In this document: in pieces, positions 1 to 64,000 of the stretch | Position numbering within the stretch: position 1 is the first letter of the stretch | Layout of the letters: each line of letters opens with the position of its first letter | From: Candidatus Latescibacterota bacterium | GTDB taxonomy: Bacteria > Latescibacterota > UBA2968 > UBA8231 | DNA length: 64,000 nucleotides | Assembly (NCBI GenBank): GCA_964291625.2 | Contig: OZ220089.1 | Span: 320,001-384,000 of the forward strand | Direction of reading: 5' to 3' | Translations under genes and position numbers: made by a program | Notes under the pieces: model-generated | Told to the model about the DNA's origin: nothing | Seen by the model: the letters and a program-made list of their open reading frames with translations, nothing else | The model's database searches: none

Positions 1-980
1 AGCCAGGCGTAGAGGGGCCACACCTCTCGCCCTTGCCGGGGGCCGCCGTCACCGCGGGGCCACAGGCCGGCGAGTCCGGCCGCCGCCAGGAGAACACCCA
101 TGGGCGTCAGCACGGCCTCGACGAACCGGCCCGCCATGAGGCGGTAGAAGCCGCCCTGCAGGAGCAGGTCGTGGCTCCACTTGTCGTAGCCCCGGCGGCC
201 CCAGATGCCGAAGGTGAGCCCCGTCTCCTCGAAGAGGCCGGCGGCGTGCACGTGCCAGGCCGCAGCCGGCGCCACCGCCACCAGCAGATAGAGCCACAGC
301 GACCCGCGGCGCACGAAGGAAGGCCCCCAGCGGCCGAGGGCCATGGCCACGAGGGGGAATCCGAGGTACAGGGTTGGGATCTTGAGGGCGAAGCAGAGGC
401 CGGCGATCCCGGCGGCGGCCAGCAGCCAGGCCGTCCCCTCCCGGCAGGCGCGGCCGAAGGCGCTCAGGGCGGCGGCGCTCAGCAGCAGCATGAGCGCCTC
501 GGGCATGAAGGCGCGGCCGAAGAACAGGCTCAGGGGCAGCATCAGGTAGATGGCCACGGCCAGGCGCGCCCCCGCGGCGCTCCCGAGCCAGGCGCGGGCC
601 AGGGAGTACAGGGGGACGGCCGCGGCGGTGGAGAAGAGGGCCGCCAGCGACCGCCCCATCCACTCGTGGGCGCCGCCCGCCAGGGAGTAGAGGCAGGCCA
701 CCAGGAAGGGGAACAGGGGCAGGTTCATCTCCACGTACCCCGGCGTGTTGCCGCGCCAGTCCACGCGGGGATGGAAGAGGGTGAATCCCTCTTCGTGGAA
801 GTTGCGGGCGATGGCCGCCGTGTCGGCCTGGCGCCACGCCTGGTGGTCGATGAGGGGCGCCGTCACCTCCACGAGGCGGAGGCCGAGGCCGGCCGCCAGG
901 AGCAGGAGAAGCCAGCGGTCGGACAGCAGGCGGCCGGGTCCCGCGTCGGCCGCCGGAGAGCTCTTCAGAAGGCTCGCCAA
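1..980 (-). CDS. GT-C fold (family 39/ArnT/PMT-like) integral membrane glycosyltransferase, 3' end runs off the window
   Basis: Not in the ORF track; translated by hand from TTG at 980 as MASLLKSS...LIDHQAWRQADTAAIARNF...HPRVDWRG...GYVEMNLPLFP...GRAFMPEALMLL...LKIPTLYLGFP. It has many hydrophobic helices and the WRQxDT loop motif, and overlaps the stop of the upstream gene. Confidence 0.8.
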   Translation of the reverse strand, partial: MASLLKSSPAADAGPGRLLSDRWLLLLLAAGLGLRLVEVTAPLIDHQAWRQADTAAIARNFHEEGFTLFHPRVDWRGNTPGYVEMNLPLFPFLVACLYSLAGGAHEWMGRSLAALFSTAAAVPLYSLARAWLGSAAGARLAVAIYLMLPLSLFFGRAFMPEALMLLLSAAALSAFGRACREGTAWLLAAAGIAGLCFALKIPTLYLGFPLVAMALGRWGPSFVRRGSLWLYLLVAVAPAAAWHVHAAGLFEETGLTFGIWGRRGYDKWSHDLLLQGGFYRLMAGRFVEAVLTPMGVLLAAAGLAGLWPRGDGGPRQGREVWPLYAW

Positions 981-2167
981 CTGGGCGAACGCTCGTCCCG
1001 GTCGTCGGTTCGCGTGAGGTTGACGGGCATCACCGGTCTCTCGGTGGTGTCGTCCCAGTCGAAGCCGGCGGCGGGCAGCAGGTAGATGTCGAAGGTGCCG
1101 CGGGACCGGCCCCTCTCGTCGGTGACGAACTCGCCGTCCTCACCGATCTTCATCTTCCCCGAGTAGGCCAGGCCGCGGCCGTCGGGAGACCACGCCGGGT
1201 TGAGCTCGAAGGTGTTCTCCGCCACGGTGACCCGCACCTGCTCGGTGAGGTCGCCCCCGGCCACGAGCAGCTCCTGGCCGCCGAAGCGTTCGGAGGCCAT
1301 CACCAGCCGCAGGCCGTCGGGCGACCACGCCGGTTGCTGGTCGATCTTCTTGTGCTCGGTGAGGCGGCGCATGCCGCTCCCGTCGACGTCGATCAGGTAG
1401 ATCTCGTCGTTGCCCTCGAAGGCGCTCGAGGTGAAGGCGATCCGGCGGCCGTCCGGACTCCAGGCGGGCTCCCGGCCCTCGACGAGCCTGCGCTTGTTGC
1501 CGCCGTCGGCATCCATCAGGTAGATGGCCACGTCCCCCTCCCGCTGGCTGACGAAGGCGATGCGCCCACCGTCGGGAGACCAGGCGGCCCCCTGGTCGCG
1601 CTCGGCGTGCTCGGTGAGCCGGCGCCGGTCGCTGCCGTCGGCGTTCATCACCCAGACGTCGATGTTCGACATCACCGTGCCCATGGTGAACAGGATCCGG
1701 CGACCGTCGGGGGACCACTTCGGCTGCTTCTCCACTTCGTAGGTGTCGGTGAGCCGCGAGACCTCGCCCGAGGCCACGTCGACGGTGAAGAGGTCCCAGT
1801 TGCGGACGCGGGTCGGCGTTGAGGCGTAGAGGATGGTACCGGTGCGCTGGAAGGGGGCGTTGGCGCCGGGGGGAATGGAGAACTTCACCCTCTGCCGGCC
1901 GACGCCGCTCACCGGGGGCGAGTCGAGGGTCAGACGCCGGGTCTCCACGTACTCGCCGGCGACGACGGACACCCGGTAGTCGCCGCTCTTGAGATCCGAA
2001 TAGGTGGAGGTGCCGGCCTTGGCGAGCCGGTTGTGGTGCATCTGCAGGTCCTGCGCGTCGAGCCGCAGCAACTGCCCGTCGCCGCCCTCGATCTCGACGA
2101 CGACCTCGTTGCTGCCGCATGCGGCCAGGGCCATGCAGGCGGCGGTCAGGGTAGCTGCGTACCTCAC
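965..2167 (-). CDS. TolB-like beta-propeller lipoprotein (PD40/WD40-like repeats)
   Basis: Lipobox LAAC; repeated P-x-WSPDG-x-x-I/L motifs (QPKWSPDG, AAWSPDG, EPAWSPDG, QPAWSPDG, NPAWSPDG). Confidence 0.88.
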   Translation of the reverse strand: MRYAATLTAACMALAACGSNEVVVEIEGGDGQLLRLDAQDLQMHHNRLAKAGTSTYSDLKSGDYRVSVVAGEYVETRRLTLDSPPVSGVGRQRVKFSIPPGANAPFQRTGTILYASTPTRVRNWDLFTVDVASGEVSRLTDTYEVEKQPKWSPDGRRILFTMGTVMSNIDVWVMNADGSDRRRLTEHAERDQGAAWSPDGGRIAFVSQREGDVAIYLMDADGGNKRRLVEGREPAWSPDGRRIAFTSSAFEGNDEIYLIDVDGSGMRRLTEHKKIDQQPAWSPDGLRLVMASERFGGQELLVAGGDLTEQVRVTVAENTFELNPAWSPDGRGLAYSGKMKIGEDGEFVTDERGRSRGTFDIYLLPAAGFDWDDTTERPVMPVNLTRTDDRDERSPSWRAF

Positions 2168-2275
2168 GTCTCCTCCGAGCGGGCTTCGGTTCGTCGAACG
2201 GGTTGAAGGGCGGTCCGCCGGCCGGTGACGGGGCGCGGGCCCCGGGCGAGGCCGGTCCCGAGGAGCGGTGCCGCC

Positions 2276-2776
2276 CTACTGGAACAGGTCCTTGACCTTG
2301 CCCCAGGTGCTGATGCTGACGTCGGTCGAAGGTCCCGGGGCGATGTCCCGCCACCCGGCCCCGGCGATGACCCGCAGGGCTTCGGCCCCGGGTCCGCTGG
2401 ACACCACGGATCCCTCGTGCTCGATCAGGAGATGGTCGGTGCCGGCGGCGGCGCGCTCCCGCAGCCAACCGACGACCGGCCCCGGCCTGGAGGGATCGGA
2501 GAGCAGCTCCTGCAGAGCCACCGTCTTCAGCCCCGGGACCCGTGCGGGCGAGGGCGTGACGGCGATCCACTCGACCTCCGGCAGGCCGCGGATCAGGCGA
2601 TGGGTGGTCCTGGCGCGTTCGACCTGGCCTGGCATGGCGGGATGAAAGAAGAAGTAGAGGTGGTGGCCGGCGGCCTCCGGGCCGGAGGCCCTCGACCCGG
2701 GCGGACCAAGAAGGAGCAGGGCCAGCGCCAGGGCCGGCGCCGGCAGAAGTCGCAGGGTGTCGTGGCTGGAGGTCAT
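2276..2776 (-). CDS. Small secreted hypothetical protein with C-terminal STWGKVK motif
   Basis: Signal-peptide-like N-terminus (LLPAPALALALLLLG); ATGA overlap with the upstream stop; ends STDVSISTWGKVKDLFQ. Confidence 0.7.
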   Translation of the reverse strand: MTSSHDTLRLLPAPALALALLLLGPPGSRASGPEAAGHHLYFFFHPAMPGQVERARTTHRLIRGLPEVEWIAVTPSPARVPGLKTVALQELLSDPSRPGPVVGWLRERAAAGTDHLLIEHEGSVVSSGPGAEALRVIAGAGWRDIAPGPSTDVSISTWGKVKDLFQ

Positions 2777-5103
2777 TCCGCGCGCAGGGCGTCGTTGAGA
2801 CGGATGCTGTCGACGCCTTCCAGGACCCGGGTCTTCGAGAGGTGGTCGCTCAGGATCTGCTCGACCTGTATGATGCCGACGCGGCTCGGCAGGGTCCTGC
2901 CCAGCACCTCGCCGGTCTCGGGGTCCGTCAACTCCCGGCCCTGGTCCCAGACGGCGAACTTGTCGCCGTTCCGGATGCCGTCGGCCAAGCCGAGGTTAAT
3001 GTACGCGACGGCGCCGTCCACTACCATGATCCTCCCGGCGACCTGGAGGGAGGGAGGGGGCCGGATCTGCTCGGCGATGCCGTCGGCGGCGTTCTTCGCC
3101 CAGGCCGCCAGGGCCTTGCCCACCAGGGACTCGCGGAAGGTGTCCGAATTCCAGGCGAGATCGTCGAGGAAGAAGTACTGCTTGTCGAGAGGGACGAAGG
3201 CGGCCGGGTTGGTGATCCCCGTGCGCTTGCTGTCCATCACCCCCTCGGTGGACAGCTCCCCTCCCCGGCGCCCGTCGATGGCGTTCACCAGGGTCAGGTC
3301 GGCCATGACGATGCCCTCGTAGCTGCGGTAACCGCCGAGGGGCACGGTCGCCTGGAACCGCTTCATCGTCAGCTCCTCGATGTTGCCGAGGATCACCCAG
3401 TCGGCGCCGAGAAAGGCACCGATGCCCGCCGCGCGAGCGTGTCCGATCTCGCCGGTGAGCTCCGGCGGTTCCAGGTAGGCCAGGGCCGAGTCGACCGGGA
3501 CGATCTGGTAGAAGCTGTTGCGGGCGAGGCTGTCGCCCAGGGTCTTGGCGAGGCCGCGGTGGATGTCCCAGGCCCCCTTGTATCCCGAGCTATCGAGGAA
3601 CGGCAGCAGCAGGATCTTCTGTCCCAGGAAGTCCGTGCCTTCGCGGGGGATCACGGGCGGCGGCAGCGGCGCCTCGGCGGACTCCTCGGCGGCCGGCTCG
3701 GCGGCGGCTTCCTCCTCCTCCATCATCACCACCGACTCGAGGCCCGGCATGGTGGCGCAGGCCCCCAGGAGCAGGCCGCCCAGGGCGAGAGCGGCGGCCA
3801 GGGGCGCCCTGGCCGGCCGGGGCCTGCGGCTCCGAGCCAGGACGTACGGCCCCCGGGGAACGACCGCCACCGGCGCGGCCTCGCCGTGGCGGATCCTGGC
3901 GGCCTGGAGGCCCGCTTCGACGGAGCCGGCGGGCTCCACCAGGCCCCGCAGATGGGGGCCGCCGGCGTCGACGCCCTCGCTGTAGAGCAGCACCCGGGCC
4001 CGGCGCAGGACCTTGCACAGCTCCTGGAGCTGCCACTGGTCGATGCGGAAGAACCCGGGGTCCCCGAGCCTCTCCTCGAAGGCCTCGGGGCTCTCCGTCT
4101 CCTCGAGGAGCCGGACGAACTCGGGGCTGCCCAGGCCCTCGGCGCAGCGCGCCGCCAGCACGATCGTGCCCCCTTCGGCGACCACCGGCAGCACCGCGGT
4201 CAGGCCCTTCACCGCCTGGTAGAAGGTCAGGTCCAGGGGGTAGCCGGCGCTGGTGGTGACCACGATCGGGACAGGCTCCTCGACCCATGCGGAAGCCCCG
4301 GCCTCGACGAAGGCCACCCCCGTGGCGTGGGCCTCCTCGAGATCGCCGGCGAAGATCCCGGTCACCTCGCGGCGGTGGTTCATGGCCACGTTGAGGGTGA
4401 AGTCCACCCCCGCCGTGAGGGCCACCTCGAGGGCCTGCCGGTGGAAGGGATTGCCCTCGATGACGCCCTCCGCCGACTTGGGGTGACTCATCAGCTCGGG
4501 CCCGTGGAGGACCCGCATCGTGTCGACGCCCACGATCCCGGGACAGACCGCCTTGCGGCCGCCGGAGTACCCGGCCATCAGGTGCGGCTCGATCAGGGAG
4601 GTGGCGATCTTGAGGTCGGCCTCGGCATAGAGCCGGTCGAGCCAGATCGGGGCCCCGCCGGAAGTCCGGCCGAGGTGCACGAGGCTCCCGCGGTCCCGGG
4701 CCCTGTGGTTCTCGATCCGGTAGCCGGCGGCCACCCGCGGTCCCACGAGCCGGACCAGCTCCTCTCCCTCGTTGGGGCGGTGCAGGCCGGTGCCCACCAG
4801 GATGGTGATGTGCCGGCGCTCGATCCCGGCCTCCTCCAGGGTGCGCAGCAACGGCGGCAGGATGACCGGGTTGGGCACGGGCCGGGTGATGTCGGAGATG
4901 ACGACGCAGGCGCTGCGGCGGCCCCGTGCCAGCCGGGCCAGGGCGGGGGTCCCGATCGGCTCCCGCAAGGCCTCCTCCAGCCGGGCGTCGACATCGTCCA
5001 GGGCGGGCACGTCGGCCATGTCCAGGATCTCTGCCCCGGCCGGGATCTCTACCTCGAGGCCGTGCTCTCCGTAGTCCAGACGCAGTCGGCGGGTGGATGG
5101 CAT
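2773..5103 (-). CDS. LarA-family (nickel-pincer racemase/epimerase) domain fused in frame to a lipoprotein-like CsgG/FlgO + FlgT-C-like region
   Basis: The first ~420 aa carry LarA motifs (SDITRPVPN, GTGLHRP, ENHRARD, IEPHLMAGYSGGRK, GYPLDLTFYQAVKG). Then come a hydrophobic stretch with LGAC, an E/A/P-rich linker, LLPFLDSSG, and a FlgT-C-like end (YINLGLADGIRNGDKFAV...DPETGEVLG). Confidence 0.8.
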   Translation of the reverse strand: MPSTRRLRLDYGEHGLEVEIPAGAEILDMADVPALDDVDARLEEALREPIGTPALARLARGRRSACVVISDITRPVPNPVILPPLLRTLEEAGIERRHITILVGTGLHRPNEGEELVRLVGPRVAAGYRIENHRARDRGSLVHLGRTSGGAPIWLDRLYAEADLKIATSLIEPHLMAGYSGGRKAVCPGIVGVDTMRVLHGPELMSHPKSAEGVIEGNPFHRQALEVALTAGVDFTLNVAMNHRREVTGIFAGDLEEAHATGVAFVEAGASAWVEEPVPIVVTTSAGYPLDLTFYQAVKGLTAVLPVVAEGGTIVLAARCAEGLGSPEFVRLLEETESPEAFEERLGDPGFFRIDQWQLQELCKVLRRARVLLYSEGVDAGGPHLRGLVEPAGSVEAGLQAARIRHGEAAPVAVVPRGPYVLARSRRPRPARAPLAAALALGGLLLGACATMPGLESVVMMEEEEAAAEPAAEESAEAPLPPPVIPREGTDFLGQKILLLPFLDSSGYKGAWDIHRGLAKTLGDSLARNSFYQIVPVDSALAYLEPPELTGEIGHARAAGIGAFLGADWVILGNIEELTMKRFQATVPLGGYRSYEGIVMADLTLVNAIDGRRGGELSTEGVMDSKRTGITNPAAFVPLDKQYFFLDDLAWNSDTFRESLVGKALAAWAKNAADGIAEQIRPPPSLQVAGRIMVVDGAVAYINLGLADGIRNGDKFAVWDQGRELTDPETGEVLGRTLPSRVGIIQVEQILSDHLSKTRVLEGVDSIRLNDALRAE

Positions 5104-5116
5104 CCGTCCTCCTTCC

Positions 5117-5989
5117 TCAGAGGCGGGAGCGCAGGTAATCGGCGAAGGCGGGGCCGTTGTCGGGGTCGGCGAGAGCGAAGTCGGCGAAGGCCCGGTAGTA
5201 GGTCAGGGGGGTGCCGATGTCGTAGCGCCGCTCGCCCGGAGCCAGCTGTACGCAGCGGACGGCATCCCCCCATTCGAGGAGGCGGCGGATCGCGTCGGTG
5301 AGCCAGAGCTCTCCGTTCACCCCCGGATCGGTGGCGGCGATCGCCTCGAAGATGCGCGGGGTGAAGACGTAGCGGGCGGCCACGGCCAGGCGGCTCGGGG
5401 CCTCTGCGGCGGCGGGCTTCTCGACGATGCCGTCGATGGCGAAGGCCCCCCCGGCCCGGTCCTCGGCCGGCCTCACCACGCCGTACCTGCGGGTCTCTTC
5501 CAGCGGCACCTCCCAGACGGCGATGGTGGCGCTGGCGCCGGAGCTCTCGTGATCGCACACCAGGCGGCGGACGACGCCGGGCTGTCCCGCCGAGGCGAGG
5601 ATCGTGTCGCCGAAGCCGACGACGAAGGACTCGCCGCCGACGAACTCGGCCGCCAGCCGCACGGCGTCGGCATTACCCAGGGGCCGCCGCTGCCGGACGT
5701 AGAAGAACTCGACGCTCTCGCGGTCGTAGTCGACCTCCCCGATCCGGTCCTTGGCCCCGACGCGCGACTCGAGCTCCGGATCATCGTCGAAGTGGTCCTC
5801 GATGGACCGTTTCTTGCGGCCCGTGACGAAGAGGAACTTGCCGATGCCCTGGCCGATCATCTCCTCCACCACGTACTGGACCACCGGCTTGTAGCCTACG
5901 GGCAGCATCTCCTTGGGCTGGGACTTGGTCGCCGGCAACAGGCGAGTCCCCAGGCCGGCCACGGGCAGCACGGCTTTGTCGATCGCCAT
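5117..5989 (-). CDS. galU: UTP--glucose-1-phosphate uridylyltransferase
   Basis: KAVLPVAGLGTRLLPATKSQPKEMLP, VRQxxPLGNADAV, GIVEKP, GELWLTDAI, RYDIG; start set at ATG 5989. Confidence 0.9.
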   Translation of the reverse strand: MAIDKAVLPVAGLGTRLLPATKSQPKEMLPVGYKPVVQYVVEEMIGQGIGKFLFVTGRKKRSIEDHFDDDPELESRVGAKDRIGEVDYDRESVEFFYVRQRRPLGNADAVRLAAEFVGGESFVVGFGDTILASAGQPGVVRRLVCDHESSGASATIAVWEVPLEETRRYGVVRPAEDRAGGAFAIDGIVEKPAAAEAPSRLAVAARYVFTPRIFEAIAATDPGVNGELWLTDAIRRLLEWGDAVRCVQLAPGERRYDIGTPLTYYRAFADFALADPDNGPAFADYLRSRL

Positions 5990-6111
5990 CGGAGACCTTT
6001 CGGATCGGGCGGGATTGCAGCAATCTAGGGGTGGTTTCGATTTCAGCAAGGCGCGGGGAAGCCGCCCGGCCGCCCCCTGCGCGGCCCCTCGGAAAGGCCG
6101 GGATCACCCCT

Positions 6112-7263
6112 ATGGCTGTGACTGTTCCAGGCCCCACCGGTTCCTCGGCGCCGGCCGCCGGACCCCTTCGCCGGATCCCGCGGCGCGGCGCCGGACTGGG
6201 CACGGCCCTCTCCCGCCGCCGGCTGGAGGAACTGCTGATCCGCCTCCGCGGCCTCCGGATCGCCGTGGTGGGCGACTTCTTCCTCGACGCCTATTACGAC
6301 TGCGACCCCGGCCTCCGGGAGGCCTCCCTGGAGACGGGCAACACCTGCTACCAGGTCGTGCGCACCCGCCGCCAGCCGGGAGCCGCCGGCGCCGTCGCCG
6401 CCAACCTCGCCGCCCTCGGCGCCGGCAGCGTCCACGCCATCGGGTTCTGCGGAGAGGACGGCGAAGGCTGGGAGCTGCGGCGCGCCCTGGACGGCCTCGG
6501 CCTCGACATGGCCGGCTTCCTCACCGCCGCGGAACGGCGCACGCCGACGTACGGCAAGATCTGCCACGTGGGAAGGGACGGCGGCCGGCTGGTTCTCCGC
6601 CGGGAGCTGGAACGCCTGGACATCCGCAACCGGCGGCGGACGCCGCCCTGGGTACAGGAACGGCTGGCAGGATACCTGCGCGGCTCCGGGGAATGGGACG
6701 CCGTCGTCGTCGTCGACCAGGTTCCGGACGCCGGCTGCGGCGTGGTCACGGCGGGCCTGCGATCCTGCCTGGAGGACCTGGCCGCGGCGCGCCGGGAACG
6801 GGTGATCCTCGTCGACTCGCGGCAGCGCCTGCGCCGTTTCACCCGGCTGCCGGTCAAGCCGAACCGCCGCGAGGCGGCCGCCGCCCTCGGACAGCCGCCG
6901 GCCCGCTCGGTCCGCGCCGCGGCGATGCAGGCCCGGCAACTGGCGGCGGGAAGGCGGCCGGTCTTTCTCACCCTGGGCGAGAGGGGCATGGTGGCGGCCG
7001 ACCCCGGGGGCCCGGTGCACCACGTGGCCGGATTCCCGCCCCCGTCGGGAGTGCCCGTCGACCCGGTGGGCGCCGGGGACAGCGTCACCGCGGCCCTGGC
7101 CTGCTGCCTGGCCGCTGGCGCCTCTCCCGTGGAGGCGGCGCTGGCGGCCAACCTGGCGGGCTCGGTCACGGTGCAGCAGATCGGCACCACCGGCACGGCG
7201 TCCCCGGCGCAGATCCGCCGCCGGTGGCGGGAGGTCGACGGGGGCGAAGGCCACGGCCGCTGA
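6112..7263 (+). CDS. PfkB/ribokinase-family carbohydrate kinase (HldE kinase-domain-like)
   Basis: VVGDFFLDAY, PGAAGAVAANLAALG, KPNRREA, FLTLGERGM, VDPVGAGDS, TVQQIGTTGTA. The start is uncertain. Confidence 0.85.
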   Translation: MAVTVPGPTGSSAPAAGPLRRIPRRGAGLGTALSRRRLEELLIRLRGLRIAVVGDFFLDAYYDCDPGLREASLETGNTCYQVVRTRRQPGAAGAVAANLAALGAGSVHAIGFCGEDGEGWELRRALDGLGLDMAGFLTAAERRTPTYGKICHVGRDGGRLVLRRELERLDIRNRRRTPPWVQERLAGYLRGSGEWDAVVVVDQVPDAGCGVVTAGLRSCLEDLAAARRERVILVDSRQRLRRFTRLPVKPNRREAAAALGQPPARSVRAAAMQARQLAAGRRPVFLTLGERGMVAADPGGPVHHVAGFPPPSGVPVDPVGAGDSVTAALACCLAAGASPVEAALAANLAGSVTVQQIGTTGTASPAQIRRRWREVDGGEGHGR

Positions 7264-7422
7264 GCCCCGCCCGGGGCAGCGGCAAGGGAGCAGCGGCCCG
7301 GGTGGACGCCTGCCGGAGCCCCTGCAAAGGAGTGCTTGCCGCCCTTGCCCGGGGTCACCTTCGTCCTGACGTTAGCACCCGGAATCACCCTGTCGGCCGG
7401 TTGTCCCGGTGAGGAGCGTCCC

Positions 7423-8841
7423 TTGACCGATCGAATCACTCCATCGCAGGCGGGTCGACGGCGTCCGGGCAGACGGCCTCTCGGGGCCTCCCTCCGGCAT
7501 TCCTTCGCCGCCCTGCTGCCGCCGGTGTTCCTGGTGGCCTGCGGACCCGACATCGAGGGGATCATCGACGATCTCGGCGATCCTTCCCGCCACGACGACG
7601 CCCGCCAGGAGCTGCTGCTGGCCAAGGCGTTCGCCGTGGATGCCCTGCTCGACGCCCTCGAGGACCCCGAGAGATCCGCCGTCCGCTTGGAGGTGGTCGA
7701 TGTGCTGGCCAGCCTCAACCTGCGCGTCGACGACCCCCGCATCGACGAGGCCCTCCAGGAGCACCTCGTCAACGACCCCGACCCGGAGGTGCGGGCCCAC
7801 ATCGCGAGGTCCGCCAGCGTGTACCCGAGGGAGGCCTTTCTCGATCCCCTCATCGACAGCGGGTTGAGCGACCCCGACGGGGATGTCGTGCTCCAGTCCC
7901 TGATCGCTCTCGAGACGCTCGAAGGCCGAGGCCGCATGACCCCCGAGCAGGTGGAACGGCGGTTCAGGAGGGCCCTGGAGCTCAGGGGTCATCCCCACGA
8001 AGAAGTGGTCCGGGAGGCCCACATCCTTCTGGAGAACCGCGCCGCCGGCCTCGTCGACGAGGGGCGGGCCCTGGAGATCCAGGCCCGGACCGCGGAGGCG
8101 GAGTCCCTCTACACGCGGGCCCTCGAGATGGTGCCCGGCGGCCGTTACGCCACCTACCGACTGGCCCGCATGCACTTCGACGCCGGGCGCCGCCACCGGG
8201 GCCTGGGCATTCTGCGGGACAACGGCATGCTCCTCGACGTGCCCCGCGTCTCCGGGACGATCGTCGCCGACGGCCGGCTCGACGAGCCCCTGTGGTCGGC
8301 GGCGGCCTCGGCCGACCGCTTCTACGTCTTCGTATTCGCTCACCGGGCGGCCTTCCCCTCGCCGGTGGCCTCGGAGATACGGCTCGCCCGGAGCGACGAC
8401 GCCCTCTACCTGGGGTTCATCGGATACGACGAGAGCCCCGACAGCCTGGTGGTGAAGACCCACGAGGAAGACGGGCAGATCTGGTGGGAGGACACCCTCG
8501 AGATCTTCCTCGACGCCAGCCTCGACCACCGCAGCTACGTTCACCTGGGCATCAACAGCATCGGGGTGCGCGGCGACGCCGCGCACGCGGACGGCTTCCG
8601 GAGCAAGGACATGGCCTGGGACGCCGACTCCGAGATCGGCGCCCTCGTCTCGGACGACGCCTGGTCGTTGGAGGTCGTCCTGCGCTTCGGCGAGCCCTGG
8701 CTGCCGCGCCCGAAGCCCGGAGACGTGTGGGGGGCCAACTTCGTGCGCACCCACCGCGGCTCCGAGTACAGCCAGTGGGTCCGCACCTTCGGACAGACGG
8801 GCCACACGCCCGACGAGTTCGGGTTCCTGCTCTTCCGGTAG
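7423..8841 (+). CDS. Lipoprotein with HEAT/TPR-like helical repeats and a C-terminal CBM9-like domain
   Basis: TTG start after GAGGAG; lipobox LVAC; HEAT-like DPDPEVRAH and DPDGDVV; CBM9-like DGRLDEPLW, DDALYLG, WWEDTLEIFLD, WSLEV, WGANFVR. Confidence 0.72.
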   Translation: MTDRITPSQAGRRRPGRRPLGASLRHSFAALLPPVFLVACGPDIEGIIDDLGDPSRHDDARQELLLAKAFAVDALLDALEDPERSAVRLEVVDVLASLNLRVDDPRIDEALQEHLVNDPDPEVRAHIARSASVYPREAFLDPLIDSGLSDPDGDVVLQSLIALETLEGRGRMTPEQVERRFRRALELRGHPHEEVVREAHILLENRAAGLVDEGRALEIQARTAEAESLYTRALEMVPGGRYATYRLARMHFDAGRRHRGLGILRDNGMLLDVPRVSGTIVADGRLDEPLWSAAASADRFYVFVFAHRAAFPSPVASEIRLARSDDALYLGFIGYDESPDSLVVKTHEEDGQIWWEDTLEIFLDASLDHRSYVHLGINSIGVRGDAAHADGFRSKDMAWDADSEIGALVSDDAWSLEVVLRFGEPWLPRPKPGDVWGANFVRTHRGSEYSQWVRTFGQTGHTPDEFGFLLFR

Positions 8842-8865
8842 TCCCCGCGTCGCCGCCGGCGCGCC

Positions 8866-9771
8866 CTACAACCGCACCCGCCCCAGGCCCATGGACTCGG
8901 CGGCTTCCACCACCCGGCGGCGCTCCTCGTCGGTCAGGGGCCGTCCCGGCGGCCTCGGGTCGCCGCACTCGACGCCCAGTCGGTGGGACATGACCGCCTT
9001 GATCGAAGCGAGGTAGCGGTCCCCGCCCAGGGCGAAGACGGCGTGCACCAGCTCGCGGGCGCGGCGCTGTGCGGCCTCGGCCCTCGGGAGGTCGCCCTTG
9101 CGGCAGGCGTCCCGGACCGCCAGCCAGACCGGGGGCGCGATCAGCGGCGGGCCGTCGACGCAGCCCACGGCGCCGATCGACATGGCCGGCAACATGGACA
9201 TGCTGTTGCCGATGAAGCAGCGCAGGCCCATCTCCGCGAAGTCGTGCACCACCGGCTGGTTCCCCGAGGAGTGCTTGAGGCCGGCGAGCTGCGGCACCTC
9301 GTCCCGGATCCTGCGCGCCAGGTCGACGGTGATCTCCACTCCCGTCATGCCCGGCAGGTTGTAGAGGAAGAGGGGCAGCCCCGCGGCGGCGCCCACGGCC
9401 CGGTAGTGCTCGACGATCTCGTCCTCGGAGCGGGAGTAGAACAAGGGAGGCACGCAACAGATGGCGTCGGCGCCGGCCCGGGCGGCGTGCTCGGCGAGGC
9501 GGACGGAGCGGCGGGTGGTGGGCGTGCCCACGTGCATGATGCTCGCCGCGCGCCCGGAGGTGCAGGCCGCGGCGAGGGTGGCGACGCGCATGTTCTCCTC
9601 GTCGTCGAGGAGCACGCTCTCGCCGGTTCCGCCAGCCAGCCAGAATCCCTGCACGCCCGCCTGCAGGTTGAACTCCAGCACCTTCTCCAGGGCTCTCTCG
9701 TCGAGCCGGCCTTCCCCGTCCATCGGCGTGATCGCCGCCGGAAAGAGCCCTTCGAATCGGTCCAGATCCAT
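8866..9771 (-). CDS. Dihydrodipicolinate synthase/N-acetylneuraminate lyase family aldolase
   Basis: GLFPAAITP, GGTGES, YNLPGMTG, and the Schiff-base Lys in GLKHSSG. Substrate not assignable. Confidence 0.88.
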   Translation of the reverse strand: MDLDRFEGLFPAAITPMDGEGRLDERALEKVLEFNLQAGVQGFWLAGGTGESVLLDDEENMRVATLAAACTSGRAASIMHVGTPTTRRSVRLAEHAARAGADAICCVPPLFYSRSEDEIVEHYRAVGAAAGLPLFLYNLPGMTGVEITVDLARRIRDEVPQLAGLKHSSGNQPVVHDFAEMGLRCFIGNSMSMLPAMSIGAVGCVDGPPLIAPPVWLAVRDACRKGDLPRAEAAQRRARELVHAVFALGGDRYLASIKAVMSHRLGVECGDPRPPGRPLTDEERRRVVEAAESMGLGRVRL

Positions 9772-9914
9772 CCCTGATCTCCTTCGCGGTGCCTGCCCTT
9801 GTCGCCGAAGCGGCGCAATCTCGATCTTGCCCCCGTCCGGGGCAAGGACCGGCGCCGCCGGGCGGCCGGAGGCCCTGCCCGCCATCACCCGATCCAGGGA
9901 TCGCCAGCGGCCCC

Positions 9915-10856
9915 ATGGAGCTGCACCGCCCCTCCGGAAGCGCCCTCCTCGGCCTGGCCCTCGGCCTGTTCACCGCCTGGATGTGGGGCACCCTCCCGGT
10001 GGCGCTGAAGATCCTGCTGCACCACGTCGACGTGGTGACCCTGACCTGGTTCCGCTTCCTCACGGCGGGCCTCCTGCTGCTGCCCCTGGCCCTGCCGAGG
10101 GTGCTCGGAGGCGCCGCCGGTCTGCGCGGCCTCCCCCTCGCCCTGCTGATCCTGACGGTGGCCGGACTCACCGGCAACCACCTCGCCTTCCAGAAGGGGC
10201 TGGAGTCGATCTCGCCCGCTACCGCCCAGATCGTCATCCAGCTGGCGCCGGTCTTCATGCTCCTTGGCGGCATGCTGTGCTTCGGCGAGCGCTTCCGGCG
10301 GCTGCAGTGGCTCGGCGTGGCCGTCCTCCTCGCCGGTCTCGGCCTGTTCTTCAGCCCCCGCTTCGACGCCCTCCTGGCCGACGCGGACGGCCAGGGCACG
10401 GGGGTGCTGCTCATCGCCGCCGCGGCCCTGCTGTGGGGGTTCTACATGATGGGGCAGAAGCAGTTGCTCCTGTTCATGCGCTCCGACGCCGTGCTCCTGC
10501 TGGTCTACCTGGCCGGCGCGCTCCTGCTGACCCCCGCCGCCGTCCCTTCGGCGGTGCTGGCCCTCGAAGGACCGATGCTCGTCCTGCTGCTTGGCACCGG
10601 GGTGATGGCGGTCCTCTCCTACCTCGGCTTCGCCGCCGCCCTGGCCCGCGTCGAGGCCTCCCGGATCGGCATGCTCATCGCCCTCACGCCGCTCTTCGTC
10701 CTGGCCAACGTGCACCTCGTCTCCAGGGCGAGACCCGACCTGCTGGAGCCGGAGAGCGTCGGAGCGGTGAGCCTCTGCGGAGCCGCGGTGGTCGTCCTCG
10801 GGTCGATGCTGAGCGTCCTCGGAAACGCCCAGGACGAGCGCCCGGCGGCGGCCTGA
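9915..10856 (+). CDS. DMT/EamA family transporter
   Basis: About 10 hydrophobic helices in two repeats; WGTLPVALK, LTWFRF, QLAPVF, GER. Confidence 0.88.
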   Translation: MELHRPSGSALLGLALGLFTAWMWGTLPVALKILLHHVDVVTLTWFRFLTAGLLLLPLALPRVLGGAAGLRGLPLALLILTVAGLTGNHLAFQKGLESISPATAQIVIQLAPVFMLLGGMLCFGERFRRLQWLGVAVLLAGLGLFFSPRFDALLADADGQGTGVLLIAAAALLWGFYMMGQKQLLLFMRSDAVLLLVYLAGALLLTPAAVPSAVLALEGPMLVLLLGTGVMAVLSYLGFAAALARVEASRIGMLIALTPLFVLANVHLVSRARPDLLEPESVGAVSLCGAAVVVLGSMLSVLGNAQDERPAAA

Positions 10857-10926
10857 GCGAGCCCCGGGCCCGTTGTGAGCCACCCGGCGAAGCCGTACGG
10901 TTAACGATCGGAGCGAGGAACCCGCC

Positions 10927-12030
10927 TTGAACGAAGACAGACCCGTACGCGTCGCCGTCGTGGGCGGCGCCGGCACCTGGGGCCGCTTCTACCTGCGCGC
11001 CTACGCCGCCCATCCCGGCTGCGAGGTGATCGCCCTCGTCGACCGCGCCAGGGACCGCCGCCAGGCCTTCGCCGACCGCTACGGCGTACCGGCCACCTTC
11101 GACGACCTGGAGGAACTGCTGCGCCGCGAGGTGCCGGAGGTGGTTTCCGCCATCCTGCCCGTGGCCCAGTCCCACCCCGCGGTGCTGGCCTGCGCCGAGG
11201 CCGGGGTGAGGGTGGTGTCGATCGAGAAACCGATCGCCGCGCAGCTCTCCAAGGCGGACGAGATGATCCGCGTCTGCCGCGAGCGCGGCACGGCCCTTGG
11301 CTGCGGCACCAGCCACTGGCAGCTGCCGTACCAGGGAGAGGTGGCCGACTGGGTGCGCCGGGGCCGCATCGGCGCCCTCACGGGCGCGGCGATTCCCGGC
11401 GGCCTGCCCACGGAGGTCTCCGGGGGCGGCTGCGCCAACCTGATCGTCCTGGGGCACGTGACGGGGAGGAAGGTGGAGTGGGCCGAGGGCTGGACCCTGC
11501 CGCCGGTGGGCTCCTACGCCTCCCCCGAGGCGGAGGCCCCCCACGAGGTCGACTGCCCGGCCTACGGCAGGCTGGGGCTGTCGGGGGGCATCGTCTGCGA
11601 GATCGCCGAGCCCGAACCGGACCGGCCCGTGGCCTGCACGGTCTCGGTCACCGGCGAGGAGGGGCGCGCCTTCCTCGCCTCGCCGCGGCCCGTGCTCCTC
11701 CAGGGCACCGGCGCCAGGGAGTCTCCGGTCTTCCCGGACTTCCTCGACGGCGGTCCCCGGAAAGACGCCTTCACCCTCGTCATCGAGCGCCTGCTGAGGG
11801 CCGCCAGGGAGGGCGGCGAGGTCGCCTGCAGCGGCCGGGACTATCTCCACGTGCTGGAGGTCGCCCTGGCCATGACCCTGTCGGCGGCCCGGGATCACGA
11901 GCGCGTCCACCTGCCCCTGGAGGACCGTTCCCTGCGCCTCTTTCCCCATCCCTACCGCATGTACGGCGGCGACGTGGCCGGCTGGAGGAGCATCGGCTAC
12001 CAGGGGCCGCCCGGTCTTCCGGAAGCCTAG
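10927..12030 (+). CDS. Gfo/Idh/MocA family oxidoreductase
   Basis: N-terminal Rossmann motif VAVVGGAGTWG; EKPIA motif. Confidence 0.88.
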   Translation: MNEDRPVRVAVVGGAGTWGRFYLRAYAAHPGCEVIALVDRARDRRQAFADRYGVPATFDDLEELLRREVPEVVSAILPVAQSHPAVLACAEAGVRVVSIEKPIAAQLSKADEMIRVCRERGTALGCGTSHWQLPYQGEVADWVRRGRIGALTGAAIPGGLPTEVSGGGCANLIVLGHVTGRKVEWAEGWTLPPVGSYASPEAEAPHEVDCPAYGRLGLSGGIVCEIAEPEPDRPVACTVSVTGEEGRAFLASPRPVLLQGTGARESPVFPDFLDGGPRKDAFTLVIERLLRAAREGGEVACSGRDYLHVLEVALAMTLSAARDHERVHLPLEDRSLRLFPHPYRMYGGDVAGWRSIGYQGPPGLPEA

Positions 12031-12042
12031 GGCGAGCCCCCG

Positions 12043-12849
12043 ATGAGCGAGCTGAGTTCCCTCCTGCAGGACTCGGCCCGGCACCTCGCCCAGACCGGGC
12101 CCCGCCTGGCGGGGGCCCTGGCCCTGGCGGTCCTCGGCCTGCTGCTGGCCTTCCTGGTCCGCCTCCTGGCCCGCCGCCTGATCGCCGGGCTGGTCCGCCT
12201 CGTCCCTTCCCTGGGGCCGCGCCCCGGAAGCGGGGCCGACTACCGGGAGCGCGCCGGCCTGGCGGCCGGCCGGATCCTGTTCTGGACGGTCCTGCTCCTC
12301 TTCCTCACCGCCGCCACCGAGACCCTGGGGCTGCCGGTGCTCTCGGTCTGGCTCGGCGGCCTGGTCACGTACCTGCCGCGGTTTCTCGCCGCCGTGCTGA
12401 TCCTCTTCGCCGGTCTCCTGGGGAGCCACTTCCTGCGGGACCTCATCCTCTCCGGGGCCGCCTCCGGGGGGATCGCCTACGGGCCCGCCCTCGCCCGTCT
12501 CGGCCAGATGTCGGTGCTGGTCGTGAGCGTCCTCGTCGCCGTCGACCAGGCGGGCCTGAACGTCTCCTTCCTCACCAGCATCCTCCTCCTGGTGCTCGGG
12601 AGCGGCCTCCTGGGGGCGGTCCTGACCTTCGCCCTCGGGGCCCGCACGGCGGTGGCCAGCATCCTGGCCTGCCACTACCTGCAGAAGACCTACAAGGTGG
12701 GCCACCGCGTGCGCGTCGCCGGGTTCCAGGGCGAGATCGTCGAGATCACGACGACCTCGGTGGTGCTGGAGACGGAGGAGGGCACGGTATCGGTGCCGGC
12801 TTCGGTCTTTGCCGAGGAGGCCTCGGTCCGGCTCGTCGAGAGGGGCTGA
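12043..12849 (+). CDS. Small-conductance mechanosensitive channel (MscS-like, TM-helix type)
   Basis: YLPRFLAAVLIL, FALGAR, YKVGHRVRVAGFQGEIVEITTTSVVL. Confidence 0.8.
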   Translation: MSELSSLLQDSARHLAQTGPRLAGALALAVLGLLLAFLVRLLARRLIAGLVRLVPSLGPRPGSGADYRERAGLAAGRILFWTVLLLFLTAATETLGLPVLSVWLGGLVTYLPRFLAAVLILFAGLLGSHFLRDLILSGAASGGIAYGPALARLGQMSVLVVSVLVAVDQAGLNVSFLTSILLLVLGSGLLGAVLTFALGARTAVASILACHYLQKTYKVGHRVRVAGFQGEIVEITTTSVVLETEEGTVSVPASVFAEEASVRLVERG

Positions 12850-12853
12850 GGCG

Positions 12854-13690
12854 GTGGAGCGAGCCCCGGCCCTGATCGACCGCTTCATCCGCGGCCACCC
12901 CCCCGAGGCCGCCCGCGTCCTGGAGAACCTCCCCCTCGACGAACAGGCCTCCTTCTGCGGCCGCATCCCCCCCGACCTGGCGGCGGCCCTCTTCGAAACC
13001 ATGGAGGCCGGCGCCGCCGCCGGCTGCCTGCAGCGCATGCAGGCGCGCCGCGCCGCCGAGGCCCTGTCGCGGGTCCCCCTGGAGAGGGCCGCCCTGCTCT
13101 TGCGGCGCTTCCGCCCGGAGGAGCGCCAGGGCGTGCTGGGGCTCCTCCCCCCCGATCCCGGCAGGCACCTCGCCCTCCTGCTCAGCTGCCGCCAGGACTC
13201 GGCCGGGGCCCTGATGGACCCGCGGGTGCTCACCCTGCCGCCGGAGGTGACCGCCGCCGAGGCCCGGGGCCGCATGGACGCCCGGCCCGAGCAGGCCTCG
13301 GACTGCTTCTACGTGGTGGAGCGCGATCAGACCCTGGCCGGCGTCCTCGGCCTGAGAGAGCTGCTGTCGGCGCCGCCCGAGACCCCCGTCTCCGCCCTCA
13401 TGCGGCGGCAGCTGGAGTGCCTGCGGATGGACGACTCCCTGGCCTCGGTGCGGGTCCATCCCGGCTGGCTGGAGCTCCACGTCCTGCCCGTCCTCGACGG
13501 CCGCGGACGGTTCGCCGGGGCCCTGCGCCACCGGACCCTGCGGCGCCTCGGGGAGGCGGACCGGCCGCCCCCGCCCGACCCCGTGGGCGCCGCCCTGGGC
13601 GAGCTCTACCGCATCGGTCTGTCGGCCCTGGTGAAGGGCGCCGTGGGGGAGGAGGGCACGGCGCCGCCCTCGGGCGATCGGGATCGATGA
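12854..13690 (+). CDS. MgtE intracellular N-domain + CBS pair protein without a membrane domain
   Basis: HPPEAARVLE helical N-domain; DSAGALMDPRV; FYVVERDQTLAGVLGLRELL; LPVLDGRGRFAG. Confidence 0.8.
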   Translation: MERAPALIDRFIRGHPPEAARVLENLPLDEQASFCGRIPPDLAAALFETMEAGAAAGCLQRMQARRAAEALSRVPLERAALLLRRFRPEERQGVLGLLPPDPGRHLALLLSCRQDSAGALMDPRVLTLPPEVTAAEARGRMDARPEQASDCFYVVERDQTLAGVLGLRELLSAPPETPVSALMRRQLECLRMDDSLASVRVHPGWLELHVLPVLDGRGRFAGALRHRTLRRLGEADRPPPPDPVGAALGELYRIGLSALVKGAVGEEGTAPPSGDRDR

Positions 13691-13700
13691 GAGGAGCGGG

Positions 13701-16121
13701 GTGAGCGGCCGCCGTCCCTTCCCCACGGTATGGCTCCTGGCCGGCCTGGGGGCCCTGTCCTTCTTCATCCAGTACTCGACGATGGAGAAGTTCGCCGTCT
13801 TCGCGCCGGGCTCCAGCCACATCCGTGCGGGCACCTTTCTCGAGGCCGTCGACCAGCAGATCACCTTCTCCGTCCTCGACGGCGTGCTCGCCGGTCTCTT
13901 CCTCCTGTCGGCAGCCGCGCTCCTCTACGGGGAGGCACGCCGGCGCGCCCTCACCGGCTTCCTGCAGGACTGCTTCGCCAGTCCACGCCGGACCTTCTGG
14001 CTGCTCATCGCTTCCCTCCTGGTCTGCGGCCGCTTCTACCTCGCTCGCGGCGAGCTGAGCTGGGGCGGCGACGCCTCACACCACATCGCCCACTCCTGGC
14101 TCGCCGCCCGGGCCATCGCCGACGGCCAGGTGCCGGTCTGGACGTTCTTCATCGGCACCGGCTCCCCCGTCTTCCAGACCTACGGCTTCGCCTTCTTCTA
14201 CGTCGCGGGGCTCGTGGACCGGGTCCTCGGGGATCTCTCCCTGACCTTGAAGCTGGTCATGTTCGCCGCCCACCTGCTCTCCGGTCTCGGCATGTACCAC
14301 CTGGCCGCCGGCCTCGGCCGCTCCCGCGCCGCCGGGTTCATCGCCGGGCTGGGATACGCCCTCTGCTTCTGGCACACCCAGCACGTGCTCCTCATGGGCC
14401 GCCTGCCCCTGTCCCTGCTCTACGCGGTCCTGCCCTGGGCCTTCTATTGGATCGAGGAGGTCGTCGATTCCCCGCGCAGGATGCGGGCGGCCCTGCTCGG
14501 CGGGGCGAGCCTGGCCCTGCTCGCCCTCACCCACCCCGGGTACGGCGCCTTCGCCATGGCCCTGGCTGGCTGCTACGCCCTGGTGCGCATGTGGTCCTGC
14601 CGCGGCCGTTCCGACCGTGGGGCGATCCTCGGCGGCGGCCTCCTGCTCTTCGGCCTCGGCATCGCCCTCGGGGCCTACATGAACGTGGGCCTCTACTTCG
14701 AGCGCGCCTACACGGGGATGCACGACTTCGCCATGGACCTGTCGAGCGTCTCCGACCCCACCTGGCAGCACCTGCTGGGCTGGTCGAACATGCGCTTCTG
14801 GCTGATCCCCCCGGACCCGTATCACTGGTACGGCGGTTACCTGGGGATCTCCCTGTGCGCCCTGGCCCTGGCCGGAGGGGTGGTCCTGCTGCGCCGGCGG
14901 GACAGCCGTTTCGCCGCCTGCTGGGTCTGCCTGGTCCTCAGCCTGGTGGTGGTCGCCGCCTACCGTCTGCCGCCGATCAGCTCGCTGCCCCTGGTCCACT
15001 CCTTCAACGCATCGCGCTACCTGCTCTTCCTCTCCTTCTTCCTGGCCCTGGCGGCGGGCCTCGGAGCCCACCTGCTCCTCGAGCGGGTTCCCGCGGCCAC
15101 CCGGCGCGGCCGATGGTGCACGGTCCTGCTCCTGGCGATCGGCGTCGATCTCTTCCCCGCCACCTTCCAGCAGCCCTACCTCGGCAGCGGCTACCTGCCC
15201 ACGGGATGGAACGCCGACACCTTCGCCGAGCCGGCCAAGGCCGCCGGTGCCTTCGAGGAGCGGGGAGAGCTGCCCGCCTACCGGGCCCACTGGATCGCCG
15301 AGGGCGTCTACCCCTACAAGCGGCGGGCGAGCATGCTCCGCGAGGGGGCGACGCCGATTGCGGAGTCCTTCCATCCCGGGGAGCTGCGCACCCTCGGCAC
15401 CTTCACCGCGCCCTTCACCGACTGGGCCATACAGGTCCTGCCGAAGATGGACTCGCTCCAGCCGCTGGGGGACCACCCGGGCGGCGAGGTCCTGATGGAC
15501 GGACTCCGCCTGCTCGACACGCGCTTTGTCCTGGCCACCTCCAACGCCCGCCGGACCGGATTCTCTTTCTCCATGGAACACACCCCCCTGGTCGTCTCCG
15601 CGCGCCTCGCCGGCTTCGACGAGGGAGCCGTGGACCACGCCGGCCTGGCCGCGCGCTTCGGCGGGGACCTGGACCAACGGGAGGCGCGGATGCTGTGGAT
15701 CATCCTGGGGACGGGGCTCCACCCGGGGAGCGGCTTCTCCTGCGAGCGCATCCTCGTCCGCGGCCTGGAGGGCGATCGCGATCTGGGGACGACGCCCACG
15801 GCGCGGGTCCTCGCCCACCGGGTCGACCACCAGGAGGTGGAGATGAGGGTGGCGGTCTCGGCCAGGTGCTTCGGGCGCCTGGCCTACGGGTACTGGCCCT
15901 GGCTCGAGGTCACGGTCGACGGAGTGCCGGTGCGGCCCATGGAGACGGCCGGACGCTTCCTGGCCGTCCCGCTGGAGGCCGGCGAGCACGTGATCGCCAT
16001 CCGGGCGCGCCTGTCCCCACTGAGGAAGGGGCTGCTGTCGCTGGCGGGGGTCTGCCTCGCGGGCGCCCTGGTCCTGGTCATCCGTGAACGCCGAAGCGGC
16101 AAAGGAGAGGTGAACCCATGA
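13701..16121 (+). CDS. Polytopic membrane protein, YfhO/PTPS-related (GT-C-like) family
   Basis: GGDASHH...PVW...GTGSPVFQTYG loop; more than 12 TM segments; C-terminal YWPWLEVTVDG...FLAVPLEAGEHVI followed by a final TM helix. Confidence 0.72.
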   Translation: MSGRRPFPTVWLLAGLGALSFFIQYSTMEKFAVFAPGSSHIRAGTFLEAVDQQITFSVLDGVLAGLFLLSAAALLYGEARRRALTGFLQDCFASPRRTFWLLIASLLVCGRFYLARGELSWGGDASHHIAHSWLAARAIADGQVPVWTFFIGTGSPVFQTYGFAFFYVAGLVDRVLGDLSLTLKLVMFAAHLLSGLGMYHLAAGLGRSRAAGFIAGLGYALCFWHTQHVLLMGRLPLSLLYAVLPWAFYWIEEVVDSPRRMRAALLGGASLALLALTHPGYGAFAMALAGCYALVRMWSCRGRSDRGAILGGGLLLFGLGIALGAYMNVGLYFERAYTGMHDFAMDLSSVSDPTWQHLLGWSNMRFWLIPPDPYHWYGGYLGISLCALALAGGVVLLRRRDSRFAACWVCLVLSLVVVAAYRLPPISSLPLVHSFNASRYLLFLSFFLALAAGLGAHLLLERVPAATRRGRWCTVLLLAIGVDLFPATFQQPYLGSGYLPTGWNADTFAEPAKAAGAFEERGELPAYRAHWIAEGVYPYKRRASMLREGATPIAESFHPGELRTLGTFTAPFTDWAIQVLPKMDSLQPLGDHPGGEVLMDGLRLLDTRFVLATSNARRTGFSFSMEHTPLVVSARLAGFDEGAVDHAGLAARFGGDLDQREARMLWIILGTGLHPGSGFSCERILVRGLEGDRDLGTTPTARVLAHRVDHQEVEMRVAVSARCFGRLAYGYWPWLEVTVDGVPVRPMETAGRFLAVPLEAGEHVIAIRARLSPLRKGLLSLAGVCLAGALVLVIRERRSGKGEVNP

Positions 16122-17434
16122 ACGACGGCTCCATGGCCTCACGGGCCCTGATCCAGGCCTTCTTCCACCTCCACCCCGCGGAGGCCGCCCGGGCCCTCGG
16201 GACCGCGCCCGTGCCCGAAGCCCTGGTCCAGCTCGACGCCGGGGGCGACCCCGCGGCGGCCCGGGTCTTCGAGCGCCTCGACCCGGACCGGGCCGTCCAG
16301 CTTCTCGAGGGAATGGAGGAGTCCCTGTTCCGGCGGCTGTGGACGGCCATGGACCCCGGCGTCGCCGCCGCGCTGCTGGCCCGGCTCGACCCGGGGGCCC
16401 GGCCCTCGCGCCTGGCCGCCCTGCCCCGCGAGCTGGCCGCCGAGATGGAGGAGCTCATGCGCTATCCGGCGGGATCGGCGGGGCGGCTCATGGACACGGC
16501 GGTGACCGTCTTCCGCGCCGACGAGACCGCCGGCGAGGCCCTCGGCCGGATCCGCTCCTTCCCCGGGCGGCGCGTCCACGACCTGTGCGTGGTCGACGGC
16601 GAGGGGCAGCTCACCGCCGTGCTGCCCCTGCAGGAGGTGGCCGTGGCCCAGCCCGGGGAGAGCCTGGGCGGACTCGCCCGGAGACCGCCGGTCTGCGTGC
16701 AGGCCATGTCCTCCCGCGAGGAGGTGGTGGAGCTCCTCGAAGCCCACAGACTCTCCTCCCTGCCCGTGGTCAGCTTCGAAGGCCGGGTGCGGGGCATCAT
16801 CCTCCACGACGCCCTGGTGGAGGCGGCCCAGCAGGACGCCACGGAAGACCTGCAGACCATGGTCGGCGCCGGCCGCGAGGAGCGCGCCCTGTCGCCGCCG
16901 GGGCTGGCCGTCCGCCAGCGGCTCCCCTGGCTGCAGGTCAACCTGGCCACGGCCTTCCTGGCCGCCGGGGTGGTGGCCCTCTTCGAGGACACCATCGCCC
17001 GGTTCACGGCCCTGGCCGTCTTCCTGCCGGTGGTGGCCGGCCAGTCGGGCAACACCGGCGCCCAGGCCCTGGCCGTGGCCATGCGCGGGCTGGCCCTGCG
17101 CGAGTTCCGGCCGCGCAACTGGTTCCGAGTCGCCCGCAAGGAGCTGGTGGCGGGGCTGATCAACGGGCTGGCCGTGGCCCTGGTCACGGCCCTGGCGGCC
17201 TACCTCTGGTCCGGCGGGATCGGGCTGCCCCTGGTGATCGCCACCGCCATGGTCTTCTCCATGGCCATGGCCGGGCTGACCGGGGCCCTCATCCCCGTGG
17301 TCCTCACGGTCCTCGGCAAGGACCCGGCCCAGTCGGCCTCCATCGTCCTGACCACGGTGACCGACGTCCTCGGTTTCCTCAGCTTCCTGGGGCTGGCCGC
17401 CCTGGCGGCCTCGAGCCTGGGGCTGGCTCTCTAG
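16118..17434 (+). CDS. mgtE: Magnesium transporter MgtE
   Basis: YPAGSAGRLM, CBS pair, RLPWLQVNL, PVVAGQSGNTGAQ, DPAQSASIVLTTVTDVLGF. Confidence 0.92.
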   Translation: MNDGSMASRALIQAFFHLHPAEAARALGTAPVPEALVQLDAGGDPAAARVFERLDPDRAVQLLEGMEESLFRRLWTAMDPGVAAALLARLDPGARPSRLAALPRELAAEMEELMRYPAGSAGRLMDTAVTVFRADETAGEALGRIRSFPGRRVHDLCVVDGEGQLTAVLPLQEVAVAQPGESLGGLARRPPVCVQAMSSREEVVELLEAHRLSSLPVVSFEGRVRGIILHDALVEAAQQDATEDLQTMVGAGREERALSPPGLAVRQRLPWLQVNLATAFLAAGVVALFEDTIARFTALAVFLPVVAGQSGNTGAQALAVAMRGLALREFRPRNWFRVARKELVAGLINGLAVALVTALAAYLWSGGIGLPLVIATAMVFSMAMAGLTGALIPVVLTVLGKDPAQSASIVLTTVTDVLGFLSFLGLAALAASSLGLAL

Positions 17435-18402
17435 GGGGCCTTCCCCGCAGCGGCCGAGACCCTCTCGTGGCAGAGTTGGGCGATCTCGGCGCCGATGATG
17501 AAGAGCACGGCCGCGAGGTAGAGCCACAGGGCCAGGGCCACCGAGAGGACGTAGGCCCCGTAGAGGTACAGGATGGAAGCGAAGTGGCCCAGGTAGTAGC
17601 CGAAGAGCCACTCGGCCAGCTTCCAGAGCAGGGCCCCCCAGAAGGCGCCCGTGGCCAGCGCCCTCATCCGCGGTCTCCGGGTGGGAACGAGCCAGTAGAG
17701 TCCGAGGAAGACGGCGAGGATGAGGGCCGCGGAGGCCAGGTCGTAGAAGTGGGTCAGGTGCGAATGGAGCGGACCCAGGGCCAGCTCGAGGACCGCGGCC
17801 AGGATCGGCAGCGACAGGACCAGGAGCAGGAACGTGCACAGGACCAGGAGCACCAGGGCCAGATCCTTCAGCCTGCCCGCCGCGGCCGGCAGGGCCGCGC
17901 GCAGGAAGCTCATCTGCTTCTGCGAGGCGGCCAGTTCCCTGAAGCGGCTCAGGGGAGCGGGCCATTGCCGCAGGGCCCTCGCCATCATCCCCGGCTCTTG
18001 GCCGGCGGCCTGGAAGACGGTGTCGAGGATGGTCCTCATGCTGGTGAAGAGTCCGCTGACGCTGAGCATCAGGATCACCAGGCCGGAGACCCTGTAGGCC
18101 TCCTTGAACTCGACCACGTCGGGGATGCGGGAGGAGAGGGCCTCCTTGAGGAACGCGGCCTCCTCCTCGTAAGGGATGAAGACCTCCACCGTCTGGTTCA
18201 GCAGCCACGCCAGGGAGGCCGTCTCCAGCACCGCGCCGAGGACGAAGAAGACGAGGAAGACGAGGGGGACGAGGCTCAGGAGGGTGGCGAAGGCGAGGCC
18301 GCCTGCGAAAAGGAAGAGGTGGTTCTCGCTCATGCGGAGGGCGAGCCCGCCCAGGTACCAGGACAGGATCCCCTGCCCGGCTCCGGGGTCCCGGCCCGTC
18401 AT
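17431..18402 (-). CDS. YihY/BrkB family membrane protein
   Basis: AGGLAFATLLSLVP, LYWLVP, YLYGAY...LWLYL...GAEI. Confidence 0.85.
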   Translation of the reverse strand: MTGRDPGAGQGILSWYLGGLALRMSENHLFLFAGGLAFATLLSLVPLVFLVFFVLGAVLETASLAWLLNQTVEVFIPYEEEAAFLKEALSSRIPDVVEFKEAYRVSGLVILMLSVSGLFTSMRTILDTVFQAAGQEPGMMARALRQWPAPLSRFRELAASQKQMSFLRAALPAAAGRLKDLALVLLVLCTFLLLVLSLPILAAVLELALGPLHSHLTHFYDLASAALILAVFLGLYWLVPTRRPRMRALATGAFWGALLWKLAEWLFGYYLGHFASILYLYGAYVLSVALALWLYLAAVLFIIGAEIAQLCHERVSAAAGKAP

Positions 18403-20472
18403 CTAGAAGGCCTGCCCCACGTTCAGGTACACCGACGGCTTCGAGGTCATCTCCCCCCAGCCCAGGTCCAGACGCACGGGGAGGCCCGGGTCCCACCGCA
18501 GGCCGCCCCCGTAGCCGTCGACCATGCTCGACCAGCGGGCCTGCCGGGGGCGGCGCCAGGCGCCGGCGCGGTCCCAGAAGGCGACGACCCCGAACTGACG
18601 CCAGCGGATGCGCAGTTCGTTGCGCAGGTTGACCCCGGCCCGGCCGCCGCCCACGGCGCCGATGGTCCCCCGGTTGACGCCGCGCACCGAGCCCTCGCCC
18701 CCGAGCTGGATCCAGTACGGCTGGGGCAGCCTCCGGTCGCGGCGCAGGGATCCGGTCACCAGCCCCCGCAGGGCCTGGGCCCACACCAGCCACGGGCGGA
18801 TGCGCAGGTAGTTGCGGACCTCCATCTCGCCCGCCAGGACGCGGGTCCTGTCCCCGCCGAACTCCCAGGCGAAGAGCCCCGCCAGGCGCAGGAAGTCGCC
18901 CCGCGTCGGCGCGAGCTGGTTGTCGCGGGTGTCGCGCGCCAGGTCGATCCCGAAGTTCAGGGTGTTGGCGCGGTCCGTCAGCAGCCGCTGCCAGGTGCCG
19001 TCGATGGGGATCCAGCCGTCGTCGTAGGGGAAGGCGCTCCCGCCCTGGGCGCGGCGCCCCGAGGAGTCGCCGAAGGGATCGTCGCCCAGGCCGTCGTCCT
19101 CGGTTTCGGAATCGGGACCGTCCACCTCGCGCACCTCCAGGTCGATCCGCCGCCCGGAGAGGGGCTGAACGCGCCAACGGGTCCAGTCCGCGGTGAACGA
19201 CGCCTGGTAGACCCTCACCCCTTCGTCGTCCCGGAGCCGCCCCAGGCTCGCCTTCGCCTGCCACAGCCGCTTCACCGACGGATACCGGTACTCCAGTCGC
19301 CGGACGAACTCCGCCGCCGGGACCGGCCCCCCAAAGGGGCCCAGGAGGGTCTCGTTGACGATCGAGTGGTTGGCCGCCAGGAGCTCGAACTGCACCGAGT
19401 CCGCGGGATTGGCCTCCACGCGCGTCCGTCCCCAGTCGTCGGTCATGCCCGCCGAGAAGGTCAGGTCGAGGTCGGATCCCAGCAGGCCGTTCTCCGTCAG
19501 GAAGAGGGTCAGCCCCTGCAGGGGGCGGCCCAGGTTGGCCTCGGTGCCGATGCTGTTCCCCCGGCCGAGGAAGTTCGAGTGCCGCAGCCGCGCCGACAGG
19601 CCGGGCTCGTTGTTGTTGATGAAGGCCCGCGCCCCCAGGCGCCGGAAGGGCCGTTCCTGCAGGTGCAGGACCACGGGCTGCACGCTGTCTCCGGCAGCCT
19701 GCTCCGGCGTCTCCAGGGTCACCGAGCGGAACAGGCCGGTGCGGGCCAGGGCGTTCCTGGAGGCCCGCACGGCCTCCGGGTCGTAGAGGGTTCCTTCCCG
19801 GAAGGTGATGTGGCGCTCGATCAGCGACCGGCGGGTCTGGAGATCCTCGCCCTCCAGGCGGATGGGGCCGAAGTACATCCTCGGCCCCGGAATCACCTCG
19901 AAGGTGACCGATCCCAGCTGCCGCTCGACATCGAAGTCCAGCCGGTTGCTCACCGCGGCATGGGGGAAGCCCTCCTGGTTGAGCAGGCCCAGCAGGGCGC
20001 GCTCGTCGCGCAGCACGTCCCCGTAGCGCAGCACGTCCCCGGCCCGCAGGCCCACCCGGGACTCCAGGTCCGGCAGCGGCGCCTTCCCCGGGACCGCCTC
20101 GATGTCGACCGCCGAGATCCGCCACTGCAGGCCGCTGGCGATCCACAGGCGCAGGTGGAGGCGGCCCCTGTCGTCGAGGTAATACCGGCGGCGCTCGATG
20201 TCCACGTCCATGTACCCGCGGCTGCGGTAGCGGTTCACGATCTCCGACAGGTCGGCCCGGTAGAACCGGACCCGGAAGCGTTTCCCCTCCCGGGTCTCCA
20301 TCGCCGCCCGCAGCTCGTGGTTGGTGATCGGCTTGTCCTGCAGATGCTCGAAGCGGATGCTCTCCACCTTCGGCTCGCCGAGGTCCCGCAGCTCCACCGG
20401 CCGCAGGGAGCCCTGGGCCTCGGCCCGCCCCCACAGTGCGAGGGACAGCAGGAGAAGGAGACCAGGCCTCAC
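18403..20472 (-). CDS. Omp85 family TamA/BamA-like outer membrane protein (POTRA domains + beta-barrel)
   Basis: Signal peptide; POTRA motifs YRSRGY, NQEGF, RTGLFRSV; HSNFLGRG; DTRDNQLAPTRG; GGEGSVRG; C-terminal YLNVGQAF. Confidence 0.88.
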   Translation of the reverse strand: MRPGLLLLLSLALWGRAEAQGSLRPVELRDLGEPKVESIRFEHLQDKPITNHELRAAMETREGKRFRVRFYRADLSEIVNRYRSRGYMDVDIERRRYYLDDRGRLHLRLWIASGLQWRISAVDIEAVPGKAPLPDLESRVGLRAGDVLRYGDVLRDERALLGLLNQEGFPHAAVSNRLDFDVERQLGSVTFEVIPGPRMYFGPIRLEGEDLQTRRSLIERHITFREGTLYDPEAVRASRNALARTGLFRSVTLETPEQAAGDSVQPVVLHLQERPFRRLGARAFINNNEPGLSARLRHSNFLGRGNSIGTEANLGRPLQGLTLFLTENGLLGSDLDLTFSAGMTDDWGRTRVEANPADSVQFELLAANHSIVNETLLGPFGGPVPAAEFVRRLEYRYPSVKRLWQAKASLGRLRDDEGVRVYQASFTADWTRWRVQPLSGRRIDLEVREVDGPDSETEDDGLGDDPFGDSSGRRAQGGSAFPYDDGWIPIDGTWQRLLTDRANTLNFGIDLARDTRDNQLAPTRGDFLRLAGLFAWEFGGDRTRVLAGEMEVRNYLRIRPWLVWAQALRGLVTGSLRRDRRLPQPYWIQLGGEGSVRGVNRGTIGAVGGGRAGVNLRNELRIRWRQFGVVAFWDRAGAWRRPRQARWSSMVDGYGGGLRWDPGLPVRLDLGWGEMTSKPSVYLNVGQAF

Positions 20473-20473
20473 T

Positions 20474-23400
20474 TCAGAAGTCCCTGCTCACCTCGAGGCC
20501 CATGCCGTAGAGCTCGTACTGGGAGTGGGCGGTGGCCTCGAGCAGCAGCCACGAGGTGATCGGGTACTCGACCTCGAACTGCCCGAGGGAGGGCTCCTTG
20601 GTGACCGCCTCGTAGCGGACCCACATCGGCAGGGGCCAGGTCAGACGCTTGCCGATGCGGATCGAGCTCTCGCCGATGGTCCCCTGGGCGGTCCCCGAGG
20701 GCAGCAGCAGGAACTCGTCCAGCCCGGTCTTCTGCACCCGTCCGAGCAGCAGTTGCCCCGCCGCCGTGTACAGGGCCCCCGAGTAGTTGTACCGGTTCTG
20801 GTCGAGGGTGCCGAAGGCCAGGAGCCCGTAGATCTGCAACTGGCCGAGGCCCGGGGATGTGAAGTCCGGGTCCGGCGCCAGCACCGTCCCCTCGAGGCTC
20901 AGGGTCACCTCCACCTCCTCGTCCTCGTCGGGGTCCCTGACCCGGGCGACGGCCTCCAGGTCGAACTCGGGATCGAGCAGGATGGGGTCGTGTATCAGGT
21001 CGAGGATCGAGTAGGTCGGCACCAGTTTGTCGAGGACGACGCGCCCCCCCGGGGTGAAGTCGAAGGGCCGGGTGAGGAGGATCACCGTTCCCTCGATGAC
21101 CTCCAGCTCCCCCTGGAACCGGGGCTTGTAGAACGTCCCATAGACCCGCACCCTGCCGTCGACATCGATGTCCAGGAGCTCGGACCGGGACTTGAGTTCC
21201 ACGATGTCCACGTAGACGTCCATCGCGACTCCCCCGAGCAGCGGGTCCTGCACGGCCGGCGGCGGCGGCACCGGTCCGGTCAGCTCCACGAGCTGGACTT
21301 CCGACAGGGACTGGTTCAGGGTGACCCTCCCTTTCAGAAGGGAGCCATGCCGCTCCCCCGTCAGGGCCAGGTCGAGATCGACCCGGGGAGCCGCGAAGTG
21401 GTCGCTGTAGTTGTACGGCACCTCCCCCGACAGGCGCAGCTCGTAGTCGACTCCATCCAGGGTGGCCGCCTCGACCCACCCCCGCAGCTGCAGATGCCCG
21501 GGGCCCTGGGTGGGGTCGCCCAGGAAGCCCACCAGCTCGCCCCGGGTCCCACCGCCGGCCCTCGGGGCCAGCTCCAGGCGCCCCTGTGGGAAACGGTACC
21601 CGGGCCGGATGTTGATCAGGGAGAAGCCGAGGTCCTCGACCTCCACCTGGCCGGTGATCCTCGGCCGGCCCTGAAGGGAGTCGGCCGCCAGATCGAGGCG
21701 GACCCGGCCCTCCAGGCTCTCCAGCGGCAACCGGTCGAGGAAGACCAGCAGGTCGATGCCTTCGGACCGGGCCGTCAGCGAAAGCCCCTCCCACGCGGGC
21801 TTCCCCTCGGCGACGGGGACGGCGGCGGTCACCAGCAGGCTGTCCTCCACCAGGGTTACCCAGGCGCCGCGGGCCGACAACGATTCGGCGCCGGCCGACA
21901 GACTCGCCTCCAGGTATCCCAGGTCGTCGAGGTCGACATGGGCCCGGGCGCCGAGGGAGGCTCCCCCAGGGCCGGAGACGAACTCGAGGCTTCCGTCGAT
22001 CCACCCCGCCGGCAGGCGGGGTCCACCGGGAATCGCCAGGGTCACGGCCTCCAGGTCCACCTCTCTCAGGCGAAGCCGGGCCGCGCCCCGGACCTTTCCG
22101 GGGTCCCCTTCGAGGCCCAGAATACCAGCCTTCTCGTAGCCGCCGGCGCCCCGCGGCCCGGCCCCCTCGTCGAGCTCGAGGACATGGCGACGGAAGACGA
22201 GGACGGGCATCTCCAGGCCCTCGATGCTCGCCTGCCCGCTCGTCAGGCTCGCCGAGGCCGGTTCCGGCAGGTGCAGGCGCAGCCGGTCCCGGTCCACGGT
22301 CAACTCGCTCAGAGTGAGGTGGCCCGCCAGGTCGAACCAGTCGAATCCCTCCAGGGCCCTGGCCGCCGGCAGGCCCAGATTCCCCTCGGCGCTCACCCTC
22401 AGGCCGGTGGAGTCCTCGAGGACCCAGGTCGCCAGCCAGGAGGCGTCGAGGCCGTCCGCCCGCAGCCGCATCCCCAGGCTGTCGCTCCCGGCCGGAGGCC
22501 CTCCCCTGACCACGGACGAGGGGGCCTCGACCTGGACGGCCAGTTGGACCGCGCTCGAGGTGTCCTGGCGCAGCTCGAGGGCCGCCCGCAGGCTGTCCCC
22601 CAGGGCGATCGTCGAGCTCAGGGCGCCGATCCGTCGACCCTGGAGAGCGAGGGCCTCCAGATCCACCTGGAGCGCCAGGTCGGGCGCCGACGGGGCGCCC
22701 TCGAGCCGCAGGTCGGCCCGGCCCCGGGCCGTCAGGTCCTCGATGCCCGTCGACTCCACCGAGTCCAGGGCCGCCGCCAGGTCGATCCGACCGCCGTCGA
22801 TCCCGGCCTTCAGACGGACCTCCCCGAGAGGCGTGCGCACGCGGCTGCGATGCAGGGTGCCGCGGCCCCCCGCGTACTCGAAGACCGAGGCGCCACTCAG
22901 GACCAGGGGCCAGCCTCCGAGGGTGGCCGCCGCTTCGTCGAGGCGCACTTCCAGGGAACCGGCCATCGGGTCGCGCAGGTCGCCGCGGGCCGACGCCCGG
23001 CCGCGGACCCGCAACGAGTCCGGGGCTCCGACCCGCCGCAGGACCGCATCCTCCAGGAGGGCTTCCACCTCGGTCCGGCCCGTCGAATCGACCCGGGTCA
23101 GCAGGTCGACCCCCGGAGCGGTCGCCGCCACCTCGACGGCTCCCCGCGCGTAGTCGGCGGCCAGGCTCGTCGGGCCCAGGCTCCATCCGGCGAGGCGCAG
23201 ATCGTCCACCTGCAACTGCAGGCCGCCGCGGCCGTCCTGCCCGAGCAGGCCGTCGGCGGCGGCGCGGCCCGACGCACGACCCTCCACCAATGGGCCGACC
23301 TGGGACAGCTCCAGGTCCAGGGCCGCCGCCGACAGCGTGTCCAGCTGCGGGGAGGCCAGGTCGGTGCGCAGGCGGGCGCTCAGCTGCCCCGTGCCGAGGC

Positions 23401-24823
23401 GCAGCGACAGATCGAGGCGACGGAGGTCGCGCAGGGCGGCCTCGGCCACGAGGGGCCCGGGCAGGTCGAGGCCGAAGGGCATCTCCTCCGACTGCAGCCG
23501 CAGGTCGAGGATCCCCGGCCGCCAGCGGCCGCGCGCCGACGCGGGCAGGGGGGAGCCGAGCCAGGGACCCAGGTCGAGGGCCCCCGCCAGTTGCAGGTCG
23601 TAGAGCCCGGTCTCCAGCGACAGGTCGCCCGAGGCCGTCAGCTCACCGAGAGTGCGGCTGCGCGCCGTCAGCCGCACCCCTTCCCCCTCGATCGAGCCGT
23701 CGAGGCCGAGGTCGACCGGTTCCGGGGCGATCCCTTCCAGCCCGGAGAACCTCAGCGCCATGGAGGCCCGGGGAGAGGAGACGGACCCGTCCACGGTCAA
23801 CCGGCCGTCGAGGATGCCGGCGTAGCCCGCGAGGGGCAGTCGCGCCAGGTCGACATCCCGGACCTCCAGCTCCGTCTGCAGGCGGCCCCCGGCCGGCCGG
23901 TAGCCGCCGCGGCCTGCGAGGGTACCGCCCGCGGCCTGCAGCCACAGCGAGTCGGCCCGGAGCCCCGAGGTGTCCATACGGCCGGACATGGCCAGACCCA
24001 CCTCTCCGAGACCCGGCTCGCTCCCCTCCCCGAGAGCCCGCACATCGATTCGCGGCGGCCAGGACGGACCCCGGGCCGTCACCTCGAGCCGATCCACCTG
24101 CATCGACCCCACCCGGCCCTCCAGGGTCAGGCGCACGTCGACTTCCATGGGAGAGCCGAGCTCGAGTCTCCCCCGCCCGCCCAGCGTGCCCTGTCCGACA
24201 CCGGCAGCCCTCCATTCGGCCCGGACCTCCTTGAGCTCCACCTCGCCCCACCCCAGGCGCCAGCGCGTGCTCAGGCGGCCGTCGGCGGAGGAGGAATCGG
24301 AGACGATCGACCAGGCTTCGGCCGAGAGATCGAGGACCGCCGACGGCGGCGACTCCCCGGGTGCGAGGCGGGCCTCGATGCCCCGGAGCGCGACGGACGG
24401 GCCGTGCTCGGGGCTCACCTCGAAGACCCCGTCGACGATGTCGACTCGCGGCAGGTCGTCCACCGGCAGCAGCGGTGCCGCGCCGGAGGGCGGAACCGGT
24501 CCGGATGCCTCGCCGGCGGTGTCGGCGACGGCCCGCGGCCTCCAGCGGACCTCGGGCGCCCGCAGCGACAGCCCCCAGTCCCAGGGGTGCAGAACCAGTT
24601 CCTGAACCCGGGCCTCGAGACCGTCGGTGGTCGCCGCCAGGCCGCCGAACCGCGGCGACGCGATCAGCAGGCCTCCGGTCTCGTCGATGTGCAGGGACCA
24701 GCCCCGGAAGCCGGCCACCGACTCGGCGGCCCGGGCGGCGAGCCAGACGCCGGCCGGGGTCGCCAGCAGCACGACCACCGCCGCGGCCAGCGCCCCGAGT
24801 GCGGCCAGGAGACGTGGAGACAA
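20474..24823 (-). CDS. TamB/AsmA-like (DUF490) translocation and assembly protein
   Basis: 1449 aa; N-terminal TM anchor; beta-taco-like Gly/Leu-rich repeats; C-terminal IGKRLT...QFEVEYPITSWL; adjacent to the Omp85 gene. Confidence 0.82.
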   Translation of the reverse strand: MSPRLLAALGALAAAVVVLLATPAGVWLAARAAESVAGFRGWSLHIDETGGLLIASPRFGGLAATTDGLEARVQELVLHPWDWGLSLRAPEVRWRPRAVADTAGEASGPVPPSGAAPLLPVDDLPRVDIVDGVFEVSPEHGPSVALRGIEARLAPGESPPSAVLDLSAEAWSIVSDSSSADGRLSTRWRLGWGEVELKEVRAEWRAAGVGQGTLGGRGRLELGSPMEVDVRLTLEGRVGSMQVDRLEVTARGPSWPPRIDVRALGEGSEPGLGEVGLAMSGRMDTSGLRADSLWLQAAGGTLAGRGGYRPAGGRLQTELEVRDVDLARLPLAGYAGILDGRLTVDGSVSSPRASMALRFSGLEGIAPEPVDLGLDGSIEGEGVRLTARSRTLGELTASGDLSLETGLYDLQLAGALDLGPWLGSPLPASARGRWRPGILDLRLQSEEMPFGLDLPGPLVAEAALRDLRRLDLSLRLGTGQLSARLRTDLASPQLDTLSAAALDLELSQVGPLVEGRASGRAAADGLLGQDGRGGLQLQVDDLRLAGWSLGPTSLAADYARGAVEVAATAPGVDLLTRVDSTGRTEVEALLEDAVLRRVGAPDSLRVRGRASARGDLRDPMAGSLEVRLDEAAATLGGWPLVLSGASVFEYAGGRGTLHRSRVRTPLGEVRLKAGIDGGRIDLAAALDSVESTGIEDLTARGRADLRLEGAPSAPDLALQVDLEALALQGRRIGALSSTIALGDSLRAALELRQDTSSAVQLAVQVEAPSSVVRGGPPAGSDSLGMRLRADGLDASWLATWVLEDSTGLRVSAEGNLGLPAARALEGFDWFDLAGHLTLSELTVDRDRLRLHLPEPASASLTSGQASIEGLEMPVLVFRRHVLELDEGAGPRGAGGYEKAGILGLEGDPGKVRGAARLRLREVDLEAVTLAIPGGPRLPAGWIDGSLEFVSGPGGASLGARAHVDLDDLGYLEASLSAGAESLSARGAWVTLVEDSLLVTAAVPVAEGKPAWEGLSLTARSEGIDLLVFLDRLPLESLEGRVRLDLAADSLQGRPRITGQVEVEDLGFSLINIRPGYRFPQGRLELAPRAGGGTRGELVGFLGDPTQGPGHLQLRGWVEAATLDGVDYELRLSGEVPYNYSDHFAAPRVDLDLALTGERHGSLLKGRVTLNQSLSEVQLVELTGPVPPPPAVQDPLLGGVAMDVYVDIVELKSRSELLDIDVDGRVRVYGTFYKPRFQGELEVIEGTVILLTRPFDFTPGGRVVLDKLVPTYSILDLIHDPILLDPEFDLEAVARVRDPDEDEEVEVTLSLEGTVLAPDPDFTSPGLGQLQIYGLLAFGTLDQNRYNYSGALYTAAGQLLLGRVQKTGLDEFLLLPSGTAQGTIGESSIRIGKRLTWPLPMWVRYEAVTKEPSLGQFEVEYPITSWLLLEATAHSQYELYGMGLEVSRDF

Positions 24824-24839
24824 CGGAGGCCGCCGCGCC

Positions 24840-25660
24840 TCAGCGCAGCCTCTGCAGCTGGGCAGGTGGCACGAAGAGGGAGTCGGGGAGGGGTTTCGCC
24901 TCGAGCCGAAGGATCTTGCGGGAGAGCCGCAGGACCCGCTTCTCGGCGCCCCCGTCGACGGCGGTGAAGACCTCCAGCCGGGAGCGCATGGCGAAGCCCT
25001 TCAGGGCCCCCAGCTCCTGCTCGAGGCGCCCGGGATCCTCCTGGGCATCTCCGAGGCCGCTGCCCGCCAGGCCGACGGGCGGGATCGAGGTGCGCTCCTT
25101 CTGCAACCGGAGGAAGGCGTTGATCTCGTCGTAGCCGGGAAAGCCCTCGGCCATCCACGCCTGGTAGAGGTAGCGGTTCGTGCGCGCCACCTCCCGCGTA
25201 CCGGGGCGGAAGTGCCGCGCCGTCATCTCCGCCGCCATGCGGCGGCAGAGGATGCCGGCGATCCTCGTGGTATCGGGCAGGGTCCGGGTGCGGAAGGAAA
25301 CCTCGCGGTCGGGGGCTTCCTTCGGCGCCGCCGCCGGCTTCACGGGGGGCAGCGGCTCCTGGCGCCAGGTCAGGGCCGCGCGGTCGATGTCGTAGATCCG
25401 GCCCTGGTCGAGGCGCAGGATCTGAGTCGACTGCAGGCTCTGGCCCTGGCTCGTCAGGATCCTGGCCATGCGCTTGGAGGTCTCGATGTCGGTGCTGACC
25501 CGCTGCCTGGATCCCTTGATGTAGACCTTGTGCAGGGTGCGGCTGGCGCCGCGCTTGCCCGGGCCGACGCCGGGGTGGACGACCTCCTCCTCGTAGTACA
25601 CGTCGCCCGGGCCGCACAGGCGCCGGCCAGCAACGCAACGGCCCAGTAGAGCTGCCTCAT
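24840..25660 (-). pseudogene. Secreted hypothetical protein (DUF4412-like) with an apparent single-base frameshift near 25605
   Basis: The signal peptide MRQLYWAVALLAGACAARA starts at ATG 25660, one frame off the body DVYYEEE...SLFVPPA (24840-25604). May be a sequencing error. Confidence 0.6.
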
Positions 25661-25902
25661 GGTCGACTCCGTCGACGGGGGGTCCGAGCGGGGAATATAG
25701 GCAGGCGGTGGCAGCAGCGAAGCCCCGCCATCGGGTGCACCCGCCTGTGGAGGAAAGAGGAGTTTCCGGGAAGGCTGGAGGGAAAGGGCCGCCCGGACCG
25801 CTGCAATCTCACCGGGGTTCCGGGATCCCGGAGAGGCCGCAGGCGACAACGTGGAGCGGGCGCCTCTCCGGGCAGGCGACGGGCGGTGGCTCGCGGCTCC
25901 TC

Positions 25903-26295
25903 TCAGCGTATGCCGATGGTCTCGACCCCGTGTTCCCGGAGCTGATCCAGGAAGGTGATGATCTCGTCGTACGGAAGCTCCCCGGAGCCGGTGAACATCA
26001 CCTTGCGCTTGGCCCCGGACCCCGCCCGGTGGAACTCGTCGATCTTGCGCAGGAGCTCCTCCATGGTGACCTCCTTGGTATCCAGGAGGATGCGCCGGTC
26101 CGCGGTGTACTCCACGATCGGGTCCGGCTTGACCTGGCCCGACGCCGCGCCCGCCCCCTGGGGGAGGGTGGCCGAGAGCGTCTGGAAGATGATCGGCGTG
26201 ATGACCATGAAACCGAGCAGGAGCGAGAGCGATACATCCGCCAGGGGCGTGACGTTGATCGACGACTCGGACCGGGTGCTCTTCGTCGTGTACAT
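25903..26295 (-). CDS. exbD: ExbD/TolR family protein (canonical Asp)
   Basis: INVTPLADVSLSLLLGFMV; C-terminal LPYDEIITFLDQLREHGV. Confidence 0.85.
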   Translation of the reverse strand: MYTTKSTRSESSINVTPLADVSLSLLLGFMVITPIIFQTLSATLPQGAGAASGQVKPDPIVEYTADRRILLDTKEVTMEELLRKIDEFHRAGSGAKRKVMFTGSGELPYDEIITFLDQLREHGVETIGIR

Positions 26296-26296
26296 C

Positions 26297-26737
26297 TCAG
26301 CCTCCCCCTTTCTTCTTGGCGATCAGCTCAACGCCCGAGGCACCCGCGTTCTGACAGATCTCGATCAGCTGGAGGATGTCGCTGTAGGGACGGTTGCGGG
26401 CCCCCTTGATGACGACGGGCAGGTGTTCCTTGCCCTGGTACACCCGGGCCAGCTCCTCGCGCAGACCTTCGAGCGGGACTTCGCGCGTGTTCAGGTAGAG
26501 GCGGCCGTCACTCTTGCACGAGATGACCACGTGCTCCTGGCCCTGCTCGTTGATCTCGGTCAGGTTCACCGCTTCCGGGGTGTTGACGCGGATGCCCTCC
26601 TGGATGATGGGCATGACCACCATGAAGACGATGAGCAGGACCAGCGCCACGTTCACCAGGGGGGTCACGTCGGGCATGGGGCTCTGGGGCGGCCGCGCCC
26701 GCAGGGTCAGGCTGTCGAAGGCCCTCTTCTTGGCCAT
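26297..26737 (-). CDS. exbD: ExbD/TolR family protein (TM Asp replaced by Asn)
   Basis: PDVTPLVNVALVLLIVFMV; VVIKGARNRPYSDILQLIE. Confidence 0.85.
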   Translation of the reverse strand: MAKKRAFDSLTLRARPPQSPMPDVTPLVNVALVLLIVFMVVMPIIQEGIRVNTPEAVNLTEINEQGQEHVVISCKSDGRLYLNTREVPLEGLREELARVYQGKEHLPVVIKGARNRPYSDILQLIEICQNAGASGVELIAKKKGGG

Positions 26738-26750
26738 CGCGGGCCTCCCT

Positions 26751-27443
26751 TCAGGCCGCTCGCCTGGCGCGGAGCAGGCGGCGGACGCAGTGGCCCGAGA
26801 GGCGGGAGGCGGAGTTGTGAAGCCCGATGGCGAGGTTGTCCACCCGGCTCATGAAGACGTTGTAGGCCCACAGGGCCGGCATGGCCACGAACAGGCCGAT
26901 GACCGTCGTCACCAGGGCCTCCGAGATGCCGGCGGAGACCGCGGCCAGTCCGCCGCCGCCGCCCGAGGCGATCCCCCTGAAGGCCGAGATCAGTCCCGTG
27001 ACCGTTCCGAAGAGGCCGAGGAACGGCGCCACGCCCACGATCGTGGCCATGCCGGGCAGGCGCACCCGCAGGTTGGCCACGGCCACGTCCAGTCCGCGTC
27101 CCACCTCGACCTCCACGCCTTCCGTCACCAACTGGTCGGACTCCTCCTCGCGCCTGAGCATGACGTACTCCCTCAGGGCGCCGCGCAGCACCGTGGCCAG
27201 CGGATTGTGGCCCGCCTCCTCGGCCTGCTGCACCCTGCCGCTCAGTTCGTCGACATCGACACTGCTGTCGATGGCGGCCTCGAAGTCCGCCGCCAGCGCC
27301 TCCGACCTCTCGCGCGCCCAGCGCAGCGCCAGGACGCGGTCGATCATGACGGCGTAGGAGTAGATGGAGAGCACCGCCAGGACGATGACCACCGTCTTGC
27401 CGGTGAAGGCCATTGCGTTCCACAACTCGCTGATCAGTTCCAT
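26751..27443 (-). CDS. exbB: MotA/TolQ/ExbB proton channel protein
   Basis: APFLGLFGTVTGLI; GISEALVTTVIGLFVAMPA; AGGAGG RBS upstream. Confidence 0.9.
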   Translation of the reverse strand: MELISELWNAMAFTGKTVVIVLAVLSIYSYAVMIDRVLALRWARERSEALAADFEAAIDSSVDVDELSGRVQQAEEAGHNPLATVLRGALREYVMLRREEESDQLVTEGVEVEVGRGLDVAVANLRVRLPGMATIVGVAPFLGLFGTVTGLISAFRGIASGGGGGLAAVSAGISEALVTTVIGLFVAMPALWAYNVFMSRVDNLAIGLHNSASRLSGHCVRRLLRARRAA

Positions 27444-27461
27444 GGTACCACACCTCCTGTT

Positions 27462-28316
27462 TCAGGTTCTCAAACCAGTGAAGAGGAGATTCCTGACGAT
27501 GAATCTCTGGGCGAGGAAGAAGAGGACCAGCAGCGGCGCCAGGGCCACGGCGCTGGCCGCCATCAGGTAATGCACGAAAGCGCCGCCCTCGACCTGCTGA
27601 TACATGCGCAGTCCCAGCGAAATCGGATAGCGCTCGTAGTCGGACAGGTAGATGAGAGGCATCATGAACTCCTGCCAGTGCTGGATGAAGCACAGGACGC
27701 CGACGGTGAGCATGACGGGCCTGGCCAGGGGCACGAAGAGGTTCGCGTAGATGCGCAACTCGCTGGCGCCGTCGATCCTCGCCGCATCGATCAAATCGCC
27801 GGGAACCCCCCTGAAGAACTGGCGGAAGAGGAAGATGAAGAAGGCGCTGCCCCCCAGCCACGCCGGCACGATGAGGGGCTTGTAGGTGTTGATCCACCCG
27901 AGGTTCTTGTAGATGAGGTAGTGGGGGATCAGCAGCACCTGCCCCGGGAGCATCAGAGTGGCCAGGAGCAGTGCGAACCACAGGTCGCGGCCTCGCCACC
28001 GAAGGCGGGCAAAGGCATAGCCCACGAGGGAACCGGTCAACAACTGGCCGGCGGTGACGGCCAGGGTGATCACCAGGGTATTCCCGATGAAGCGCAGGAA
28101 GGGCAGCTTGGAGAGAGCCTCGGGGTAGTTCTCCAGCTGTGGCGGCCAGTGGAAGAAGGTGGGCGGAAAGCGGTAGACCTCGATCAGAGGCTTGAAGGAC
28201 GCTCCCACGGCCCACACGACGGGAAAGAGGAAGACGACCGACAGGCCGAGGGCCACGGCGTACAGGACCCCCCGGAACAACCCGCGCCGCAGGCGGTAGT
28301 ACCGGCTCGACTTCAT
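27462..28316 (-). CDS. Carbohydrate ABC transporter permease (MalG-like)
   Basis: EAA loop DLIDAARIDGASELRIY; GYAFARLRWRGR. Only the 3' part of the 810-aa track ORF is real; an alternative TTG start lies at 28340. Confidence 0.9.
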   Translation of the reverse strand: MKSSRYYRLRRGLFRGVLYAVALGLSVVFLFPVVWAVGASFKPLIEVYRFPPTFFHWPPQLENYPEALSKLPFLRFIGNTLVITLAVTAGQLLTGSLVGYAFARLRWRGRDLWFALLLATLMLPGQVLLIPHYLIYKNLGWINTYKPLIVPAWLGGSAFFIFLFRQFFRGVPGDLIDAARIDGASELRIYANLFVPLARPVMLTVGVLCFIQHWQEFMMPLIYLSDYERYPISLGLRMYQQVEGGAFVHYLMAASAVALAPLLVLFFLAQRFIVRNLLFTGLRT

Positions 28317-28336
28317 GGGATGACGGCTCACGGTGG

Positions 28337-29266
28337 TCAACGTCCCTCTCCTTCGTAGTACACCCAGAACCTGCTCGAGCGGAAGACGAGGGCGGTGAAG
28401 GCCATGATGATGACGAAGAGGATCCACGACAGGGCGCTCGCGTAGCCGATCTCGAAGTCGCCGAAGGCCTTGTTGTACAGATACAGCACGTAGAACAGGG
28501 TGGCCTTGTTGGGACCGCCCTGGGTCATCAGGAAGGCCTGTGTGAAGACCTGGAAGGAGCCGATGATGCCCATGACGAGGTTGAAGAACAGGGCCGGAGA
28601 GATCTGGGGCATGGTGACGAAGGCGAACTTTCTCCAGCTGCCGGCGCCGTCCAGCTCGGCGGCTTCGTAGAGGGACTCCGGGACATTCTGCAGGGCCGCC
28701 AGGAAGATCAGCATCGAGGCGCCAGTGCCCCACAGGCTCATGAGGATGAGGGCGGGCTTGGCCCACAGGTCGCTGAAGATCCACTTGGGAAGGGGCCAGC
28801 CCGCCGCTTGCTCCAGGCCGAGGGCCGCGAGCAGATGCCACGAGCGCAGGAGCACCGAGTTGAGGAGTCCGTACTCCGGGTTGAAGACCCAGAGCCACAT
28901 CATGATGGTCGCCACCCCCCCCACCAGGGCCGGCATGTAGAAGATGGTGCGGAAGAGGGCGATGCCGCGCAGGGGCTGGTTGAGGAGCAGGGCCAGGATG
29001 AGGGCCACGGCCAGACCCAGGGGGACGCTGATGAAGCTGTAGTAGGCGGTGTTCCACAGGGCGATGGCCACGTCGGGATCGGCGGCGGCCCGGGCGTAGT
29101 TGCCCAGTCCCACCCAGGCGATCGTCTCCGTGCTGATCCCGTCCCAGCGGATGAAGGCCAGCAGGAAGGAGACGATCATGGGGCCCAGGGCCAAGCCGAA
29201 GAAGCCGACGATCCAGGGCATGGCGAAGAGGTAGCCCGTCATGCTCTCCCGGGTCTGCAGATTCAT
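28337..29266 (-). CDS. Carbohydrate ABC transporter permease (MalF/UgpA-like)
   Basis: WVGLGNY, FRTIFYMP, LYEAAELDGAG, IGSFQVF, GYASALSW. Confidence 0.92.
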   Translation of the reverse strand: MNLQTRESMTGYLFAMPWIVGFFGLALGPMIVSFLLAFIRWDGISTETIAWVGLGNYARAAADPDVAIALWNTAYYSFISVPLGLAVALILALLLNQPLRGIALFRTIFYMPALVGGVATIMMWLWVFNPEYGLLNSVLLRSWHLLAALGLEQAAGWPLPKWIFSDLWAKPALILMSLWGTGASMLIFLAALQNVPESLYEAAELDGAGSWRKFAFVTMPQISPALFFNLVMGIIGSFQVFTQAFLMTQGGPNKATLFYVLYLYNKAFGDFEIGYASALSWILFVIIMAFTALVFRSSRFWVYYEGEGR

Positions 29267-29272
29267 GTCGCC

Positions 29273-30667
29273 CTACCCGCCCTTCCCGCCGGCGGACTCC
29301 ACCGCTGGCATGGCGAATCGCTCGGAGAGGTGTACGTTGCCCACCAGGTCCAGCAAGGTCTGGCGCGGCGTCTGCCGGCCGTCGAGCATCAGGTCGGTCT
29401 CGCTCGACATCTCCCGGGACATGAGGGCCCAGTCCACCGTGATCGGCTGGAAGCGCGAGTACTCGATCGCTTCGATGAAACGGCCGGCGCGGACCTCCGG
29501 GTTGGCGTCGATGAAGGCCTGACCCGCCGCCTTGAGGGCGGGAATCGAGCGCTGGTACCGGGCCACGGTCTCCTGGGCCTCGAGACCGAGGGCGAAGTGG
29601 ATGAACCTCCAGGCCTCGTCCTTCTTCCGCGATCCGCTGAACATCACCAGCGCGTCCCAGGTCACCCGCGTCGCCCGCCCCCCCGGGCCGGACGGGGTGT
29701 GGGCCACGTCGTAGCTCACCCCGGCGGCGTTGAGGGGAGGCATCGCCCACGGCCCGTTCACCTGCATCGCCACCCGGCCCGTCATGAAGGCCACGCCGCC
29801 GGTCTCCCCCAGCTCGTCCCGGTGGGGTGCCACGTGGTAGCGGTGGCGCAGGTCCTGCCAGAAGGCGAAGGAGGCCTCGGCCTCGGGGCCCCACAGGCGC
29901 CAGTGCCGCCGGGTCCGGTCGAGGTAGCGTCCGCCGTGGGCGAAGTGGAAGGGCATCCAGTAGACCCAGGAGGGCACCAGGAAGGCATAGCGGTCCATCC
30001 GGCCGTCGCCGTCGGCGTCCGCTGTCAGTCGCCGGCAGGTGGCGAGGAACTCGTCCATCGTCCAGTGGTCCGGCGGCTCCGGCAGCCCCGCCTCCCGGAA
30101 GGCGTCGCGGTTGTAGAGAATCAGGCAGTTGCCGCCGAAGACGGGGATCCCGTAGGTCCGGCCCTCGACCTGGAAGTGGGGCACCGAGGTCTCGAAGAAG
30201 TCGCTGTCCAGGTCGAGGGGCCGGTCCGGCTGCCGGCAGTAGTCATCGAGGGCCTCGAACTTGCCGCTGGAGACGAAGCGCGGGAACGGCTCGTCCTGGA
30301 ACATCAGGACATCCGGTGCCTCGTCGGCGAGCAAGAGTTGCTGGATCTTCTCGCTGTAGCGGTCCGTGATGTACTCGCGCTTGACGCGGATCTCCGGGTG
30401 GCGCCGCCGGAAAGCCTGGATGATCTCCCCCCACATCTGGTGCTCGCGGTAGGAGCCCCAGTAGGCAAAGCGCAGGGCCGACTCCTTCCCGGCGTGGTAG
30501 TAGGCGTAGGTGTCGCCGAACATCCAGAAGCCGGCCCCCAAGGTGAACAGTGCGAAGGACCCCCAGCCCGCGGGGCGGGAAAGGCCCTGGGCCCCTGTCC
30601 GTCCCGCCAGCCAGGCCGCGCCTCCGGCCGCGGCGGCCAGCAGCCACAGGACCCATTCACTCGGCAC
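29273..30667 (-). CDS. Sugar ABC transporter substrate-binding protein (family 1)
   Basis: LRFAYWGS, APDV, TYGIP, LYNRDAFREAGL...WT, FMTGRVAM...GPW, DEAWRFI. Confidence 0.88.
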   Translation of the reverse strand: MPSEWVLWLLAAAAGGAAWLAGRTGAQGLSRPAGWGSFALFTLGAGFWMFGDTYAYYHAGKESALRFAYWGSYREHQMWGEIIQAFRRRHPEIRVKREYITDRYSEKIQQLLLADEAPDVLMFQDEPFPRFVSSGKFEALDDYCRQPDRPLDLDSDFFETSVPHFQVEGRTYGIPVFGGNCLILYNRDAFREAGLPEPPDHWTMDEFLATCRRLTADADGDGRMDRYAFLVPSWVYWMPFHFAHGGRYLDRTRRHWRLWGPEAEASFAFWQDLRHRYHVAPHRDELGETGGVAFMTGRVAMQVNGPWAMPPLNAAGVSYDVAHTPSGPGGRATRVTWDALVMFSGSRKKDEAWRFIHFALGLEAQETVARYQRSIPALKAAGQAFIDANPEVRAGRFIEAIEYSRFQPITVDWALMSREMSSETDLMLDGRQTPRQTLLDLVGNVHLSERFAMPAVESAGGKGG

Positions 30668-30703
30668 GTGGACAGCTCACGCGCACCCGCCTAGGGTTGG
30701 CGT

Positions 30704-31792
30704 ATGCAGCACGTCGTCATCTACCGCGAGGCCGGCCGCTACGCGGGCTGGCCCGCCAACTACGGCATCTGGTCGTGGGGCGACGAGATCGTCGTCGGCT
30801 TCACCCTCGGCTACCACGACATGGGCGGCGGCTTCCACGCGCGGGACCGCTCGCGGCCCTTCGTCGGCATGCAGGCGCGCAGCCTGGACGGCGGCGTCAC
30901 CTGGACAGCGGGGTCGACCCCGTGCCGGGCGCCCGGAGGCCGCGGCCTGTCCGCCGACGAGCACATGACCCCGGGCCTGCGCGTCGGCGAGGCCCTCGGC
31001 GCCGAGGGCAGGATTCCCGAGTCCCCCGGCGGCTTCGACTTCTCCCATCCCGACTTCGCCCTCATGTGCGCCAAGACGGGGCTGAACGCCGGCACCGTCT
31101 CGTTCTTCTACATCTCCACGGACCGGTGCGCCTCCTGGCGCGGACCGTTCGGGCTTCCCATGTACAGCCCGACCGGCGTCGAAGCACGTACCGACTACCT
31201 GGTCGACGGCCGGCGCACCTGCACCCTCTTCCTGACCGCCACCAAGGCCGACGGCCGGGAGGGACGCGTGCTCTGCGCCCGAACCGACGACGGCGGGCTC
31301 ACCTTTCCGCTGCGCGGTTGGATCGGACCCGAGCCCGAGGGCTTCCGCATCATGCCCGCGGGCCTGCGGCTCTCGCCCTCCCGCCTGCTTGCGGCCGTGC
31401 GCTGCCGCGGCCCCGAGGATGCCGGCCCGGCCCGCAACTGGATCGACCTCTACGCTTCCGAAGACGACGGAATCACCTGGGCCCTGATGGCCCGCCCCGT
31501 GGAGAGCACGGGCGTCGGGGGCAATCCCCCCACCCTCGACCGGCTGCACGACGGCCGTCTCTGCCTGGTCTACGGGTACCGGGACGCGCCCCATCAGATG
31601 CACGCCCGGTTGAGCGCGGACGAAGGGACCACGTGGGGTAACCCCATCGTGCTGCGCGACCACGCCGGGTGCCACGATATCGGCTACCCCCGCACCGTGC
31701 AGCGGCCCGACGGCACCGTGGTGACGGTCTACTACTTCTGCGACCGGCCCGACGGCGAGCGCTATCTCGCCGCGACTTTGTGGCGTCCCTAG
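30704..31792 (+). CDS. BNR/Asp-box beta-propeller, sialidase-like protein
   Basis: Asp boxes SLDGGVTW, TDDGGLTF, SEDDGITW, SADEGTTW; DIGYP near the C-terminus; no signal peptide. Confidence 0.8.
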   Translation: MQHVVIYREAGRYAGWPANYGIWSWGDEIVVGFTLGYHDMGGGFHARDRSRPFVGMQARSLDGGVTWTAGSTPCRAPGGRGLSADEHMTPGLRVGEALGAEGRIPESPGGFDFSHPDFALMCAKTGLNAGTVSFFYISTDRCASWRGPFGLPMYSPTGVEARTDYLVDGRRTCTLFLTATKADGREGRVLCARTDDGGLTFPLRGWIGPEPEGFRIMPAGLRLSPSRLLAAVRCRGPEDAGPARNWIDLYASEDDGITWALMARPVESTGVGGNPPTLDRLHDGRLCLVYGYRDAPHQMHARLSADEGTTWGNPIVLRDHAGCHDIGYPRTVQRPDGTVVTVYYFCDRPDGERYLAATLWRP

Positions 31793-33673
31793 AGAGAGAC
31801 GGCTTCCCGGGGGCCCGCGCCGGCGCACCGCCTGACGGGGGCGCCCCAGCAGGTCCTTCAGCTGCCCCTCGACCCTGGTCATGAAGGACGGGTCGAGCCC
31901 CGGCTCCGGAACGACGAAGGGCAGGCGTCCCAGACACTCCTCCAGGCGCCCCTGCTCCTCCGGCGTCAGCCCGCGGCCGGAGTGGCGTATGGCCTGGGCC
32001 CACCGCGCTGCCGCCCACATGTCTCCCACCGCCGTGAAGGGGGCCTGGCGCCGGCTGGCGGCGTAGTAGGCCTGGGCCCGGGACATGTCCCCGGCGGCGA
32101 AGAGCCGGTCCGCCACCTTCAGGACCAGCGGAACCTCCACCGGATGGCGCGTGCGCTCCAGGACCCCCTGGCGCTCCGCCCGGGTCAGCTGCCGCCACCG
32201 CTCTCCGGCCCGGCGCCGGAGGCGGATGGCGTTGTGGGCGTTGTAGCGGTCCAGGGGAGGGCTGGCCAGCAGCTCGGCCATGTTGTGGTCCACCTGCCAC
32301 CGCAGCACCGGAAGATCGCCCAGTTGCCGCCCGTAGTCGTCGTCCTCCCGGAGGCGTCCGTCGTCCACGGCGGGCGCGGCGGCAGCCGGGACCTCGGCCA
32401 TGGCGGCCAGGATGGTGCGCGCCATCAGGATCTGCCCGGCGATGGAAGGGTGTACGTGGTCGACCATCAGTTCCCGGCCCACTCCCTCCGGGGGCGCAGC
32501 CTCCGCGAAGGCCCTGGCCACGTCGGCCAGCACGGCGCCGCTCTCCGAGGCCGAGGCGCGAATGGCGCGGTTGTGGCTCTCGGGGGCGCGCCAGGGCATG
32601 GTGTCCAGCTCGCGCGCCCCGGCGAAGGCCGCGCGCGCTTCCCCGGGGCGATCGAGGCGCACCAGGGCCCGCCCCTTGAGGTACTGGAGCCAGGCGCTGC
32701 CGCCGGCCAGGGCTTCGGCGTCCTCGAGCCGGGCCATCGCCCCGGCAGCGGCCTCGGGGTCGACCCCATCCTGCAGCAGCGCCTCGGCGGCCATCGCCAG
32801 GTGCCGCTCCCAGGTGGAGAGCTGCTCGGCCGGAAGCCCCGGCCTCTCGGTGCCGGCCGGCGCGAAGCCGGCGTCGTTGGCGGCCAGGGTGCACAGGATC
32901 ACGGGAACCCCCGCGCGCCGGCAGGTCCCGGCCATGCGGGAGAGATTGGCCCGGAGGCCGGCGGGGGCCGACTGCCGGCGGGGATCTTCCAGCGACAGCG
33001 AGCCGCCCTCTTCGCCGAGGACCTGGATCAGGTCGGCGCCGGTGACCTCGGCGCCCAGGACGCGGCCGAGGAGAGAGTGCAGCATCCAGGGAATGTGCCC
33101 GTCCGCGAGGGCGTGGCGGAGGCGGTTGCCCAGGGAACTCCACCGGCTGCCCGCTCCGTAGATGCCGTAGTACTCGTTGTGCCCGGCGTAGGCCACGACC
33201 AGGTCGGGCTCCAGCCCCATGGCGTCCTCCAGCACCTCGGCCACCGCACCGCTGGCCAGGGCGGTGATGCCCAGGTTGAAGACCTGCACCTCCCGTCCGG
33301 GCCAGGCATCCTTCAGCATGGCCTCGAGGAAGGCGGCGGCCGAGAGGGAGGGAGGATGGGGGAACCCCTTCACCGTGGAGGCGCCCACGAAGGCGACTCG
33401 GAAAGGGGCGGGGGACGCGGGTTCGAGGAAGGGGTGGGCATCCATGCTGCCCCTCGCGACGAGCCGGCCCTGGTGGCGGCCGAGGAAGTAGCGCTTCGGG
33501 TACGACGGGTTGACGCTGCGCAACCGCTGCCTCCCGTGCTCGGACATGGTCAGCAGGAACGGCGGCGGTCCACCGGCCTTCACCAGCCGCAGACCCGCCT
33601 CTGCCGCCGCCAGGACGCCGAAGCCCAGGGCGAGGGCCGCCAGCCGAGGCCTCCAGGCCCGCCGCTCCGCCAT
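31789..33673 (-). CDS. Membrane-anchored SGNH/GDSL-like + TPR protein; true stop probably lost to a 1-nt indel
   Basis: N-terminal TM (AEAGLRL), VGASTVKG, QVFNLG, YAGHNEYYG, ARELDTMPWRA, DHVHPSIAG. As given, the frame reads through the antisense of the sialidase-like gene to 30677. Confidence 0.72.
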
Positions 33674-33680
33674 GGCAGGG

Positions 33681-34517
33681 TCAGGGACCGCTCCGGAGCA
33701 GGCGGGCCCCGATCGAGGCGGCACGGGCCCCGGGCGCCGCATGAAAGCGGTTGGCGGACCTCAGACGCTGGGCGCCGCTGTGGTGGAAGTACCCGCCCCG
33801 GTAGACCCGCTGCTCACCGGCGGACGGACCCGGCGGATCGGTTCCGGGTGCGCGGCCGTAGTAGTCGGCGGCGTACCAGTCCTGCACCCACTCGCACACA
33901 TTGCCGTGCATGTCGTGGAGCCCCCACCGATTGGGACGTCGGGTAGCCACGGCCTGGGCGTGGCGCCTTCCCGCGTCCCAGGTGTTGCCCGTGTGCCAGG
34001 CGTGGTCACCGAGGAGGGACGGGTCGTCGCCGAAGGACCAGCGGGTCGTGGTCCCGGCCCGGCAGGCGTACTCCCACTCCGCCTCGGTAGGGAGGCGGTA
34101 GAGATCCGCGGCGGCCAGGGTGTTCATCCGGTCCACGAACCCCTGCACCTGGTCCCAGGAGACGTTCACCGCCGGGTACTCCGGCCCCTCCTCCACGAAG
34201 TCCAGGCCCGCCCACGGCCGGCTGCCCATGACGGCCACCCACTGGGCCTGGGTGATCTCGGTGCGGCCCAGGTGGAAGGGCCGCGAGATCCTCACCTCCC
34301 GGAGGGGGCTTTCGTCCGCGTCCCTGCCCGGCTCGGTGACCGGCGAGCCCCTGAGAAAGGCACCGGAGTCAATCCGAACGAAGGCCATCTCCGCGCCGCC
34401 CGGCAGCTCCACCACCAGGGCAGGGTTGCCCCCGTCCGCCACATCCCCCTCCGGCGCACAGCCCAGGCCGAGGGCTCCCGAGGCCAGCATTGCCATCTGC
34501 CTTGCCACCGAGGGCAT
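33681..34517 (-). CDS. Formylglycine-generating-enzyme (SUMF1) fold lipoprotein
   Basis: LGC lipobox; TEITQAQW, PAVNVSW, YRLPTEAEWEYACRAG, PNRWGLHDMHGNVCEW, RVYRGG. Confidence 0.9.
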   Translation of the reverse strand: MPSVARQMAMLASGALGLGCAPEGDVADGGNPALVVELPGGAEMAFVRIDSGAFLRGSPVTEPGRDADESPLREVRISRPFHLGRTEITQAQWVAVMGSRPWAGLDFVEEGPEYPAVNVSWDQVQGFVDRMNTLAAADLYRLPTEAEWEYACRAGTTTRWSFGDDPSLLGDHAWHTGNTWDAGRRHAQAVATRRPNRWGLHDMHGNVCEWVQDWYAADYYGRAPGTDPPGPSAGEQRVYRGGYFHHSGAQRLRSANRFHAAPGARAASIGARLLRSGP

Positions 34518-34520
34518 GGC

Positions 34521-35771
34521 TCAGTACACGGATTCAGGGCGCGTGTCGATGAATCCGACGGTGCAGTCCACCGTCACCCGGGCGGACAGCCCCTGCATGA
34601 CCTGCGAGACCAGGTCCGGAGCCTGCCGGCCGCCCGGCTGCCCCGCCTCCGCCGTGTCGGCGGCCGCCCCGCCTGGCCTCATGGGGCCGCCGGAGGGCCG
34701 GAAGCGCCAGCCGCGGATCCGGGCGGCGAGGCAATCCCCCACCGCCTCGCTGACCACCGTGGAGGAGAGGGCTTCCGCCTCGGCGACCGTGCCGGGCGGC
34801 AGGATCACGAAGCGGACCGACACCTCTCCCTCCGAGGCCTTGCCGGCCATGGACTCCCTGGCAAAGCACTCGTTCAGCTCGTCCAGGCGGGACTTGATGT
34901 AGGCCTCCACGGCGGTGACGTCGCGCGTGATGTCCCCCGTCACGTTGCCGGTCACCCGGGTGCCGGGCAGCAACTCGGCGCGCGACACCTCCCTGGAGAC
35001 GGTCTGGCGCTGCTCCTCCCAGGCCGCCACCCCGATCTCCCGGTCGAAGTCGAACCCGATGTCGATCGTCTCCAGGGGCTTGCCGAAGGTGTTGAACTTG
35101 AGGACGAAGTCCCGCAGGTTGAGCCGGACCTGCTCGACCTCCGCGTCCAGTGGGTCGAAGACGATGAATCCCCCGTACTCCTCGCCCCGGAAGACCCGCT
35201 CCCCTACGCCGTAGTTGTTGGTCCGCACCAGACCCATGCGCATGTTGAAGCGGTAGTACTCGTTGCCGCTCGGTCCCCTCAGGCTCCGGTAGTAGGACTC
35301 GAAGTTCCTCGGCGACGAACCGGCCAGGACTCCGTAGGGCTCGAGGAGCTCTCCGGGACGGTCGGTGGTCAGGAACGAACGCAGCGGCTGCAGCTCGACC
35401 TTGGCGAAGGAGTAGTTGTGCACGGTGACCCGGAAGACGGTGAACCGGTTGCGCACGTACCCGACAGCCGGGTCGATGTAGTCACCGTAGGTGTACGGAT
35501 TCGTCGAGTACTCCCCCTGGCTGGACTCGGCCGGGAAGAGATCGTTCAGCCGCTGGTCGGTCATGTGCTCCACGTCGATCCTCAAACCCTCCAGGCCATA
35601 GGAGACGGTGCCCCCCTCGCCGACCGTGAAGCTCTCTCCCTGGTCCTCCAGGGCGGTGAGGGAGGAGGTGCGCTGGTAGATCGGCGGGTAGATGACGCTG
35701 CAACTGAGAAGGGCTGGCACGAGGAGGGCCAGAAGCGGCGCCGTCGGGAGGCTTCGGCAGTGGTTTCTCAT
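34521..35771 (-). CDS. Lipoprotein with C-terminal AgmX/PglI (TonB-C-like) domain
   Basis: Lipobox LLSC; C-terminal ELNECF...GEVSVRFVILPPGTV...VGDCLAARIRGWRF. Confidence 0.75.
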   Translation of the reverse strand: MRNHCRSLPTAPLLALLVPALLSCSVIYPPIYQRTSSLTALEDQGESFTVGEGGTVSYGLEGLRIDVEHMTDQRLNDLFPAESSQGEYSTNPYTYGDYIDPAVGYVRNRFTVFRVTVHNYSFAKVELQPLRSFLTTDRPGELLEPYGVLAGSSPRNFESYYRSLRGPSGNEYYRFNMRMGLVRTNNYGVGERVFRGEEYGGFIVFDPLDAEVEQVRLNLRDFVLKFNTFGKPLETIDIGFDFDREIGVAAWEEQRQTVSREVSRAELLPGTRVTGNVTGDITRDVTAVEAYIKSRLDELNECFARESMAGKASEGEVSVRFVILPPGTVAEAEALSSTVVSEAVGDCLAARIRGWRFRPSGGPMRPGGAAADTAEAGQPGGRQAPDLVSQVMQGLSARVTVDCTVGFIDTRPESVY

Positions 35772-35805
35772 GGTCGTTGAAGCACCCCTCTTCGAGGAGG
35801 CCGGG

Positions 35806-37035
35806 TCACTGGCGGCCGGCCTGGTTGTAGAAGTCGATCTGCTGCTGGGCGATGGAGCCCTTCTGGGTGAGGGCGAAGACCACGAGGTTGACGCCGAGCT
35901 TCAGCTGGGGCTCGTTCTCCGTCTCCCGCTCCCAGAGCGCTCCGTAGCCCTTGTCCGAGTAGACGGCCACCAGCCGGTCCCGGAGGTAGATGCCCTCCAG
36001 CCAGTAGGAGGGCCGTCGGGTAGCCGCGTACTGGTTGGACGCGTTGAGCACCTCCCCGCCCAGGGGGGGGCCGCCGTCGAAATCGAAGAAGACGTGGTAG
36101 ATGGGGTTGTCGTCCCGTAGCGGCACGAAGCGGGCATCCCGACCCAGGGCCTCCTTGAACATCGCCTTCATCGAGGCCTCGGCGGGGCCGTACTCCAGGC
36201 GCGGAGCGTCGTTGTCCGCGAGCACGAAACCGCCGTTGCGCAGGTACTTCCCGAGGTTGGCCGCCTCGTGCTTGGTCAGCTCGAAGGCCGACCGCGTGGT
36301 GATGTACACGAAGGGGGCCTTGAAGAGGGCCTGGGAGTCGAGGTACATCTGCTCGTCCACCTTGGCCTCGATCCGCGTCCAGTTGTTGATCCAGCGGGCC
36401 AGCTGAAGCAGCGCCCGGGGCCGCGAGGGCTCCAGGATGGTCCCCCAGGCGCGCGCCAGGTAGACGAAGCCGGTGACGTTGGTCTTGTCCGTGGGATCCT
36501 GGATCACCATTCCCTTGTACTTGCCGGTGTTGATGGCCGACAGGTCCAGGAACTCCGCCTGCATGTCGATCCGTCTCTCGGGCTCCTTCATGCTGGCGAT
36601 GCTGACCGCCTCGAACTGAGGCATCGCCACCACGGCGTCGCCGAGGCCGGTGCCCGCTGCCACGGTGAACTCCGCGCTTCCTCCGGTCCGGCTCCACATG
36701 CGCGTGCCCACCGGCATGCCCGCGCTCACCATGCGCCGTCCGCTGACCGTGGTGGTGGTGCGGTCCCCGCTCGAGCGGACAACGGGGGCGCCTTCGGGAA
36801 CGGCCTCCTTCCTGAAGGCGAACTCCCGGGTCAGCTGCGGCTCGGGCAGGAAGAAGGGGGTCTTCTCCTCGTCCCACTCGATGCGGGCCACCACCTCCTC
36901 CTCTTCCTCCGCCTGTGGCACCAGGTAGAGAAAGAGGGCCAGGGCGTGGAGTGCCGCCGAGGCCGCCAGACCGGCGTGAAAGAGGCGCCGGTTGCGCGAC
37001 AGGACCGTCAGGGAGCCGCTCTGCCGGGGGCTCAC
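35806..37035 (-). CDS. DUF4159-domain protein with TonB/TolA-like N-terminal TM anchor
   Basis: GTG start overlaps the TPR gene stop; TM AASAALHALALFLYL; DUF4159-like PFVYIT...NLGKYLRNGGFVLADN...NPIYHVFFDF...LEGIY...LKLGVNLVVFALT. Confidence 0.8.
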   Translation of the reverse strand: MSPRQSGSLTVLSRNRRLFHAGLAASAALHALALFLYLVPQAEEEEEVVARIEWDEEKTPFFLPEPQLTREFAFRKEAVPEGAPVVRSSGDRTTTTVSGRRMVSAGMPVGTRMWSRTGGSAEFTVAAGTGLGDAVVAMPQFEAVSIASMKEPERRIDMQAEFLDLSAINTGKYKGMVIQDPTDKTNVTGFVYLARAWGTILEPSRPRALLQLARWINNWTRIEAKVDEQMYLDSQALFKAPFVYITTRSAFELTKHEAANLGKYLRNGGFVLADNDAPRLEYGPAEASMKAMFKEALGRDARFVPLRDDNPIYHVFFDFDGGPPLGGEVLNASNQYAATRRPSYWLEGIYLRDRLVAVYSDKGYGALWERETENEPQLKLGVNLVVFALTQKGSIAQQQIDFYNQAGRQ

Positions 37036-40000
37036 AGGTGCTTCCTCTCGATGGTGAGGCGCCGCCGTTCGCAGAACTCCATCATCCGGGGCGTCACCTG
37101 GGCATTGCCCCGCTCTCCCTGGGTGATGACATCGCCGAAGGCATCCACGGCCTTCTGCCATTCGCCCAGCTGCTGATAGCACACCCCCACGTTCATCTTG
37201 GCCGCCAGGCCGCTGGAGGTCATCGAGTACTGCCGCCACACGGCTTCAAGGGGGCCGATGGCTTGGCGGATCAGGTCGTGGTCGTCTTCTGCGAGGGCCC
37301 GGTTGAAGGCCTCCATGGCGCCGCTGTAGTCCCGGAAGGCGACCGCCTCCCGCACGTCCCGCAGCACCCCTTCGGCCTGCCGGGCGGCCTCGGATTCCGG
37401 GAAGTCGGCCTGGAGCCCCTGGAACAACTCGTAGGCCCGGTCGTAGTCGCCGGCGTTGTAGCTCATCTCGGCCAGGGTGTACCTGGCCGTGGGCAGGTGA
37501 CGCCCCCCGGGGTAACGGGTCAGGTATTCCTCCATGGCCTGCCGCACCGCGGCCTGGTGCTCTGCCGAGGGCTCCGCCGGCGCCTCGTTGAGCAGACACC
37601 AGGCGATGTTGTAGAGGGCCTCCTCGGCCAGCCCGGTCTCCGGGAAGCGCCGGATCACCTGTCGGTAGGTCTGGCGGGCCTCCCCGTAGGCCCCCGAGTT
37701 GTAGCGGCTCTCGGCCAGGCGGAAGAGGGCATCGGCGGCCACGTCCAGGTCCGGGTACTGGTCGACCACCCCCGCGAAGAAGGGGATGGCCCTGCTGAAG
37801 CGGGCCTTGTTGAAGTGCGCATAGCCAAGGTAGTACCGGGCATACCCGGCATTCGGATGCCCGGGGTAGTCGGCCAGCATCCGGCCGAAGCTGGCTGCGG
37901 CCAGGGCGGCGGCGTCGGTCTGGAGCGCTGCCAGGCCGCGCAGGAACAGGAGGTCGGCGGCGAAGAAGCCCCTCGGAAAGGCGCGCAGACCCGCGTCGGC
38001 GCGGTCGAAGGCGCGCGCGAAGTCCTCGGTCCGCACCGCGGACTCCGCCTGCAGGAACCAGGCCTTCTCGCGCAAGTGGTACTGCCGCTCCTCCGGGAGG
38101 GGCCCCTCCTTCAGATCCAGCCCGAGGATCTCCTCGCAGGCGGCGAAGGCGTCGGCGTAGCGGCCCTGCCGGTTGGCGATCTCCGCCTCCGCCAGCAGGT
38201 GCTCGGCGCGCTCGAGGGGACCCGCCGCCGCGTCGGCCATCTGCCGGTAGATGGCCTGGGCCTGGCCGTAATCCCCCAGGTTGGCGTAGGCGGCCGCCAG
38301 GAGGCGCCGCGCCGCGGAGGACAGCTCCGGGTCGGTCCACTCCCGGTTCAGCTCTTCGAGGGCCTCGGAGTACCGCTTCATTCGGAACAACAGGGAGCCG
38401 CGGCTGTACGCCGCCCGCTGCCCCAGGTCGGGGTCGCCCTGGTCGATGACCGCGGCGAAATGCGTCAGGGCTCCCTCCTGCTCTCCCAGCTCCATGGAGG
38501 CGGAGGCGAGCAGGTAGTGGAGAGCCTGACCCTCGGGCCGGCCCTTCGCCTCCAGGCCTTCCTGCAGCACCGCCACCGCCTGCCGGTGCTCTCCCTGCCG
38601 CACCAGGAGCTGCCCGGCCTCCAGGCGCGAGCGGGCGAAGAGCTCGGCTTCCCGGCCCACGGCCAGCAGCTCCCTCAGGGCGCGCTCCTGGTTTCCGGCC
38701 TCCCTCTCCACGATGCCCAGCTCGAAGCGGGCCACGTCCTGTTCGGGCTTCTCCGCCAGCTCGTCGATCACCGTGCGATACGTCTTCGCCGCCATGGCGT
38801 GGTCGCCGAGGCCATGGTGGGTCCGGGCGATCTGGAAGAGGGCGCTCTGGCGGTACCCCTCGGCGTTGGGGGCCTCGGCCACGCTTCCCAGAAAGACCAG
38901 GGCCTCACCCATCTTGTCCGGCTGGTCCTGCAACTGGATGGCCAACCCCAGGTTGAACCGCAGCTCCACGTCGTAGGGGGACCCCGGGTAGGCCGCCAAG
39001 GTGGCGCGCAACTCGCTCTCGGCGCGGCGGTAGTAGTCCAGACGCTCCTCTTCCGGTTGCCTCTCCGCCACGCGGAACCAGGCCCGGGCGATCTGCAGGG
39101 CCACGCCCTCGACCGCGAGGCCGGCCCGTGCGGCCGCGGCCTCGTAGTTCGCCCGGTACACCTCGTACTCACGCACCGCCTCCTCGTAGTGCTCGGTCTC
39201 GAAGTAGCGGTTGGCCAGCAGGAGCTGCATGCGCGCCTTCTGCACCACATCGTCGGTCGCCTCGATGGCCTGGTGGTACACGGCGACGACGGCCGCGAAG
39301 TCCCCCCGCCGGTAGTGCATGTCCGCCTGGCGCAGGTACGCCTCTTCGGCCAGCCGCTGCTCCTCGGCGAAACGTGAGGCCACCAGTTGGAAGGCCTCCT
39401 CGGCCTCGGCGTACTGACCGGTCTTCTCGTGGCACTCCCCGACGCGGATGAGGGCCTTGGCCGCCAGGTCGAGAGCCGTCTCGTCCACCAGGCCGGCGAT
39501 CTTCTGCCGCTTCATCTGCAGGATCTCGCGCTCCGACATCTCCTCGATGCGCTGGGAGTCGACCAGCCGCTGGTAGAAGGGGACGGCCTCCCGGTAGTTC
39601 TCCAGCGCGAAGTGGGCCTCGCCGATCTGGAACAGGGCCCGGCTGCCGCGGTAGCCGCCGGGAAAGCGCTCCACGAGACGTTCGAAGGCGGTTATGCTGT
39701 TGCGGTAGTCTTCCCTGTCATAGTGGGCCCAGCCCACATCGTACATCGCCTGCTCCACATAGGCGCTGGACGGATAGCGCTCGATGAGCAGGGCGGCCCC
39801 CTCGATGGTGCGCTCGTAGTCCTGGATGGCGTACCAGCAGGCCACGGCGCGGCTGCGGGCCAGGGCCTTCAGCGCGTCCACGGTGGACAGCTCCTCGGTC
39901 CTGACGAAGGCGTCGGCCGCCTCCCCGAAGAGGGACCTGGCTCGGTCCTGGTACCGGGAGCGCCGCTCCGGGTCGCGGCTCCTGGCCGCGCTGGCGAGGG

Positions 40001-40283
40001 CTTCCTCGGCGGACTTGAAGTGCGCATTCCCGGTCTGGTACAAGGCCACTTCCTGCAGCGGCGCCGAGATTTCGCCGACGGTCACCGCCACGTCCTTCAT
40101 CTGCAGGAAACGGCTCTGGCTCCGGATGATGCGCTGGTAGGCCTCGATCGCCTGGTCGTAGGCTCCCGAGGCGTAGAACCTCTGGGCGTCGGCGAAGGTC
40201 GCCTGCATCTCCGGAGCCGTGGGCACCGACCGGGTGACGGCGATCATCACCGTCAGGCCTACCAGGGTGATCAACGCGACCAT
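37032..40283 (-). CDS. Large membrane-anchored tetratricopeptide repeat protein (BamD/CpoB-like repeats)
   Basis: N-terminal hydrophobic helix; many TPRs with xxYP/FP turns (ERYPSS, ERFPGG, AYPGSP, DYPGHP, QYPDLD, RFPETG, RYPGGR, DFPESE). Confidence 0.88.
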   Translation of the reverse strand: MVALITLVGLTVMIAVTRSVPTAPEMQATFADAQRFYASGAYDQAIEAYQRIIRSQSRFLQMKDVAVTVGEISAPLQEVALYQTGNAHFKSAEEALASAARSRDPERRSRYQDRARSLFGEAADAFVRTEELSTVDALKALARSRAVACWYAIQDYERTIEGAALLIERYPSSAYVEQAMYDVGWAHYDREDYRNSITAFERLVERFPGGYRGSRALFQIGEAHFALENYREAVPFYQRLVDSQRIEEMSEREILQMKRQKIAGLVDETALDLAAKALIRVGECHEKTGQYAEAEEAFQLVASRFAEEQRLAEEAYLRQADMHYRRGDFAAVVAVYHQAIEATDDVVQKARMQLLLANRYFETEHYEEAVREYEVYRANYEAAAARAGLAVEGVALQIARAWFRVAERQPEEERLDYYRRAESELRATLAAYPGSPYDVELRFNLGLAIQLQDQPDKMGEALVFLGSVAEAPNAEGYRQSALFQIARTHHGLGDHAMAAKTYRTVIDELAEKPEQDVARFELGIVEREAGNQERALRELLAVGREAELFARSRLEAGQLLVRQGEHRQAVAVLQEGLEAKGRPEGQALHYLLASASMELGEQEGALTHFAAVIDQGDPDLGQRAAYSRGSLLFRMKRYSEALEELNREWTDPELSSAARRLLAAAYANLGDYGQAQAIYRQMADAAAGPLERAEHLLAEAEIANRQGRYADAFAACEEILGLDLKEGPLPEERQYHLREKAWFLQAESAVRTEDFARAFDRADAGLRAFPRGFFAADLLFLRGLAALQTDAAALAAASFGRMLADYPGHPNAGYARYYLGYAHFNKARFSRAIPFFAGVVDQYPDLDVAADALFRLAESRYNSGAYGEARQTYRQVIRRFPETGLAEEALYNIAWCLLNEAPAEPSAEHQAAVRQAMEEYLTRYPGGRHLPTARYTLAEMSYNAGDYDRAYELFQGLQADFPESEAARQAEGVLRDVREAVAFRDYSGAMEAFNRALAEDDHDLIRQAIGPLEAVWRQYSMTSSGLAAKMNVGVCYQQLGEWQKAVDAFGDVITQGERGNAQVTPRMMEFCERRRLTIERKHL

Positions 40284-40362
40284 GGTCCGTTACCTCTGGC
40301 TGCGGGCGGTTGCGGGACGCCGCCCTGGCGCGGTCCGTCCTGCCGCCATGGGAAGGAAGCTC

Positions 40363-43173
40363 TCATTCATCGAAGCCCAGGATGACCCGCAGGAAGGCCG
40401 AGGCGATGTCGAGGTCCTCCCTCTGCCGGGCGGGATCGCCGTACTGGCGCCGGGTCCACTTCACCCCCAGGTTGGTGGCGATGTTGTACCCGAAGTAGGG
40501 GGACCGGTTCGTCAGCTGCACCACCCGCACCACCTCCTCGTAGCTGTCGCGGCCGTCGGCCAGGTCCTCCTTGCGCAGGGGCAGGCCCGGCAGCCCCTGG
40601 GTGCCGAGCCACAGGTAGGTGCGCGGCGTGATGTGACAGGAGGCCTTGAGGATCGGTATCAGGGTCCACTCGTCAGCGAGGTCCACGGCCAGACTCTCCC
40701 GGGTCCTTCGCAGGACCAGTCCCTTGCCCTGGGCGATCAGCTGCCAGCGGTCCGACAGCTCCCTCACGTACTCGGCCCGGGCCACCATCGTCAGGCGGGT
40801 GATGGTGTCGGCAACCTGGTCGCTGCCGTCGGACAGGGTCGCCTCCTGCTGCTCGTTGACCGCATAGCGCAGGTTGCCGCCGAGTCGCAGGCCGGGGGCG
40901 GCGGTCAGGTCGGCCTCGACGTAGTGCTGCCGGTCCAGGCTGTCGCGATACTCCAGCTGGTCCGTCAGCCGGGTGGGGGCGTACGTGGGCCAGTGCTCGT
41001 GCCCGCCCAGGACCTCGCCATAGGTGATGTAGTTGTCGACGATGTCGTCATGGACCCGCTGCAGGCGGGTCTCGGCCCAGACCGAACCCCACCGGGGGTT
41101 GTGGCGGCGGAAGGTGACCACGCCGTAGGTGCTCTCGTTGCGGGCGCCGCTGACGATCCCCTCCGCCCGCAGACGGCCCGCGGTGAGGCGGACGCCGCCG
41201 GGCAGGTGCAGCACCCCGAAGGCGTGGTGCCCGCTCTGATCCAGCTCGTACGGGTAGTCCGAGTCCAGGTCGTCCTCGCGGTGGTCGGCGATCCCGTTGT
41301 TGTTGGCGTCCCGGCCATAGGCATACTCTTCCGGCTCCACGTCGTACAGCAGGAACGCCTCCAGGTAGTCGGGCACCTGGTTGCCGTTGCGGTTGGTGTC
41401 CGGAATCCGGTCGTTGTCCCGGTCGTTGCCCGGAAAGACCCCGTCCGGGTCGTAGGGGATCGTCGTGTAGTGGGGACTCGGCCGATGCCCGTGGCCGATG
41501 TCGGGATAGCGATCGTCGTCGTCGTTGTCCTGCACGAAGCCGCTGTCGTACTCCTCGGCGATCGAGAACAGCTCCCCCCCTGCCTCCACCCGGCCCCGGC
41601 GCCAGCGCCCGTTCACGTAGTACGCGCCCGCGTCCGTGCTGCTGCGCGCCCCGTTCCAGCGGCGGATGCCCCTCACCTCCCGATCCTCGCGGTACCCCGG
41701 CCGGCCGTCGGGAAACTCCCGGAACTCCACGTTGCGGGCGTACTCCCAGCGCACCTCGGCGTCGCCCCACTCCCAGGACCCGTTGAGCCCCCACAGGGCG
41801 CGGCCCGTCCACTCCCCCAGGTCCAGGCGCACCCACTCCAGGTTCGACATGTCCTGCACGTTGCCCCGGGACCGGAGGACGGCGGTCACCCCCGGCGTCT
41901 CCTTCCTCTCGAGGTAGCCGCTCGTGGAGACGAGGGTGTTGCCGCCCACGCGGTAGTGGAACTCGTACTCCTCCACCGCCGGCGCCGAGACGAACAGCGG
42001 CAGCACCTCGACCCGGTAGTCGTTGCCCACCAGCGCCTCCACCTGCACCTGCCGGACGAAGGGCTCCTGGCTCACGTCGAAGATGGCGATGATCTGCTCA
42101 TGGCCGTCGGCGCGATGGCCCGGAACGTCGGGCAGGGCCTCCACCCAGCGCAGCAGCTCCTCCAGGTTGACCTTGTCCGACACGTCCTCGCCCTGCAGGT
42201 GATCGCGCAGGTAGAGCAGGTCCGCGAAGCGCGTGCCCTGATCCAGGTAGACCGCCCGCCGGAACTGTCCGGAGAGCCGGTTCGTCGTGCCCACCGCCGT
42301 TGGATTCTGGCCGTTGATGCGGGCCAGGAAGGGCCGCAGGTCCGGCCGGTCCTCGCCGTTGATCTTCAGACGCACCTCCGATACCAGGGCGCCGGCCTGC
42401 AGGTCCTCCGGCGAATCGTCGGAGAACCGAACCAGGTAGCCCACGGGCAGCACCTGCTCGGCCTGCAGCCCGCCGCGCAGATCGAAGCTCTCCTGCTCGG
42501 CGTCGAAGATGTGGAAGTTCACCCCCGTGGCCCCCAGGGTCAGCGCTCCCAGCTCGACGTCGCCGTGGGCCCCCAGGAGCATCGCCGAGCTGCGGATCTC
42601 GGCGGCCGAGTCCCAGTGGTGCCAGGTGGGACCGCCGCCGTAGCGGCTGTCGGCGAAGGGCCCGGTGTAGCGCTGTCCGATGACGGCCACCCGGGTGTTG
42701 CCCACCTGGGTGTCCAGGCGGATGCCGTCGTATCCCGGCAGGGCCAGCGTCAACGGCGTGAAGAGGGTGCGGATCTCCTCCCCGTAGATCAGGCTCGCCG
42801 CCCACCGGGAGTGCGACTCCCGGGCCACCAGGTTGCGCTCGAAGCGACCGAAACGGGGGAGGGTGCGGAAGGACTTGGGCAGGGCCGACGTCGTCGTCGA
42901 CCGGGTCTCCCGCCACTCGTACACGTCGTAACCCTGAATCAGGAAGTTGCCCAGAGGACCGTAGTAGTTTCGCCGCGAGAACCGGGTGAACTCCGGCAGG
43001 GTGTAGTCCTCGAAGCCGTAGTTGAGGTAGGAGGGATCCGACCGGTAGAGGAAGGAGCGGCCCGAGACGTCCTGGGCGAAGCCGAGATGCGGGTCCTCGG
43101 CCCCCGCCCGACCCGGGTCCCCCCAGGCCGGCACGAAGACCAGCGTCCAGACCGCGAGCCTCGCCCGTCTCAT
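40363..43173 (-). CDS. Uncharacterised ~930-aa secreted/outer-membrane protein, paralog A
   Basis: Signal peptide; FTPLTL, SDDSPED, GNVQDMSNL, DNDDDDRYPD, DGVFPG, DANNNGIADHREDD; alternating beta-strand C-terminus FLRVILGF; ATGA overlap with the upstream paralog. Confidence 0.8.
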   Translation of the reverse strand: MRRARLAVWTLVFVPAWGDPGRAGAEDPHLGFAQDVSGRSFLYRSDPSYLNYGFEDYTLPEFTRFSRRNYYGPLGNFLIQGYDVYEWRETRSTTTSALPKSFRTLPRFGRFERNLVARESHSRWAASLIYGEEIRTLFTPLTLALPGYDGIRLDTQVGNTRVAVIGQRYTGPFADSRYGGGPTWHHWDSAAEIRSSAMLLGAHGDVELGALTLGATGVNFHIFDAEQESFDLRGGLQAEQVLPVGYLVRFSDDSPEDLQAGALVSEVRLKINGEDRPDLRPFLARINGQNPTAVGTTNRLSGQFRRAVYLDQGTRFADLLYLRDHLQGEDVSDKVNLEELLRWVEALPDVPGHRADGHEQIIAIFDVSQEPFVRQVQVEALVGNDYRVEVLPLFVSAPAVEEYEFHYRVGGNTLVSTSGYLERKETPGVTAVLRSRGNVQDMSNLEWVRLDLGEWTGRALWGLNGSWEWGDAEVRWEYARNVEFREFPDGRPGYREDREVRGIRRWNGARSSTDAGAYYVNGRWRRGRVEAGGELFSIAEEYDSGFVQDNDDDDRYPDIGHGHRPSPHYTTIPYDPDGVFPGNDRDNDRIPDTNRNGNQVPDYLEAFLLYDVEPEEYAYGRDANNNGIADHREDDLDSDYPYELDQSGHHAFGVLHLPGGVRLTAGRLRAEGIVSGARNESTYGVVTFRRHNPRWGSVWAETRLQRVHDDIVDNYITYGEVLGGHEHWPTYAPTRLTDQLEYRDSLDRQHYVEADLTAAPGLRLGGNLRYAVNEQQEATLSDGSDQVADTITRLTMVARAEYVRELSDRWQLIAQGKGLVLRRTRESLAVDLADEWTLIPILKASCHITPRTYLWLGTQGLPGLPLRKEDLADGRDSYEEVVRVVQLTNRSPYFGYNIATNLGVKWTRRQYGDPARQREDLDIASAFLRVILGFDE

Positions 43174-45884
43174 CCCTGGAAGGGCTCCAGTCCCAGCAGC
43201 AGGCGGACGAAGAGCAGAGAGCGCTCGACATCGAGCTGCTTCCGGCTCCTGGTCTCGAATCGAAGGGTCTTGGCGAGGTATCCCGCGTTCAGGGTCAGGT
43301 AGTAGCCTTCGTACGTGGTGCGGTTGGTGATGGAGATGATGTAGTCCCTGCTGCCGTAGTCGACCTGGTGGTTGATCAGGTTCCTGTAGGTGCTGGACAG
43401 AAAGGGGAAACCCTGGGCGCCCGCGCTCAGGCTCGTCTGGGGTGACAGGGCGACGGTGGCCACCACCATGGGATAGAAGTAGCGCTCGGAGACGGGATGG
43501 ACATGGAAGTCACCGCCCTGCCGCCGGTAGGCCATGTACTTGGCCCTGGGGGTGACCGTCCACCGGTCCCTCTTCCAGGTGTAGCCGCTGCGCAGGACCC
43601 ACGCCCACTCCTGGATCGTGTCGGCGGGCTGGAAGGCGGAGGCCCGCTGGAGATTGACCGTGTGCTTGAGACGGCTGTTGATCTCCAGGCCCTTCACCCG
43701 GATGAAGGTGGCGTCGAGGTGAGCCGTGTTGACGAAGCTGTTCCTCATCAGCAGCGGGTCTTCGACCTGCGTCAGACCCTGGACGCTCGCCGTCGAGGTG
43801 GGATCGATCGGCAGCCCGTGGGGCGTGAAGAAACCGAACTGGGGCGAATCGTCGGCGATGTCGTCATGGACCCGCTTGAGGAAGTTGGAGAAGTCGATCG
43901 AGGCATGGGGAAAGAGGGTGCGCCGGTAGTTCAGGCGCACATAGTTGACGCGGTTCTCGCCCGGCCCCCAGATCTCGCGGACATGGTAGCGCCCCACGCT
44001 CAGGTCCAGGGCCTGCACCGGCTCGATGGCGCCGAACAGGTGATACCCCTTCCTGTCCGTCGGATAGGGGTAGTCGGGCCGGAAGTCGTCCTCGCGGTGA
44101 TCGATGACCCCGTTGTTGTTCATGTCGTCGCCGTAGTCGTACTCCAGGGGATCGACATTGTAGAGCAGGAAGGGCTCGTTGTAGTCGGGCTCGGCGTTGC
44201 CGTTCTCGTTCACGTCGGTGCGGCCGTCCTGGTCGCGGTCGAGGCCCGGGAAGACGCCGTCCCCATCGCCGAAGCTCTTGTTGAGGAAGTGGAAGTCGGG
44301 CCACAGGTCCTTGTCGTCGTTGTCGTCCACCGTGTCGAGAATGACGGTGTCGTTGTACCTGTCCTGCCAGTTGGGAGCGACCTCCCCGAGGAAGGGACTG
44401 CCGAGGTCATCGGAGTAGGTCCAGTATTCCCGGCTCTGGACGGAGAGGGATGTGCCGTACAGGGGATCCATCCGGAAGAGCTCTCCCGCCAGGTGGAACC
44501 AACCGAGCTGCTTCCTGGCGTGGACGAAGAAGGCATCCGCCGTCTCCCGGTGCCAGCGGCTCCGTCCGATCGTGCTCGGATACTGGAGGTAGTTGAAGCT
44601 GCGGGCGTACTCGCCGCGCACCTCGAGTCCCTCCCGCTCCAGCTCCAGGCGCAGGCTGCCCGTGGTACGGCCGCTCTGTCGGCCGTACTCGAAGGAGACG
44701 CGGCGCAGATTGCCCAGGTCCCCCACGTTCCCCACCTGGGACGCCACGTCGCGGAAGAAGGTGGCCCGCACGACCCGGAGATCCGGGTTGCTGGTGGTGG
44801 CCGCCGCGGCGGGCAGGAAGACCTCGGACAGACTGATGCGGTAGTCGTTGGCCACCATGGCGTTGAATCGAAGGGACTCGACCTCGTCGCGCATCTCCTG
44901 GGGGATCTTGAACCAGTAGATGAGGTACTCGGTGCCGTTGGCCTCCAGGAAGCCCTGGGCGCCGGGGTCCTCAAGGGGCAGGTCCCCCTTGAGGAACTCG
45001 ATGTAGGGGGGAATCGTGAAGCCCGGCCGGAAGGCCCTGTCCCCGTTCGGAAAGTGTGGATTCACCACGTCGGCGTCGTGGCGCGTCACGCTGACTTCCA
45101 CGAGCTCGTTGAGAGGGCCCTCGACGCGAACATCGTAAACCCGCGCGCCACGTCCATCGTCCTCCGAGCCATCGCTGATCTTGACGGCCAGATAGGCGGG
45201 CGGGTTCTTCCGCCGCGAGGGCAGCACCCCCTTGAGGCTGTTGTCGCCAAAGCCGACGAAGCTGTCGGTGCGCAGGAGGTTGGCGTAGGAGAGGCTCACC
45301 CTCAGGGCTCCCGCCCTGTGCGCGAGGTGACCGCCCAGCAGGTAGGTGGGCTCGTTCGTCAACTGGTGGAAGTCGTTGTCGTCGTCGTTGTAGATCGGCC
45401 AGTCGAAGCGCGACGACACGGCGGTGGCCTGCGTGCCTCCGAGATCCACGTCCCAGCGGATCCCGTTCAGCTGGGCCAAGTCCAGGGTCAGGGGAGTGAA
45501 CTTGGTCCGTATCCGGTTCCCCACCATCAGCCGGCTGGCCCAGCTCTTGTGGGTATCGTGGGCGACGACGAGGTTGCCCACGAGGGCCCGGAACTGGGGG
45601 TCCTTGTTCAACAGGCTCCCGGGATCCCGCTCCATGGGCCGCGTCTCCTGGCTGCGCCAGACTTCGGTGCCGTCGAGGAGGAAGTTGCCCAGCTCGTCGA
45701 AGACGGGAGCCCGGATCTGCGACCACAGAGAGGCCGTGTACTCCCTGTACCCGGAGCGCGCGTAGTATTGCTCGTAGTCGCGGACCGGCTCGTAGAGGAG
45801 CTGGCTCTCCCCGGGTGCCGAGGAGAGTACCAGCCAGGCCCCCAGGAGAGCAGCAGCGAGACCAGGACGTTTGTGCACCGTCAT
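43170..45884 (-). CDS. Uncharacterised ~900-aa secreted/outer-membrane protein, paralog C
   Basis: Start MTVHKRPGLAAALLGAW (signal peptide); same motifs (FTPLTL, GNVGDLGNL, DNDDKDLWPD, DGVFPGLD, DMNNNGVIDHREDD). Confidence 0.8.
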   Translation of the reverse strand: MTVHKRPGLAAALLGAWLVLSSAPGESQLLYEPVRDYEQYYARSGYREYTASLWSQIRAPVFDELGNFLLDGTEVWRSQETRPMERDPGSLLNKDPQFRALVGNLVVAHDTHKSWASRLMVGNRIRTKFTPLTLDLAQLNGIRWDVDLGGTQATAVSSRFDWPIYNDDDNDFHQLTNEPTYLLGGHLAHRAGALRVSLSYANLLRTDSFVGFGDNSLKGVLPSRRKNPPAYLAVKISDGSEDDGRGARVYDVRVEGPLNELVEVSVTRHDADVVNPHFPNGDRAFRPGFTIPPYIEFLKGDLPLEDPGAQGFLEANGTEYLIYWFKIPQEMRDEVESLRFNAMVANDYRISLSEVFLPAAAATTSNPDLRVVRATFFRDVASQVGNVGDLGNLRRVSFEYGRQSGRTTGSLRLELEREGLEVRGEYARSFNYLQYPSTIGRSRWHRETADAFFVHARKQLGWFHLAGELFRMDPLYGTSLSVQSREYWTYSDDLGSPFLGEVAPNWQDRYNDTVILDTVDDNDDKDLWPDFHFLNKSFGDGDGVFPGLDRDQDGRTDVNENGNAEPDYNEPFLLYNVDPLEYDYGDDMNNNGVIDHREDDFRPDYPYPTDRKGYHLFGAIEPVQALDLSVGRYHVREIWGPGENRVNYVRLNYRRTLFPHASIDFSNFLKRVHDDIADDSPQFGFFTPHGLPIDPTSTASVQGLTQVEDPLLMRNSFVNTAHLDATFIRVKGLEINSRLKHTVNLQRASAFQPADTIQEWAWVLRSGYTWKRDRWTVTPRAKYMAYRRQGGDFHVHPVSERYFYPMVVATVALSPQTSLSAGAQGFPFLSSTYRNLINHQVDYGSRDYIISITNRTTYEGYYLTLNAGYLAKTLRFETRSRKQLDVERSLLFVRLLLGLEPFQG

Positions 45885-45886
45885 GG

Positions 45887-48739
45887 CTACAGGATCCGAG
45901 CCTGGATGAAGAACTCGCTGAGCCGCTGGACCCGCCGGCTCGGCAGGTTGACGAACTCGGAGCGGCTGGAACGGAATCCGAGGTTCGTGCTCACGTCGTA
46001 GCCGGTGTAGTTGCTCAGGTTCTGGATGAGGACGATCCAGTGCCGGGCGTCGAAATCCCTTGACGGCGCCTTGGCCTCGCGGAACCGGTGGAGCCACGGC
46101 AGTCCCTGCACGCCCGCGCGAAGAGTCGTGTCCTCACTCAGCGCGTAGTCGGCCCGCAGAATGGGGATGATCTCGTGGCTCTCCAGGGGCATGAGGAGAT
46201 CACCCGGCGCCGTCCTCCGCCGCAGGGTGAACTTCACCATCGGACTCAGAGTCAGCCTGCCTCTGACATGGGCGTAATCGGCCTTGCTCACCAGGCTCCA
46301 GTCGAGGATGTCGTCCCCCAGTCCCGGCCGGCTGTCCCTGCGGTTGTTCCACTCGACCTTGGCTGCCTGGATGAGGTTCAGTCCCTCGACGCCGGTGTAG
46401 TGGCCCTTGGCGAAGAGGGTGCTCACGAGGCTGTTTTCCATCAGCATGAGATCGGGCCGCGGACGGATGGCGACATTGACCTGGGTCTGGGGCTCGATCA
46501 CCGCCTCGAAGAGTGGGTTGGGTATGTCGTCGCGTACCCGCTTGAGACGCCAGCGGGCGATGAATCGCCCCGCTTCGCTCCCTTCCGCCGTGTAACCGAG
46601 CTCTCCATAGGTCACCTCGTTTCGGCCTGCCGCCGCTCGCTGCCGGACCCGGTACCGCCCGAGGCGCAGCCCTGCTCTCTCGAAGGGTTGCACCGAGGCA
46701 AAGCCGTGGTAGCCCCGACTGTCCAGGTCATAGGGGAGGTCCGCCTTGTTGTCGTTCTCGCGCACGTCGACCACGCCGTTGTTGTTGAAGTCCTCCCCGT
46801 ACACGAAGTCGTCGGGTTCGACGTAGTACATGAGGAAGGGCTCGAGATAGTCCGGGTACTGGTTGCGGTTGACGTTGGTGTCCACCACCCCGTCCTCGTC
46901 CTGATCCAGGCCCGGGAAGACCCCGTGCCCGCCGCCCAGGCCGTACTCCCCGGCCGCATCGGGCCGGATGGCGTCCACGTCGATCCCCGAGGCGTTGGCA
47001 TAGGCTATGTAGACGGGGTCCAGAGGGTCCCAGTGTTCCACCTTGTCCGGCCACTCGTCGCCGTCGTCGTTGTCCTCCACCAGGTCCCACCCCAGGACGG
47101 CCTGCTGGCCCTCGGACCACACGGGCAACGAGACCTGGTAGGTCGGAGGGACGTGGAAGATCTCCAACCCCACGTCCCCCAGGGACCACTCCTGCAGGAG
47201 ACGCACGTACCACGCGTTCGTGGCGCGGTTCTCCCGTCGCCCCAGGAAGGGGAACCGGGCGTGCTGGACGTTGCTGATGTACTCCGCCTCCAGGTTGGCC
47301 CCGCCGATCTTCGCCTCCACCGTGCTGCCGAACTGGACCAGACCCGTGGGGAAGCCGTAGTCGACGGTGACCCAGCCCATGTTGGACCCGTCCTGCACGT
47401 TCCCCGGCGCCCGCTTGACGTTGTGCCAGTCGCTCCAGAGCGACGTGCCGCCGCCGAAGAAGCCATAGGCGGCGCCCACGTCCAGGCTGTAGTCCCCCGA
47501 CACCTGCACCCGGAACCGCAGGCTCTGCGGATCACCGGGCACCTCGTAGCGCAGTACCAGCAGGTCCGTGCCGCCCACCTGGAGGGGGAAGGGCTCCTCC
47601 ATGGGGATGCCCTCCCTGGCGAAGAGTCCCGAACGCTCGACGAAGATCCGGTCGGCGTTGAAGATCCGCGGGGCCCACGCTCCGTCCCGGCGGATGTGGG
47701 GAACCTCGCTCACCTCCACGACCTGGGGGATCAGCTTCACCTCGGGATCCACGTCCAGCCGCTGCTGACCGGCGTACAGCTCCACGGCGTACACATCGAC
47801 ACCGTGCTCATCCTCCGGCGAGTCGTCGCTGATGACCAGGTAGAAGGAGGAGGTGCCGGTCAGACGGGAAGGGACATCCCCGCGGAGGCTCGTGTTCCGC
47901 TGGGCCGCATCCTGCAGGTGTAGGTTCACGTAGGATGCGCCGAAGGTCAGGATGTCGCCGAACTGGCTGCTCCAGTGGCCGCCGAAGAGGTAGTGGGTGA
48001 AGTGACGGTCACCCGTCAGCGGCCGGGGCACGCGGGACGAGATCAGGGAGAAGCTGTTGCGGTGGGAGGACGCGTCCCAGCGGAGCCCCTCCAGACGGGA
48101 GAGGTTCAGGGTCAGCGGAGTGAACCGGCCGTCGAGGAGGTTGCCGATCATGAACCGGGTGGACCAGCCCCCGAAGGCGTCACGGAGGATCACCATGTTG
48201 CGGAACCGGCCCAGGCCCCAACCCGGCACCCTGCTGCTGCGCGCGGGGTCCAGGGTGCCGTACTCCTCGATCCGCAGGATCTCCACGCCGTCGACCAGGT
48301 AGGAACCGAAGGGATCGTAGGTGGGACGCTCGGGGCGGAATCCGTAGTCCCGGTAGCTGAGGAAGCTGTAGTTCTCGTAGCGCTCGTCCCAGAGCGGACG
48401 CAGCTCACGGTTGAGGAAGTCCTGCTGGCCCGACCAGTAGTCCTCGGGGGAACGCTGCGCCAGGCAGGGCTCGGCCAGACTGCCCGCCAGCACCGACAGG
48501 GCAAGACCTGCCACGGCCGCGCGCACTCTGCGGCCAGCGCATCCGGCGGCGGGCCACCGGCCGGCGCGGGGGCCGCCGGCGATCAGGTGGCCCGCATGGA
48601 GCTGGAGCCGATGGAAAGGACCGTCCCGGAGCCGGGACGCGGCCCGGTGCCCAACCTGGGTGCCAATCTCAAGGACAGGCGCAACCCCTCCGGGCCCATC
48701 ACCCGTGCCGTTCGTCGTCTCGGAGGCCTCGGTTGGCAA
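45887..48739 (-). CDS. Uncharacterised ~900-aa secreted/outer-membrane protein, paralog D (start uncertain; GTG 48526 possible)
   Basis: Signal-like VRAAVAGLALSVLAGSLAEPCLAQ; FTPLTL, SDDSPED, GNVQDGSNM, DNDDGDEWPD, GVFPGLD, DFNNNGVVDVREND. Confidence 0.78.
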   Translation of the reverse strand: MPTEASETTNGTGDGPGGVAPVLEIGTQVGHRAASRLRDGPFHRLQLHAGHLIAGGPRAGRWPAAGCAGRRVRAAVAGLALSVLAGSLAEPCLAQRSPEDYWSGQQDFLNRELRPLWDERYENYSFLSYRDYGFRPERPTYDPFGSYLVDGVEILRIEEYGTLDPARSSRVPGWGLGRFRNMVILRDAFGGWSTRFMIGNLLDGRFTPLTLNLSRLEGLRWDASSHRNSFSLISSRVPRPLTGDRHFTHYLFGGHWSSQFGDILTFGASYVNLHLQDAAQRNTSLRGDVPSRLTGTSSFYLVISDDSPEDEHGVDVYAVELYAGQQRLDVDPEVKLIPQVVEVSEVPHIRRDGAWAPRIFNADRIFVERSGLFAREGIPMEEPFPLQVGGTDLLVLRYEVPGDPQSLRFRVQVSGDYSLDVGAAYGFFGGGTSLWSDWHNVKRAPGNVQDGSNMGWVTVDYGFPTGLVQFGSTVEAKIGGANLEAEYISNVQHARFPFLGRRENRATNAWYVRLLQEWSLGDVGLEIFHVPPTYQVSLPVWSEGQQAVLGWDLVEDNDDGDEWPDKVEHWDPLDPVYIAYANASGIDVDAIRPDAAGEYGLGGGHGVFPGLDQDEDGVVDTNVNRNQYPDYLEPFLMYYVEPDDFVYGEDFNNNGVVDVRENDNKADLPYDLDSRGYHGFASVQPFERAGLRLGRYRVRQRAAAGRNEVTYGELGYTAEGSEAGRFIARWRLKRVRDDIPNPLFEAVIEPQTQVNVAIRPRPDLMLMENSLVSTLFAKGHYTGVEGLNLIQAAKVEWNNRRDSRPGLGDDILDWSLVSKADYAHVRGRLTLSPMVKFTLRRRTAPGDLLMPLESHEIIPILRADYALSEDTTLRAGVQGLPWLHRFREAKAPSRDFDARHWIVLIQNLSNYTGYDVSTNLGFRSSRSEFVNLPSRRVQRLSEFFIQARIL

Positions 48740-48746
48740 GTTGCTC

Positions 48747-50813
48747 TCAGTAAACCACCCCTACGACGCCAGTGGCGGTTTCGGTCCCGGCATCGAGCTC
48801 CACCTGGACGCGGTAGATGTAGTTGCCCGGCGGCACGAGCCGGCCCTCGTCGTCCCTGCCGTCCCAGTATCCGGGGACGATGCCTCGGGCCCCGCTGACG
48901 AGGCGCAGGTAGACGCCGGCCGCCAGGGGGGCCGGCTTCAGATCGCGCACCAGAGTGCCCCGGAGGTCGAAGATGCGCACTCCCAGGTCGCGGGGCGTGT
49001 CGACCTTGCTGAGAATCAACTCGATGACGGTGTCGTCGTTGATGTCGTCGCCGTTGGGTGTGAAGACGGAGGGATTCGCGCGGACCCTCGACAGGGCATT
49101 CTCGGTGGAGGTCGTGGGGACCACCGCCCAGGAGAAGAGCTCGCCCGTGCTCTCGTCCATACCGACGCTCTCGGCCACGTTGACGGGGTTGTCCGAACCC
49201 GGGCTGAAGAGGAACATGCGGAACTCGTGGCTGTTCGCATGGGAGCGGGCCCGAAAGGGTATCTGCAGCTGGTCGATGTCGCGAAGCGGCTCGGTAAAGG
49301 CGAGTTCCAGCGCATCCTGGGTGGAGGTCCAGTCCGCCAGAATCCCCTGGAGCCGACCGTCGTCGACCAGCCGGGCCTCGCTGGGGACGGCGATGAGCAG
49401 CCGCTCGATCCCCGCGTCTTCGGGGGCAAAGACCAGGTGCAGGGTGCACACGAAGAGGGTGTCCGCGCCCATTGAGACCCGGTTGGGCGCAACCCTGGAA
49501 TGGGCGCCCGAAACGGCGAGTTCCTCGATGGTGTAGTCCAGCTCCAGGCTGTGCAGCGCCGGCGTGCGCCGCTGATCCCTGGACTCCAGGGAAACCCGGT
49601 ACTGGAGCCAGGCCCCCGGCTCCGAAGCGGGGAACCAGACGTCTCCACTCGACAAGGGACTGCTCCAACCGCGCCCGGGATCCTCGAAGTCCTCCGTCGA
49701 GTTCCCCGTCCGGAACTGGACGAAGAGATCGGTGCGCACGGGGACCTCCGCATCCCAGCGGACCCGGCCGAAGTTCTTGGCCTGGCCGGGCGCGCCAAGG
49801 GAGAGGGGCTCGGAGAGATAGGTGCCCTCATCGGTGTACCCGTCTCCGTAGACCTCCACCTCGGCGACCTTGGGCGGGCTCACCGAGTTGATGTCGACGA
49901 TCACGATACGCACATACCGGGTCCAGACCGGTGTGAAACGCACCTCCGTCCAGTCGAACTTCTCGATATCGTGTCTGACGCCCACTTCGGTCCAGCGGAC
50001 CTGGTCGTCGCTGACCTGTACCGAGTAGCCCCTGAGCGAATTCTCCTCCAACTGGCCAGGATTGCTCCCTCTTGTGACGACGCGGACGCTGCTGACGTTG
50101 CGCCTCACCTGCAGGTCGACGCTGGCCGAGTAGTTGAGGGCCGAGGTCGGGGGGTCCCAGGAGGTGTTCAGCTTCCCGTCCACGACCTCCTTGCGGTTGC
50201 TCGGTTTGTCCAGGGCCAGATTCCGGCCGCGAATCTGACTCAGAACCAGGCTTCCCTGCCGGGTGCCCACATCGATCCCCGCCTCGAACCCGGAGACGAC
50301 CTCGATCTCCGGGTCGAGCAGGTCCTGGATCCGGGCGCGCTCGACCGATCCCTGCTGTACGGTCTGCCACGCGGCATCATCCTCGGGATCTGCCGTCGTC
50401 CACTCCAGGCCCTGCTGCTCCGCGGCGGTCCAGTACCATCCCTGCACCACCTGGTTCGTGGTCGTCTCGATGCGGTACTCGTCGGTGACCACCGCGGCGA
50501 TCAGGCCGTTGCCGCCGCCGCCGCCGCGGTTGACGACCTTCACGGCGATGTCATTCCCCGACTTGCCGTCCTGGACCTCGATGGCATAGGCCTGCATCCG
50601 GGTACCGAGGGAATCCCCGCCGAGGAGCACGCCGTTGAAGTAGACCTCGTAGCTGTCCACGGCGGCTACGTGGAGCTGGCCCTCGAGAGGGGCCTCGGAA
50701 ACGAAGTTGGTACGGAAGTAGGAGGTGCTGCGCCACGAACTCTGCTCCCACGTCTGCGCGGTCGCCGCAGCCGTGCAGCAGAGCACGATCAGGGAGGTGA
50801 AGCGGATAGACAT
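48747..50813 (-). CDS. Secreted protein: galactose-binding-like + discoidin (F5/8C) domains + FlgD-Ig/T9SS type-B-like CTD
   Basis: Signal MSIRFTSLIVLCCTAAATAQ; NLALDKP...VVDGKLNTSW...YSVQVSDD...RYVRIVI...AEVEVYG; CTD PSVFTPNGDDIND...IFDLRG...WDGRDDEGRLVPPGNYIY. Confidence 0.82.
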   Translation of the reverse strand: MSIRFTSLIVLCCTAAATAQTWEQSSWRSTSYFRTNFVSEAPLEGQLHVAAVDSYEVYFNGVLLGGDSLGTRMQAYAIEVQDGKSGNDIAVKVVNRGGGGGNGLIAAVVTDEYRIETTTNQVVQGWYWTAAEQQGLEWTTADPEDDAAWQTVQQGSVERARIQDLLDPEIEVVSGFEAGIDVGTRQGSLVLSQIRGRNLALDKPSNRKEVVDGKLNTSWDPPTSALNYSASVDLQVRRNVSSVRVVTRGSNPGQLEENSLRGYSVQVSDDQVRWTEVGVRHDIEKFDWTEVRFTPVWTRYVRIVIVDINSVSPPKVAEVEVYGDGYTDEGTYLSEPLSLGAPGQAKNFGRVRWDAEVPVRTDLFVQFRTGNSTEDFEDPGRGWSSPLSSGDVWFPASEPGAWLQYRVSLESRDQRRTPALHSLELDYTIEELAVSGAHSRVAPNRVSMGADTLFVCTLHLVFAPEDAGIERLLIAVPSEARLVDDGRLQGILADWTSTQDALELAFTEPLRDIDQLQIPFRARSHANSHEFRMFLFSPGSDNPVNVAESVGMDESTGELFSWAVVPTTSTENALSRVRANPSVFTPNGDDINDDTVIELILSKVDTPRDLGVRIFDLRGTLVRDLKPAPLAAGVYLRLVSGARGIVPGYWDGRDDEGRLVPPGNYIYRVQVELDAGTETATGVVGVVY

Positions 50814-50840
50814 CAGGAGGTTTCCCCTGCCGATAGAAAC

Positions 50841-50874
50841 AAATGGGTGGCCGGTTTGCACCGGCCACCCATTT
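50841..50874 (-). terminator. Perfect 15-bp stem-loop between the first and second genes of the long operon
   Basis: AAATGGGTGGCCGGT-ttgc-ACCGGCCACCCATTT, followed on the minus strand by GTTTCT. Confidence 0.7.
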
Positions 50875-50916
50875 CCCGAGTCAGGCTGCTCTCAACAAGA
50901 GACGCCCGCAGGCCGC

Positions 50917-52758
50917 TTACTTGAGCAGAGTTACGCGCTTGCTCTCGGCAAAGCTCCCGGCGACCATCCGGAATACATAGACCCCGCTGCCGACCTTGGC
51001 GCCGCGAGAGTCCGTGCCGTCCCAGGTGACGTGGTAGGAACCGGGATCCAGCATCTGGTCGACCAGTCTGGCCACCTCCTGGCCGGCCACGTTGTGCACG
51101 GTCAGGGTCACCGACTCGTGCAGTTCGGGAACGGCGATGCGGACCGTGGTCTCGGGGTTGAAGGGGTTCGGGAAGGCGTCACCCAGTGCGAAGGCTCCGG
51201 GCTTTGCCCCCTCGACTTCGGAGATCCCGCTTTCCAACTCACCAACCCGTGCCCGGGCGATGTCCATTGGGAAGTGCGCCAGATAAGGCCCGGCCCCCAC
51301 GCCGATGTACAGCCCGTCGGCCTCGTTGTCGTTGTCCATCAACATGGCGATGCCGCCGAGTGCGCCCGGGGGCATGTGGATTCCCACGTTGAGCTTGAAC
51401 AGACCGAACCCGTCGGGTCCCAGGACCGTGGCCCATTCAGGCGCTTCCCAGCCGCCGACGAGGCTGATTCCCCAGCGGGTGGCCAATATGCTGATCGGAA
51501 TGTTCGAAGGGATCCCCAGGGCCTCCCTCTCCTCACTGGTGTAGTAGTCGAGGTAGAAGTCGCCGTTCTGGTTCTTCCAGACCAGATTGAGGTCGTGATC
51601 GGTCTTCGTCGGGCCCGCTCCGGGGCGCCCGAGATAACTGGTCCCGTAGTAGCCCGTGTCGTCGACATCGAACCCGGCCACGGACTTGAAGTTTCTGGGG
51701 GCGCCTTCGTCGTTGTAGACCTGCGGGAAGTAGTCCAGGAAGGACAGGACGTCCACCAGCTCTCCGGTGGCGCGGTCGAACCTCTGCACCGCGGGACCTG
51801 GCGAACCGTAGGGCTCCACGTGGTCGGCGACGGTGGCGTAGAGCAGGCCGTCGTCGGCAACCCAGGGATGGTGTCGGGCGTTGGTCACCATGGTGGTGAT
51901 GCCGCGAACCTCCATTGCGATGTACCCGCCGTCGGCGTTCTCCCAGCTCTCGTCCAGCAACGCGGTGCCCGCCTCGCGATCGATGATCGCTCGGTACAGG
52001 CCGCCCGGCGGGTTCTGGAAGCGGATGACGTACGCCACTCCGTCCTCGGCCGGATCCATCTGCAGGTAGCCGACGTCCTTCCAGTCGTTCCCGCTCTCGG
52101 CCGGAACCGCGTTGACCCACGGGATGGCGAAGGTCTCGAAGGCTTCGGGATTGGCGAGCAGGTCGGTGCCCATTTCGCTCACCCTGATGTTCCACACGCC
52201 ATCGATCTGCTGGGGGAACCAGATCTCCGGGGGGCTCTTCGTGTCGTCGACCACCGAGTTCTGCCAGGGGGCCATGGTCCCGCCCGCGTAGGTGGGCTTG
52301 GAGTCGACGTCGATGGCGAACAGGTAGGTCCTGTAGGCGCCGGAAGCCACCGCCGCTCCCGTGTAATCCGTGCCGTCCCAGGTGATGGTGTTCGAGCCCG
52401 CGTCGAACCGGTCTCCGGCACTGATGTAGACCAGGGTATCCAAGCCGGCGGCGCGGATCAGGCTCTGCTCGATGCCTCCCACCCCGAAAGGCTCTCCGCC
52501 GTACTGGGGATCGGCATCCAGGGTGTACACGGCGAGCCAGACCATGGCCGAGGGAACGCCTTCGATGGTGAAAGGGATCTCGAGCGGGGAACCGTCAAAA
52601 CTGTGGTCCACGTCCTCGGTCGAGAGTTTCAGCACCGTCGGCGCACCACCCTTCCAGTGGGCGTCGAAGCTCTGCCAGTCCGGGTTCGACTGGCCGAAAT
52701 CGTTTGCCGCGACCGTCCCGACCAGCCCGGAACACAGCAGAAGGATCGCCTTTTTCAT
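50917..52758 (-). CDS. Secreted protein with N-terminal FlgD-Ig-like domain, probable beta-propeller core and T9SS type-A-like/FlgD CTD
   Basis: AAGGAG RBS; signal MKKAILLLCSGLVGTVAA; internal ITWDGTDYTGAAVASGAY; C-terminal FPNPFNPETT...WDGTDSRGAKVGSGVYVFRM...KRVTLLK. Confidence 0.85.
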   Translation of the reverse strand: MKKAILLLCSGLVGTVAANDFGQSNPDWQSFDAHWKGGAPTVLKLSTEDVDHSFDGSPLEIPFTIEGVPSAMVWLAVYTLDADPQYGGEPFGVGGIEQSLIRAAGLDTLVYISAGDRFDAGSNTITWDGTDYTGAAVASGAYRTYLFAIDVDSKPTYAGGTMAPWQNSVVDDTKSPPEIWFPQQIDGVWNIRVSEMGTDLLANPEAFETFAIPWVNAVPAESGNDWKDVGYLQMDPAEDGVAYVIRFQNPPGGLYRAIIDREAGTALLDESWENADGGYIAMEVRGITTMVTNARHHPWVADDGLLYATVADHVEPYGSPGPAVQRFDRATGELVDVLSFLDYFPQVYNDEGAPRNFKSVAGFDVDDTGYYGTSYLGRPGAGPTKTDHDLNLVWKNQNGDFYLDYYTSEEREALGIPSNIPISILATRWGISLVGGWEAPEWATVLGPDGFGLFKLNVGIHMPPGALGGIAMLMDNDNEADGLYIGVGAGPYLAHFPMDIARARVGELESGISEVEGAKPGAFALGDAFPNPFNPETTVRIAVPELHESVTLTVHNVAGQEVARLVDQMLDPGSYHVTWDGTDSRGAKVGSGVYVFRMVAGSFAESKRVTLLK

Positions 52759-52924
52759 GAGTTGCTCCTTTTCTCCGCCCTCCATGACGAGCCCGGTTCA
52801 ATCCGGCTTTGAGGGGTGAGATTTGGTTCGTGACCTGCTATCTCCATGCCGGGTTTCGGCAGGGCCACTAAAGAGGCCACTATTGATTCTGCCTGCGGCT
52901 CAATCCTTTGGCTCCTTCTCGTTC

Positions 52925-52960
52925 AATAACACCATTACCACCCTTTTTCGTGTATGTCAA
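52925..52960 (-). promoter_or_regulatory. Candidate sigma70 promoter of the long minus-strand operon
   Basis: Perfect TTGACA at 52960-52955, a 17-nt spacer, then TG-G-TAATGG(T), in the most AT-rich intergenic region. The -10 is imperfect. Confidence 0.55.
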
Positions 52961-52961
52961 G

Positions 52962-52999
52962 AGAAAAAACAGGCCCGCGTCCCACCTGGGGCGCGGGCC
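52962..52999 (-). terminator. Rho-independent terminator of the 53022-53525 gene
   Basis: Minus strand GGCCCGCGCCCC-AGGT-GGGACGCGGGCC followed by TGTTTTTTCT. Confidence 0.75.
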
Positions 53000-53021
53000 A
53001 CGGTTGACGCTTATGTTTCGC

Positions 53022-53525
53022 TTATGATCCGCTTTCCGGATCAGAATACCCCTCGGGCCCTGATCCCTCTGCCTCGCCCGCCTTGATCCTCACGGGGTCA
53101 GACCCGACCGAGATGAACCTGGTCCGCGGGTTGAGGGTGAGTTTGTCGTAGTTCCCGAAGGGCCGCCAGCGCTTGGCCCCCGGGGTGGTCATGGTCTGGG
53201 GCTCGGCGTCCGGCGCCTCGACACCGATCATCCGCAGAGCCTCCTCCTCATCGAAAGGATCCATCCCTTCGAATCTGTAGCTGACATAGCTCGCCTCCCC
53301 CGCCTTAATTACCACGAAGACCCGTACACCCGTACCGAGCACATCCTGCCACAGCAGGTGCCCGAACCTCTTTCCCGAGTCCTGGACGTTCTGCATGGGT
53401 TCTCCCCAGCGCTCGATCAGTTGTGCCTCGCTCGTCCCGAGCACCTCGTGCACATCCAGCGGCGGCCGCTCCCGGGAGCAGGACACGCCGAGAACCAGGA
53501 CTGTGACGGCCAGTGCGATTCGCAT
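53022..53525 (-). CDS. Hypothetical lipoprotein
   Basis: MRIALAVTVLVLGVSC lipobox; VLGTSEAQLIERWGEP; terminator downstream. Confidence 0.72.
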   Translation of the reverse strand: MRIALAVTVLVLGVSCSRERPPLDVHEVLGTSEAQLIERWGEPMQNVQDSGKRFGHLLWQDVLGTGVRVFVVIKAGEASYVSYRFEGMDPFDEEEALRMIGVEAPDAEPQTMTTPGAKRWRPFGNYDKLTLNPRTRFISVGSDPVRIKAGEAEGSGPEGYSDPESGS

Positions 53526-53631
53526 CCGGATCCGATCCCTGTCTTCAACTCGCTCTGAAGCCCGGCACCTCCCGGCATCGGGCCGAGAGCCGCAAAATAA
53601 GCCGGACTCGACGGATTGTCGATCGAGTCAG

Positions 53632-56436
53632 ATGCGGTCCCGGATCTGGATGCTGGTCCTGGCGCTGACGAGCGGCGCCGGTGCGACGGCAGAGGCGGGC
53701 GAGCCCCGTCTGGGGCTCGCCCAGGACGTCTCGGGCCGGTCCTTCCTCTACCAATCGGATCCTGCCTACCAGAACTACGGGTTCGAGGACTACACACTTC
53801 CGGAGTTCACGAGCTTCGCACGGCGCAACTACTACGGCCCCCTGGGCAACTTCCTGATCGAGGGCTACGACGTGTACGAGTGGCGGGAGACGCGGGCGTC
53901 CTCGACCACGGCCTGGCACAAGTCGTTGCGCACCATCCCCCGCTGGGGGCGCTTCGAGCGCAACCTGGTAGCCCGGGAGTCTCACTCCCGGTGGGCGGCG
54001 AGCCTGATCTACGGGGAGGAGATCCGCACCCTCTTCACGCCGTTGACGCTGGCCCTGCCGGGATACGACGGCATCCGCCTGGACACCCAGGTGGGCAACA
54101 CCCGGGTGGCCGTCATCGGACAGCGCTACACCGGCCACTTCGCCGCCGGCCGCTACGGCGATGGTCCGGTCTGGACCGACTGGGACTTCACCGAGCACAG
54201 GCGGAGTTCGCTCATGCTCCTGGGGGCTCACGGCGACGTCGAGCTGGGAGCGCTGACCCTGGGAGCCACGGGGGTGAACTTCCACATCTTCGACGCCGAG
54301 CAGGAGAGCTTCGATCTGCGCGGCGGGCTGCAGGCCGAGCAGGTGCTGCCGGTGGCCTACCTGGTGCGGTTCTCCGATGATTCGCCGGAGGACCTGCAGG
54401 CCGGCGCCCTGGTATCGGAGGTCCGTCTGAAGATCAACGGCGAGGACCGGCCGGACCTGCGGCCCTTCCTGGCCCGGATCGACGGCCGGAATCCAACGGC
54501 GGTGGGCACCACCAACCGGCTCACGGGTCAGTTCCGGCGGGCGGTCTACCTCGACCGGGACACGCGCTTCGCGGACCTGCTCTACCTGCGCGATCACCTG
54601 CGGGGCGAAGACGTGTCGGACAAGGTCAACCTGGAGGAGCTGCTGCGCTGGGTGCAGGTCCTGCCCGACGTTCCGGGCCATCGCGCCGACGGCCACGACC
54701 AGATCATCGCGATGTTCGACGTGAGCCAGGAGCCCTTCGTCCGCCAGGTGCAGGTGGAGGCGCTGGTGGGCAACGACTACCGGGTCGAGGTGCTGCCGCT
54801 GTTCGTCTCGGCGCCGGCGGTGGAGGAGTACGAGTTCCACTACCGTGTCGGCGGCAACACCCTGGTTCCCGGGCAGGGCTACTTCGTGGAAAGGGAGACG
54901 CCGGGGGTGACCGCCGCCCGCCGGTCCCGGGGCAACGTGCAGGACATGTCGAACCTGGAGTGGGTGCGCCTGGACCTGGGGGAGTGGACCGGCCGCGCCC
55001 TGTGGGGGCTCAACGGGTCCTGGGAGTGGGGCGACGCCGAGGTGCGCTGGGAGTACGCCCGCAGCGTGGAGTTTCGGGAGTTCCCCGACGGCCGGCCGGG
55101 GTATCGCGAGGACCGGGAGGTGAGGGGCATTCGCCGCTGGAACGGGGCGCGCAGCAGCACGGACGCGGGCGCGTACTACGTGAACGGGCGCTGGCGCCGG
55201 GGCCGGGTGGAGGCAGGGGGGGAGCTGTTCTCGATCGCCGAGGAGTACGACAGCGGCTTCGTGCAGGACAACGACGACGACGACCGCTATCCCGACATCG
55301 GCCCCGGACATCGCCCCATGAGCGCTGACACGGGCACGCCCTTCGACCCGGACGGGGTGTTCCCGGGCAACGACCGGGACAACGACCGGATTCCGGACAC
55401 CAACCGCAACGGCAACCGGGTACCCGACTACCTGGAGGCGTTCCTGCTGTACGACGTGGAGCCGGAAGAGTATGCCTATGGCCGGGACGCCAACAACAAC
55501 GGGATCGCCGACCACCGCGAGGACGACCTGGATTCGGACTACCCCTACGAGGTGGACCAGCGCGGCCACCACGTCTTCGGGACGCTGCATCTGCCGGGCG
55601 GCTTCGGTCTCACGTCGGGCCGTCTGCAGGCGGAGGGGATCGTCAGCGGCGGCCGCAACGAGAGCACCTACGGCGTGGTCACCTTCCGCCGCCACAACCC
55701 CCGGTGGGGCTCGGTCTGGGCCGAGACCCGCCTCCGGCGGCTCCATGACGACATCGTCGACAACTACGTCGTCTTCGACGAGACATGGGGCCGCTATCCC
55801 AACCGGGAGCGGACTTACGCCCCCACCAGGCTCCTGGATCTGCTCGAGTACCGGGACAGCCTGGACCGGCAGCACTACGTCGAGGCCGATCTGACCGCCT
55901 CCCCCGGTCTCCGTCTCAGCGGCAACCTGCGCCATGCGGTCAACGAGCAGCAGGAGGCGACCCTGGCCGACGGCAGCGACCAGGCCGCCGACACCATCAC
56001 CCGCCTGACGATGGTGGCCCGGGCCGAGTACGTGCTGGAGCTGTCGGACCGCTGGCGGGTGATCGCCCAGGCCAAAGGGTTGCGGCTGCGCCGGACCCGG
56101 CAGAGCCTGGCCGTGGACCTGGCAGACGAGTGGACCTTCGTACCGATCCTCAAGGCCTCCTGTCACATCACACCGCGCACCCACCTGTGGCTCGGCACCC
56201 AGGGACTGCCGGGACTGCCCTTGCGAAAGGAGGACCTGGCCGACGGCCGCGACAGCTACGAGGAGGTGGTGCGGGTGGTGCAGCTGACGAACTGGGCGCC
56301 CTACTTCGGGTACAACATCGCCACCAACCTGGGCGTCAAGTGGAGCCGGCGCCAGTACGGAGATCCCGCGCGGGACAGGGACAACGTCGACATCACCTCC
56401 GCCTTCATGCGCGTCATCCTGGGCTTCGACGAGTAG
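53632..56436 (+). CDS. Uncharacterised ~930-aa secreted/outer-membrane protein, paralog B (near-identical inverted copy of 40363-43173)
   Basis: Start MRSRIWMLVLALTSGAGATAEA; collinear with paralog A over its whole length and ends ...RVILGFDE. Confidence 0.85.
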   Translation: MRSRIWMLVLALTSGAGATAEAGEPRLGLAQDVSGRSFLYQSDPAYQNYGFEDYTLPEFTSFARRNYYGPLGNFLIEGYDVYEWRETRASSTTAWHKSLRTIPRWGRFERNLVARESHSRWAASLIYGEEIRTLFTPLTLALPGYDGIRLDTQVGNTRVAVIGQRYTGHFAAGRYGDGPVWTDWDFTEHRRSSLMLLGAHGDVELGALTLGATGVNFHIFDAEQESFDLRGGLQAEQVLPVAYLVRFSDDSPEDLQAGALVSEVRLKINGEDRPDLRPFLARIDGRNPTAVGTTNRLTGQFRRAVYLDRDTRFADLLYLRDHLRGEDVSDKVNLEELLRWVQVLPDVPGHRADGHDQIIAMFDVSQEPFVRQVQVEALVGNDYRVEVLPLFVSAPAVEEYEFHYRVGGNTLVPGQGYFVERETPGVTAARRSRGNVQDMSNLEWVRLDLGEWTGRALWGLNGSWEWGDAEVRWEYARSVEFREFPDGRPGYREDREVRGIRRWNGARSSTDAGAYYVNGRWRRGRVEAGGELFSIAEEYDSGFVQDNDDDDRYPDIGPGHRPMSADTGTPFDPDGVFPGNDRDNDRIPDTNRNGNRVPDYLEAFLLYDVEPEEYAYGRDANNNGIADHREDDLDSDYPYEVDQRGHHVFGTLHLPGGFGLTSGRLQAEGIVSGGRNESTYGVVTFRRHNPRWGSVWAETRLRRLHDDIVDNYVVFDETWGRYPNRERTYAPTRLLDLLEYRDSLDRQHYVEADLTASPGLRLSGNLRHAVNEQQEATLADGSDQAADTITRLTMVARAEYVLELSDRWRVIAQAKGLRLRRTRQSLAVDLADEWTFVPILKASCHITPRTHLWLGTQGLPGLPLRKEDLADGRDSYEEVVRVVQLTNWAPYFGYNIATNLGVKWSRRQYGDPARDRDNVDITSAFMRVILGFDE

Positions 56437-56438
56437 GC

Positions 56439-58448
56439 CTACAACCCGGAGAAATAGCTCAGATCCAGGTGCGGGTCCTCCATGTACCCCGCCACGTGGG
56501 CGAGATCCGAGAAGAACAAGTGCTGGTGGTCCTTTCGGAACTGCACCAGCTCTCGCAGGGCCTCCCTCGCTTCGTGCACCCGCTCCTCGGGCACCTCCCT
56601 GCTCCCGTCGTGGAGGGCGGTGAAGGCGGTCGTCAGGAGGGCGTGCTCCAGACCCACCTGGAGGAACCTGACTCGATCGGCGAACTCCGGACGGGGGCTC
56701 GCGGCCGCCTCTCCAAGCGCCTGCCCCAGGATGGGGACGGCCGGCTCGAGTATCTCCGGGGGGAAGGCATCGTGGGCCTGGAGGGGGTACTTGGCGTACC
56801 GGCGCACCTCCAGATCCTGGATGAAGTTCAGGGTGTTCTCCACCGCATAGCCCTCCCAGTAGTCGAAGTAGCGCCCGACGCTCTCCGCCGCGGGGCCGAA
56901 GGCCGAGAGGTACTCCTGGCGAATCGCCTCGATCTCCAGTTCCGGATCGCTGTTCAACCGCAGGTGCATGTAGAGCCGGGGCCCGTGCACCGCCCACTGG
57001 CCGGTGTTCATGTCGAAGTCGGTGCCTTCCATTCCGTTCTCGTAGGCGAACTTGAAGAAGGCCCCGGACTGGCGGGTCTCGAAGTGGGGCAACACGTAGC
57101 CGTCGAGGAGGTAGTTGGGCCTGTACCCCATCCTCATGCCCGTCTTCTTCCAGCCGAGCCACTGCTCCTTCATCCACTCGAAGGCCGCCGTGGGCATTGG
57201 GAAGTAGCGCAGGTGAGGGTCCCGCCACTGGACGAACTCACCGTAGTAGCTCGGGCCGAGATGGACATCGTTGACCGGTGCGGTGAACTCGTTCTCGTAG
57301 AGGGACATGACGAAGATCCGCACGTCCGGATTCCGCCTCGCCGCCTTCTCCCGGATCACCTGCCAGAATCGGACGTAGCGGTCGGAGGTCTGGCCGTAGA
57401 AGACCTGCCGGTCGTGGTCGTCCTCGTACATGAGCCTGGCAAACCATGGCGGCCGATCCGGCTGGGGGCTGTCCCAGGCCCGGCAGGGGGCGCACGTGCA
57501 CCGGCCCGGCCGGTCCACCGGCCTCACGACGAGGCCCCTCTCCCCGTCCCATTGCTCGACGATGTGGTCCTGCAACTCCTCGTTGGTCACACACAGGGAT
57601 ACAAACGGATGGGGCCTGCCCGGTTTCGGATTCCCCCGCCTCCCGTCCCGCGTGAGGACGAACCACTCCGGGTGTTTCTCGCCGTACTCATTCCAGCTGA
57701 TCGCCTTGTGATCCCCCCGGGGGTGCGCGTCCCTGCCGCCCAGCCGGTGTCTCCGGTAGAGCACCCTGAGCGCCTTGTCGTAGTCGAGGGCGACCCCTGG
57801 CGAGAACCCCAATCGCGCCCTGGCGCTGCCCTCCCAGAAGTCGTGGGGAGGAATCCTCATGTGACGGAAGAGGAGGGCCGGCCGCTCCATCCGCCTGACG
57901 GCCGGAATCAGTATCGTCGCCGTCCCGGGCACGTAGGTTCCCAGATCGCCGGGCCACAACCATCTCACGCCCACGAACTCCTCCAGGAACTCGTAGACGC
58001 CGAAGAGGGTGCCCACGTCCGGATTGTCCAGCACCAGGGGGTCGGCGTCACTCTCCCTTCCCAGGATGTAGAGATCGTTGCCCACGGAGCGCATGACGAA
58101 GGTCTCCCTGGGCAGGCGTTCCACGTCGATCCCCTGGCGCAGGGCGGATTCCGTCTCCCCCACGTAGATGCGGGTGTTGACGTCCTCGGGCGTCTCTGAT
58201 TCGGGTACGACATCCAGGGTGACGCCGGTGGCGAGCCGCACGTGCTCCACCAGCTCCTCCACGGCATAGGCCGCCGTCCTCGTGGGCCTCTCGGCCGTGG
58301 CCACCACGGACCGCGGTTCCCCGTCCACCACCACCGTGACCTGCGCCCCGGCCGCCGCGGGCAGGATGGCCGCGCCGGCCAGCACCAGAGCCGTTGTGAG
58401 GCGACTGGCGGTATGGATCCCGCCGATATTGAAGATCGATCGGATCAT
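56439..58448 (-). CDS. DUF4838-domain secreted protein (putative glycoside-hydrolase-like)
   Basis: AAGGAG RBS; signal peptide; GTLFGVYEFLEEFVGVRWLWPG, HPEWF, LCVTN, CTCAPC, SDRYVRFW, YLSAFGPAA. Confidence 0.8.
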   Translation of the reverse strand: MIRSIFNIGGIHTASRLTTALVLAGAAILPAAAGAQVTVVVDGEPRSVVATAERPTRTAAYAVEELVEHVRLATGVTLDVVPESETPEDVNTRIYVGETESALRQGIDVERLPRETFVMRSVGNDLYILGRESDADPLVLDNPDVGTLFGVYEFLEEFVGVRWLWPGDLGTYVPGTATILIPAVRRMERPALLFRHMRIPPHDFWEGSARARLGFSPGVALDYDKALRVLYRRHRLGGRDAHPRGDHKAISWNEYGEKHPEWFVLTRDGRRGNPKPGRPHPFVSLCVTNEELQDHIVEQWDGERGLVVRPVDRPGRCTCAPCRAWDSPQPDRPPWFARLMYEDDHDRQVFYGQTSDRYVRFWQVIREKAARRNPDVRIFVMSLYENEFTAPVNDVHLGPSYYGEFVQWRDPHLRYFPMPTAAFEWMKEQWLGWKKTGMRMGYRPNYLLDGYVLPHFETRQSGAFFKFAYENGMEGTDFDMNTGQWAVHGPRLYMHLRLNSDPELEIEAIRQEYLSAFGPAAESVGRYFDYWEGYAVENTLNFIQDLEVRRYAKYPLQAHDAFPPEILEPAVPILGQALGEAAASPRPEFADRVRFLQVGLEHALLTTAFTALHDGSREVPEERVHEAREALRELVQFRKDHQHLFFSDLAHVAGYMEDPHLDLSYFSGL

Positions 58449-58506
58449 GGGATGGCTCTCCTTGTGCGACGGCGACGGGGATGCGGCCCCGGCCAGGCTG
58501 GCACCC

Positions 58507-60459
58507 TCAACGGACGCCGATGTATACGACATTCCCGGTCTCCCCCAGGACGGCGTCCACCACCATCCACACGGCGCCGCCCATGAGCTGTCCGGCCACG
58601 AAGCCGAGGAAGACCGGCTTCATGAACTGATAGCCAACGCTTCCCCAGAACCTGAAGATGACGGCCTTCATCAGCCAGCCGAGGAAGACGGAGAACCAGG
58701 CCCATCCCATCACCCAGCTGTCGCCTATGGGCAGGCCGATGTAGTGCAGGGGCCACCAGGGGAGCCGGTGGTTCAGGTAGATGAGCAGCCCCATGACCCC
58801 GCCGCCGACCGCCGTGAAGAGAAGGCGCGGATGTACGGTCTCCCACCCGATCGGGTTGAGCAGCTTGTCCGTCAGGAACCGGTAGGCGATGGAGGGCACG
58901 CCGAACTGCCGGAGGTTGATACCGCCGTAGGTGTAGTTGAGGTGCAGGGTGATCCACGTGGCTCCGGCCATGCTGACGACGATGGCGATGAGAATCGCCC
59001 AGAACAGGCGCCGCGGATGCCGGCACGCCGACAGGCGGCCCGTGTGGGCGAGCTTGAGCCCGTTGGCAGCGGAGGCCATCACCGTCGTTCGCATCTCCCC
59101 CGCCCACGAATAGCTCAGGCTCAGGCTGGCCAGGCCCTTCCAGCCGATGAGCTCCGTCCCCAGGGTGTAGACCGCGAAGGGCTGGGGCACCATGGTGGAG
59201 GCCGTGAAGCCTACCCCTCCCTGGGCGATGACCCGGGTGACGCCCACGAAGATCGTGAGGACAGCCAGGAGGAAGACGATGGCGGCCAGGGGAGGCATCC
59301 CGCTCAGCAGCAGCCAGGCGAAGTAGAAGACGGCGCAGGCGATCCAGAGCCAGACCGCGGCCCGATAGGACAGGATCTCGTCAGCGTCGGCCGCGTCCCT
59401 GCGCCACCGGAAGGCCGCCCCCAGGACGCGCGCGAGGTGCCCGCGGGCCGTCCACAGGATCGCCACCACCAGCACGATGATCGCCCCCATGCCCTGATGG
59501 GACAGGGCGGGAGAGGAACCGGTCAGCGACTCGTGCCGGCCGGGGAGCTCGTAGCCCACGACGTGGAAGATGCCGGTCTGGCAACGGCCCAGGAGGTGGA
59601 AGAACCACACCGAGAACGCGACCTGCAGGTTGAGGAAGTAGCTGAGGCCGATGATCGCGAAATTGACGAAGATCCGCAGCCGCACGCTGTTGCGGAACAG
59701 TGGGATCGGGTCGAGATAGGTCTCGACCTCCGGGATGAAGAAGTGGTAGTGGTGCAGACCGCGGAGCATCTGCAATGCGAAGGGAAAGGCGAAGCCGGCC
59801 CACAGGAGCCGGCTCCTGAAGAGGGGCGGCAGCACATGGTCGTCGACGCCGCGGAGCATCTCGAGGGGAAGCTGGGTCAGGGGGAAGACCAGCCGCTCCT
59901 GTTCCACCCATGGGCGGCGCAGGATGACCATGGTGCAGACCATGAGGAGGAAGACGGCGAGCATGGAGCTCCCCCACGCCAGCATGGGGACGGCCCACTC
60001 GCTCCACGGAACCCCCTGGCCCGCCGGGAGCCCCTCGTAGAAGTAGCGGGACACTTCGGGGTTTCGAGGTGCCAGCCAGCCCGGTATGAGGGGATGGACC
60101 AGGTCGACCCAGCCGTTCTCGGCGGTGGCGTAGTAGAAGGGGCGGGTGAGTATGTGGAACAGGTTGGTCACCAGCCCCCAGGTCGGAACGGCGCAGGCCA
60201 CGACCATCATGACGAAGACCACGATGAGCTCGATGCTGCTCAGTCCCCAGCCGCTGCGGATGATCTTCAGGAGAGGGTTGATGAGCCCCACGAGCACCAG
60301 GAAGAGCATCATGGCGCCGGCGGCGATGTAGTCCGAAGTCAAGCCCGCGTTCTGCAGAATGAGGACGCTGTACGGACAGGCGAGGTTGATCGCCAGGGCC
60401 AGCAACGCCCCGATGGCGATGGCCCGGAGTGTCACATCGTGATGCGGGCCCGGGGGCAT
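58507..60459 (-). CDS. DUF6785/DUF6784-like polytopic membrane protein (putative transporter)
   Basis: VTLRAIAIG, ELIVVFVM, ILRRPWVEQERLVFPL, WWPLHYIG, KPVFLGFVAG; many TM segments. Alternative start at 60501. Confidence 0.75.
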   Translation of the reverse strand: MPPGPHHDVTLRAIAIGALLALAINLACPYSVLILQNAGLTSDYIAAGAMMLFLVLVGLINPLLKIIRSGWGLSSIELIVVFVMMVVACAVPTWGLVTNLFHILTRPFYYATAENGWVDLVHPLIPGWLAPRNPEVSRYFYEGLPAGQGVPWSEWAVPMLAWGSSMLAVFLLMVCTMVILRRPWVEQERLVFPLTQLPLEMLRGVDDHVLPPLFRSRLLWAGFAFPFALQMLRGLHHYHFFIPEVETYLDPIPLFRNSVRLRIFVNFAIIGLSYFLNLQVAFSVWFFHLLGRCQTGIFHVVGYELPGRHESLTGSSPALSHQGMGAIIVLVVAILWTARGHLARVLGAAFRWRRDAADADEILSYRAAVWLWIACAVFYFAWLLLSGMPPLAAIVFLLAVLTIFVGVTRVIAQGGVGFTASTMVPQPFAVYTLGTELIGWKGLASLSLSYSWAGEMRTTVMASAANGLKLAHTGRLSACRHPRRLFWAILIAIVVSMAGATWITLHLNYTYGGINLRQFGVPSIAYRFLTDKLLNPIGWETVHPRLLFTAVGGGVMGLLIYLNHRLPWWPLHYIGLPIGDSWVMGWAWFSVFLGWLMKAVIFRFWGSVGYQFMKPVFLGFVAGQLMGGAVWMVVDAVLGETGNVVYIGVR

Positions 60460-60757
60460 GGGCTCGGCCTTCCGGGGGCTTGCCCGGGCGGGGGTGGGCA
60501 TCGGGTGCGGCCTGGGTTGTGCCGGGGAGGGCTGAACCTACGGGAGGCGCCCAGGCGCGACAACCGACCTGACCGTGTCCCCATGGTGACAGGCGTCCTG
60601 CCGGCAAGCGGGGCGGCCTCTGCCGAAGCTGCGACCTCCCGCCTCGAGGCTCCACCCCTTCAAGCCGCGCCTTGCCCCCTGCTCGCGGTCCCCGCTAACT
60701 TGCCAACATCCACGCAGATGCGGCCCTCGGGCTGCCAGCCACGCGGTGGGAGGCACG

Positions 60758-62191
60758 ATGACGACGATCCGGCTCCTCGCGGCCACCGGGCTCATACTGG
60801 CGGCCTTGACGCGCACCATGGCACAAACCGACGACCAGCTCATCCAGGAGATCATTCGCACCACCGCCCCGCTGGAGCAGCCTCGGGGCGAGCGCCTGCC
60901 CCTGTACCTGTGGCCGGCTCACGACCTGGGCACCGACGACGACGCGGAAGTGGAGACCCTGCTGCGGCAGCTGGAGGCGCGGGGCATCGCCGCCATCGCC
61001 AACTGGCGTCCCGACAACGCCGAGGCCCTTGACAAGGCCCTGCGCCTGGGCTCGATCCAGAAACGCCTGGGACTGCCGATCACCGTCAACGCCACCTCGT
61101 GCACCTACTCCTTCTTCAACGGCGACGAGGCGACCGCGCACGTGGACGTCGACGGCCAGCCCTTCTTCGATCCCTCCTTCGGCCCCCAACACATGGGGTG
61201 TCCCTTCGCCGTGGACTCGCGCACCACCGAGATGCGCCGCCGCATCGCCGAGCCCGTGGCGGCGTACGACGAGGCCGGTCTCGACATCCACATGGTCTTC
61301 GCCGACTGGGAGATCGACGGCCCCATCGAGTGGAACGAGGGCTGGGACCACTCGCGCCGCTGCATGCGCTGCCGGGCCCGCATCCCCGAGATCGACGACT
61401 TCAGCGCCTTCCAGGGCGCCCTCCGGCGGCAGCGCAGCTACCTGCAGCGGCACATGCTCGCCGAGCCCGTGCTGGCGCGCTTCCCCCGCGCCCTGGTGGG
61501 CAACTACGCCGTCTATCCCCACAACGGCTACCGCTACTGGTTCGACTACTTCGAGAAGCACACCCCGGGCACACCCCATCAGAGGGAAGGCGGCGCCCGC
61601 TACCGCCAGTGGTACCAGGAGTTCGACGGCACGGGCTACACCTTCGCCATGCCGGTGGTCTACACCTGGCAGGACATCTACGGCTGGTACGACTTCGACG
61701 TGCCCGACTACCGCTGGTTCTACAACATGCTGCTGGTGGGCAGCAACGCCGGGAAGGCGACGCCGGCCCACATCCCGCTGATCACCTTCGTCCACTGGCA
61801 CACGGTGATCCTCTCCGATCCCCCGCCGGACCACCCCCAGTTCGGCGAGGAGAAGTACCGCGAGCTGCTCTGGCACCTGCTGCTGCGCGGCCACGACGCG
61901 CTGTTCATGTGGAGTCCGCAAGACCAGGCCCTCAAGGAATCCCAGCTCGCCCACCGGGTGTACGCGGAATCCCACGAGTACCGGGACTTCCTGGCCCATG
62001 GCACGCCGGTCTCCTTCACGGTACCGAAGCAGCCGGGGCCCGTGGTCTCGGCCCTGCGGTGGGACGACCGCGTGCTGGTGCGGCGCACCGACTTCACCGA
62101 CACGGACGCCGTGGTGGAGCTCGAAGTCGACGGCCGGACCCTCGGCGTGCCGCGGCTCGAAGGAAGCTGCCGGATCATGGCGCTGGACTGA
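60758..62191 (+). CDS. Secreted hypothetical protein, possibly a TIM-barrel glycoside-hydrolase-like enzyme
   Basis: GGAGG RBS; signal peptide; VFADWEIDGP, CMRC, YTFAMPVVY, RELLWHLLLRGHDALFMW. Confidence 0.7.
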   Translation: MTTIRLLAATGLILAALTRTMAQTDDQLIQEIIRTTAPLEQPRGERLPLYLWPAHDLGTDDDAEVETLLRQLEARGIAAIANWRPDNAEALDKALRLGSIQKRLGLPITVNATSCTYSFFNGDEATAHVDVDGQPFFDPSFGPQHMGCPFAVDSRTTEMRRRIAEPVAAYDEAGLDIHMVFADWEIDGPIEWNEGWDHSRRCMRCRARIPEIDDFSAFQGALRRQRSYLQRHMLAEPVLARFPRALVGNYAVYPHNGYRYWFDYFEKHTPGTPHQREGGARYRQWYQEFDGTGYTFAMPVVYTWQDIYGWYDFDVPDYRWFYNMLLVGSNAGKATPAHIPLITFVHWHTVILSDPPPDHPQFGEEKYRELLWHLLLRGHDALFMWSPQDQALKESQLAHRVYAESHEYRDFLAHGTPVSFTVPKQPGPVVSALRWDDRVLVRRTDFTDTDAVVELEVDGRTLGVPRLEGSCRIMALD

Positions 62192-62253
62192 GCGGTCCCT
62201 TGGCGCTCGGCAGGTCCTCCCGGCGCCTGATCGCCGTGGAGGACGAGGTCCCG

Positions 62254-64000
62254 TCAGAGTTCCCTGTACATCAGCCAGGGCACGTGGATCGACCAGGACG
62301 GGCCGAGCTGATGGAACCAGGTGGTGCGCCGGACCGACTGCTCGCGATAGGCCCGCCAGTCCCACTTGTTCCCCCCTTCCAACTCCTCCCTGGCCAGCAT
62401 GTAGTCCCTGCAGATGGGAGCGTAGTCGAGTCCCTGCCGTAGAAGACCGATCCTCGCCCGAATGGTCGCCTCACCCGCGGCGGCGAGATCCGCAGCGTCG
62501 AGCATCGCCGAGAGGCCGGCCACCGCTTCGTCGCTGTAGTGGCGCGCCATCGTCTCAGCACCGGGCCGCCGCCGTTCCCCGGCCACGGCCGCGGTGATGC
62601 GCTCGATCTCCTCGAAGTACCCGCGCACCTGCCCCGCGGCCGGTCCGAAACCGGCGGCGCAGTACTCCTCCACGAGAGCGTCCACGTCCTGCCCGGGGTC
62701 CCAGAGCAGGCGCGCGAGGACGTAGTAGTTCAGCCCGTTCGTCCCCCAGTGGCCCGTCACGCAGTCGTACTGGGCGAAGACGATGTCATTCTCGGCGTAG
62801 AACCTCAGGTCCTCTCCCAGGCGGCGGACGTACACACTCGGGAAGGCATTCAGGGCATAGGTGGAGTTGGAGTAAAGGAACAACTGGTCGGCCTTCGCGG
62901 CCCACTTTCTCCACTCGACGCGCATCTTCTCCCGCAGGTGATCGTTGACGTACATCCTCATGCCTGTCACGAAGCCGATCACCACGTTCGGATGGAGCTC
63001 GGCGTGGATCGGCGGCGTCGTGTAGTGGTGATACGCGTAGGCCCCGATGTTGCGGTCCGGCAGCTCTCGCGCCACGATGCGGGCGATGTCGCTGTAGAAG
63101 CGGACGAAGCGGTCGCTCAGGGTGACGTGGGGAATGGGGCCGTCGGGGCCGCGCATCTGGATCATCTCGCCTCCAGGGGCGTCCCAGGCCTCGCAGCGCT
63201 CGCACAGACAGAAGGTCTGGAGGCCGCCGTCGTTGGGGGAGACCGAGGCAGCATCGAGGAACGGATTCCGCTTCAACTGCTCGATCTTGTCCCTCGCGAC
63301 CCGCTCGATCAGGCCGGGGTTGGACACGCAGAGCCGGTGGCTGGGGTAGCCCTCGTTGGCCGGGCCCTCGTTGTCGCGAGTCCCGTCGGGCTGGAGGGCG
63401 AACCAGTCGGGGTGTTCCTCGTGGTGGAGGTCCCAGTAGTGGCCGAAGGCGTGGCCGAAGCTGCCGTCATAGCTGCCTCCCCCGCCGTGGAAGGCCTGCC
63501 ACTCGTCCGTCTTCCTCTGCATCTCGAGGAAGGGCTCGTGGTCCCACCCCAGGGCGTCGATCTTCGAGTGGCATACGCCGTTGTAGGCCTGGTTGAACAT
63601 GTCCCGCCGGCGGAAGCGGGGCGTCTGCCGTATCCGCACCTCCGGCACCGATATCTCCCGGCTCCGCGGCACGACCTCCCCCAGCGTACCAGGCCAGAGC
63701 CAGCGGATCCCGAGCACCTCCCGCGCGAAGAGACCGGCCGCGAAGAGCGTCCCCCGGAGCGGAAGCCCGTCCGGGCGGAGGTCGTCGCCCACGACCGCCA
63801 CCGCGCCGGGGAAGGTCCGGATACGCACCTCCTCGAGACCCAGGCCCTCCGGATCGATGTCCAGGGCGCGGGTGCGCTCCGTGTCCCCCACGAGGATGAG
63901 GACGGACTCCGGGTCCGGGGCGACATCGCTCTCATGCAGGACGGGCAGGCGGGCGCCGCTCATCTTCTCGATCCACGTCCGCAGGGCTCCCGCGGCCTCC
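62254..64000 (-). CDS. Second DUF4838-domain protein, 5' end outside the window
   Basis: GTLFAAG...LGIRWLWPG, HPDWFAL, LCVSNP, SVSPNDG...CLCERC, LSDRFVRF, YAY, NYYVLARLLWDP, GFGPAA. Confidence 0.82.
   Translation of the reverse strand, partial: EAAGALRTWIEKMSGARLPVLHESDVAPDPESVLILVGDTERTRALDIDPEGLGLEEVRIRTFPGAVAVVGDDLRPDGLPLRGTLFAAGLFAREVLGIRWLWPGTLGEVVPRSREISVPEVRIRQTPRFRRRDMFNQAYNGVCHSKIDALGWDHEPFLEMQRKTDEWQAFHGGGGSYDGSFGHAFGHYWDLHHEEHPDWFALQPDGTRDNEGPANEGYPSHRLCVSNPGLIERVARDKIEQLKRNPFLDAASVSPNDGGLQTFCLCERCEAWDAPGGEMIQMRGPDGPIPHVTLSDRFVRFYSDIARIVARELPDRNIGAYAYHHYTTPPIHAELHPNVVIGFVTGMRMYVNDHLREKMRVEWRKWAAKADQLFLYSNSTYALNAFPSVYVRRLGEDLRFYAENDIVFAQYDCVTGHWGTNGLNYYVLARLLWDPGQDVDALVEEYCAAGFGPAAGQVRGYFEEIERITAAVAGERRRPGAETMARHYSDEAVAGLSAMLDAADLAAAGEATIRARIGLLRQGLDYAPICRDYMLAREELEGGNKWDWRAYREQSVRRTTWFHQLGPSWSIHVPWLMYREL

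Follow-up and report, generated by a model that had tools for sequence, protein, structure and literature searches.

Giant outer-membrane barrels are known from SlpA, with 30 strands, and from MtrB and LptD, with 26 strands, and exopolysaccharide exporters have the same TPR-plus-porin layout as the genes described below. T9SS type-B cargo that uses PorP/SprF anchors is marked by a CTD gene lying immediately upstream of the gene for an outer-membrane barrel; two reports describe type-B cargo genes as linked to porP/sprF-like genes and the cargo as binding those barrels (PMC9143113, PMC12618676). Here we analyzed a locus of an uncultured sponge-associated Candidatus Latescibacterota bacterium, lying in a stretch of 64,000 nt (contig OZ220089.1, positions 320,001-384,000; hereafter the window). 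From gene neighbourhood and predicted folds, we tentatively favour a PMF-energised outer-membrane system for glycan capture and uptake, Sus-like but built of non-homologous parts.

Results

Codon-position GC and the open reading frame listing placed ten co-directional genes, g1-g10, on the minus strand at ~31.8-52.8 kb of the window (Table 1). They abut or overlap, with gaps of 2-79 nt if the likely starts at signal peptides are taken. A first-pass annotation of the same DNA had described this array, and all its domain calls were reproduced by Pfam and NCBIfam profile searches. The fourth paralog and the exbB-exbD-exbD genes that it reported nearby are both present, the paralog on the plus strand and outside the array in whose range it had been included. 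Coordinate 31789, at which the earlier range began, is not a gene end: g10 stays open to its first stop at 30677. Metatranscriptome contigs of library X13 gave near-identical cover of all genes in the stretch (30/30 bins) and those of library X22 in 20/30 bins; these RNA-library contigs may come from DNA carry-over.

Table 1. Genes of the cassette and its surroundings, with positions in the window.
Gene	Position	Strand	Product	Support or remark
barD	53395-56436	+	Fourth barrel gene	86% identity to g5; divergent from g1
g1 (C1)	50917-52785	-	622-aa secreted protein; signal peptide; C-terminal FlgD_ig / T9SS type-A-like CTD	FlgD_ig 66 bits; TIGR04183 21.9 bits (cut-off 23)
g2 (C2)	48747-50861	-	704-aa secreted lectin-like protein; F5/8 type C (CBM32-like); C-terminal CHU_C / type-B-like CTD	F5_F8_type_C 54-56 bits; CHU_C 27.3 bits (cut-off 27)
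g3	45887-48739	-	Position-1 barrel paralog	950-aa ORF; signal peptide starts near residue 72
g4	43170-46097	-	Position-2 barrel paralog	975-aa ORF; likely start Met near residue 72
g5	40363-43173	-	Position-3 barrel paralog	936 aa
g6	37032-40283	-	1083-aa TPR protein; N-terminal hydrophobic anchor or signal	Pfam TPR families; TIGR02795 190 bits in 5 stretches; TIGR03302 122 bits
g7	35806-37239	-	DUF4159 membrane-anchored protein	Pfam DUF4159 97 bits; likely start near 37035, abutting g6 stop
g8 (L8)	34521-35771	-	416-aa lipoprotein with lipobox	AgmX/PglI tail NF033768 53 bits (cut-off 40)
g9	33681-34517	-	FGE-sulfatase-fold lipoprotein with lipobox	Pfam 147 bits
g10	30677-33742	-	GDSL/SGNH and weak TPR protein	GDSL_2 32.3 bits (cut-off 32.9)
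BNR	30704-31792	+	BNR/sialidase-like	Pfam BNR_2 40 bits; GC3 frame
SBP	29273-30667	-	Sugar-type ABC solute-binding protein	Pfam SBP_bac_8/1
Permeases (two)	28337-29266, 27462-28340	-	Sugar-type ABC permeases	Pfam BPD_transp_1
exbB	26751-27443	-	ExbB	Pfam MotA_ExbB 98 bits
exbD, first	26297-26737	-	ExbD	Pfam ExbD 76 bits
exbD, second	25903-26295	-	ExbD	tblastn support only

Gene order was conserved in relatives. The order g1 to g8 occurred at four places in the bacterium's own genome (29-65% identity), and 19 of 70 fetched loci showed cassette order. These 19 came from at least 17 further assemblies of Latescibacterota; seven loci had both CTD genes followed by three barrel genes, and nine had TPR-DUF4159-L8. 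Orthologues of g1 stood first in the cassette in relatives, and a g6-type TPR gene came directly after the barrels in 15 of the 19. The link to ExbBD was stronger than previously claimed, with exbB-exbD-exbD inside or directly beside the cassette in eight loci from other copies and genomes. In the window, the genes for the solute-binding protein, the two permeases, ExbB and both ExbDs are contiguous on the minus strand, the importer being directly upstream of exbB. The exbB-exbD-exbD set is the proton-channel stator set of the cassette; its proteins scored best against TolQ/TolR models. In gene content and order, the core cassette comprises CTD protein 1, CTD lectin 2, three barrels, the TPR and DUF4159 proteins, L8 and ExbB-ExbD-ExbD.

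The g9 and g10 genes are accessory and outside this core. Both had been proposed as machine parts, but an FGE gene was found in only one other of the related cassettes examined and a GDSL gene in none of them. The g9 protein reached 66 bits against the GldK model (cut-off 350). The g10 frame is open for ~370 codons antisense to the BNR/sialidase-like gene, which is convergent and breaks the minus-strand array; it is kept open in 5/5 genus relatives, and the g10 paralogue alignment stops near residue 634.

The three ~900-aa proteins, g3-g5, had no family match in Pfam or NCBIfam. Identity was 31% between g3 and g4 (E 1e-93) and 28% between g3 and g5 (E 2e-66). In the barrel tree, proteins of cassette positions 1, 2 and 3 each formed a clade of their own with an SH-like support of 100; g3 fell in the position-1 clade (9/9) and g4 in the position-2 clade (9/9), and such position-specific clades fit three distinct subunits. 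barD nests with g5, is followed by DUF4838-DUF6785-DUF4838 and keeps its place in three related loci; it is a separate solitary-barrel locus. About 25 barrel genes were found in the bacterium's own genome and 65 barrel matches, representing about 50 genes at 37 loci, in that of a relative (G060), and the family comprised 1123 representative clusters at E<=1e-3. The barrels therefore belong to a large expanded family and are no one-off trio.

An AF2 model of g5 (pLDDT 80.1, pTM 0.77) had long strands throughout. The ~900-aa proteins are predicted to be giant beta-barrels of the outer membrane with about 26 strands; strand number, the side of the big loops and lumen plugging were estimated from the DSSP string alone. 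Foldseek against the PDB returned 129 matches at E<=1e-3, the best being SlpA (E 7e-10) and then MtrB (E 2e-9, 438 residues aligned), and VIA structure comparison gave Z 16.4 over 336 residues for SlpA and Z 14.3 for AlgE. An unbiased structure search of 48,161 chains yielded 58 at Z>=8; the 50 matches listed were all membrane beta-barrels, among them a polysaccharide secretin and, at Z 9.9, both a PelBC chain and SlpA, the latter within the pack. The AlphaFold and Foldseek check proposed in the first-pass annotation placed these proteins among outer-membrane barrels outside the TBDT and T9SS families. None of them is a soluble enzyme, a TonB-dependent transporter or a known T9SS component. 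Profile searches of the barrels found no Plug or TonB_dep_Rec domain, no TonB box was detectable, and hhalign against the genome's own 19 TBDTs gave a probability of 2.4%. All seven SurA-like PPIase paralogues detected by tblastn in the genome lay within 10 kb of a barrel gene, five of them within 900 bp.

Conservation in g5 was highest in an acidic loop region with the motif D-x-[DN]-x-[DN] (residues 539-645), and residues 225-445 of the model form an inserted domain of ~220 aa. The acidic Ca-type loop region and the inserted domain appear particular to the barrel family.

The leading SlpA matches could mean that the abundant barrels are structural pores or tethers of the Deinococcus SlpA kind, serving as general diffusion channels without substrate-specific transport, with the outer membrane tied to the cell wall by the TPR protein, L8 and the Tol-like set. 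Weak SlpA_C Pfam matches in 19 of 47 family members (best E 2e-7), the TolQ/TolR-like stator and the match of g6 to the CpoB model are in keeping with such a role. However, the SlpA_C matches do not reach the 35-bit cut-off and cover a local stretch of the profile (positions 216-323 of 656), SlpA did not stand out in the unbiased search, and a Pfam search of the window proteins found no SLH domain or coiled coil. A structural role would also leave 25-50 diverged copies in catabolic clusters unexplained, and we regard it as improbable.

The TPR modules of g6 were of YbgF/CpoB and BamD type. g7 consists of one TM helix, a charged linker and the C-terminal DUF4159 domain; the SxxxH anchor previously noted in it is present here as SAALH, but among 25 homologues regex and alignment showed only some to have the motif in their helix. 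The AF2 model of L8 (pLDDT 80.8) showed an Ig-like beta-sandwich at about 35-250, similar to a YcdA/YjhA-like sandwich (Z 7.6-8.1), and a TonB/TolA-type C-terminal domain at about 280-410, which matched TonB-CTD chains with Z 7.0-7.5 and rmsd 2.5-3.2 Å over 82-89 residues.

We also considered export of a polysaccharide or glycoconjugate in envelope building, in which TPR scaffold and porin would secrete a surface polymer as AlgK/AlgE, PelB, BcsC and PgaA do, and the CTD proteins would be modifying or binding factors. The AlgE, PelBC and secretin matches agree with this, as do the TPR gene that adjoins the barrels, a weak PelB barrel Pfam match in one family member (E 0.034) and the recurrence of PMT_2-TPR glycosyltransferase-like genes near barrels. 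Yet the AlgE/PelB structural matches were no better than those to ordinary porins, polymer synthase, Wza/Wzc and flippase genes were seen in none of the cassettes examined, and the neighbours were mostly degradative enzymes. ExbBD and TonB-like parts are not known from exopolysaccharide exporters, which also counts against export, and we give this explanation little credence.

The CTD of g1 could be aligned to that of PorU. g2 gave weak PDB matches to lectins and the CBM of a NagJ-family enzyme, and its C-terminal half has about 20 paralogues in the genome, many encoded directly upstream of barrel genes. A survey of the genome for canonical T9SS genes, as the first-pass annotation had suggested, found SprA (607 bits) and two PorU (572 and 537 bits), all above cut-offs, and a PorV-like gene that adjoins porU and scores below cut-off; these lie elsewhere in the genome. 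About 48 further CTD-like matches were detected, and across the phylum 146 of 151 sampled genomes carried SprA. Since this SprA/PorU/PorV-like set is available, the CTD proteins need no new secretion route, and g1 and g2 are probably ordinary T9SS cargo. Of the distinct trans-envelope complex proposed in the first-pass annotation, a conserved multi-gene envelope unit holds, while the FGE and SGNH parts and the need for a new route do not.

CTD genes were directly upstream of barrels in most own-genome loci. This would suit a surface-display or gliding machine in which the barrels are oversized functional analogues of PorP/SprF shuttles that accept and anchor the neighbouring CTD proteins, as type-B cargo is bound by its linked barrels, while ExbBD, DUF4159, TPR and L8 move or load adhesins like Agl-Glt in Myxococcus or GldLM and the GldKN track in Flavobacterium. 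The match of g2-type CTDs to CHU_C, a type-B family, points the same way, as do a PorV/PorQ-family gene in one cassette variant (84 bits, cut-off 90), the AgmX/PglI tail of g8 and, in the window's cassette copy, a GldK/GldJ-like FGE-fold lipoprotein. However, models for PorP/SprF, GldJ/K/L/M/N and Glt all stayed below cut-off on the window proteins, the FGE gene is not conserved, and in the window a sugar ABC importer is encoded in line with the stator genes. Moreover, solitary barrels number dozens per genome and have catabolic enzymes around them, in many cases with no CTD gene detected alongside, which fits substrate-specific uptake better than motility. We therefore consider surface display or gliding possible but unlikely.

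Among 16 solitary-barrel loci in relatives, surveyed without a control set, 11 had a sulfatase, GH38/78/113/32C, BNR_2 or polysaccharide deacetylase gene within four genes, two more had GDSL esterases, and many had UxuA, MR_MLE or xylose-isomerase-like genes. In G060, a barrel gene lay within 10 kb for 7/27 sulfatase genes (3.25 expected, P 0.04) and within 20 kb for 11/27 (5.6 expected, P 0.016), a modest enrichment in one genome against a uniform-random control only. The neighbours of own-genome solitary barrels were mainly CTD proteins, SurA-like, FG-GAP/ASPIC and PMT_2-TPR genes rather than classical CAZymes, which argues against uptake. An expanded barrel family in carbohydrate-degrading loci favours glycan uptake over secretion, and of the two options originally left side by side, secretion or surface display and glycan uptake, the latter gains.

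Discussion

In the glycan uptake system that we tentatively propose, SprA, PorV and PorU of the genome would export the CTD proteins, which would sit on the barrels and bind substrate. The three barrels may form one hetero-oligomeric channel complex; energy from the ExbBD stator could pass via the DUF4159 protein, the TPR scaffold and L8 so that the channel is opened or cleared, and the ABC importer would carry the product over the inner membrane. The barrel fold, the conserved unit, position-specific orthology, catabolic context, family expansion, the presence of a T9SS, the TonB/TolA-CTD fold of L8 and the CpoB/YbgF-type TPRs of g6 all argue for uptake. Against its being energised are the lack of a plug domain or detectable TonB box in the barrels, with passive pores as the alternative, the fact that L8 is a lipoprotein and not an inner-membrane TonB, and the non-conservation of the g7 SxxxH motif.

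The barrels share size class and fold with SlpA, MtrB and LptD, and L8 is a partner encoded alongside, as in LptD-LptE and MtrB-MtrA. They differ in that SlpA_C similarity is weak, local and below cut-off, and in having no SLH domain, cytochrome partner or Lpt genes. As in Myxococcus Agl-Glt/Nfs, an ExbBD/TolQR-like stator, TonB-C-like (AgmX/PglI tail) proteins, large TPRs and barrels are encoded together. In contrast, the GltG model reached 37 bits (cut-off 650), GltA/B/H/K had no matches among the window proteins, the TonB-C domain is on a lipoprotein, and the giant barrels belong to an expanded family in a catabolic context.

Tol-Pal and TonB likewise have ExbB/TolQ and ExbD/TolR proteins, and the CpoB/YbgF-type TPRs of g6 (190 bits), the C-terminal fold of L8, and the single inner-membrane pass and charged linker of g7 resemble their parts. 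TolA, TolB, Pal and classical TonB architecture are absent from the cassette, whose membrane-anchored partner ends in DUF4159 and whose stator sets have two ExbD genes. With T9SS type-B cargo and PorP/SprF of Porphyromonas and Flavobacterium, the locus shares the CTD gene directly upstream of a barrel gene, the CHU_C-type CTD and, in its genome, SprA and PorU above cut-offs and a PorV-like gene below. Here, however, the barrels are about three times larger, match no PorP/SprF model and are accompanied by TPR, DUF4159 and ExbBD genes, and for many family members no CTD gene was detected alongside.

Like the SusC/SusD loci of Bacteroidota, the genes and predicted folds described here combine a large outer-membrane barrel with a putative glycan-binding partner exposed at the surface, dozens of diverged copies per genome among sulfatases and glycoside hydrolases, and a link to a proton-driven ExbB/ExbD energiser. 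About 24 ordinary TBDTs are encoded elsewhere in the genome. Unlike SusC, the barrels of this locus have no Plug or TonB_dep_Rec domain, and their partners are T9SS-CTD proteins instead of SusD lipoproteins. Three paralogous barrels are part of the core cassette, which also brings its own stator, DUF4159 membrane protein, TPR protein and TonB-CTD lipoprotein.

Gene content of the window

Because the G+C content of the window is 70% by composition, long spurious open reading frames are common in it, and one gene per stretch was chosen by codon-position GC. This confirmed the ten consecutive minus-strand genes of the first-pass annotation (g1 to g10), which run from 52785 down to about 31800, and every domain that had been named in them was recovered with Pfam and NCBIfam. 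Pairwise identity among the three large central genes g3, g4 and g5 is 28-31%, and barD, a fourth gene of the same family, is 86% identical to g5. The second exbD of the window was located by tblastn only. A sugar-type ABC importer is encoded directly ahead of the exbB/exbD set on the same strand.

The gene end that had been placed at 31789 was wrong, as the g10 frame is open down to 30677. Homology ends near residue 634-640, after which about 370 stop-free codons run antisense through a BNR/sialidase-like gene. The open frame is kept in 5/5 genus relatives (85-97% DNA identity). Stops are rare in this extension because codon position 1 of g10 corresponds to position 3 of the BNR gene, with 92% G+C; base composition can account for the stop-free extension.

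Outside this gene run, a large PTPS_related/DUF6541 membrane protein is encoded between the two MgtE-related genes, and the Omp85/POTRA and TamB-domain genes look like a TamA/TamB-type outer-membrane assembly pair.

Table. Features of the window and related sites on the two contigs (C1 and C2) of the same genome
Feature	Position	Strand	Content and matches
LarA-like gene	2773-5202		809-aa LarA-like (lactate racemase) protein with C-terminal FlgT_C-like stretch
Two MgtE-related genes	12626-13690 and 16088-17434		one with MgtE_N and CBS only, the other full MgtE with membrane domain
Omp85/POTRA and TamB-domain genes	18403-25000	minus	694-aa Omp85/POTRA protein adjoining 1508-aa TamB-domain protein, just downstream of the exbD genes
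exbB and two exbD	25903-27443	minus	MotA_ExbB (PF01618) 98.5 bits, ExbD (PF02472) 76.4 bits, both above cut-off
BNR/sialidase-like gene	30704-31792	plus	convergent with g10
g10		minus	GDSL_2 32.3 bits (cut-off 32.9) and weak TPR
g9		minus	FGE-fold lipoprotein, 147 bits
g8 (L8)		minus	lipoprotein; AgmX/PglI tail NF033768 53.4 bits (cut-off 40)
g7		minus	DUF4159 (PF13709) 97.1 bits (gathering score 25.9)
g6		minus	1083-aa TPR protein
g3, g4, g5		minus	no Pfam or NCBIfam family
g2		minus	F5/8 type C; CHU_C 27.3 bits (cut-off 27); TIGR04131 20.8 bits (under cut-off 35)
g1		minus	C-terminal FlgD_ig 66 bits (cut-off 27); type-A T9SS tail TIGR04183 21.9 bits (cut-off 23)
barD	53395-56436	plus	fourth barrel gene
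barD block	53395-63963		barD (inverted g5 copy) heading a separate block of DUF4838, DUF6785/DUF6784, DUF4838
Copies of the g1 to g8 order (tblastn)	C1 8-27 kb; window; C1 4.436-4.458 Mb; C2 42-66 kb
Variant cassette (L074, L075)	C1:283205-306201		DUF4159, ExbD, ExbB, TPR, PorV/PorQ-family barrel, L8 N-domain lipoprotein, two barrels, two g2-type CTD genes
Cassette end	C2:1-4183		TPR gene cut at base 2, then DUF4159, L8
PorV/Q-like gene	C2:448627		92% identical copy of the variant-cassette gene

A family of predicted giant outer-membrane barrels

A word-indexed search returned 71 relatives of these barrels, none with a name beyond 'hypothetical'; a source is given for a few of them, and these come from Latescibacterota or Gemmatimonadota MAGs. 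Profile searching of 1.84 billion representatives yielded 1123 representatives of the family at E<=1e-3 and 362 at E<=1e-30, and among PDB sequences the profile found no relative, with one chance match at E 0.72. From an alignment of 56 sequences, AlphaFold2 modelled g5 as a protein of long strands (mean pLDDT 80.1, pTM 0.77), and the predicted barrel has about 26 strands as counted off the DSSP string. It carries a well-modelled insertion of ~220 residues (225-445) and an irregular acidic region (539-645), which is the most conserved segment of the family and contains five D-x-[DN]-x-[DN] motifs. No internal repeat was found by hhalign between barrel parts.

Using the g5 model, Foldseek gave 129 PDB matches at E<=1e-3, headed by Deinococcus SlpA (7e-10) and MtrB (2e-9). 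In an independent structure search of 48,161 chains, all 50 matches listed were membrane beta-barrels (best Z 13.0), with MtrB at Z 10.8 over 438 aligned residues and SlpA at Z 9.9. Seven SurA-like PPIase paralogues were located in the genome by tblastn, each no more than 10 kb from a barrel gene and 5/7 within 900 bp of one. A home-made count of amphipathic strands was dropped as a barrel test, as it gave no separation (22 segments in the family versus 15 in real TBDTs). As judged from their predicted folds, these proteins are a new family of giant outer-membrane beta-barrels. Predicted fold and family searches also indicate that the ~900-aa proteins, which had been proposed as parts of an undescribed envelope machine, are neither a soluble enzyme nor a TBDT nor a known T9SS part.

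Identity with TBDT/SusC proteins was ruled out on three grounds. The Plug domain (PF07715) was absent from the four window barrels at E<=0.01 and from 47 family members at E<=1; the 22-strand barrel domain TonB_dep_Rec (PF00593) matched neither the window barrels nor those 47 members; and hhalign gave a probability of 2.4% when the family profile was compared with 19 TBDTs of the same genome. TBDT chains occur only among the generic barrel matches of the g5 model (Z 8-12.5). The genome has 24 Plug matches, representing about 24 ordinary TBDTs, none of which is at a barrel locus.

The barrels might alternatively be SlpA-like structural pores. The leading Foldseek match, to SlpA, had a TM score of 0.18, VIA on the g5 model gave SlpA Z 16.4 over 336 residues versus 14.5 for the next, unrelated porin, and weak local matches to SlpA_C (PF21620) were present in 19/47 members (best E 2e-7), covering only profile positions ~216-323 of 656. 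However, SlpA_C scores of the barrels, where bits were given, did not exceed 23 versus a gathering score of 35. The SLH domain had no match in Pfam, and apart from the signal peptide the N-terminal part of the g5 model lacks long helices, and so a coiled-coil stalk. We consider a structural pore of this kind very unlikely.

A conserved cassette links the barrels to a stator

The proposed complex has a conserved gene order. When the ten proteins were searched by tblastn against the genome (5.9 Mb, 2 contigs), the whole g1 to g8 order was found at four sites, and a cassette end and a variant cassette were found at two further sites. Barrel genes number about 25, in 12 loci, and by tblastn the cassettes or their surroundings contain most of the genome's ExbB/ExbD sets. 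Neither contig end yielded the barrels that belong with the cassette end at the start of C2, which may point to an assembly break at this cassette repeat.

A scan of one genome per species returned more than 622 barrel relatives, from which 70 loci were kept, nearly all from Latescibacterota-labelled MAGs. Cassette order was present in 19/70 loci, from at least 17 assemblies, at 25-65% identity. The consensus reads g1-type CTD protein, g2-type CTD protein, barrel, barrel, barrel, TPR, (small membrane protein), DUF4159, L8, (lipoprotein), ExbB, ExbD, ExbD, as in loci L045 and L063 and the own-genome copy L083, and a minimal form, DUF4159, g2-type CTD protein, barrel, TPR, L8, occurs in L058-L060. 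No other cassette has the GDSL gene and just one has FGE. This marks g9 and g10 as local additions, and the FGE-fold and SGNH proteins can no longer be counted as machine parts. In the window, g9, g10, the convergent BNR gene and the ABC importer stand between L8 and the stator. The lipoprotein u310 of other cassette copies was likewise rejected as a member here, its sole window match being the unrelated LarA-like gene near 2.8 kb.

We then compared barrels by cassette position in a FastTree phylogeny of 52 hand-chosen barrels from 24 sources. Positions 1, 2 and 3 formed three separate clades with SH-like support of 100 each: 9/9 position-1 barrels fell in a clade of 10, 9/9 position-2 barrels in a clade of 11, and 9/9 position-3 barrels in a clade of 20 that also contains barD and relatives' solitary barrels (family members outside the cassette). 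The barrel triplet is therefore old, with each position a distinct orthologue, and this position-specific orthology fits a possible hetero-oligomer of three barrels.

In an even sample of the phylum, the family was present in 94/151 genomes, including 63/63 of the window's own family-rank group, and absent from two other families of the same class (0/30 and 0/19). The single-contig genome of one relative, G060, had 65 barrel matches, equivalent to about 50 genes in 37 loci. Several G060 barrel genes are split over 2-3 adjacent open frames and two matches have an internal TAG, a sign that some copies are decaying or that the sequence contains errors.

The CTD proteins and type IX secretion

A survey of the genome located canonical T9SS genes outside the window, namely SprA (607 bits summed) and two PorU (572 and 537 bits). 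A PorV-like gene (114 bits, under cut-off) adjoins one porU, and the CTD end of the PorU model has about 48 other matches in the genome. GldK-like matches in the genome were far under cut-off; GldL and GldM models matched nowhere in the genome, but neither did the controls. Among 16 window proteins, no SprA, PorP/SprF or GldK/J/L/M/N model of NCBIfam and Pfam reached its curated cut-off; SprA and PorP/SprF had no match there, and g9 scored 66 bits against GldK (cut-off 350) and 36 against GldJ (cut-off 458). In one cassette variant, a PorV/PorQ-family gene (84 bits versus 90) lies between TPR and L8.

Both g1 and g2 have N-terminal hydrophobic signals, and with their C-terminal domains, signal peptides and a translocon in the genome they have the features of T9SS cargo, so that their secretion is predicted. 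As the genome encodes SprA, PorU and a PorV-like protein, and SprA is phylum-wide (146/151 sampled genomes), g1 and g2 are most simply ordinary T9SS cargo. A new secretion machine, which had been one option for the locus, is thus unnecessary for them. Co-occurrence of SprA with the barrels is uninformative, because SprA is also present in the two families that have no barrels.

According to two papers, type-B T9SS cargo and its PorP/SprF anchors are marked by a CTD gene with an outer-membrane barrel gene next behind it (PMC9143113, PMC12618676), and a third describes FGE-fold tracks that drive such barrels in Bacteroidota (PMC12635249). The same order of CTD gene and barrel gene in the cassette speaks for a display or motility machine. 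For these reasons such a machine stays a serious rival, even if we judge it unlikely.

Periplasmic and inner-membrane components

In the AF2 model of g8 (pLDDT 80.8), an Ig-like sandwich resembling the Bacillus lipoproteins YcdA and YjhA (Z 7.6-8.1) is followed by a second domain, which matched TonB-CTD/TolAIII chains over their whole length (Z 7.0-7.5, rmsd 2.5-3.2 Å, 82-89 residues). The score of g8 against TIGR01352 was 20 bits, under the cut-off of 27.1. The Z values are middling yet agree with the sequence models, and the C-terminal domain of g8 has a predicted TonB/TolA-type fold. Only the sandwich is conserved in all L8 copies; the TonB-type tail is missing in several. No GltG/GltJ equivalog was identified, as NF033760 gave 36.9 bits versus 650 and only the shared AgmX/PglI tail passed.

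Alignment of g7 homologues showed a shared short cytoplasmic motif, one TM helix, a basic linker and DUF4159. The SxxxH anchor, which had been taken as characteristic of g7, is present in only part of 25 homologues and was rejected as a defining feature. No PDB sequence matched g7. The DUF4159 family (PF13709) has no function attached and, in the literature searched, is named by the Pfam database paper alone. In the TPR protein g6, a hydrophobic segment at the N-terminus is accompanied by TPR modules of the CpoB/YbgF and BamD types.

Neighbours of solitary barrels

Solitary barrels of the same genome typically have one to three g2-type genes ahead of them (CHU_C or FlgD_ig tail, often with F5/8 type C) and a SurA-like gene behind, sometimes with a 250-aa lipoprotein matching the L8 N-domain. 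FG-GAP/ASPIC and PMT_2-TPR genes are also found near them. The barD block recurs behind barD in loci L001-L003. With 9 hydrophobic windows, its DUF6785/DUF6784 product is a multi-pass membrane protein. DUF6785 genes stand next to barrels in many loci, and this protein could be an inner-membrane partner of solitary barrels.

In relatives, an uncontrolled survey of 16 loci took in as many as four neighbours to either side of the barrels (126 proteins). Genes for a sulfatase, GH38, GH78, GH113, GH32C, BNR_2 or polysaccharide deacetylase were present in 11/16 loci, and GDSL esterases in 2 more. Genes for UxuA, enolase-superfamily, xylose-isomerase-like, PhyH or short-chain dehydrogenase proteins occurred in many of the 16. 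Sulfatase genes showed a modest enrichment near barrels: in the one genome G060, 7/27 lay within 10 kb of a barrel versus 3.25 expected under uniform placement (P 0.04), and 11/27 within 20 kb versus 5.6 expected (P 0.016). Export of polysaccharide, as a role for barrels in such neighbourhoods, seems to us highly improbable.

Habitat and expression

Near-identical sequence was found in sponge-metagenome-labelled runs of 13 studies. For positions 33000-52900, 26-47% of sampled words were present in many sponge-metagenome runs and 98% in one run. The organism seems to belong to a sponge-associated lineage. Contigs of two metatranscriptome libraries covered 30/30 and 20/30 bins of this stretch, in pieces with 0-3 differences; these contigs may reflect DNA carry-over and are silent on operon structure.

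Proposed function and comparison with known systems

From gene neighbourhood and predicted folds, a capture-and-uptake apparatus is the best fit to the data, a tentative reading to which we give somewhat less than an even chance. Lectin-type proteins delivered by the T9SS would be seated on giant barrels at the surface, with a periplasmic TPR scaffold and the L8 lipoprotein beneath. The ExbB-ExbD2 stator and the DUF4159 membrane protein would act as energiser, and solitary barrels would serve as substrate-specific channels in catabolic loci. Uptake and display can overlap as readings, provided that the barrels carry CTD proteins and also let substrate through.

In the literature searched, which did not extend to subscription journals and bioRxiv supplements, we found no paper on Latescibacteria jointly with DUF4159 or type IX secretion, and no description of the barrel family or cassette. 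The 2015 Latescibacteria genome analysis assumed non-specific porins (PMC4454575), and loci L024 and L043 derive from a single-cell genome of that study. A term search of the PAUC34f paper returned no outer-membrane or TonB terms (PMC7081726). The individual parts of the system all fall into known classes. What is undescribed in the literature searched is the family of barrels, their cassette and the combination proposed here.

The phylum Latescibacterota is uncultured and often found in sediments and sponges. Its barrel family, which lacks a Pfam or NCBIfam model, comprises 1123 representative clusters, with 25 to ~50 genes per genome and many of these in catabolic clusters, and the conserved cassette links it with an ExbBD stator, DUF4159 and T9SS-type surface proteins. 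Structural work on the family and on the cassette is clearly worthwhile even if their function differs from that proposed. If the uptake reading is true, the barrels would be a marker for substrate-utilisation loci in Latescibacterota, DUF4159 would gain its first role, and PMF-driven outer-membrane import would be possible without a TBDT.

TonB-dependent transporters account for almost all known outer-membrane uptake of large nutrients, and SusC/SusD are the defining genes of polysaccharide utilisation loci. Our fullest proposal, possible but doubtful, is that Latescibacterota have a second, independent energised outer-membrane nutrient importer. It would be a hetero-trimer of plug-less ~26-strand barrels on which lectin proteins delivered by the T9SS serve as lids or bind substrate, gated via the TPR scaffold and the TonB-CTD lipoprotein, and served by a dedicated ExbB-ExbD2 stator with a DUF4159 transducer replacing TonB. 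Solitary barrels, dozens in each genome, would act as substrate-specific channels and dock onto a few energising cores, forming a polysaccharide utilisation system non-homologous to SusC/SusD.

Follow-up and report, generated by a model that had tools for sequence, protein, structure and literature searches.

The window, that is, the whole stretch of 64,000 nucleotides from a Candidatus Latescibacterota bacterium analysed here, carries on its minus strand a gene for a protein composed of a membrane helix, a linker and a DUF4159 domain, together with genes for a lipoprotein, a large TPR protein, three beta-barrels, two candidate surface cargo proteins and an ExbB/ExbD module. The features are as follows:

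25903..26295, minus strand: local ExbD/TolR 2, Asp kept
26297..26737, minus strand: local ExbD/TolR 1, Asn in place of the family's proton-binding Asp
26751..27443, minus strand: local TolQ-like ExbB, uncertain cognate; TM1 S-I-Y-S-Y aligns to S-I-A-S-W of E. coli TolQ
34521..35771, minus strand: lipoprotein of 416 residues with lipobox Cys24, a conserved N-terminal domain without Pfam family and an optional TonB-C-like tail
34689..34919, minus strand: AgmX/PglI (TonB-C-related) domain of the lipoprotein, residues 285-361, with Cys302 and Cys347
35806..37035, minus strand: TM-linker-DUF4159 protein of 409 residues, proposed TonB/TolA-type force transducer (open reading frame, Pfam, AlphaFold model)
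35869..36423, minus strand: DUF4159 domain, residues 205-389, glutamine-amidotransferase-like/IFT52-N fold (Pfam, Foldseek)
36553..36918, minus strand: putative periplasm-spanning linker, residues 40-161, 122 residues with 9 Pro (low pLDDT, composition)
36874..36894, minus strand: candidate motor box (D-box-like strand), V48-V-A-R-I-E-W54 (conservation; role suggested by PMC10907165 and PMC12204202)
36922..36990, minus strand: single N-terminal membrane helix, residues 16-38 (AlphaFold model, conservation in homologues)
36946..36960, minus strand: S26-A-A-L-H30, on the same helix face as G22 (conservation in close and wider homologues)
37032..40283, minus strand: large TPR protein of 1083 residues, hydrophobic N-terminus without His, homologue in 70 of 80 loci
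40363..43173, minus strand: outer-membrane beta-barrel 1, about 24 strands in the model, inserted beta-rich domain, Asp-rich loops
43170..46097, minus strand: beta-barrel paralogue 2 (open reading frame limits; start probably later)
45887..48739, minus strand: beta-barrel paralogue 3 (open reading frame limits; start probably later)
48747..50861, minus strand: F5/8 type C protein with a CHU_C/FlgD-Ig C-terminal domain, candidate surface cargo, homologue in 35 of 80 loci
50917..52785, minus strand: FlgD-Ig C-terminal-domain protein, candidate surface cargo, homologue in 8 of 80 loci

The DUF4159 gene extends from a GTG at 37035 to position 35806, its start codon overlapping, as GTGA, the TGA that closes the TPR gene upstream. 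In the AlphaFold model of its product, one long N-terminal helix (residues 16-38) is followed by a low-confidence linker, with pLDDT below 50 over residues 71-76 and 81-161, and then by a folded domain that matches DUF4159 in Pfam (residues 205-389, E 9e-28). Foldseek relates this domain to Hoch_4089 (PDB 4i66, E 3e-12) and, more weakly, to IFT52-N (GIFT, about 1e-3); the C-terminal fold is shared with these proteins, whereas the N-terminal anchor, box and linker are an addition of the DUF4159 protein itself. Catalysis by class I glutamine amidotransferases needs a nucleophilic cysteine. Since the 409 residues include no cysteine at all, the protein is not a catalytic member of that class. According to the Pfam 2016 paper, the clan of DUF4159 also contains the ThuA and GATaseI-like families, and a literature search on DUF4159, PF13709, Hoch_4089 and 4I66, with most subscription papers outside its scope, found no function for the family in print.

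The original prediction placed an SxxxH motif at 36960-36946 of the DUF4159 protein, and S26-A-A-L-H30 lies exactly there. The nearest full-length homologues, 50 sequences of 59-96% identity, all keep His30 (50/50); Ser26 is kept in 49/50 and Gly22 in 43/50, the average conservation of the helix being 57%. Shuffling the helix produces the motif in 7.8% of cases, and of 516 other hydrophobic segments in the loci 5 contain it. For a wider view, a profile of anchor plus linker retrieved 217 representatives of clusters at 50% identity, of which 150 were listed and 145 aligned over the His column. A His30-equivalent is present in 123/145 of them, and the residue four positions earlier is small in 145/145 (Ala 115, Ser 13, Gly 13, Thr 4); family-wide, the predicted conservation thus holds for the His but not for the Ser, which is in the minority. 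As read from these alignments, the anchor motif of the DUF4159 family is small-x3-His, with SxxxH as the version of one clade. Among the 108 listed representatives that are long enough, 102 run on into DUF4159 and the remaining 6 resemble frameshifts or chimeras, while none of the 150 listed matches the AgmX profile or represents a DUF4159-TonB_C fusion.

In TonB, Ser16 and His20 contact Ser34 and Trp38 of ExbB, according to PMC12215075. The full SHLS motif is absent from the DUF4159 protein, where the equivalents of the Leu (His+7) and the second Ser (His+11) are Y37 and Q41, both variable in the 50 homologues; these two positions are less conserved in Ton as well (PMC12215075). The N-terminus begins with a basic region and continues with a hydrophobic stretch, which would also suit a cleaved signal peptide that leaves DUF4159 soluble in the periplasm. 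We consider this highly improbable, given that alignment columns 36-41 of the 50 homologues hold bulky residues or Pro, with no conserved small-x-small cleavage site after the helix, and that an invariant His lies in mid-helix.

Beyond the helix, the candidate motor box (residues 48-54) shows a mean conservation of 0.78, as compared to 0.58 for the flanking residues 39-47. The segment alternates, departs from the exact D-box pattern published in PMC10907165 and is coil in the AlphaFold model; in the alignments it appears as an insert, an extra strand after the helix, that is shared by both SxxxH clades. Regarding the linker, which had been described as acidic and extended, about 120 residues are indeed predicted to be disordered, but acidity is confined to residues 43-57, the linker overall containing 21 D/E against 14 K/R, and in paralogues it is basic. 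Its length of 122 residues is near the median of 113 for TonB domain II given in PMC12204202.

The next gene was expected to encode a lipoprotein with a TonB-C-related tail and a Cys pair, and it does. The homologues examined were the best 120 of 410 for the DUF4159 protein and the best 120 of 136 for the lipoprotein; Cys24 is kept in 116 of the latter 120, and Cys302 and Cys347 are both kept in 92/94 tail-bearing homologues. Residues 285-361 match the NCBIfam model NF033768 (AgmX/PglI) with 53.4 bits (cut-off 40), three homologues reach 61-64 bits, and in a search of the PDB with the family's sequence profile TonB C-terminal domains make up the top 13 of 15 matches (best E 2.7e-5). Pfam TonB_C is detected at E<=0.05 in 52/90 family members. 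The protein does not strictly end in this domain, as some 50 more residues follow the match. Ser and His conservation in close homologues, the lack of a conserved cleavage site after the helix and the TonB-C-related tail all fell on the side of the original prediction. The GltG model scores 36.9 bits (cut-off 650), over the tail region only, and GltJ is also far below its cut-off. A stored tail-less lipoprotein falls in unnamed clusters in the Atlas, with leads below 0.9 only (LssY_C 0.80, DUF4352 0.79). Complex prediction with alignments for the lipoprotein (25-416) and the DUF4159 protein (40-409) gave no answer (0.00 in two runs, controls not folded) and so speaks neither for nor against a contact.

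A genome scan of GTDB yielded 124 loci, of which 80 were kept; their titles are mostly Latescibacterota, with some Gemmatimonadota or others, and the set is dominated by near-identical paralogues from few lineages. A cluster is conserved across them, with the lipoprotein in 71 of the 80 loci, the TPR protein of about 1080 residues in 70, beta-barrels of about 950 residues in 58 and FlgD-Ig/CHU_C-tailed proteins in 40; 28 loci contain motor genes. The neighbourhood also includes genes of sulfatase-like, glycoside-hydrolase, FG-GAP and ABC-transport type. A promoter and terminator scan was at chance level, so operon limits are based on gene spacing. In Pfam, 5 of 37 barrel members give a weak SlpA match and no other family, with no match to the families of TonB-dependent transporters (TBDT) among the 37. 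In the model of one paralogue about 60 low-confidence residues precede a barrel of about 24 strands, as counted from the elements of the model, compared to the 22 of a TBDT, and a plug of TBDT size is absent; a structure search returned generic barrels as neighbours (best Z 14.7, rmsd 6.3), no family being named by sequence or fold. Among the papers listed by Latescibacterota-centred literature searches, nothing on this cluster was found in titles or abstract openings.

The local ExbB/ExbD module, 7 kb downstream, is of another subfamily than the motor that accompanies the family, and it neighbours the DUF4159 gene in L001-L003 alone, whose proteins are 95-99% identical to that of the window. 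Its ExbB scores best as TolQ and keeps the Ser, with Tyr at the Trp-equivalent. The linked motor, present in 25/80 loci that spread over several tree branches, consists of one coherent ExbB subfamily (51-61% identical to that of L027) and two different ExbD proteins, and in 8 loci it abuts the DUF4159 gene (3 upstream, 5 downstream). These 25 loci and the three with the TolQ-like module (L001-L003) make up the 28 that bear motor genes; at the edge of the L066 contig the ExbD pair alone is visible. The genomes of L001-L003 also have the linked motor, in their paralogous loci (L038/L079, L078 and L037/L080). For the window's clade, the likely source of the motor is either a locus elsewhere or the TolQ-like module found 7 kb downstream. 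In the linked ExbB, with a register set by a weak alignment, Leu, Ile or Val stands at the Trp38-equivalent in 23/23 and Ala at the Ser34-equivalent in 22/23, L059 being left out for its incomplete TM1. A separate TonB gene was found in none of the 80 loci, the best TonB-C-like match outside the lipoprotein having an E of 0.018.

Motif counts cover 77 loci, after dropping L039 (anchor pattern not found), L064 and L065 (no helix in the open reading frame) and the second DUF4159 gene of L027: 17 have SxxxH, 15 Ala/Gly-x3-His and 45 no His. His is absent in 22/25 loci with a linked motor, and the linked motor occurs in 0/17 SxxxH loci within the fetched DNA, which for L012, L014, L033 and L036 ends at contig edges. 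The lipoprotein carries the tail in 53/80 loci and is complete but tail-less in 13/80, 9 of which have a motor and no TonB-C nearby; the cluster therefore exists without a TonB-C tail. Over the 77 loci, His and tail occur together in 26, tail without His in 25, neither in 12 and His without tail in 1, the lipoprotein being absent or cut off in 13. A pairing of His-less anchors with tail-less lipoproteins was considered and is ruled out by the 25/77 loci that are His-less with a tail. A quick, unrooted tree of the DUF4159 domain shows one change of state for the tail, five for His and three for SxxxH. A test for co-variation of the tail with His or with SxxxH had 2 independent pairs (p = 1, no power).

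The part played by the tail bears on whether the TonB function is split between two chains. In tail-bearing clades, the lipoprotein might take over force from the DUF4159 protein and, with its TonB-C-like domain, pull a strand of a barrel or of another outer-membrane protein. The wide occurrence of the lipoprotein, mostly with a tail, the homology of the tail to solved TonB C-terminal domains with its Cys pair, and the presence of the tail in 16/16 SxxxH loci with a complete lipoprotein (that of L036 is cut off), where it is the sole TonB-C-like domain, are in line with such a transfer. It is nevertheless rather unlikely in our judgement, for tail-less lipoproteins stand beside a motor in nine loci and L074 combines one with a His anchor and an abutting motor, the single tail change contrasts with five His changes, the modelled barrel lacks a TBDT-sized plug, and a weak fusion search (3 hits above 750 residues: two M56-DUF4159 fusions and one DUF4175-DUF4159 protein) agrees with the 150 of 217 representatives in showing no DUF4159-TonB_C fusion. 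As a rule for the family, the split TonB originally proposed was thus not upheld. By analogy with the Agl-Glt/Nfs machinery of Myxococcus (AglRQS, GltG/PglI, GltJ/AgmX, GltD, GltABH), the tail could instead bind the large TPR protein and stabilise the outer complex, off the force path, which we regard as a tentative possibility; a place on the TPR scaffold would be as good a role for the tail as a split TonB. The best family match of the tail is the myxobacterial AgmX/PglI model rather than TonB_C, PMC11761067 describes an AlphaFold model in which both Myxococcus TonB-CTDs (GltG, GltJ) sit on the TPR protein GltD, and the parts run parallel: one ExbB-like and two ExbD-like proteins, a large TPR protein and three barrels. 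Against it, the AgmX/PglI domain is here on a lipoprotein and not on an inner-membrane chain, neither GltG nor GltJ has an orthologue, no Glt model is among the NCBIfam matches of the TPR protein, and the barrels, at about 950 residues, are three to four times longer than GltA/B/H (209-275 residues; PMC3169522).

It may also be asked whether the helix does more than hold a periplasmic DUF4159 adaptor in the membrane, with the His serving packing or oligomerisation and the linked ExbB/ExbD driving another subunit or a TonB elsewhere. Losses of His occurred several times, mainly in loci with a linked motor, and the same DUF4159 subfamily occurs fused to BlaR1/M56 sensors (P0243, P0244), which implies that it can work without a TM-linker anchor. 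A plain anchor is nonetheless unlikely when set against the small-x3-His spacing kept across the 145 representatives, the conserved strand after the helix and the motor genes that abut the DUF4159 gene on either side in 8 loci.

We therefore favour the interpretation that the DUF4159 protein is a force transducer of an ExbB/ExbD-type proton motor, with DUF4159 as the effector, and put its probability at roughly 0.62. The original idea of a new effector of such a motor is favoured by the TonB/TolA layout, the conserved small-x3-His, the family-level linkage to ExbB/ExbD/ExbD and the lack of a separate TonB, all of which speak for it indirectly. Architecture, conservation and gene linkage of the protein are established, and we infer every contact in the following model. 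The anchor helix would dock on the side of the ExbB pentamer via its small-x3-His face, and the beta-strand right after the helix would be caught by the ExbD pair. The linker of about 120 residues, predicted to be disordered, may span the periplasm, so that DUF4159, a non-catalytic amidotransferase-like domain, would take the place of TonB-C and grip a complex in the outer envelope made up of the lipoprotein, the TPR scaffold and the large barrels. The TonB-C-like tail of the lipoprotein would be an optional add-on.

Several observations weigh against this transducer. His is missing in 45/77 loci and in 22/25 of the motor-linked ones, 23/23 of the linked ExbB proteins have no docking Trp and 22/23 no Ser, the Leu and second Ser of SHLS are not conserved, and the linker has just 9 Pro in 122 residues. 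In addition, the TPR protein and a DUF4340 protein, both membrane-anchored products of the cluster, could be the motor partners instead, and an Atlas feature search that skipped DUF4159 (PF13709), run with a stored homologue, gave no match, TonB-like or other. In this regard, the His-less anchors and the linked motor may have diverged together, with a more canonical motor serving the SxxxH clades, a contrast that involves two clades only; the joint loss of the His and the ExbB docking pair fits such co-divergence and equally an absence of helix contact, and loss of the His need not mean loss of coupling.

The nearest precedent for a DUF4159-tipped transducer is the vWA-tipped group of force transducers driven by a motor, a prediction by Williams-Jones et al. 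2025 (PMC12204202), in which layout and synteny are as in the DUF4159 loci. The synteny of that class (TPR, tolQ-like and two different tolR-like genes) is matched in 25/80 DUF4159 loci, 8 of them abutting, whereas the window has another motor, 7 kb away. Here, in contrast, the tip is DUF4159 (Pfam, Foldseek), the motif is mostly Ala-x3-His and often lost, and the cluster adds large barrels, the lipoprotein and CTD-tailed proteins. As an idea, a transducer that is anchored through a His and bears a tip other than TonB is, as a consequence, no longer novel, but the DUF4159 tip is not mentioned in the available text of that paper or in one supplement of it. As in the Ton system, there is a Ser-x3-His helix, a candidate D-box, a linker of similar length and, encoded by the next gene, a TonB-C homologue. 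In contrast to it, TonB-C is off the anchored chain, no TBDT family is matched by the barrels and the linked ExbB lacks the Ser34/Trp38 equivalents. Tol-Pal (TolA/TolQ/TolR) resembles it in anchor type, and the local ExbB scores best as TolQ, but neither TolB nor Pal is among the cluster genes scanned and the anchored chain has no TolA C-terminal domain. The DUF4159 protein would be TonB/TolA-like in working but not a member of that group, because TonB-C is absent from its chain.

The machine might serve import via a plug-less barrel, export or display of the CTD-tailed proteins, or a Glt-like envelope process. In its most far-reaching and quite doubtful form, the model would describe a proton-powered trans-envelope machine of Latescibacterota in which ExbB/ExbD/ExbD pulls a DUF4159-tipped transducer, completed in trans in derived clades by the lipoprotein's TonB-C (a two-chain TonB), and works three paralogous barrels of about 24 strands from a new family, for example exporting or displaying FlgD-Ig/CHU_C-tailed proteins in a type IX-like manner with a different motor and channel.

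If the DUF4159 protein is indeed a transducer, one branch of DUF4159 would gain a role as effector tip of a 5:2 proton motor and would be the third type of tip after TonB-C and vWA, and the contact between Ser/His and Ser/Trp would be seen to drift on both the motor and the transducer side. It would further indicate an envelope machine present in several copies, with a family of large barrels so far unclassified, in an uncultured phylum. A two-chain TonB, if true, would be a new arrangement for ExbBD-type motors. The unexplained barrels and the entire operon may outweigh the split-TonB idea in value.

DUF4159 of the subfamily studied here also occurs outside the anchored TM-linker-DUF4159 arrangement. 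In the two homologues P0243 and P0244, it is placed as a fusion behind BlaR1/M56 peptidase domains, a position that is often occupied by TonB-C. The paralogous cluster of locus L027 carries a second DUF4159 gene in tandem (7179-8213), in which a helix scan found no helix; it is flanked by the anchored copy on one side and the lipoprotein gene on the other.

Other genes accompany the paralogous clusters. Many of them encode a DUF5683 protein and a small, unnamed protein resembling a lipoprotein directly upstream of DUF4159 or of the motor, and some also contain a DUF4340 gene and a second TPR gene; none of these four genes was seen in the window's own cluster. Loci illustrating these additional genes are:

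L027:3283-4223
L029:8861-9903
L063:3344-4405

The window also encodes barrels and, adjoining them, proteins with C-terminal domains similar to type IX sorting tails:

40363-48739 (-), three tandem barrel paralogues of about 950 aa each, unassignable to any known family
48747-52785 (-), a pair of proteins that each end in a CHU_C/FlgD-Ig domain
53395-56436 (+), a fourth, inverted barrel copy with 86% identity to the first

In the predicted model of the first barrel, the wall is built from about 24 strands, a beta-rich domain is inserted, and the loops are rich in DxDxD. A homologue of at least one of the two CHU_C/FlgD-Ig proteins is present in 40 of the 80 loci.

Among the neighbouring genes, the SGNH/TPR reading frame (30677-33742, -) is stop-free through the entire BNR gene, to which it runs antisense (30704-31792, +), and the same overlap is found in the window's near-identical relatives (L001-L003). 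The gene following the local ExbD pair (24840-25660, -), which gave zero matches in Pfam and NCBIfam scans, looks frameshifted, since its signal-peptide-like start is out of frame with the remainder; TamB and then an Omp85 gene come after it.

Regarding the motors, the linked subfamily of loci L026-L080 (for example, L027:4299-5969) has an ExbB whose TM1 bears a conserved Cys and which lacks the docking Trp, and both of its ExbD proteins carry a Cys immediately C-terminal to the Asp in the helix. In the window's local motor, the conserved Asp of the first ExbD (26297-26737, -) is replaced by Asn, likewise in L001-L003, and the second ExbD retains it. These residues suggest a local motor with a single protonatable ExbD subunit.

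Follow-up and report, generated by a model that had tools for sequence, protein, structure and literature searches.

Gene organization of the locus

The stretch of DNA analysed here, referred to as the window, comprised 64,000 nt of contig OZ220089.1 from a Candidatus Latescibacterota bacterium and carried three tandem genes for proteins P1, P2, and P3, designated as barrels A, B, and C, together with upstream genes for two secreted proteins and downstream genes for a TPR protein, a DUF4159 protein, and a lipoprotein (Table 1). The P2 stop and the P1 start overlapped by 4 nt, and a gap of 2 nt separated the stop of C from the start of B. The earlier note on this DNA had extended the third gene to nt 48739, which is an in-frame TTG upstream of the GTG (nt 48526) taken as the start of P3. 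P2 and P3 shared 33% and 31% identity with P1, respectively, the trio members being 31–33% identical to one another, and a fourth copy, 87% identical to P1, was transcribed divergently, a layout that recurred in three relatives (L030-L032). The barrel proteins had signal-peptide-like N-termini and only 0–1 Cys residues. A scan of the locus for promoters and terminators gave counts no higher than the shuffled expectation. Contigs of two libraries labelled metatranscriptomic lay on the operon, where DNA carry-over may be their source, and contigs from one run (X11) differed from the operon at 0–16 positions over 397–633 nt. The sequencing runs containing this stretch were mostly sponge metagenomes.

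Table 1. Genes and protein features of the barrel module (nt positions in the window)
Feature	Position	Strand	Remarks
416-aa lipoprotein	34521..35771	-	TonB-C-like (AgmX/PglI) C-terminal domain
409-aa DUF4159 protein	35806..37035	-	PF13709, 97 bits; N-terminal membrane segment
1083-aa TPR protein	37032..40283	-	N-terminal hydrophobic segment
Barrel A (P1), 936 aa	40363..43173	-	ATG start; AlphaFold-modelled member
Loop-6 Asp/Asn-rich stretch, barrel A residues 539-645	41239..41559	-	Four DxDxDG-like motifs
Loop-4 inserted domain, barrel A residues 225-445	41839..42501	-	Predicted beta-sandwich and two helices
Barrel B (P2), 904 aa	43170..45884	-	ATG start
Barrel C (P3), 879 aa	45887..48526	-	GTG 48526 start, then signal-peptide-like stretch
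704-aa lectin-like cargo	48747..50861	-	F5/8 type C (discoidin) domain; type-B-like T9SS C-terminal domain
622-aa secreted protein, first module gene	50917..52785	-	General (type-A-like) T9SS C-terminal domain
Fourth paralog, recent barrel A copy	53632..56436	+	87% identity to P1; divergently transcribed

The protein predicted for the first module gene matched FlgD_ig (66 bits) and, slightly below the cut-off of 23, Por_Secre_tail TIGR04183 (21.9 bits); its tail grouped with the general C-terminal domains (CTDs), and an orthologue occupied the same position in all four trio loci of the genome. The adjacent 704-aa cargo matched F5_F8_type_C (54 bits) and CHU_C (27.3 bits, cut-off 27), and its tail, with the motif TPNGDGxND...WDGRD...PPGxY...VAY, fell into the barrel-linked CTD clade (see below). 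Downstream of the barrels, the 1083-aa protein matched YbgF-type TPR (TIGR02795) at 1e-56 over 6 stretches and also BamD/YfiO-type TPR; its gene came after the barrels in three of the genome's four trio loci and in many genomes besides this one, with the DUF4159 gene recurring downstream of it. The 416-aa protein, with an LLSC sequence at the N-terminus, matched NF033768 (53.4 bits, cut-off 40) and tonB_Cterm (20 bits), besides weak matches to GltG and GltJ, that to GltG (36.9 bits, cut-off 650) covering the shared C-terminal domain only.

The barrel proteins form a family without known assignment

The earlier note had described three divergent tandem paralogs and a fourth with ordered motifs in common, and all of these motifs were recovered in the same order in a four-way alignment, including FTPLTL, SDDSPED, GNVxD, DNDDxD..PD, GVFPGxDxDxD..NxNxN..PDYxE.FL.Y.V, YGxD.NNNG..D.RE.D, DDI, QG.P, and N...Y.GY. 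Many were invariant across an alignment of 25 sequences (24–57% identity), and judged from these alignments the sharing of motifs is far beyond chance.

That the family could not be assigned was borne out by the searches, since the three proteins had no Pfam or NCBIfam match and the PDB profile search was empty. At E ≤ 0.1 in Pfam, P1 and P3 matched no family at all and P2 gave only a chance match to DUF4429 (14.6 bits); at E ≤ 10, three of four P1 sub-regions were empty and the fourth gave only a chance match to COOH-NH2_lig (E 0.34), while the PDB sequence profile search returned chance matches only (E 0.6–1.9). Database homologues were named nothing beyond "hypothetical protein". The nearest clusters in the ESM Atlas were all without a name, and the nearest named one was DUF6029 (0.89), which is a lead only. 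A search for longer, fused forms of the family returned none, a weak line of evidence, and no paper or curated model describing the family was found.

With the family profile, 25 full paralogs were detected in the genome (E-values from 1e-166 down to 0). All 63 genomes from the family to which the window belongs had the barrel, and none of 30 from a sister family did. Relatives were also rich in candidate matches, a first look giving as many as 98 in a single genome. Searched against 1.84 billion proteins, the profile matched 1186 clusters (50% identity) at E ≤ 0.001, of which 394 were at E ≤ 1e-30. The family is found in genomes labelled Latescibacterota.

Predicted structure of barrel A

In the AlphaFold model of barrel A (pLDDT 76, pTM 0.73), about 75 poorly ordered N-terminal residues were followed by 26 long strands, as counted from secondary structure, with turns of 2–6 residues alternating with loops of 3–220 residues. 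The model is that of a large transmembrane beta-barrel with a confidently folded insert and agrees with the proposal, made earlier from the sequence, of a probable beta-barrel with an inserted domain. Signal-peptide-like N-termini, 26 strands, short turns, and outer-membrane neighbours are features of outer-membrane beta-barrels in general, and the top structural matches (MtrB, SlpA, LptD, ushers, and SprA among them) were all barrels of this membrane. On the basis of the model, the proteins are predicted to be outer-membrane beta-barrels with 26 strands and to constitute a family not described so far.

MtrB was the top Foldseek match (E 1.7e-9; VIA Z 11.3 over 431 residues) and has the same number of strands as counted here, which made an MtrB-type porin-cytochrome conduit for electrons a candidate. 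However, TM-scores were only 0.27–0.35, and the candidate was rejected because no CxxCH motif occurred in any of the 11 locus genes, leaving it a negligible probability. The presence of SlpA among the best structural neighbours, a weak SlpA_C match in a few family members (P0054, 23.1 bits), and the large periplasmic TPR partner would suit abundant scaffold proteins that fasten the outer membrane to a surface layer or the cell wall, as SlpA does in Deinococcus. This role appears improbable, given that the SlpA_C (PF21620) scores were below the cut-off of 35 with no match in the three window proteins, that a Pfam search found no SLH or OmpA-like wall-binding domain, and that 25 diverged copies in cargo-linked cassettes are unlike a housekeeping role.

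The loop-4 domain, about 220 residues within an outward loop, gave a pLDDT of 85 and a pTM of 0.82 when modelled alone. Its best structural matches were Ig-like pilin and adhesin domains, with VIA Z of 5.5 at most, below the noise level of the tool, and a Foldseek fold search returned nothing at E ≤ 0.001; the predicted fold is assigned as a beta-sandwich and no further. Loop 6 was also placed in an outward loop, with low pLDDT in the full model. At least 90% conservation was reached by 26 of its 107 columns versus 16 of 291 in strands 12–26, and the Asp/Asn-rich core pointed out in the earlier note is thus real and the best-conserved part of the family, with D551, D552, D584, D588, D602, D622, and D630 among its invariant positions. 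Its suggested likeness to calcium sites held for the shape of the DxDxDG-like motifs but not for profiles, as no thrombospondin type-3 or EF-hand profile matched. Residues 540–650 of barrel A matched no Pfam family at E ≤ 10, in a search where HMMER filters drop most very weak matches.

The three barrels are conserved as a unit

In a tree of the genome's 25 paralogs, positions A, B, and C formed separate clades (SH-aLRT 99–100, with 100 for B and C). The same clades, with the order of genes kept, were obtained from 12 trio loci, of which 4 were from this genome and 8 from others; here support was 1.0 for B and for C while A was monophyletic with only 0.35, and the inner topologies of the three clades were mirrored. 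In all four own trios the genes were closely joined (C-B 1 to 3 nt; B-A -4 to +4 nt). The ordered, position-specific clades and the tight junctions lend indirect support to the hetero-oligomer that the earlier note suggested. The order of two tail proteins, three barrels, and the 1083-aa TPR protein was conserved in 9 of 75 loci of other genomes. A sister trio locus additionally contained ExbB-ExbD-ExbD; the window's own module was without ExbB/ExbD, and the nearest pair was located about 7 kb off (nt 26297-27461). Single-barrel loci recurrently contained genes for FG-GAP/ASPIC-UnbV, TPR, and DUF4838 proteins and a DUF6785/DUF6784 membrane protein, a single-type cassette comprised cargo, barrel, and SurA-like genes, and lectin-type neighbours of barrels also included CBM9-like proteins. 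What is new in the finding is the trio module, and its context, which the earlier note did not include, with T9SS cargo upstream and the TPR, DUF4159, and TonB-C-like set downstream, is the main clue to function.

A type-B-like secretion tail is linked to the barrels

The genome encoded 117 T9SS-like C-terminal tails, 30 of them no more than 3 genes away from a barrel (background, 2.6%). One tail clade with 29 members (SH-aLRT 96) held 26 of these 30; of its other three members, two were separated from a barrel gene by a distance of 5–6 genes and the third by about 15 kb. In other genomes, the barrel-linked tail profile scored better for 26 of 33 directly flanking tails versus 3 of 38 further away. 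Among 35 barrel-adjacent tails, type A models matched 20 and the type B model TIGR04131 matched 19; because the tails match both about equally, "type B" denotes a resemblance here. On this sequence evidence, the type-B-like subtype is encoded almost only beside barrels.

Type B cargo, according to the accounts cited, depends on and binds to its cognate PorP/SprF barrels, whose genes lie nearby (PMC9143113, PMC12618676). Adjacency to a gene for type-B-like cargo was likewise found here, as seen from the CHU_C match of the upstream gene, the tail clade, and TIGR04131. The genome encoded SprA (112.8 bits) and a PorV-like barrel. The PorP_SprF profile (PF11751) matched neither the three barrels in the Pfam search nor anything in the whole genome, in a search that was also without a match in any control genome. 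It matched in 0 of the 63 own-family genomes and in 25 of the 30 sister-family genomes, the reverse of the distribution of the barrel; these matches in relatives were weak (20–28 bits), and both families occurred together in four genomes. A pairing of the type-B-like tail with PorP in relatives was considered and rejected: six PorP_SprF-like loci, of which five belonged to relatives without the barrel and one to a genome with both families (G009), contained one general-type tail and no type-B-like tail. A complex prediction for barrel C (residues 27–879) with the tail of the upstream cargo, run without controls, gave no answer (score 0.00) and speaks neither for nor against binding.

The secreted proteins encoded next door could also suggest that the barrels form an export pore, secreting a polymer or these neighbours independently of SprA. 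Ushers and PelB/BcsC-type and PgaA-type barrels were among the structural neighbours (Z 8.6–12), and outer-membrane exporters are often accompanied by TPR partners. These structural matches are generic, however, and the module has no polysaccharide synthase, OPX, or usher-chaperone genes. Moreover, a second export route is not needed, because the neighbours have T9SS tails and the genome has SprA. An export role is accordingly given very little weight.

Possible function of the trio

By analogy with PorP/SprF, the trio is proposed to be a docking or anchoring platform for the lectin-like cargo encoded just upstream, a reading to which a probability of roughly 0.5 is given. The three genes, which would be expressed together from one operon, would provide three non-interchangeable barrels, which probably lie together in the outer membrane; their oligomeric state is one that we infer. 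They would dock the T9SS cargo, so that the job done by PorP/SprF in Bacteroidota would here be done by an unrelated, much larger barrel. The Asp/Asn loop, judged by its motifs, probably binds calcium, which would stiffen or close the wide pore, and the loop-4 beta-sandwich, exposed at the surface, may serve for contacts. Links from the platform to the periplasm and inner membrane would be provided by the giant TPR protein together with the DUF4159 proteins and the TonB-C-like lipoprotein, and at sister loci ExbB and ExbD would join and energise it. Several points do not favour docking, among them that only one type-B-like cargo is encoded per three barrels in trio loci; that the barrels have no detectable sequence relation to PorP/SprF, with about 900 residues versus the 273 positions of the PorP_SprF profile; and that a 26-strand pore with a TonB-C-like protein and ExbB/ExbD suits transport at least as well as anchoring.

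The last point leads to the main rival, a capture and uptake conduit independent of SusC/SusD, which is possible although less probable, and is compatible with anchoring. T9SS-delivered lectins would catch a glycan or other polymer and the wide barrel would pass it through, gated by the calcium-binding loop and the loop-4 domain and energised via the TonB-C-like lipoprotein and ExbB/ExbD. The lectin-type neighbours (F5/8 type C and CBM9-like), the FG-GAP/ASPIC-UnbV, TPR, DUF4838, and DUF6785/DUF6784 proteins recurring in single-barrel loci, the TonB-C-like domain of the module and the ExbB-ExbD-ExbD genes of the sister locus, the large 26-strand lumen, and multi-copy, diverged cassettes resembling polysaccharide utilisation loci would all suit import. 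The barrels, however, had no Plug domain, no match to a TonB-dependent-receptor profile, and no N-terminal plug in the model; a TonB-dependent transporter of the SusC kind was not recognised by Pfam and left only a trace in NCBIfam (10.9 bits, cut-off 323). The genome has 24 Plug-domain matches elsewhere and none in barrel loci, the trio module is without a consistent set of glycoside hydrolases, and the window's own module lacks ExbB/ExbD. A more elaborate and rather unlikely arrangement would be a heterotrimer of 26-strand barrels wired to an ExbB/ExbD motor through the giant TPR scaffold, the DUF4159 proteins, and the TonB-C-like lipoprotein, in which T9SS-delivered lectins are loaded, moved, or gated.

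We know of no cultured member of the Latescibacterota, a single genome of which devotes 25 genes of about 900 codons to this family. Should a dedicated tail subtype have its cognate partners in the barrels, these would represent a different T9SS sorting and anchoring device outside Bacteroidota and would bear on how T9SS cargo gets to its final place; if substrates are imported through them, they would offer an alternative to TonB-dependent transporters that works without a plug. With docking or import alike, an obligate assembly of several paralogous barrels, as the fixed A/B/C trio would then be, is rare. The energised machine, if it exists, would add a third solution to TonB-dependent SusCD utilisomes and myxobacterial Glt, one confined to an uncultured phylum. 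For structural work, the conserved Asp/Asn loop offers a clear target.

Comparison with known systems

MtrB, LptD, and Deinococcus SlpA, which have 26, 26, and 30 strands, respectively, are in a similar size class and were the best structural neighbours. They differ from the barrels in that TM-scores were 0.18–0.35 with 8–10% identity, and the module has no cytochrome, LptE-like, or SLH partner, SlpA_C being below its cut-off.

The trio loci resemble those of SusC/SusD utilisomes and TonB-dependent transporters in their multi-copy, diverged cassettes, in combining a large barrel with surface proteins of carbohydrate-binding type, and in having TonB-C-like and ExbB/ExbD genes in or near the module. 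Unlike SusC/SusD, the barrel is plug-less and T9SS cargo takes the place of SusD lipoproteins as the binding proteins; TonB-dependent transporters have 22 strands, versus the 26 counted in barrel A.

Glt barrels are much smaller than those of the trio, and no Glt profile matched the latter in the NCBIfam search. The Myxococcus Agl-Glt platform (GltA/B/H/K, CglB), as presented in the sources cited, is nevertheless similar in combining several outer-membrane barrels with TPR proteins, TonB-C-like proteins of the GltG/GltJ type, a TolQR/ExbBD-type motor, and a surface adhesin that is held (PMC9946355, PMC11761067). The adhesin CglB is a lipoprotein and not T9SS cargo.

As far as the accounts of SprB-SprF and PG1035-PorP-PorE extend, the PorP/SprF systems share with the trio the adjacency of a barrel gene to the gene of a cargo with a special C-terminal tail, the use of one tail subtype per barrel family, and a TPR-bearing periplasmic partner, and within the phylum the two barrel families are distributed in a largely complementary manner. 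Unlike PorP/SprF, the Latescibacterota barrel has about 900 residues and a predicted 26 strands and carries a beta-sandwich insert besides the conserved Asp/Asn loop, and its module comprises three co-evolving paralogs to which DUF4159 and TonB-C-like partners are added.

Organization of the barrel genes and the surrounding module

Three adjacent genes on the minus strand, A, B and C, encoded the barrel proteins P1, P2 and P3, and a fourth copy was located on the plus strand, in a window of high G+C content (0.64-0.75 in 2-kb steps). A 4-nt overlap joins the stop of B to the start of A, and 2 nt separate the end of C from the start of B. P2 and P3 shared 33% and 31% identity with P1, respectively, and the fourth copy 87%; the motifs that the earlier note had listed for the tandem paralogs and the fourth copy were all present, in order, in the alignment. 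The same note had assigned the genes to nt 40363..48739, where three ORFs were indeed observed, but nt 48739 is an upstream in-frame TTG and the start of C was placed at the GTG at nt 48526.

Positions of the barrel genes and other features in the window
Feature	Position (nt)	Strand	Remarks
LarA-type lactate racemase	2773-5202	-	Lar_N + LarA_C, residues 44-452
TamB-domain and Omp85/POTRA proteins	18403-25000	-	1508 aa and 694 aa
MotA/ExbB-ExbD pair	26297-27461	-	
FGE-sulfatase (formylglycine-generating-enzyme-family) gene	33681-34520	-	
Lipoprotein	34521-35771	-	C-terminus AgmX/PglI TonB-C-like, 53.4 bits (cut-off 40)
DUF4159 protein	35806-37035	-	
TPR protein	37032-40283	-	1083 aa; YbgF- and BamD-type repeats
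Barrel A (P1)	40363-43173	-	936 aa
Barrel B (P2)	43170-45884	-	904 aa, from ATG preceding signal-peptide-like stretch
Barrel C (P3)	45887-48526	-	879 aa, from GTG preceding signal-peptide-like stretch
Tail-bearing protein	48747-50861	-	704 aa; F5/8 type C domain, CHU_C-type tail
Hairpin	50841-50874	-	perfect 15-bp, G+C-rich, then T-rich tail
Tail-bearing protein	50917-52785	-	622 aa; FlgD_ig / type-A-like T9SS tail
Fourth barrel copy	53632-56436	+	
DUF4838 and DUF6785/DUF6784 genes	56439-63999		

On the minus strand, the genes for two proteins with a T9SS C-terminal domain (tail), of 622 and 704 aa, are followed by barrels C, B and A and then by the TPR, DUF4159 and lipoprotein genes. The upstream pair of tail-bearing genes was found in all four trio loci (loci with A, B and C together) of this genome and the downstream 1083-aa TPR gene in three of them, while the sister trio on contig 2 is followed by genes for DUF5683, an fn3-like protein, DUF4159, MotA/ExbB, ExbD and ExbD. 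Nine of the 75 loci fetched from public genomes had the order tail-bearing protein, three barrels and TPR-1083; other loci among them had a single barrel gene upstream of this pair of TPR and DUF4159 genes. Single-type loci, in which the barrel stands alone, encoded a CBM9-like protein, two to three tail-bearing proteins, one barrel and also a SurA-like prolyl isomerase, together with an FG-GAP/ASPIC-UnbV protein, a TPR protein and a DUF6785/DUF6784 membrane protein. Contigs mapping to the operon occurred in two libraries labelled metatranscriptomic; these are assembled contigs, possibly derived from DNA carry-over, and are therefore not taken as evidence of transcription.

Several other features were observed. 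The hairpin lies between the two tail-bearing genes, overlapping the start of the lectin-like gene, and could be an attenuator or partial terminator within the operon. The FGE-sulfatase gene abuts the last gene of the module and did not recur at other trio loci in neighbour clustering; the MotA/ExbB-ExbD pair is on the same strand as the module, some 7 kb beyond its downstream end, whereas sister trio loci have ExbB-ExbD-ExbD within the module. About 10 kb downstream, the Omp85/POTRA gene directly follows the TamB-domain gene on the same strand, an arrangement suggestive of an outer-membrane assembly pair of the TamA/TamB type. The LarA-type racemase carries a C-terminal extension of about 350 residues without Pfam match. 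Beyond the fourth copy, a DUF6785/DUF6784 multi-pass membrane protein and a 481-aa protein without family assignment lie between two DUF4838 proteins; DUF6785 proteins are encoded 27 times in the genome and recurrently near barrel loci. In several single-type loci, a SurA-like double-PPIase chaperone gene lies 3' of the barrel (e.g. L013:12798-14465 and L012:8576-10234), and in this genome 7 of the 11 profile matches were within six genes of a barrel gene, with none in the four trio loci.

Predicted fold and the Asp/Asn-rich loop

The probable beta-barrel proposed in the earlier note was supported by an AlphaFold2 model of P1 built on a 25-row alignment (pLDDT 76, pTM 0.73), in which 26 long strands were counted from the secondary-structure listing. 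From the C-terminal strand backwards, each turn (2-6 residues) is succeeded by a longer loop (3-220 residues), as is usual for barrels whose periplasmic turns are short and whose outward loops are long; both ends would then be periplasmic. By the parity of this strand count, loop 4 (residues 225-445) and loop 6 (residues 539-645) are predicted to face outward. Loop 4 corresponds to the inserted domain noted previously and was modelled confidently alone (pLDDT 85, pTM 0.82) as a predicted beta-sandwich with two helices; its best structural matches were Ig-like pilin/adhesin domains at Z≤5.5, under the stated noise level of the tool, and Foldseek returned no match at E≤0.001.

Structural neighbours of the P1 model were outer-membrane barrels throughout, with none standing out. 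Foldseek returned MtrB (E 1.7e-9, TM 0.27/0.35), then SlpA, OmpG, LptD, TonB-dependent receptors and ushers, and VIA-align gave Z scores of 10-13, the longest overlaps being with MtrB (431 residues), SlpA (414) and SprA (402). An MtrB-like conduit is nearly excluded by the count of CxxCH motifs, which was zero in the 11 genes of the locus. A sub-threshold SlpA_C match was observed in a few relatives (23.1 bits versus a cut-off of 35), and a SlpA-like structural role is regarded as one of the less likely readings.

The Asp/Asn-rich core described earlier lies in loop 6, the best-conserved part of the family, with 26 of 107 columns conserved at ≥90%; the corresponding figures are 16 of 291 for strands 12-26 and 16 of 221 for loop 4. 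It contains four DxDxDG-like units, DNDDxDRxPD, DxDxDGxPD, NxNxNxxPDYxEPF and DxNNNGxxDxREDD, whose shape is like that of the DxDxDG calcium sites of the literature. On the form of these motifs, loop 6 may reasonably be supposed to bind calcium; no Pfam profile at E≤10 on the Asp/Asn stretch supported this.

Family status and taxonomic range

No known family could be assigned, as had been expected: P1 and P3 had no Pfam match at E≤0.1, P2 had only a chance match to DUF4429 (14.6 bits versus a cut-off of 25), and four P1 segments, the Asp/Asn stretch among them, yielded a single match at E≤10, a chance one (E 0.34). NCBIfam yielded only traces at chance level for the three barrels, and a 25-member family profile found no solved structure by sequence (best E-value 0.6). 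Of the 70 relatives found in a word-indexed protein search, the few that carry a source name are all "hypothetical protein", and one record is labelled Candidatus Latescibacterota. An exhaustive search gave 1186 clusters at 50% identity with E≤0.001, 394 of them with E≤1e-30. Neighbours in the ESM Atlas were unnamed clusters with records labelled Latescibacterota and Gemmatimonadota. By title, the 75 public loci comprised 55 Latescibacterota/Latescibacteria/Latescibacter (including Candidatus Latescibacter anaerobius single-cell genomes), 14 Gemmatimonad-, 1 Nitrospinota and 5 "uncultured bacterium". In the full-text literature outside subscription journals, neither a description of the family (under Latescibacterota outer membrane or beta-barrels, polysaccharide and secretion) nor any report combining Latescibacter* with T9SS or type IX secretion was found.

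Paralog expansion and conservation of the trio

Gene calling on the genome gave 4147 genes covering 84.5% of it, among which a family-profile search detected 25 paralogs. In a quick tree search 12 single-type barrels formed one clade (support 100) and 13 trio-type barrels another, within which the barrels at positions A, B and C in the four trio loci made up separate clades (SH-aLRT 99, 100 and 100). A cross-genome tree was built from eight of the nine foreign loci with the full pattern (L050 left out) and the four own trios, with four single-type barrels as outgroup. B and C (12 rows each) were monophyletic with support 1.0, and A (13 rows) was monophyletic with a support of only 0.35; the inner topologies of the three clades mirror one another. 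From these position-specific clades and mirrored topologies it follows that the trio is old, retains its gene order and is duplicated as a unit. The C-B gap measures 1-3 nt and the B-A junction -4 to +4 nt throughout the four own trios, a spacing that fits equimolar co-production of three non-redundant putative subunits while falling short of proving the hetero-oligomer suggested earlier. Two paralogs look damaged (G000:C1:4213524-4216399 and G000:C1:4450718-4453333, both in this genome), one split or truncated, with matches in three pieces and an odd C-terminus, and the other with a TGA within the match.

Linkage of barrels with T9SS tails

With a tail profile built from barrel neighbours, 117 proteins of the genome were found to end in such a tail, 30 of them encoded within three genes of a barrel versus 2.6% expected. 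A tree of these 117 tails contained a 29-member clade (SH-aLRT 96, stem length 0.96) with 26 of the 30 barrel-adjacent tails; its three other members comprised two at a distance of 5-6 genes from a barrel gene and one about 15 kb away from such a gene. The remaining four barrel-adjacent tails, each from the first gene of a trio module, cluster with general tails. Barrel-linked tails have the common motif TPNGDGxND...WDGRD...PPGxY...VAY, and TPNGDGxND is typical of type B tails. Among 35 such tails, TIGR04131 (type B) was matched by 19, with a best E of 5.3e-7, and TIGR04183 (type A) by 20, with a best E of 2.4e-4; the tails are thus type-B-like and not clean members. When two profiles trained on this genome only were applied to other genomes, the barrel-linked profile scored higher for 26 of 33 tails directly flanking a barrel gene versus only 3 of 38 further away.

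Possible function and comparison with PorP/SprF

SprA is encoded in the genome (SprA_N, 112.8 bits), as is a PorV-like barrel (114 bits, under the curated cut-off of 250). PorP_SprF had no match in this genome, in a search that also matched in no control genome. Within the phylum, 94 of 151 genomes were found to have the barrel family, 29 PorP_SprF and four both. The barrel was present in 63/63 genomes of the same family as this genome and PorP_SprF in 0/63, whereas in a sister family the counts were 0/30 and 25/30; another family had 13/13 and 0/13, and one had neither (0/19 for each). This contrast is only suggestive because the genomes are related, hence non-independent, and PorP_SprF matched only at low scores (20-28 bits). 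Six loci with PorP-like genes, five of them in barrel-less relatives and the sixth in G009, a genome with both families, had no type-B-like tail nearby.

By analogy, the barrels may act as a docking platform, a reading to which we give a probability of about 0.5. An import channel, the main rival, may hold together with it and is appreciably more doubtful: lectin-type neighbours, the TonB-C-like lipoprotein and ExbB/ExbD speak for import, but the barrels are without any plug, and none of the 24 ordinary Plug-domain receptors of the genome is encoded in a barrel locus. An export pore is also considered less likely than docking.

For the docking platform, the closest working analogy to the barrel-tail pairing is that of PorP/SprF with type B cargo in Bacteroidota, where, according to two reports, such cargo is paired with cognate PorP/SprF barrels that are required for secretion and keep the cargo at the surface (PMC9143113, PMC12618676). 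The present family differs in that it lies outside PorP/SprF, since the defining profile gave no match. For the trio module, a further analogy is the myxobacterial Glt platform (PMC9946355, PMC11761067).
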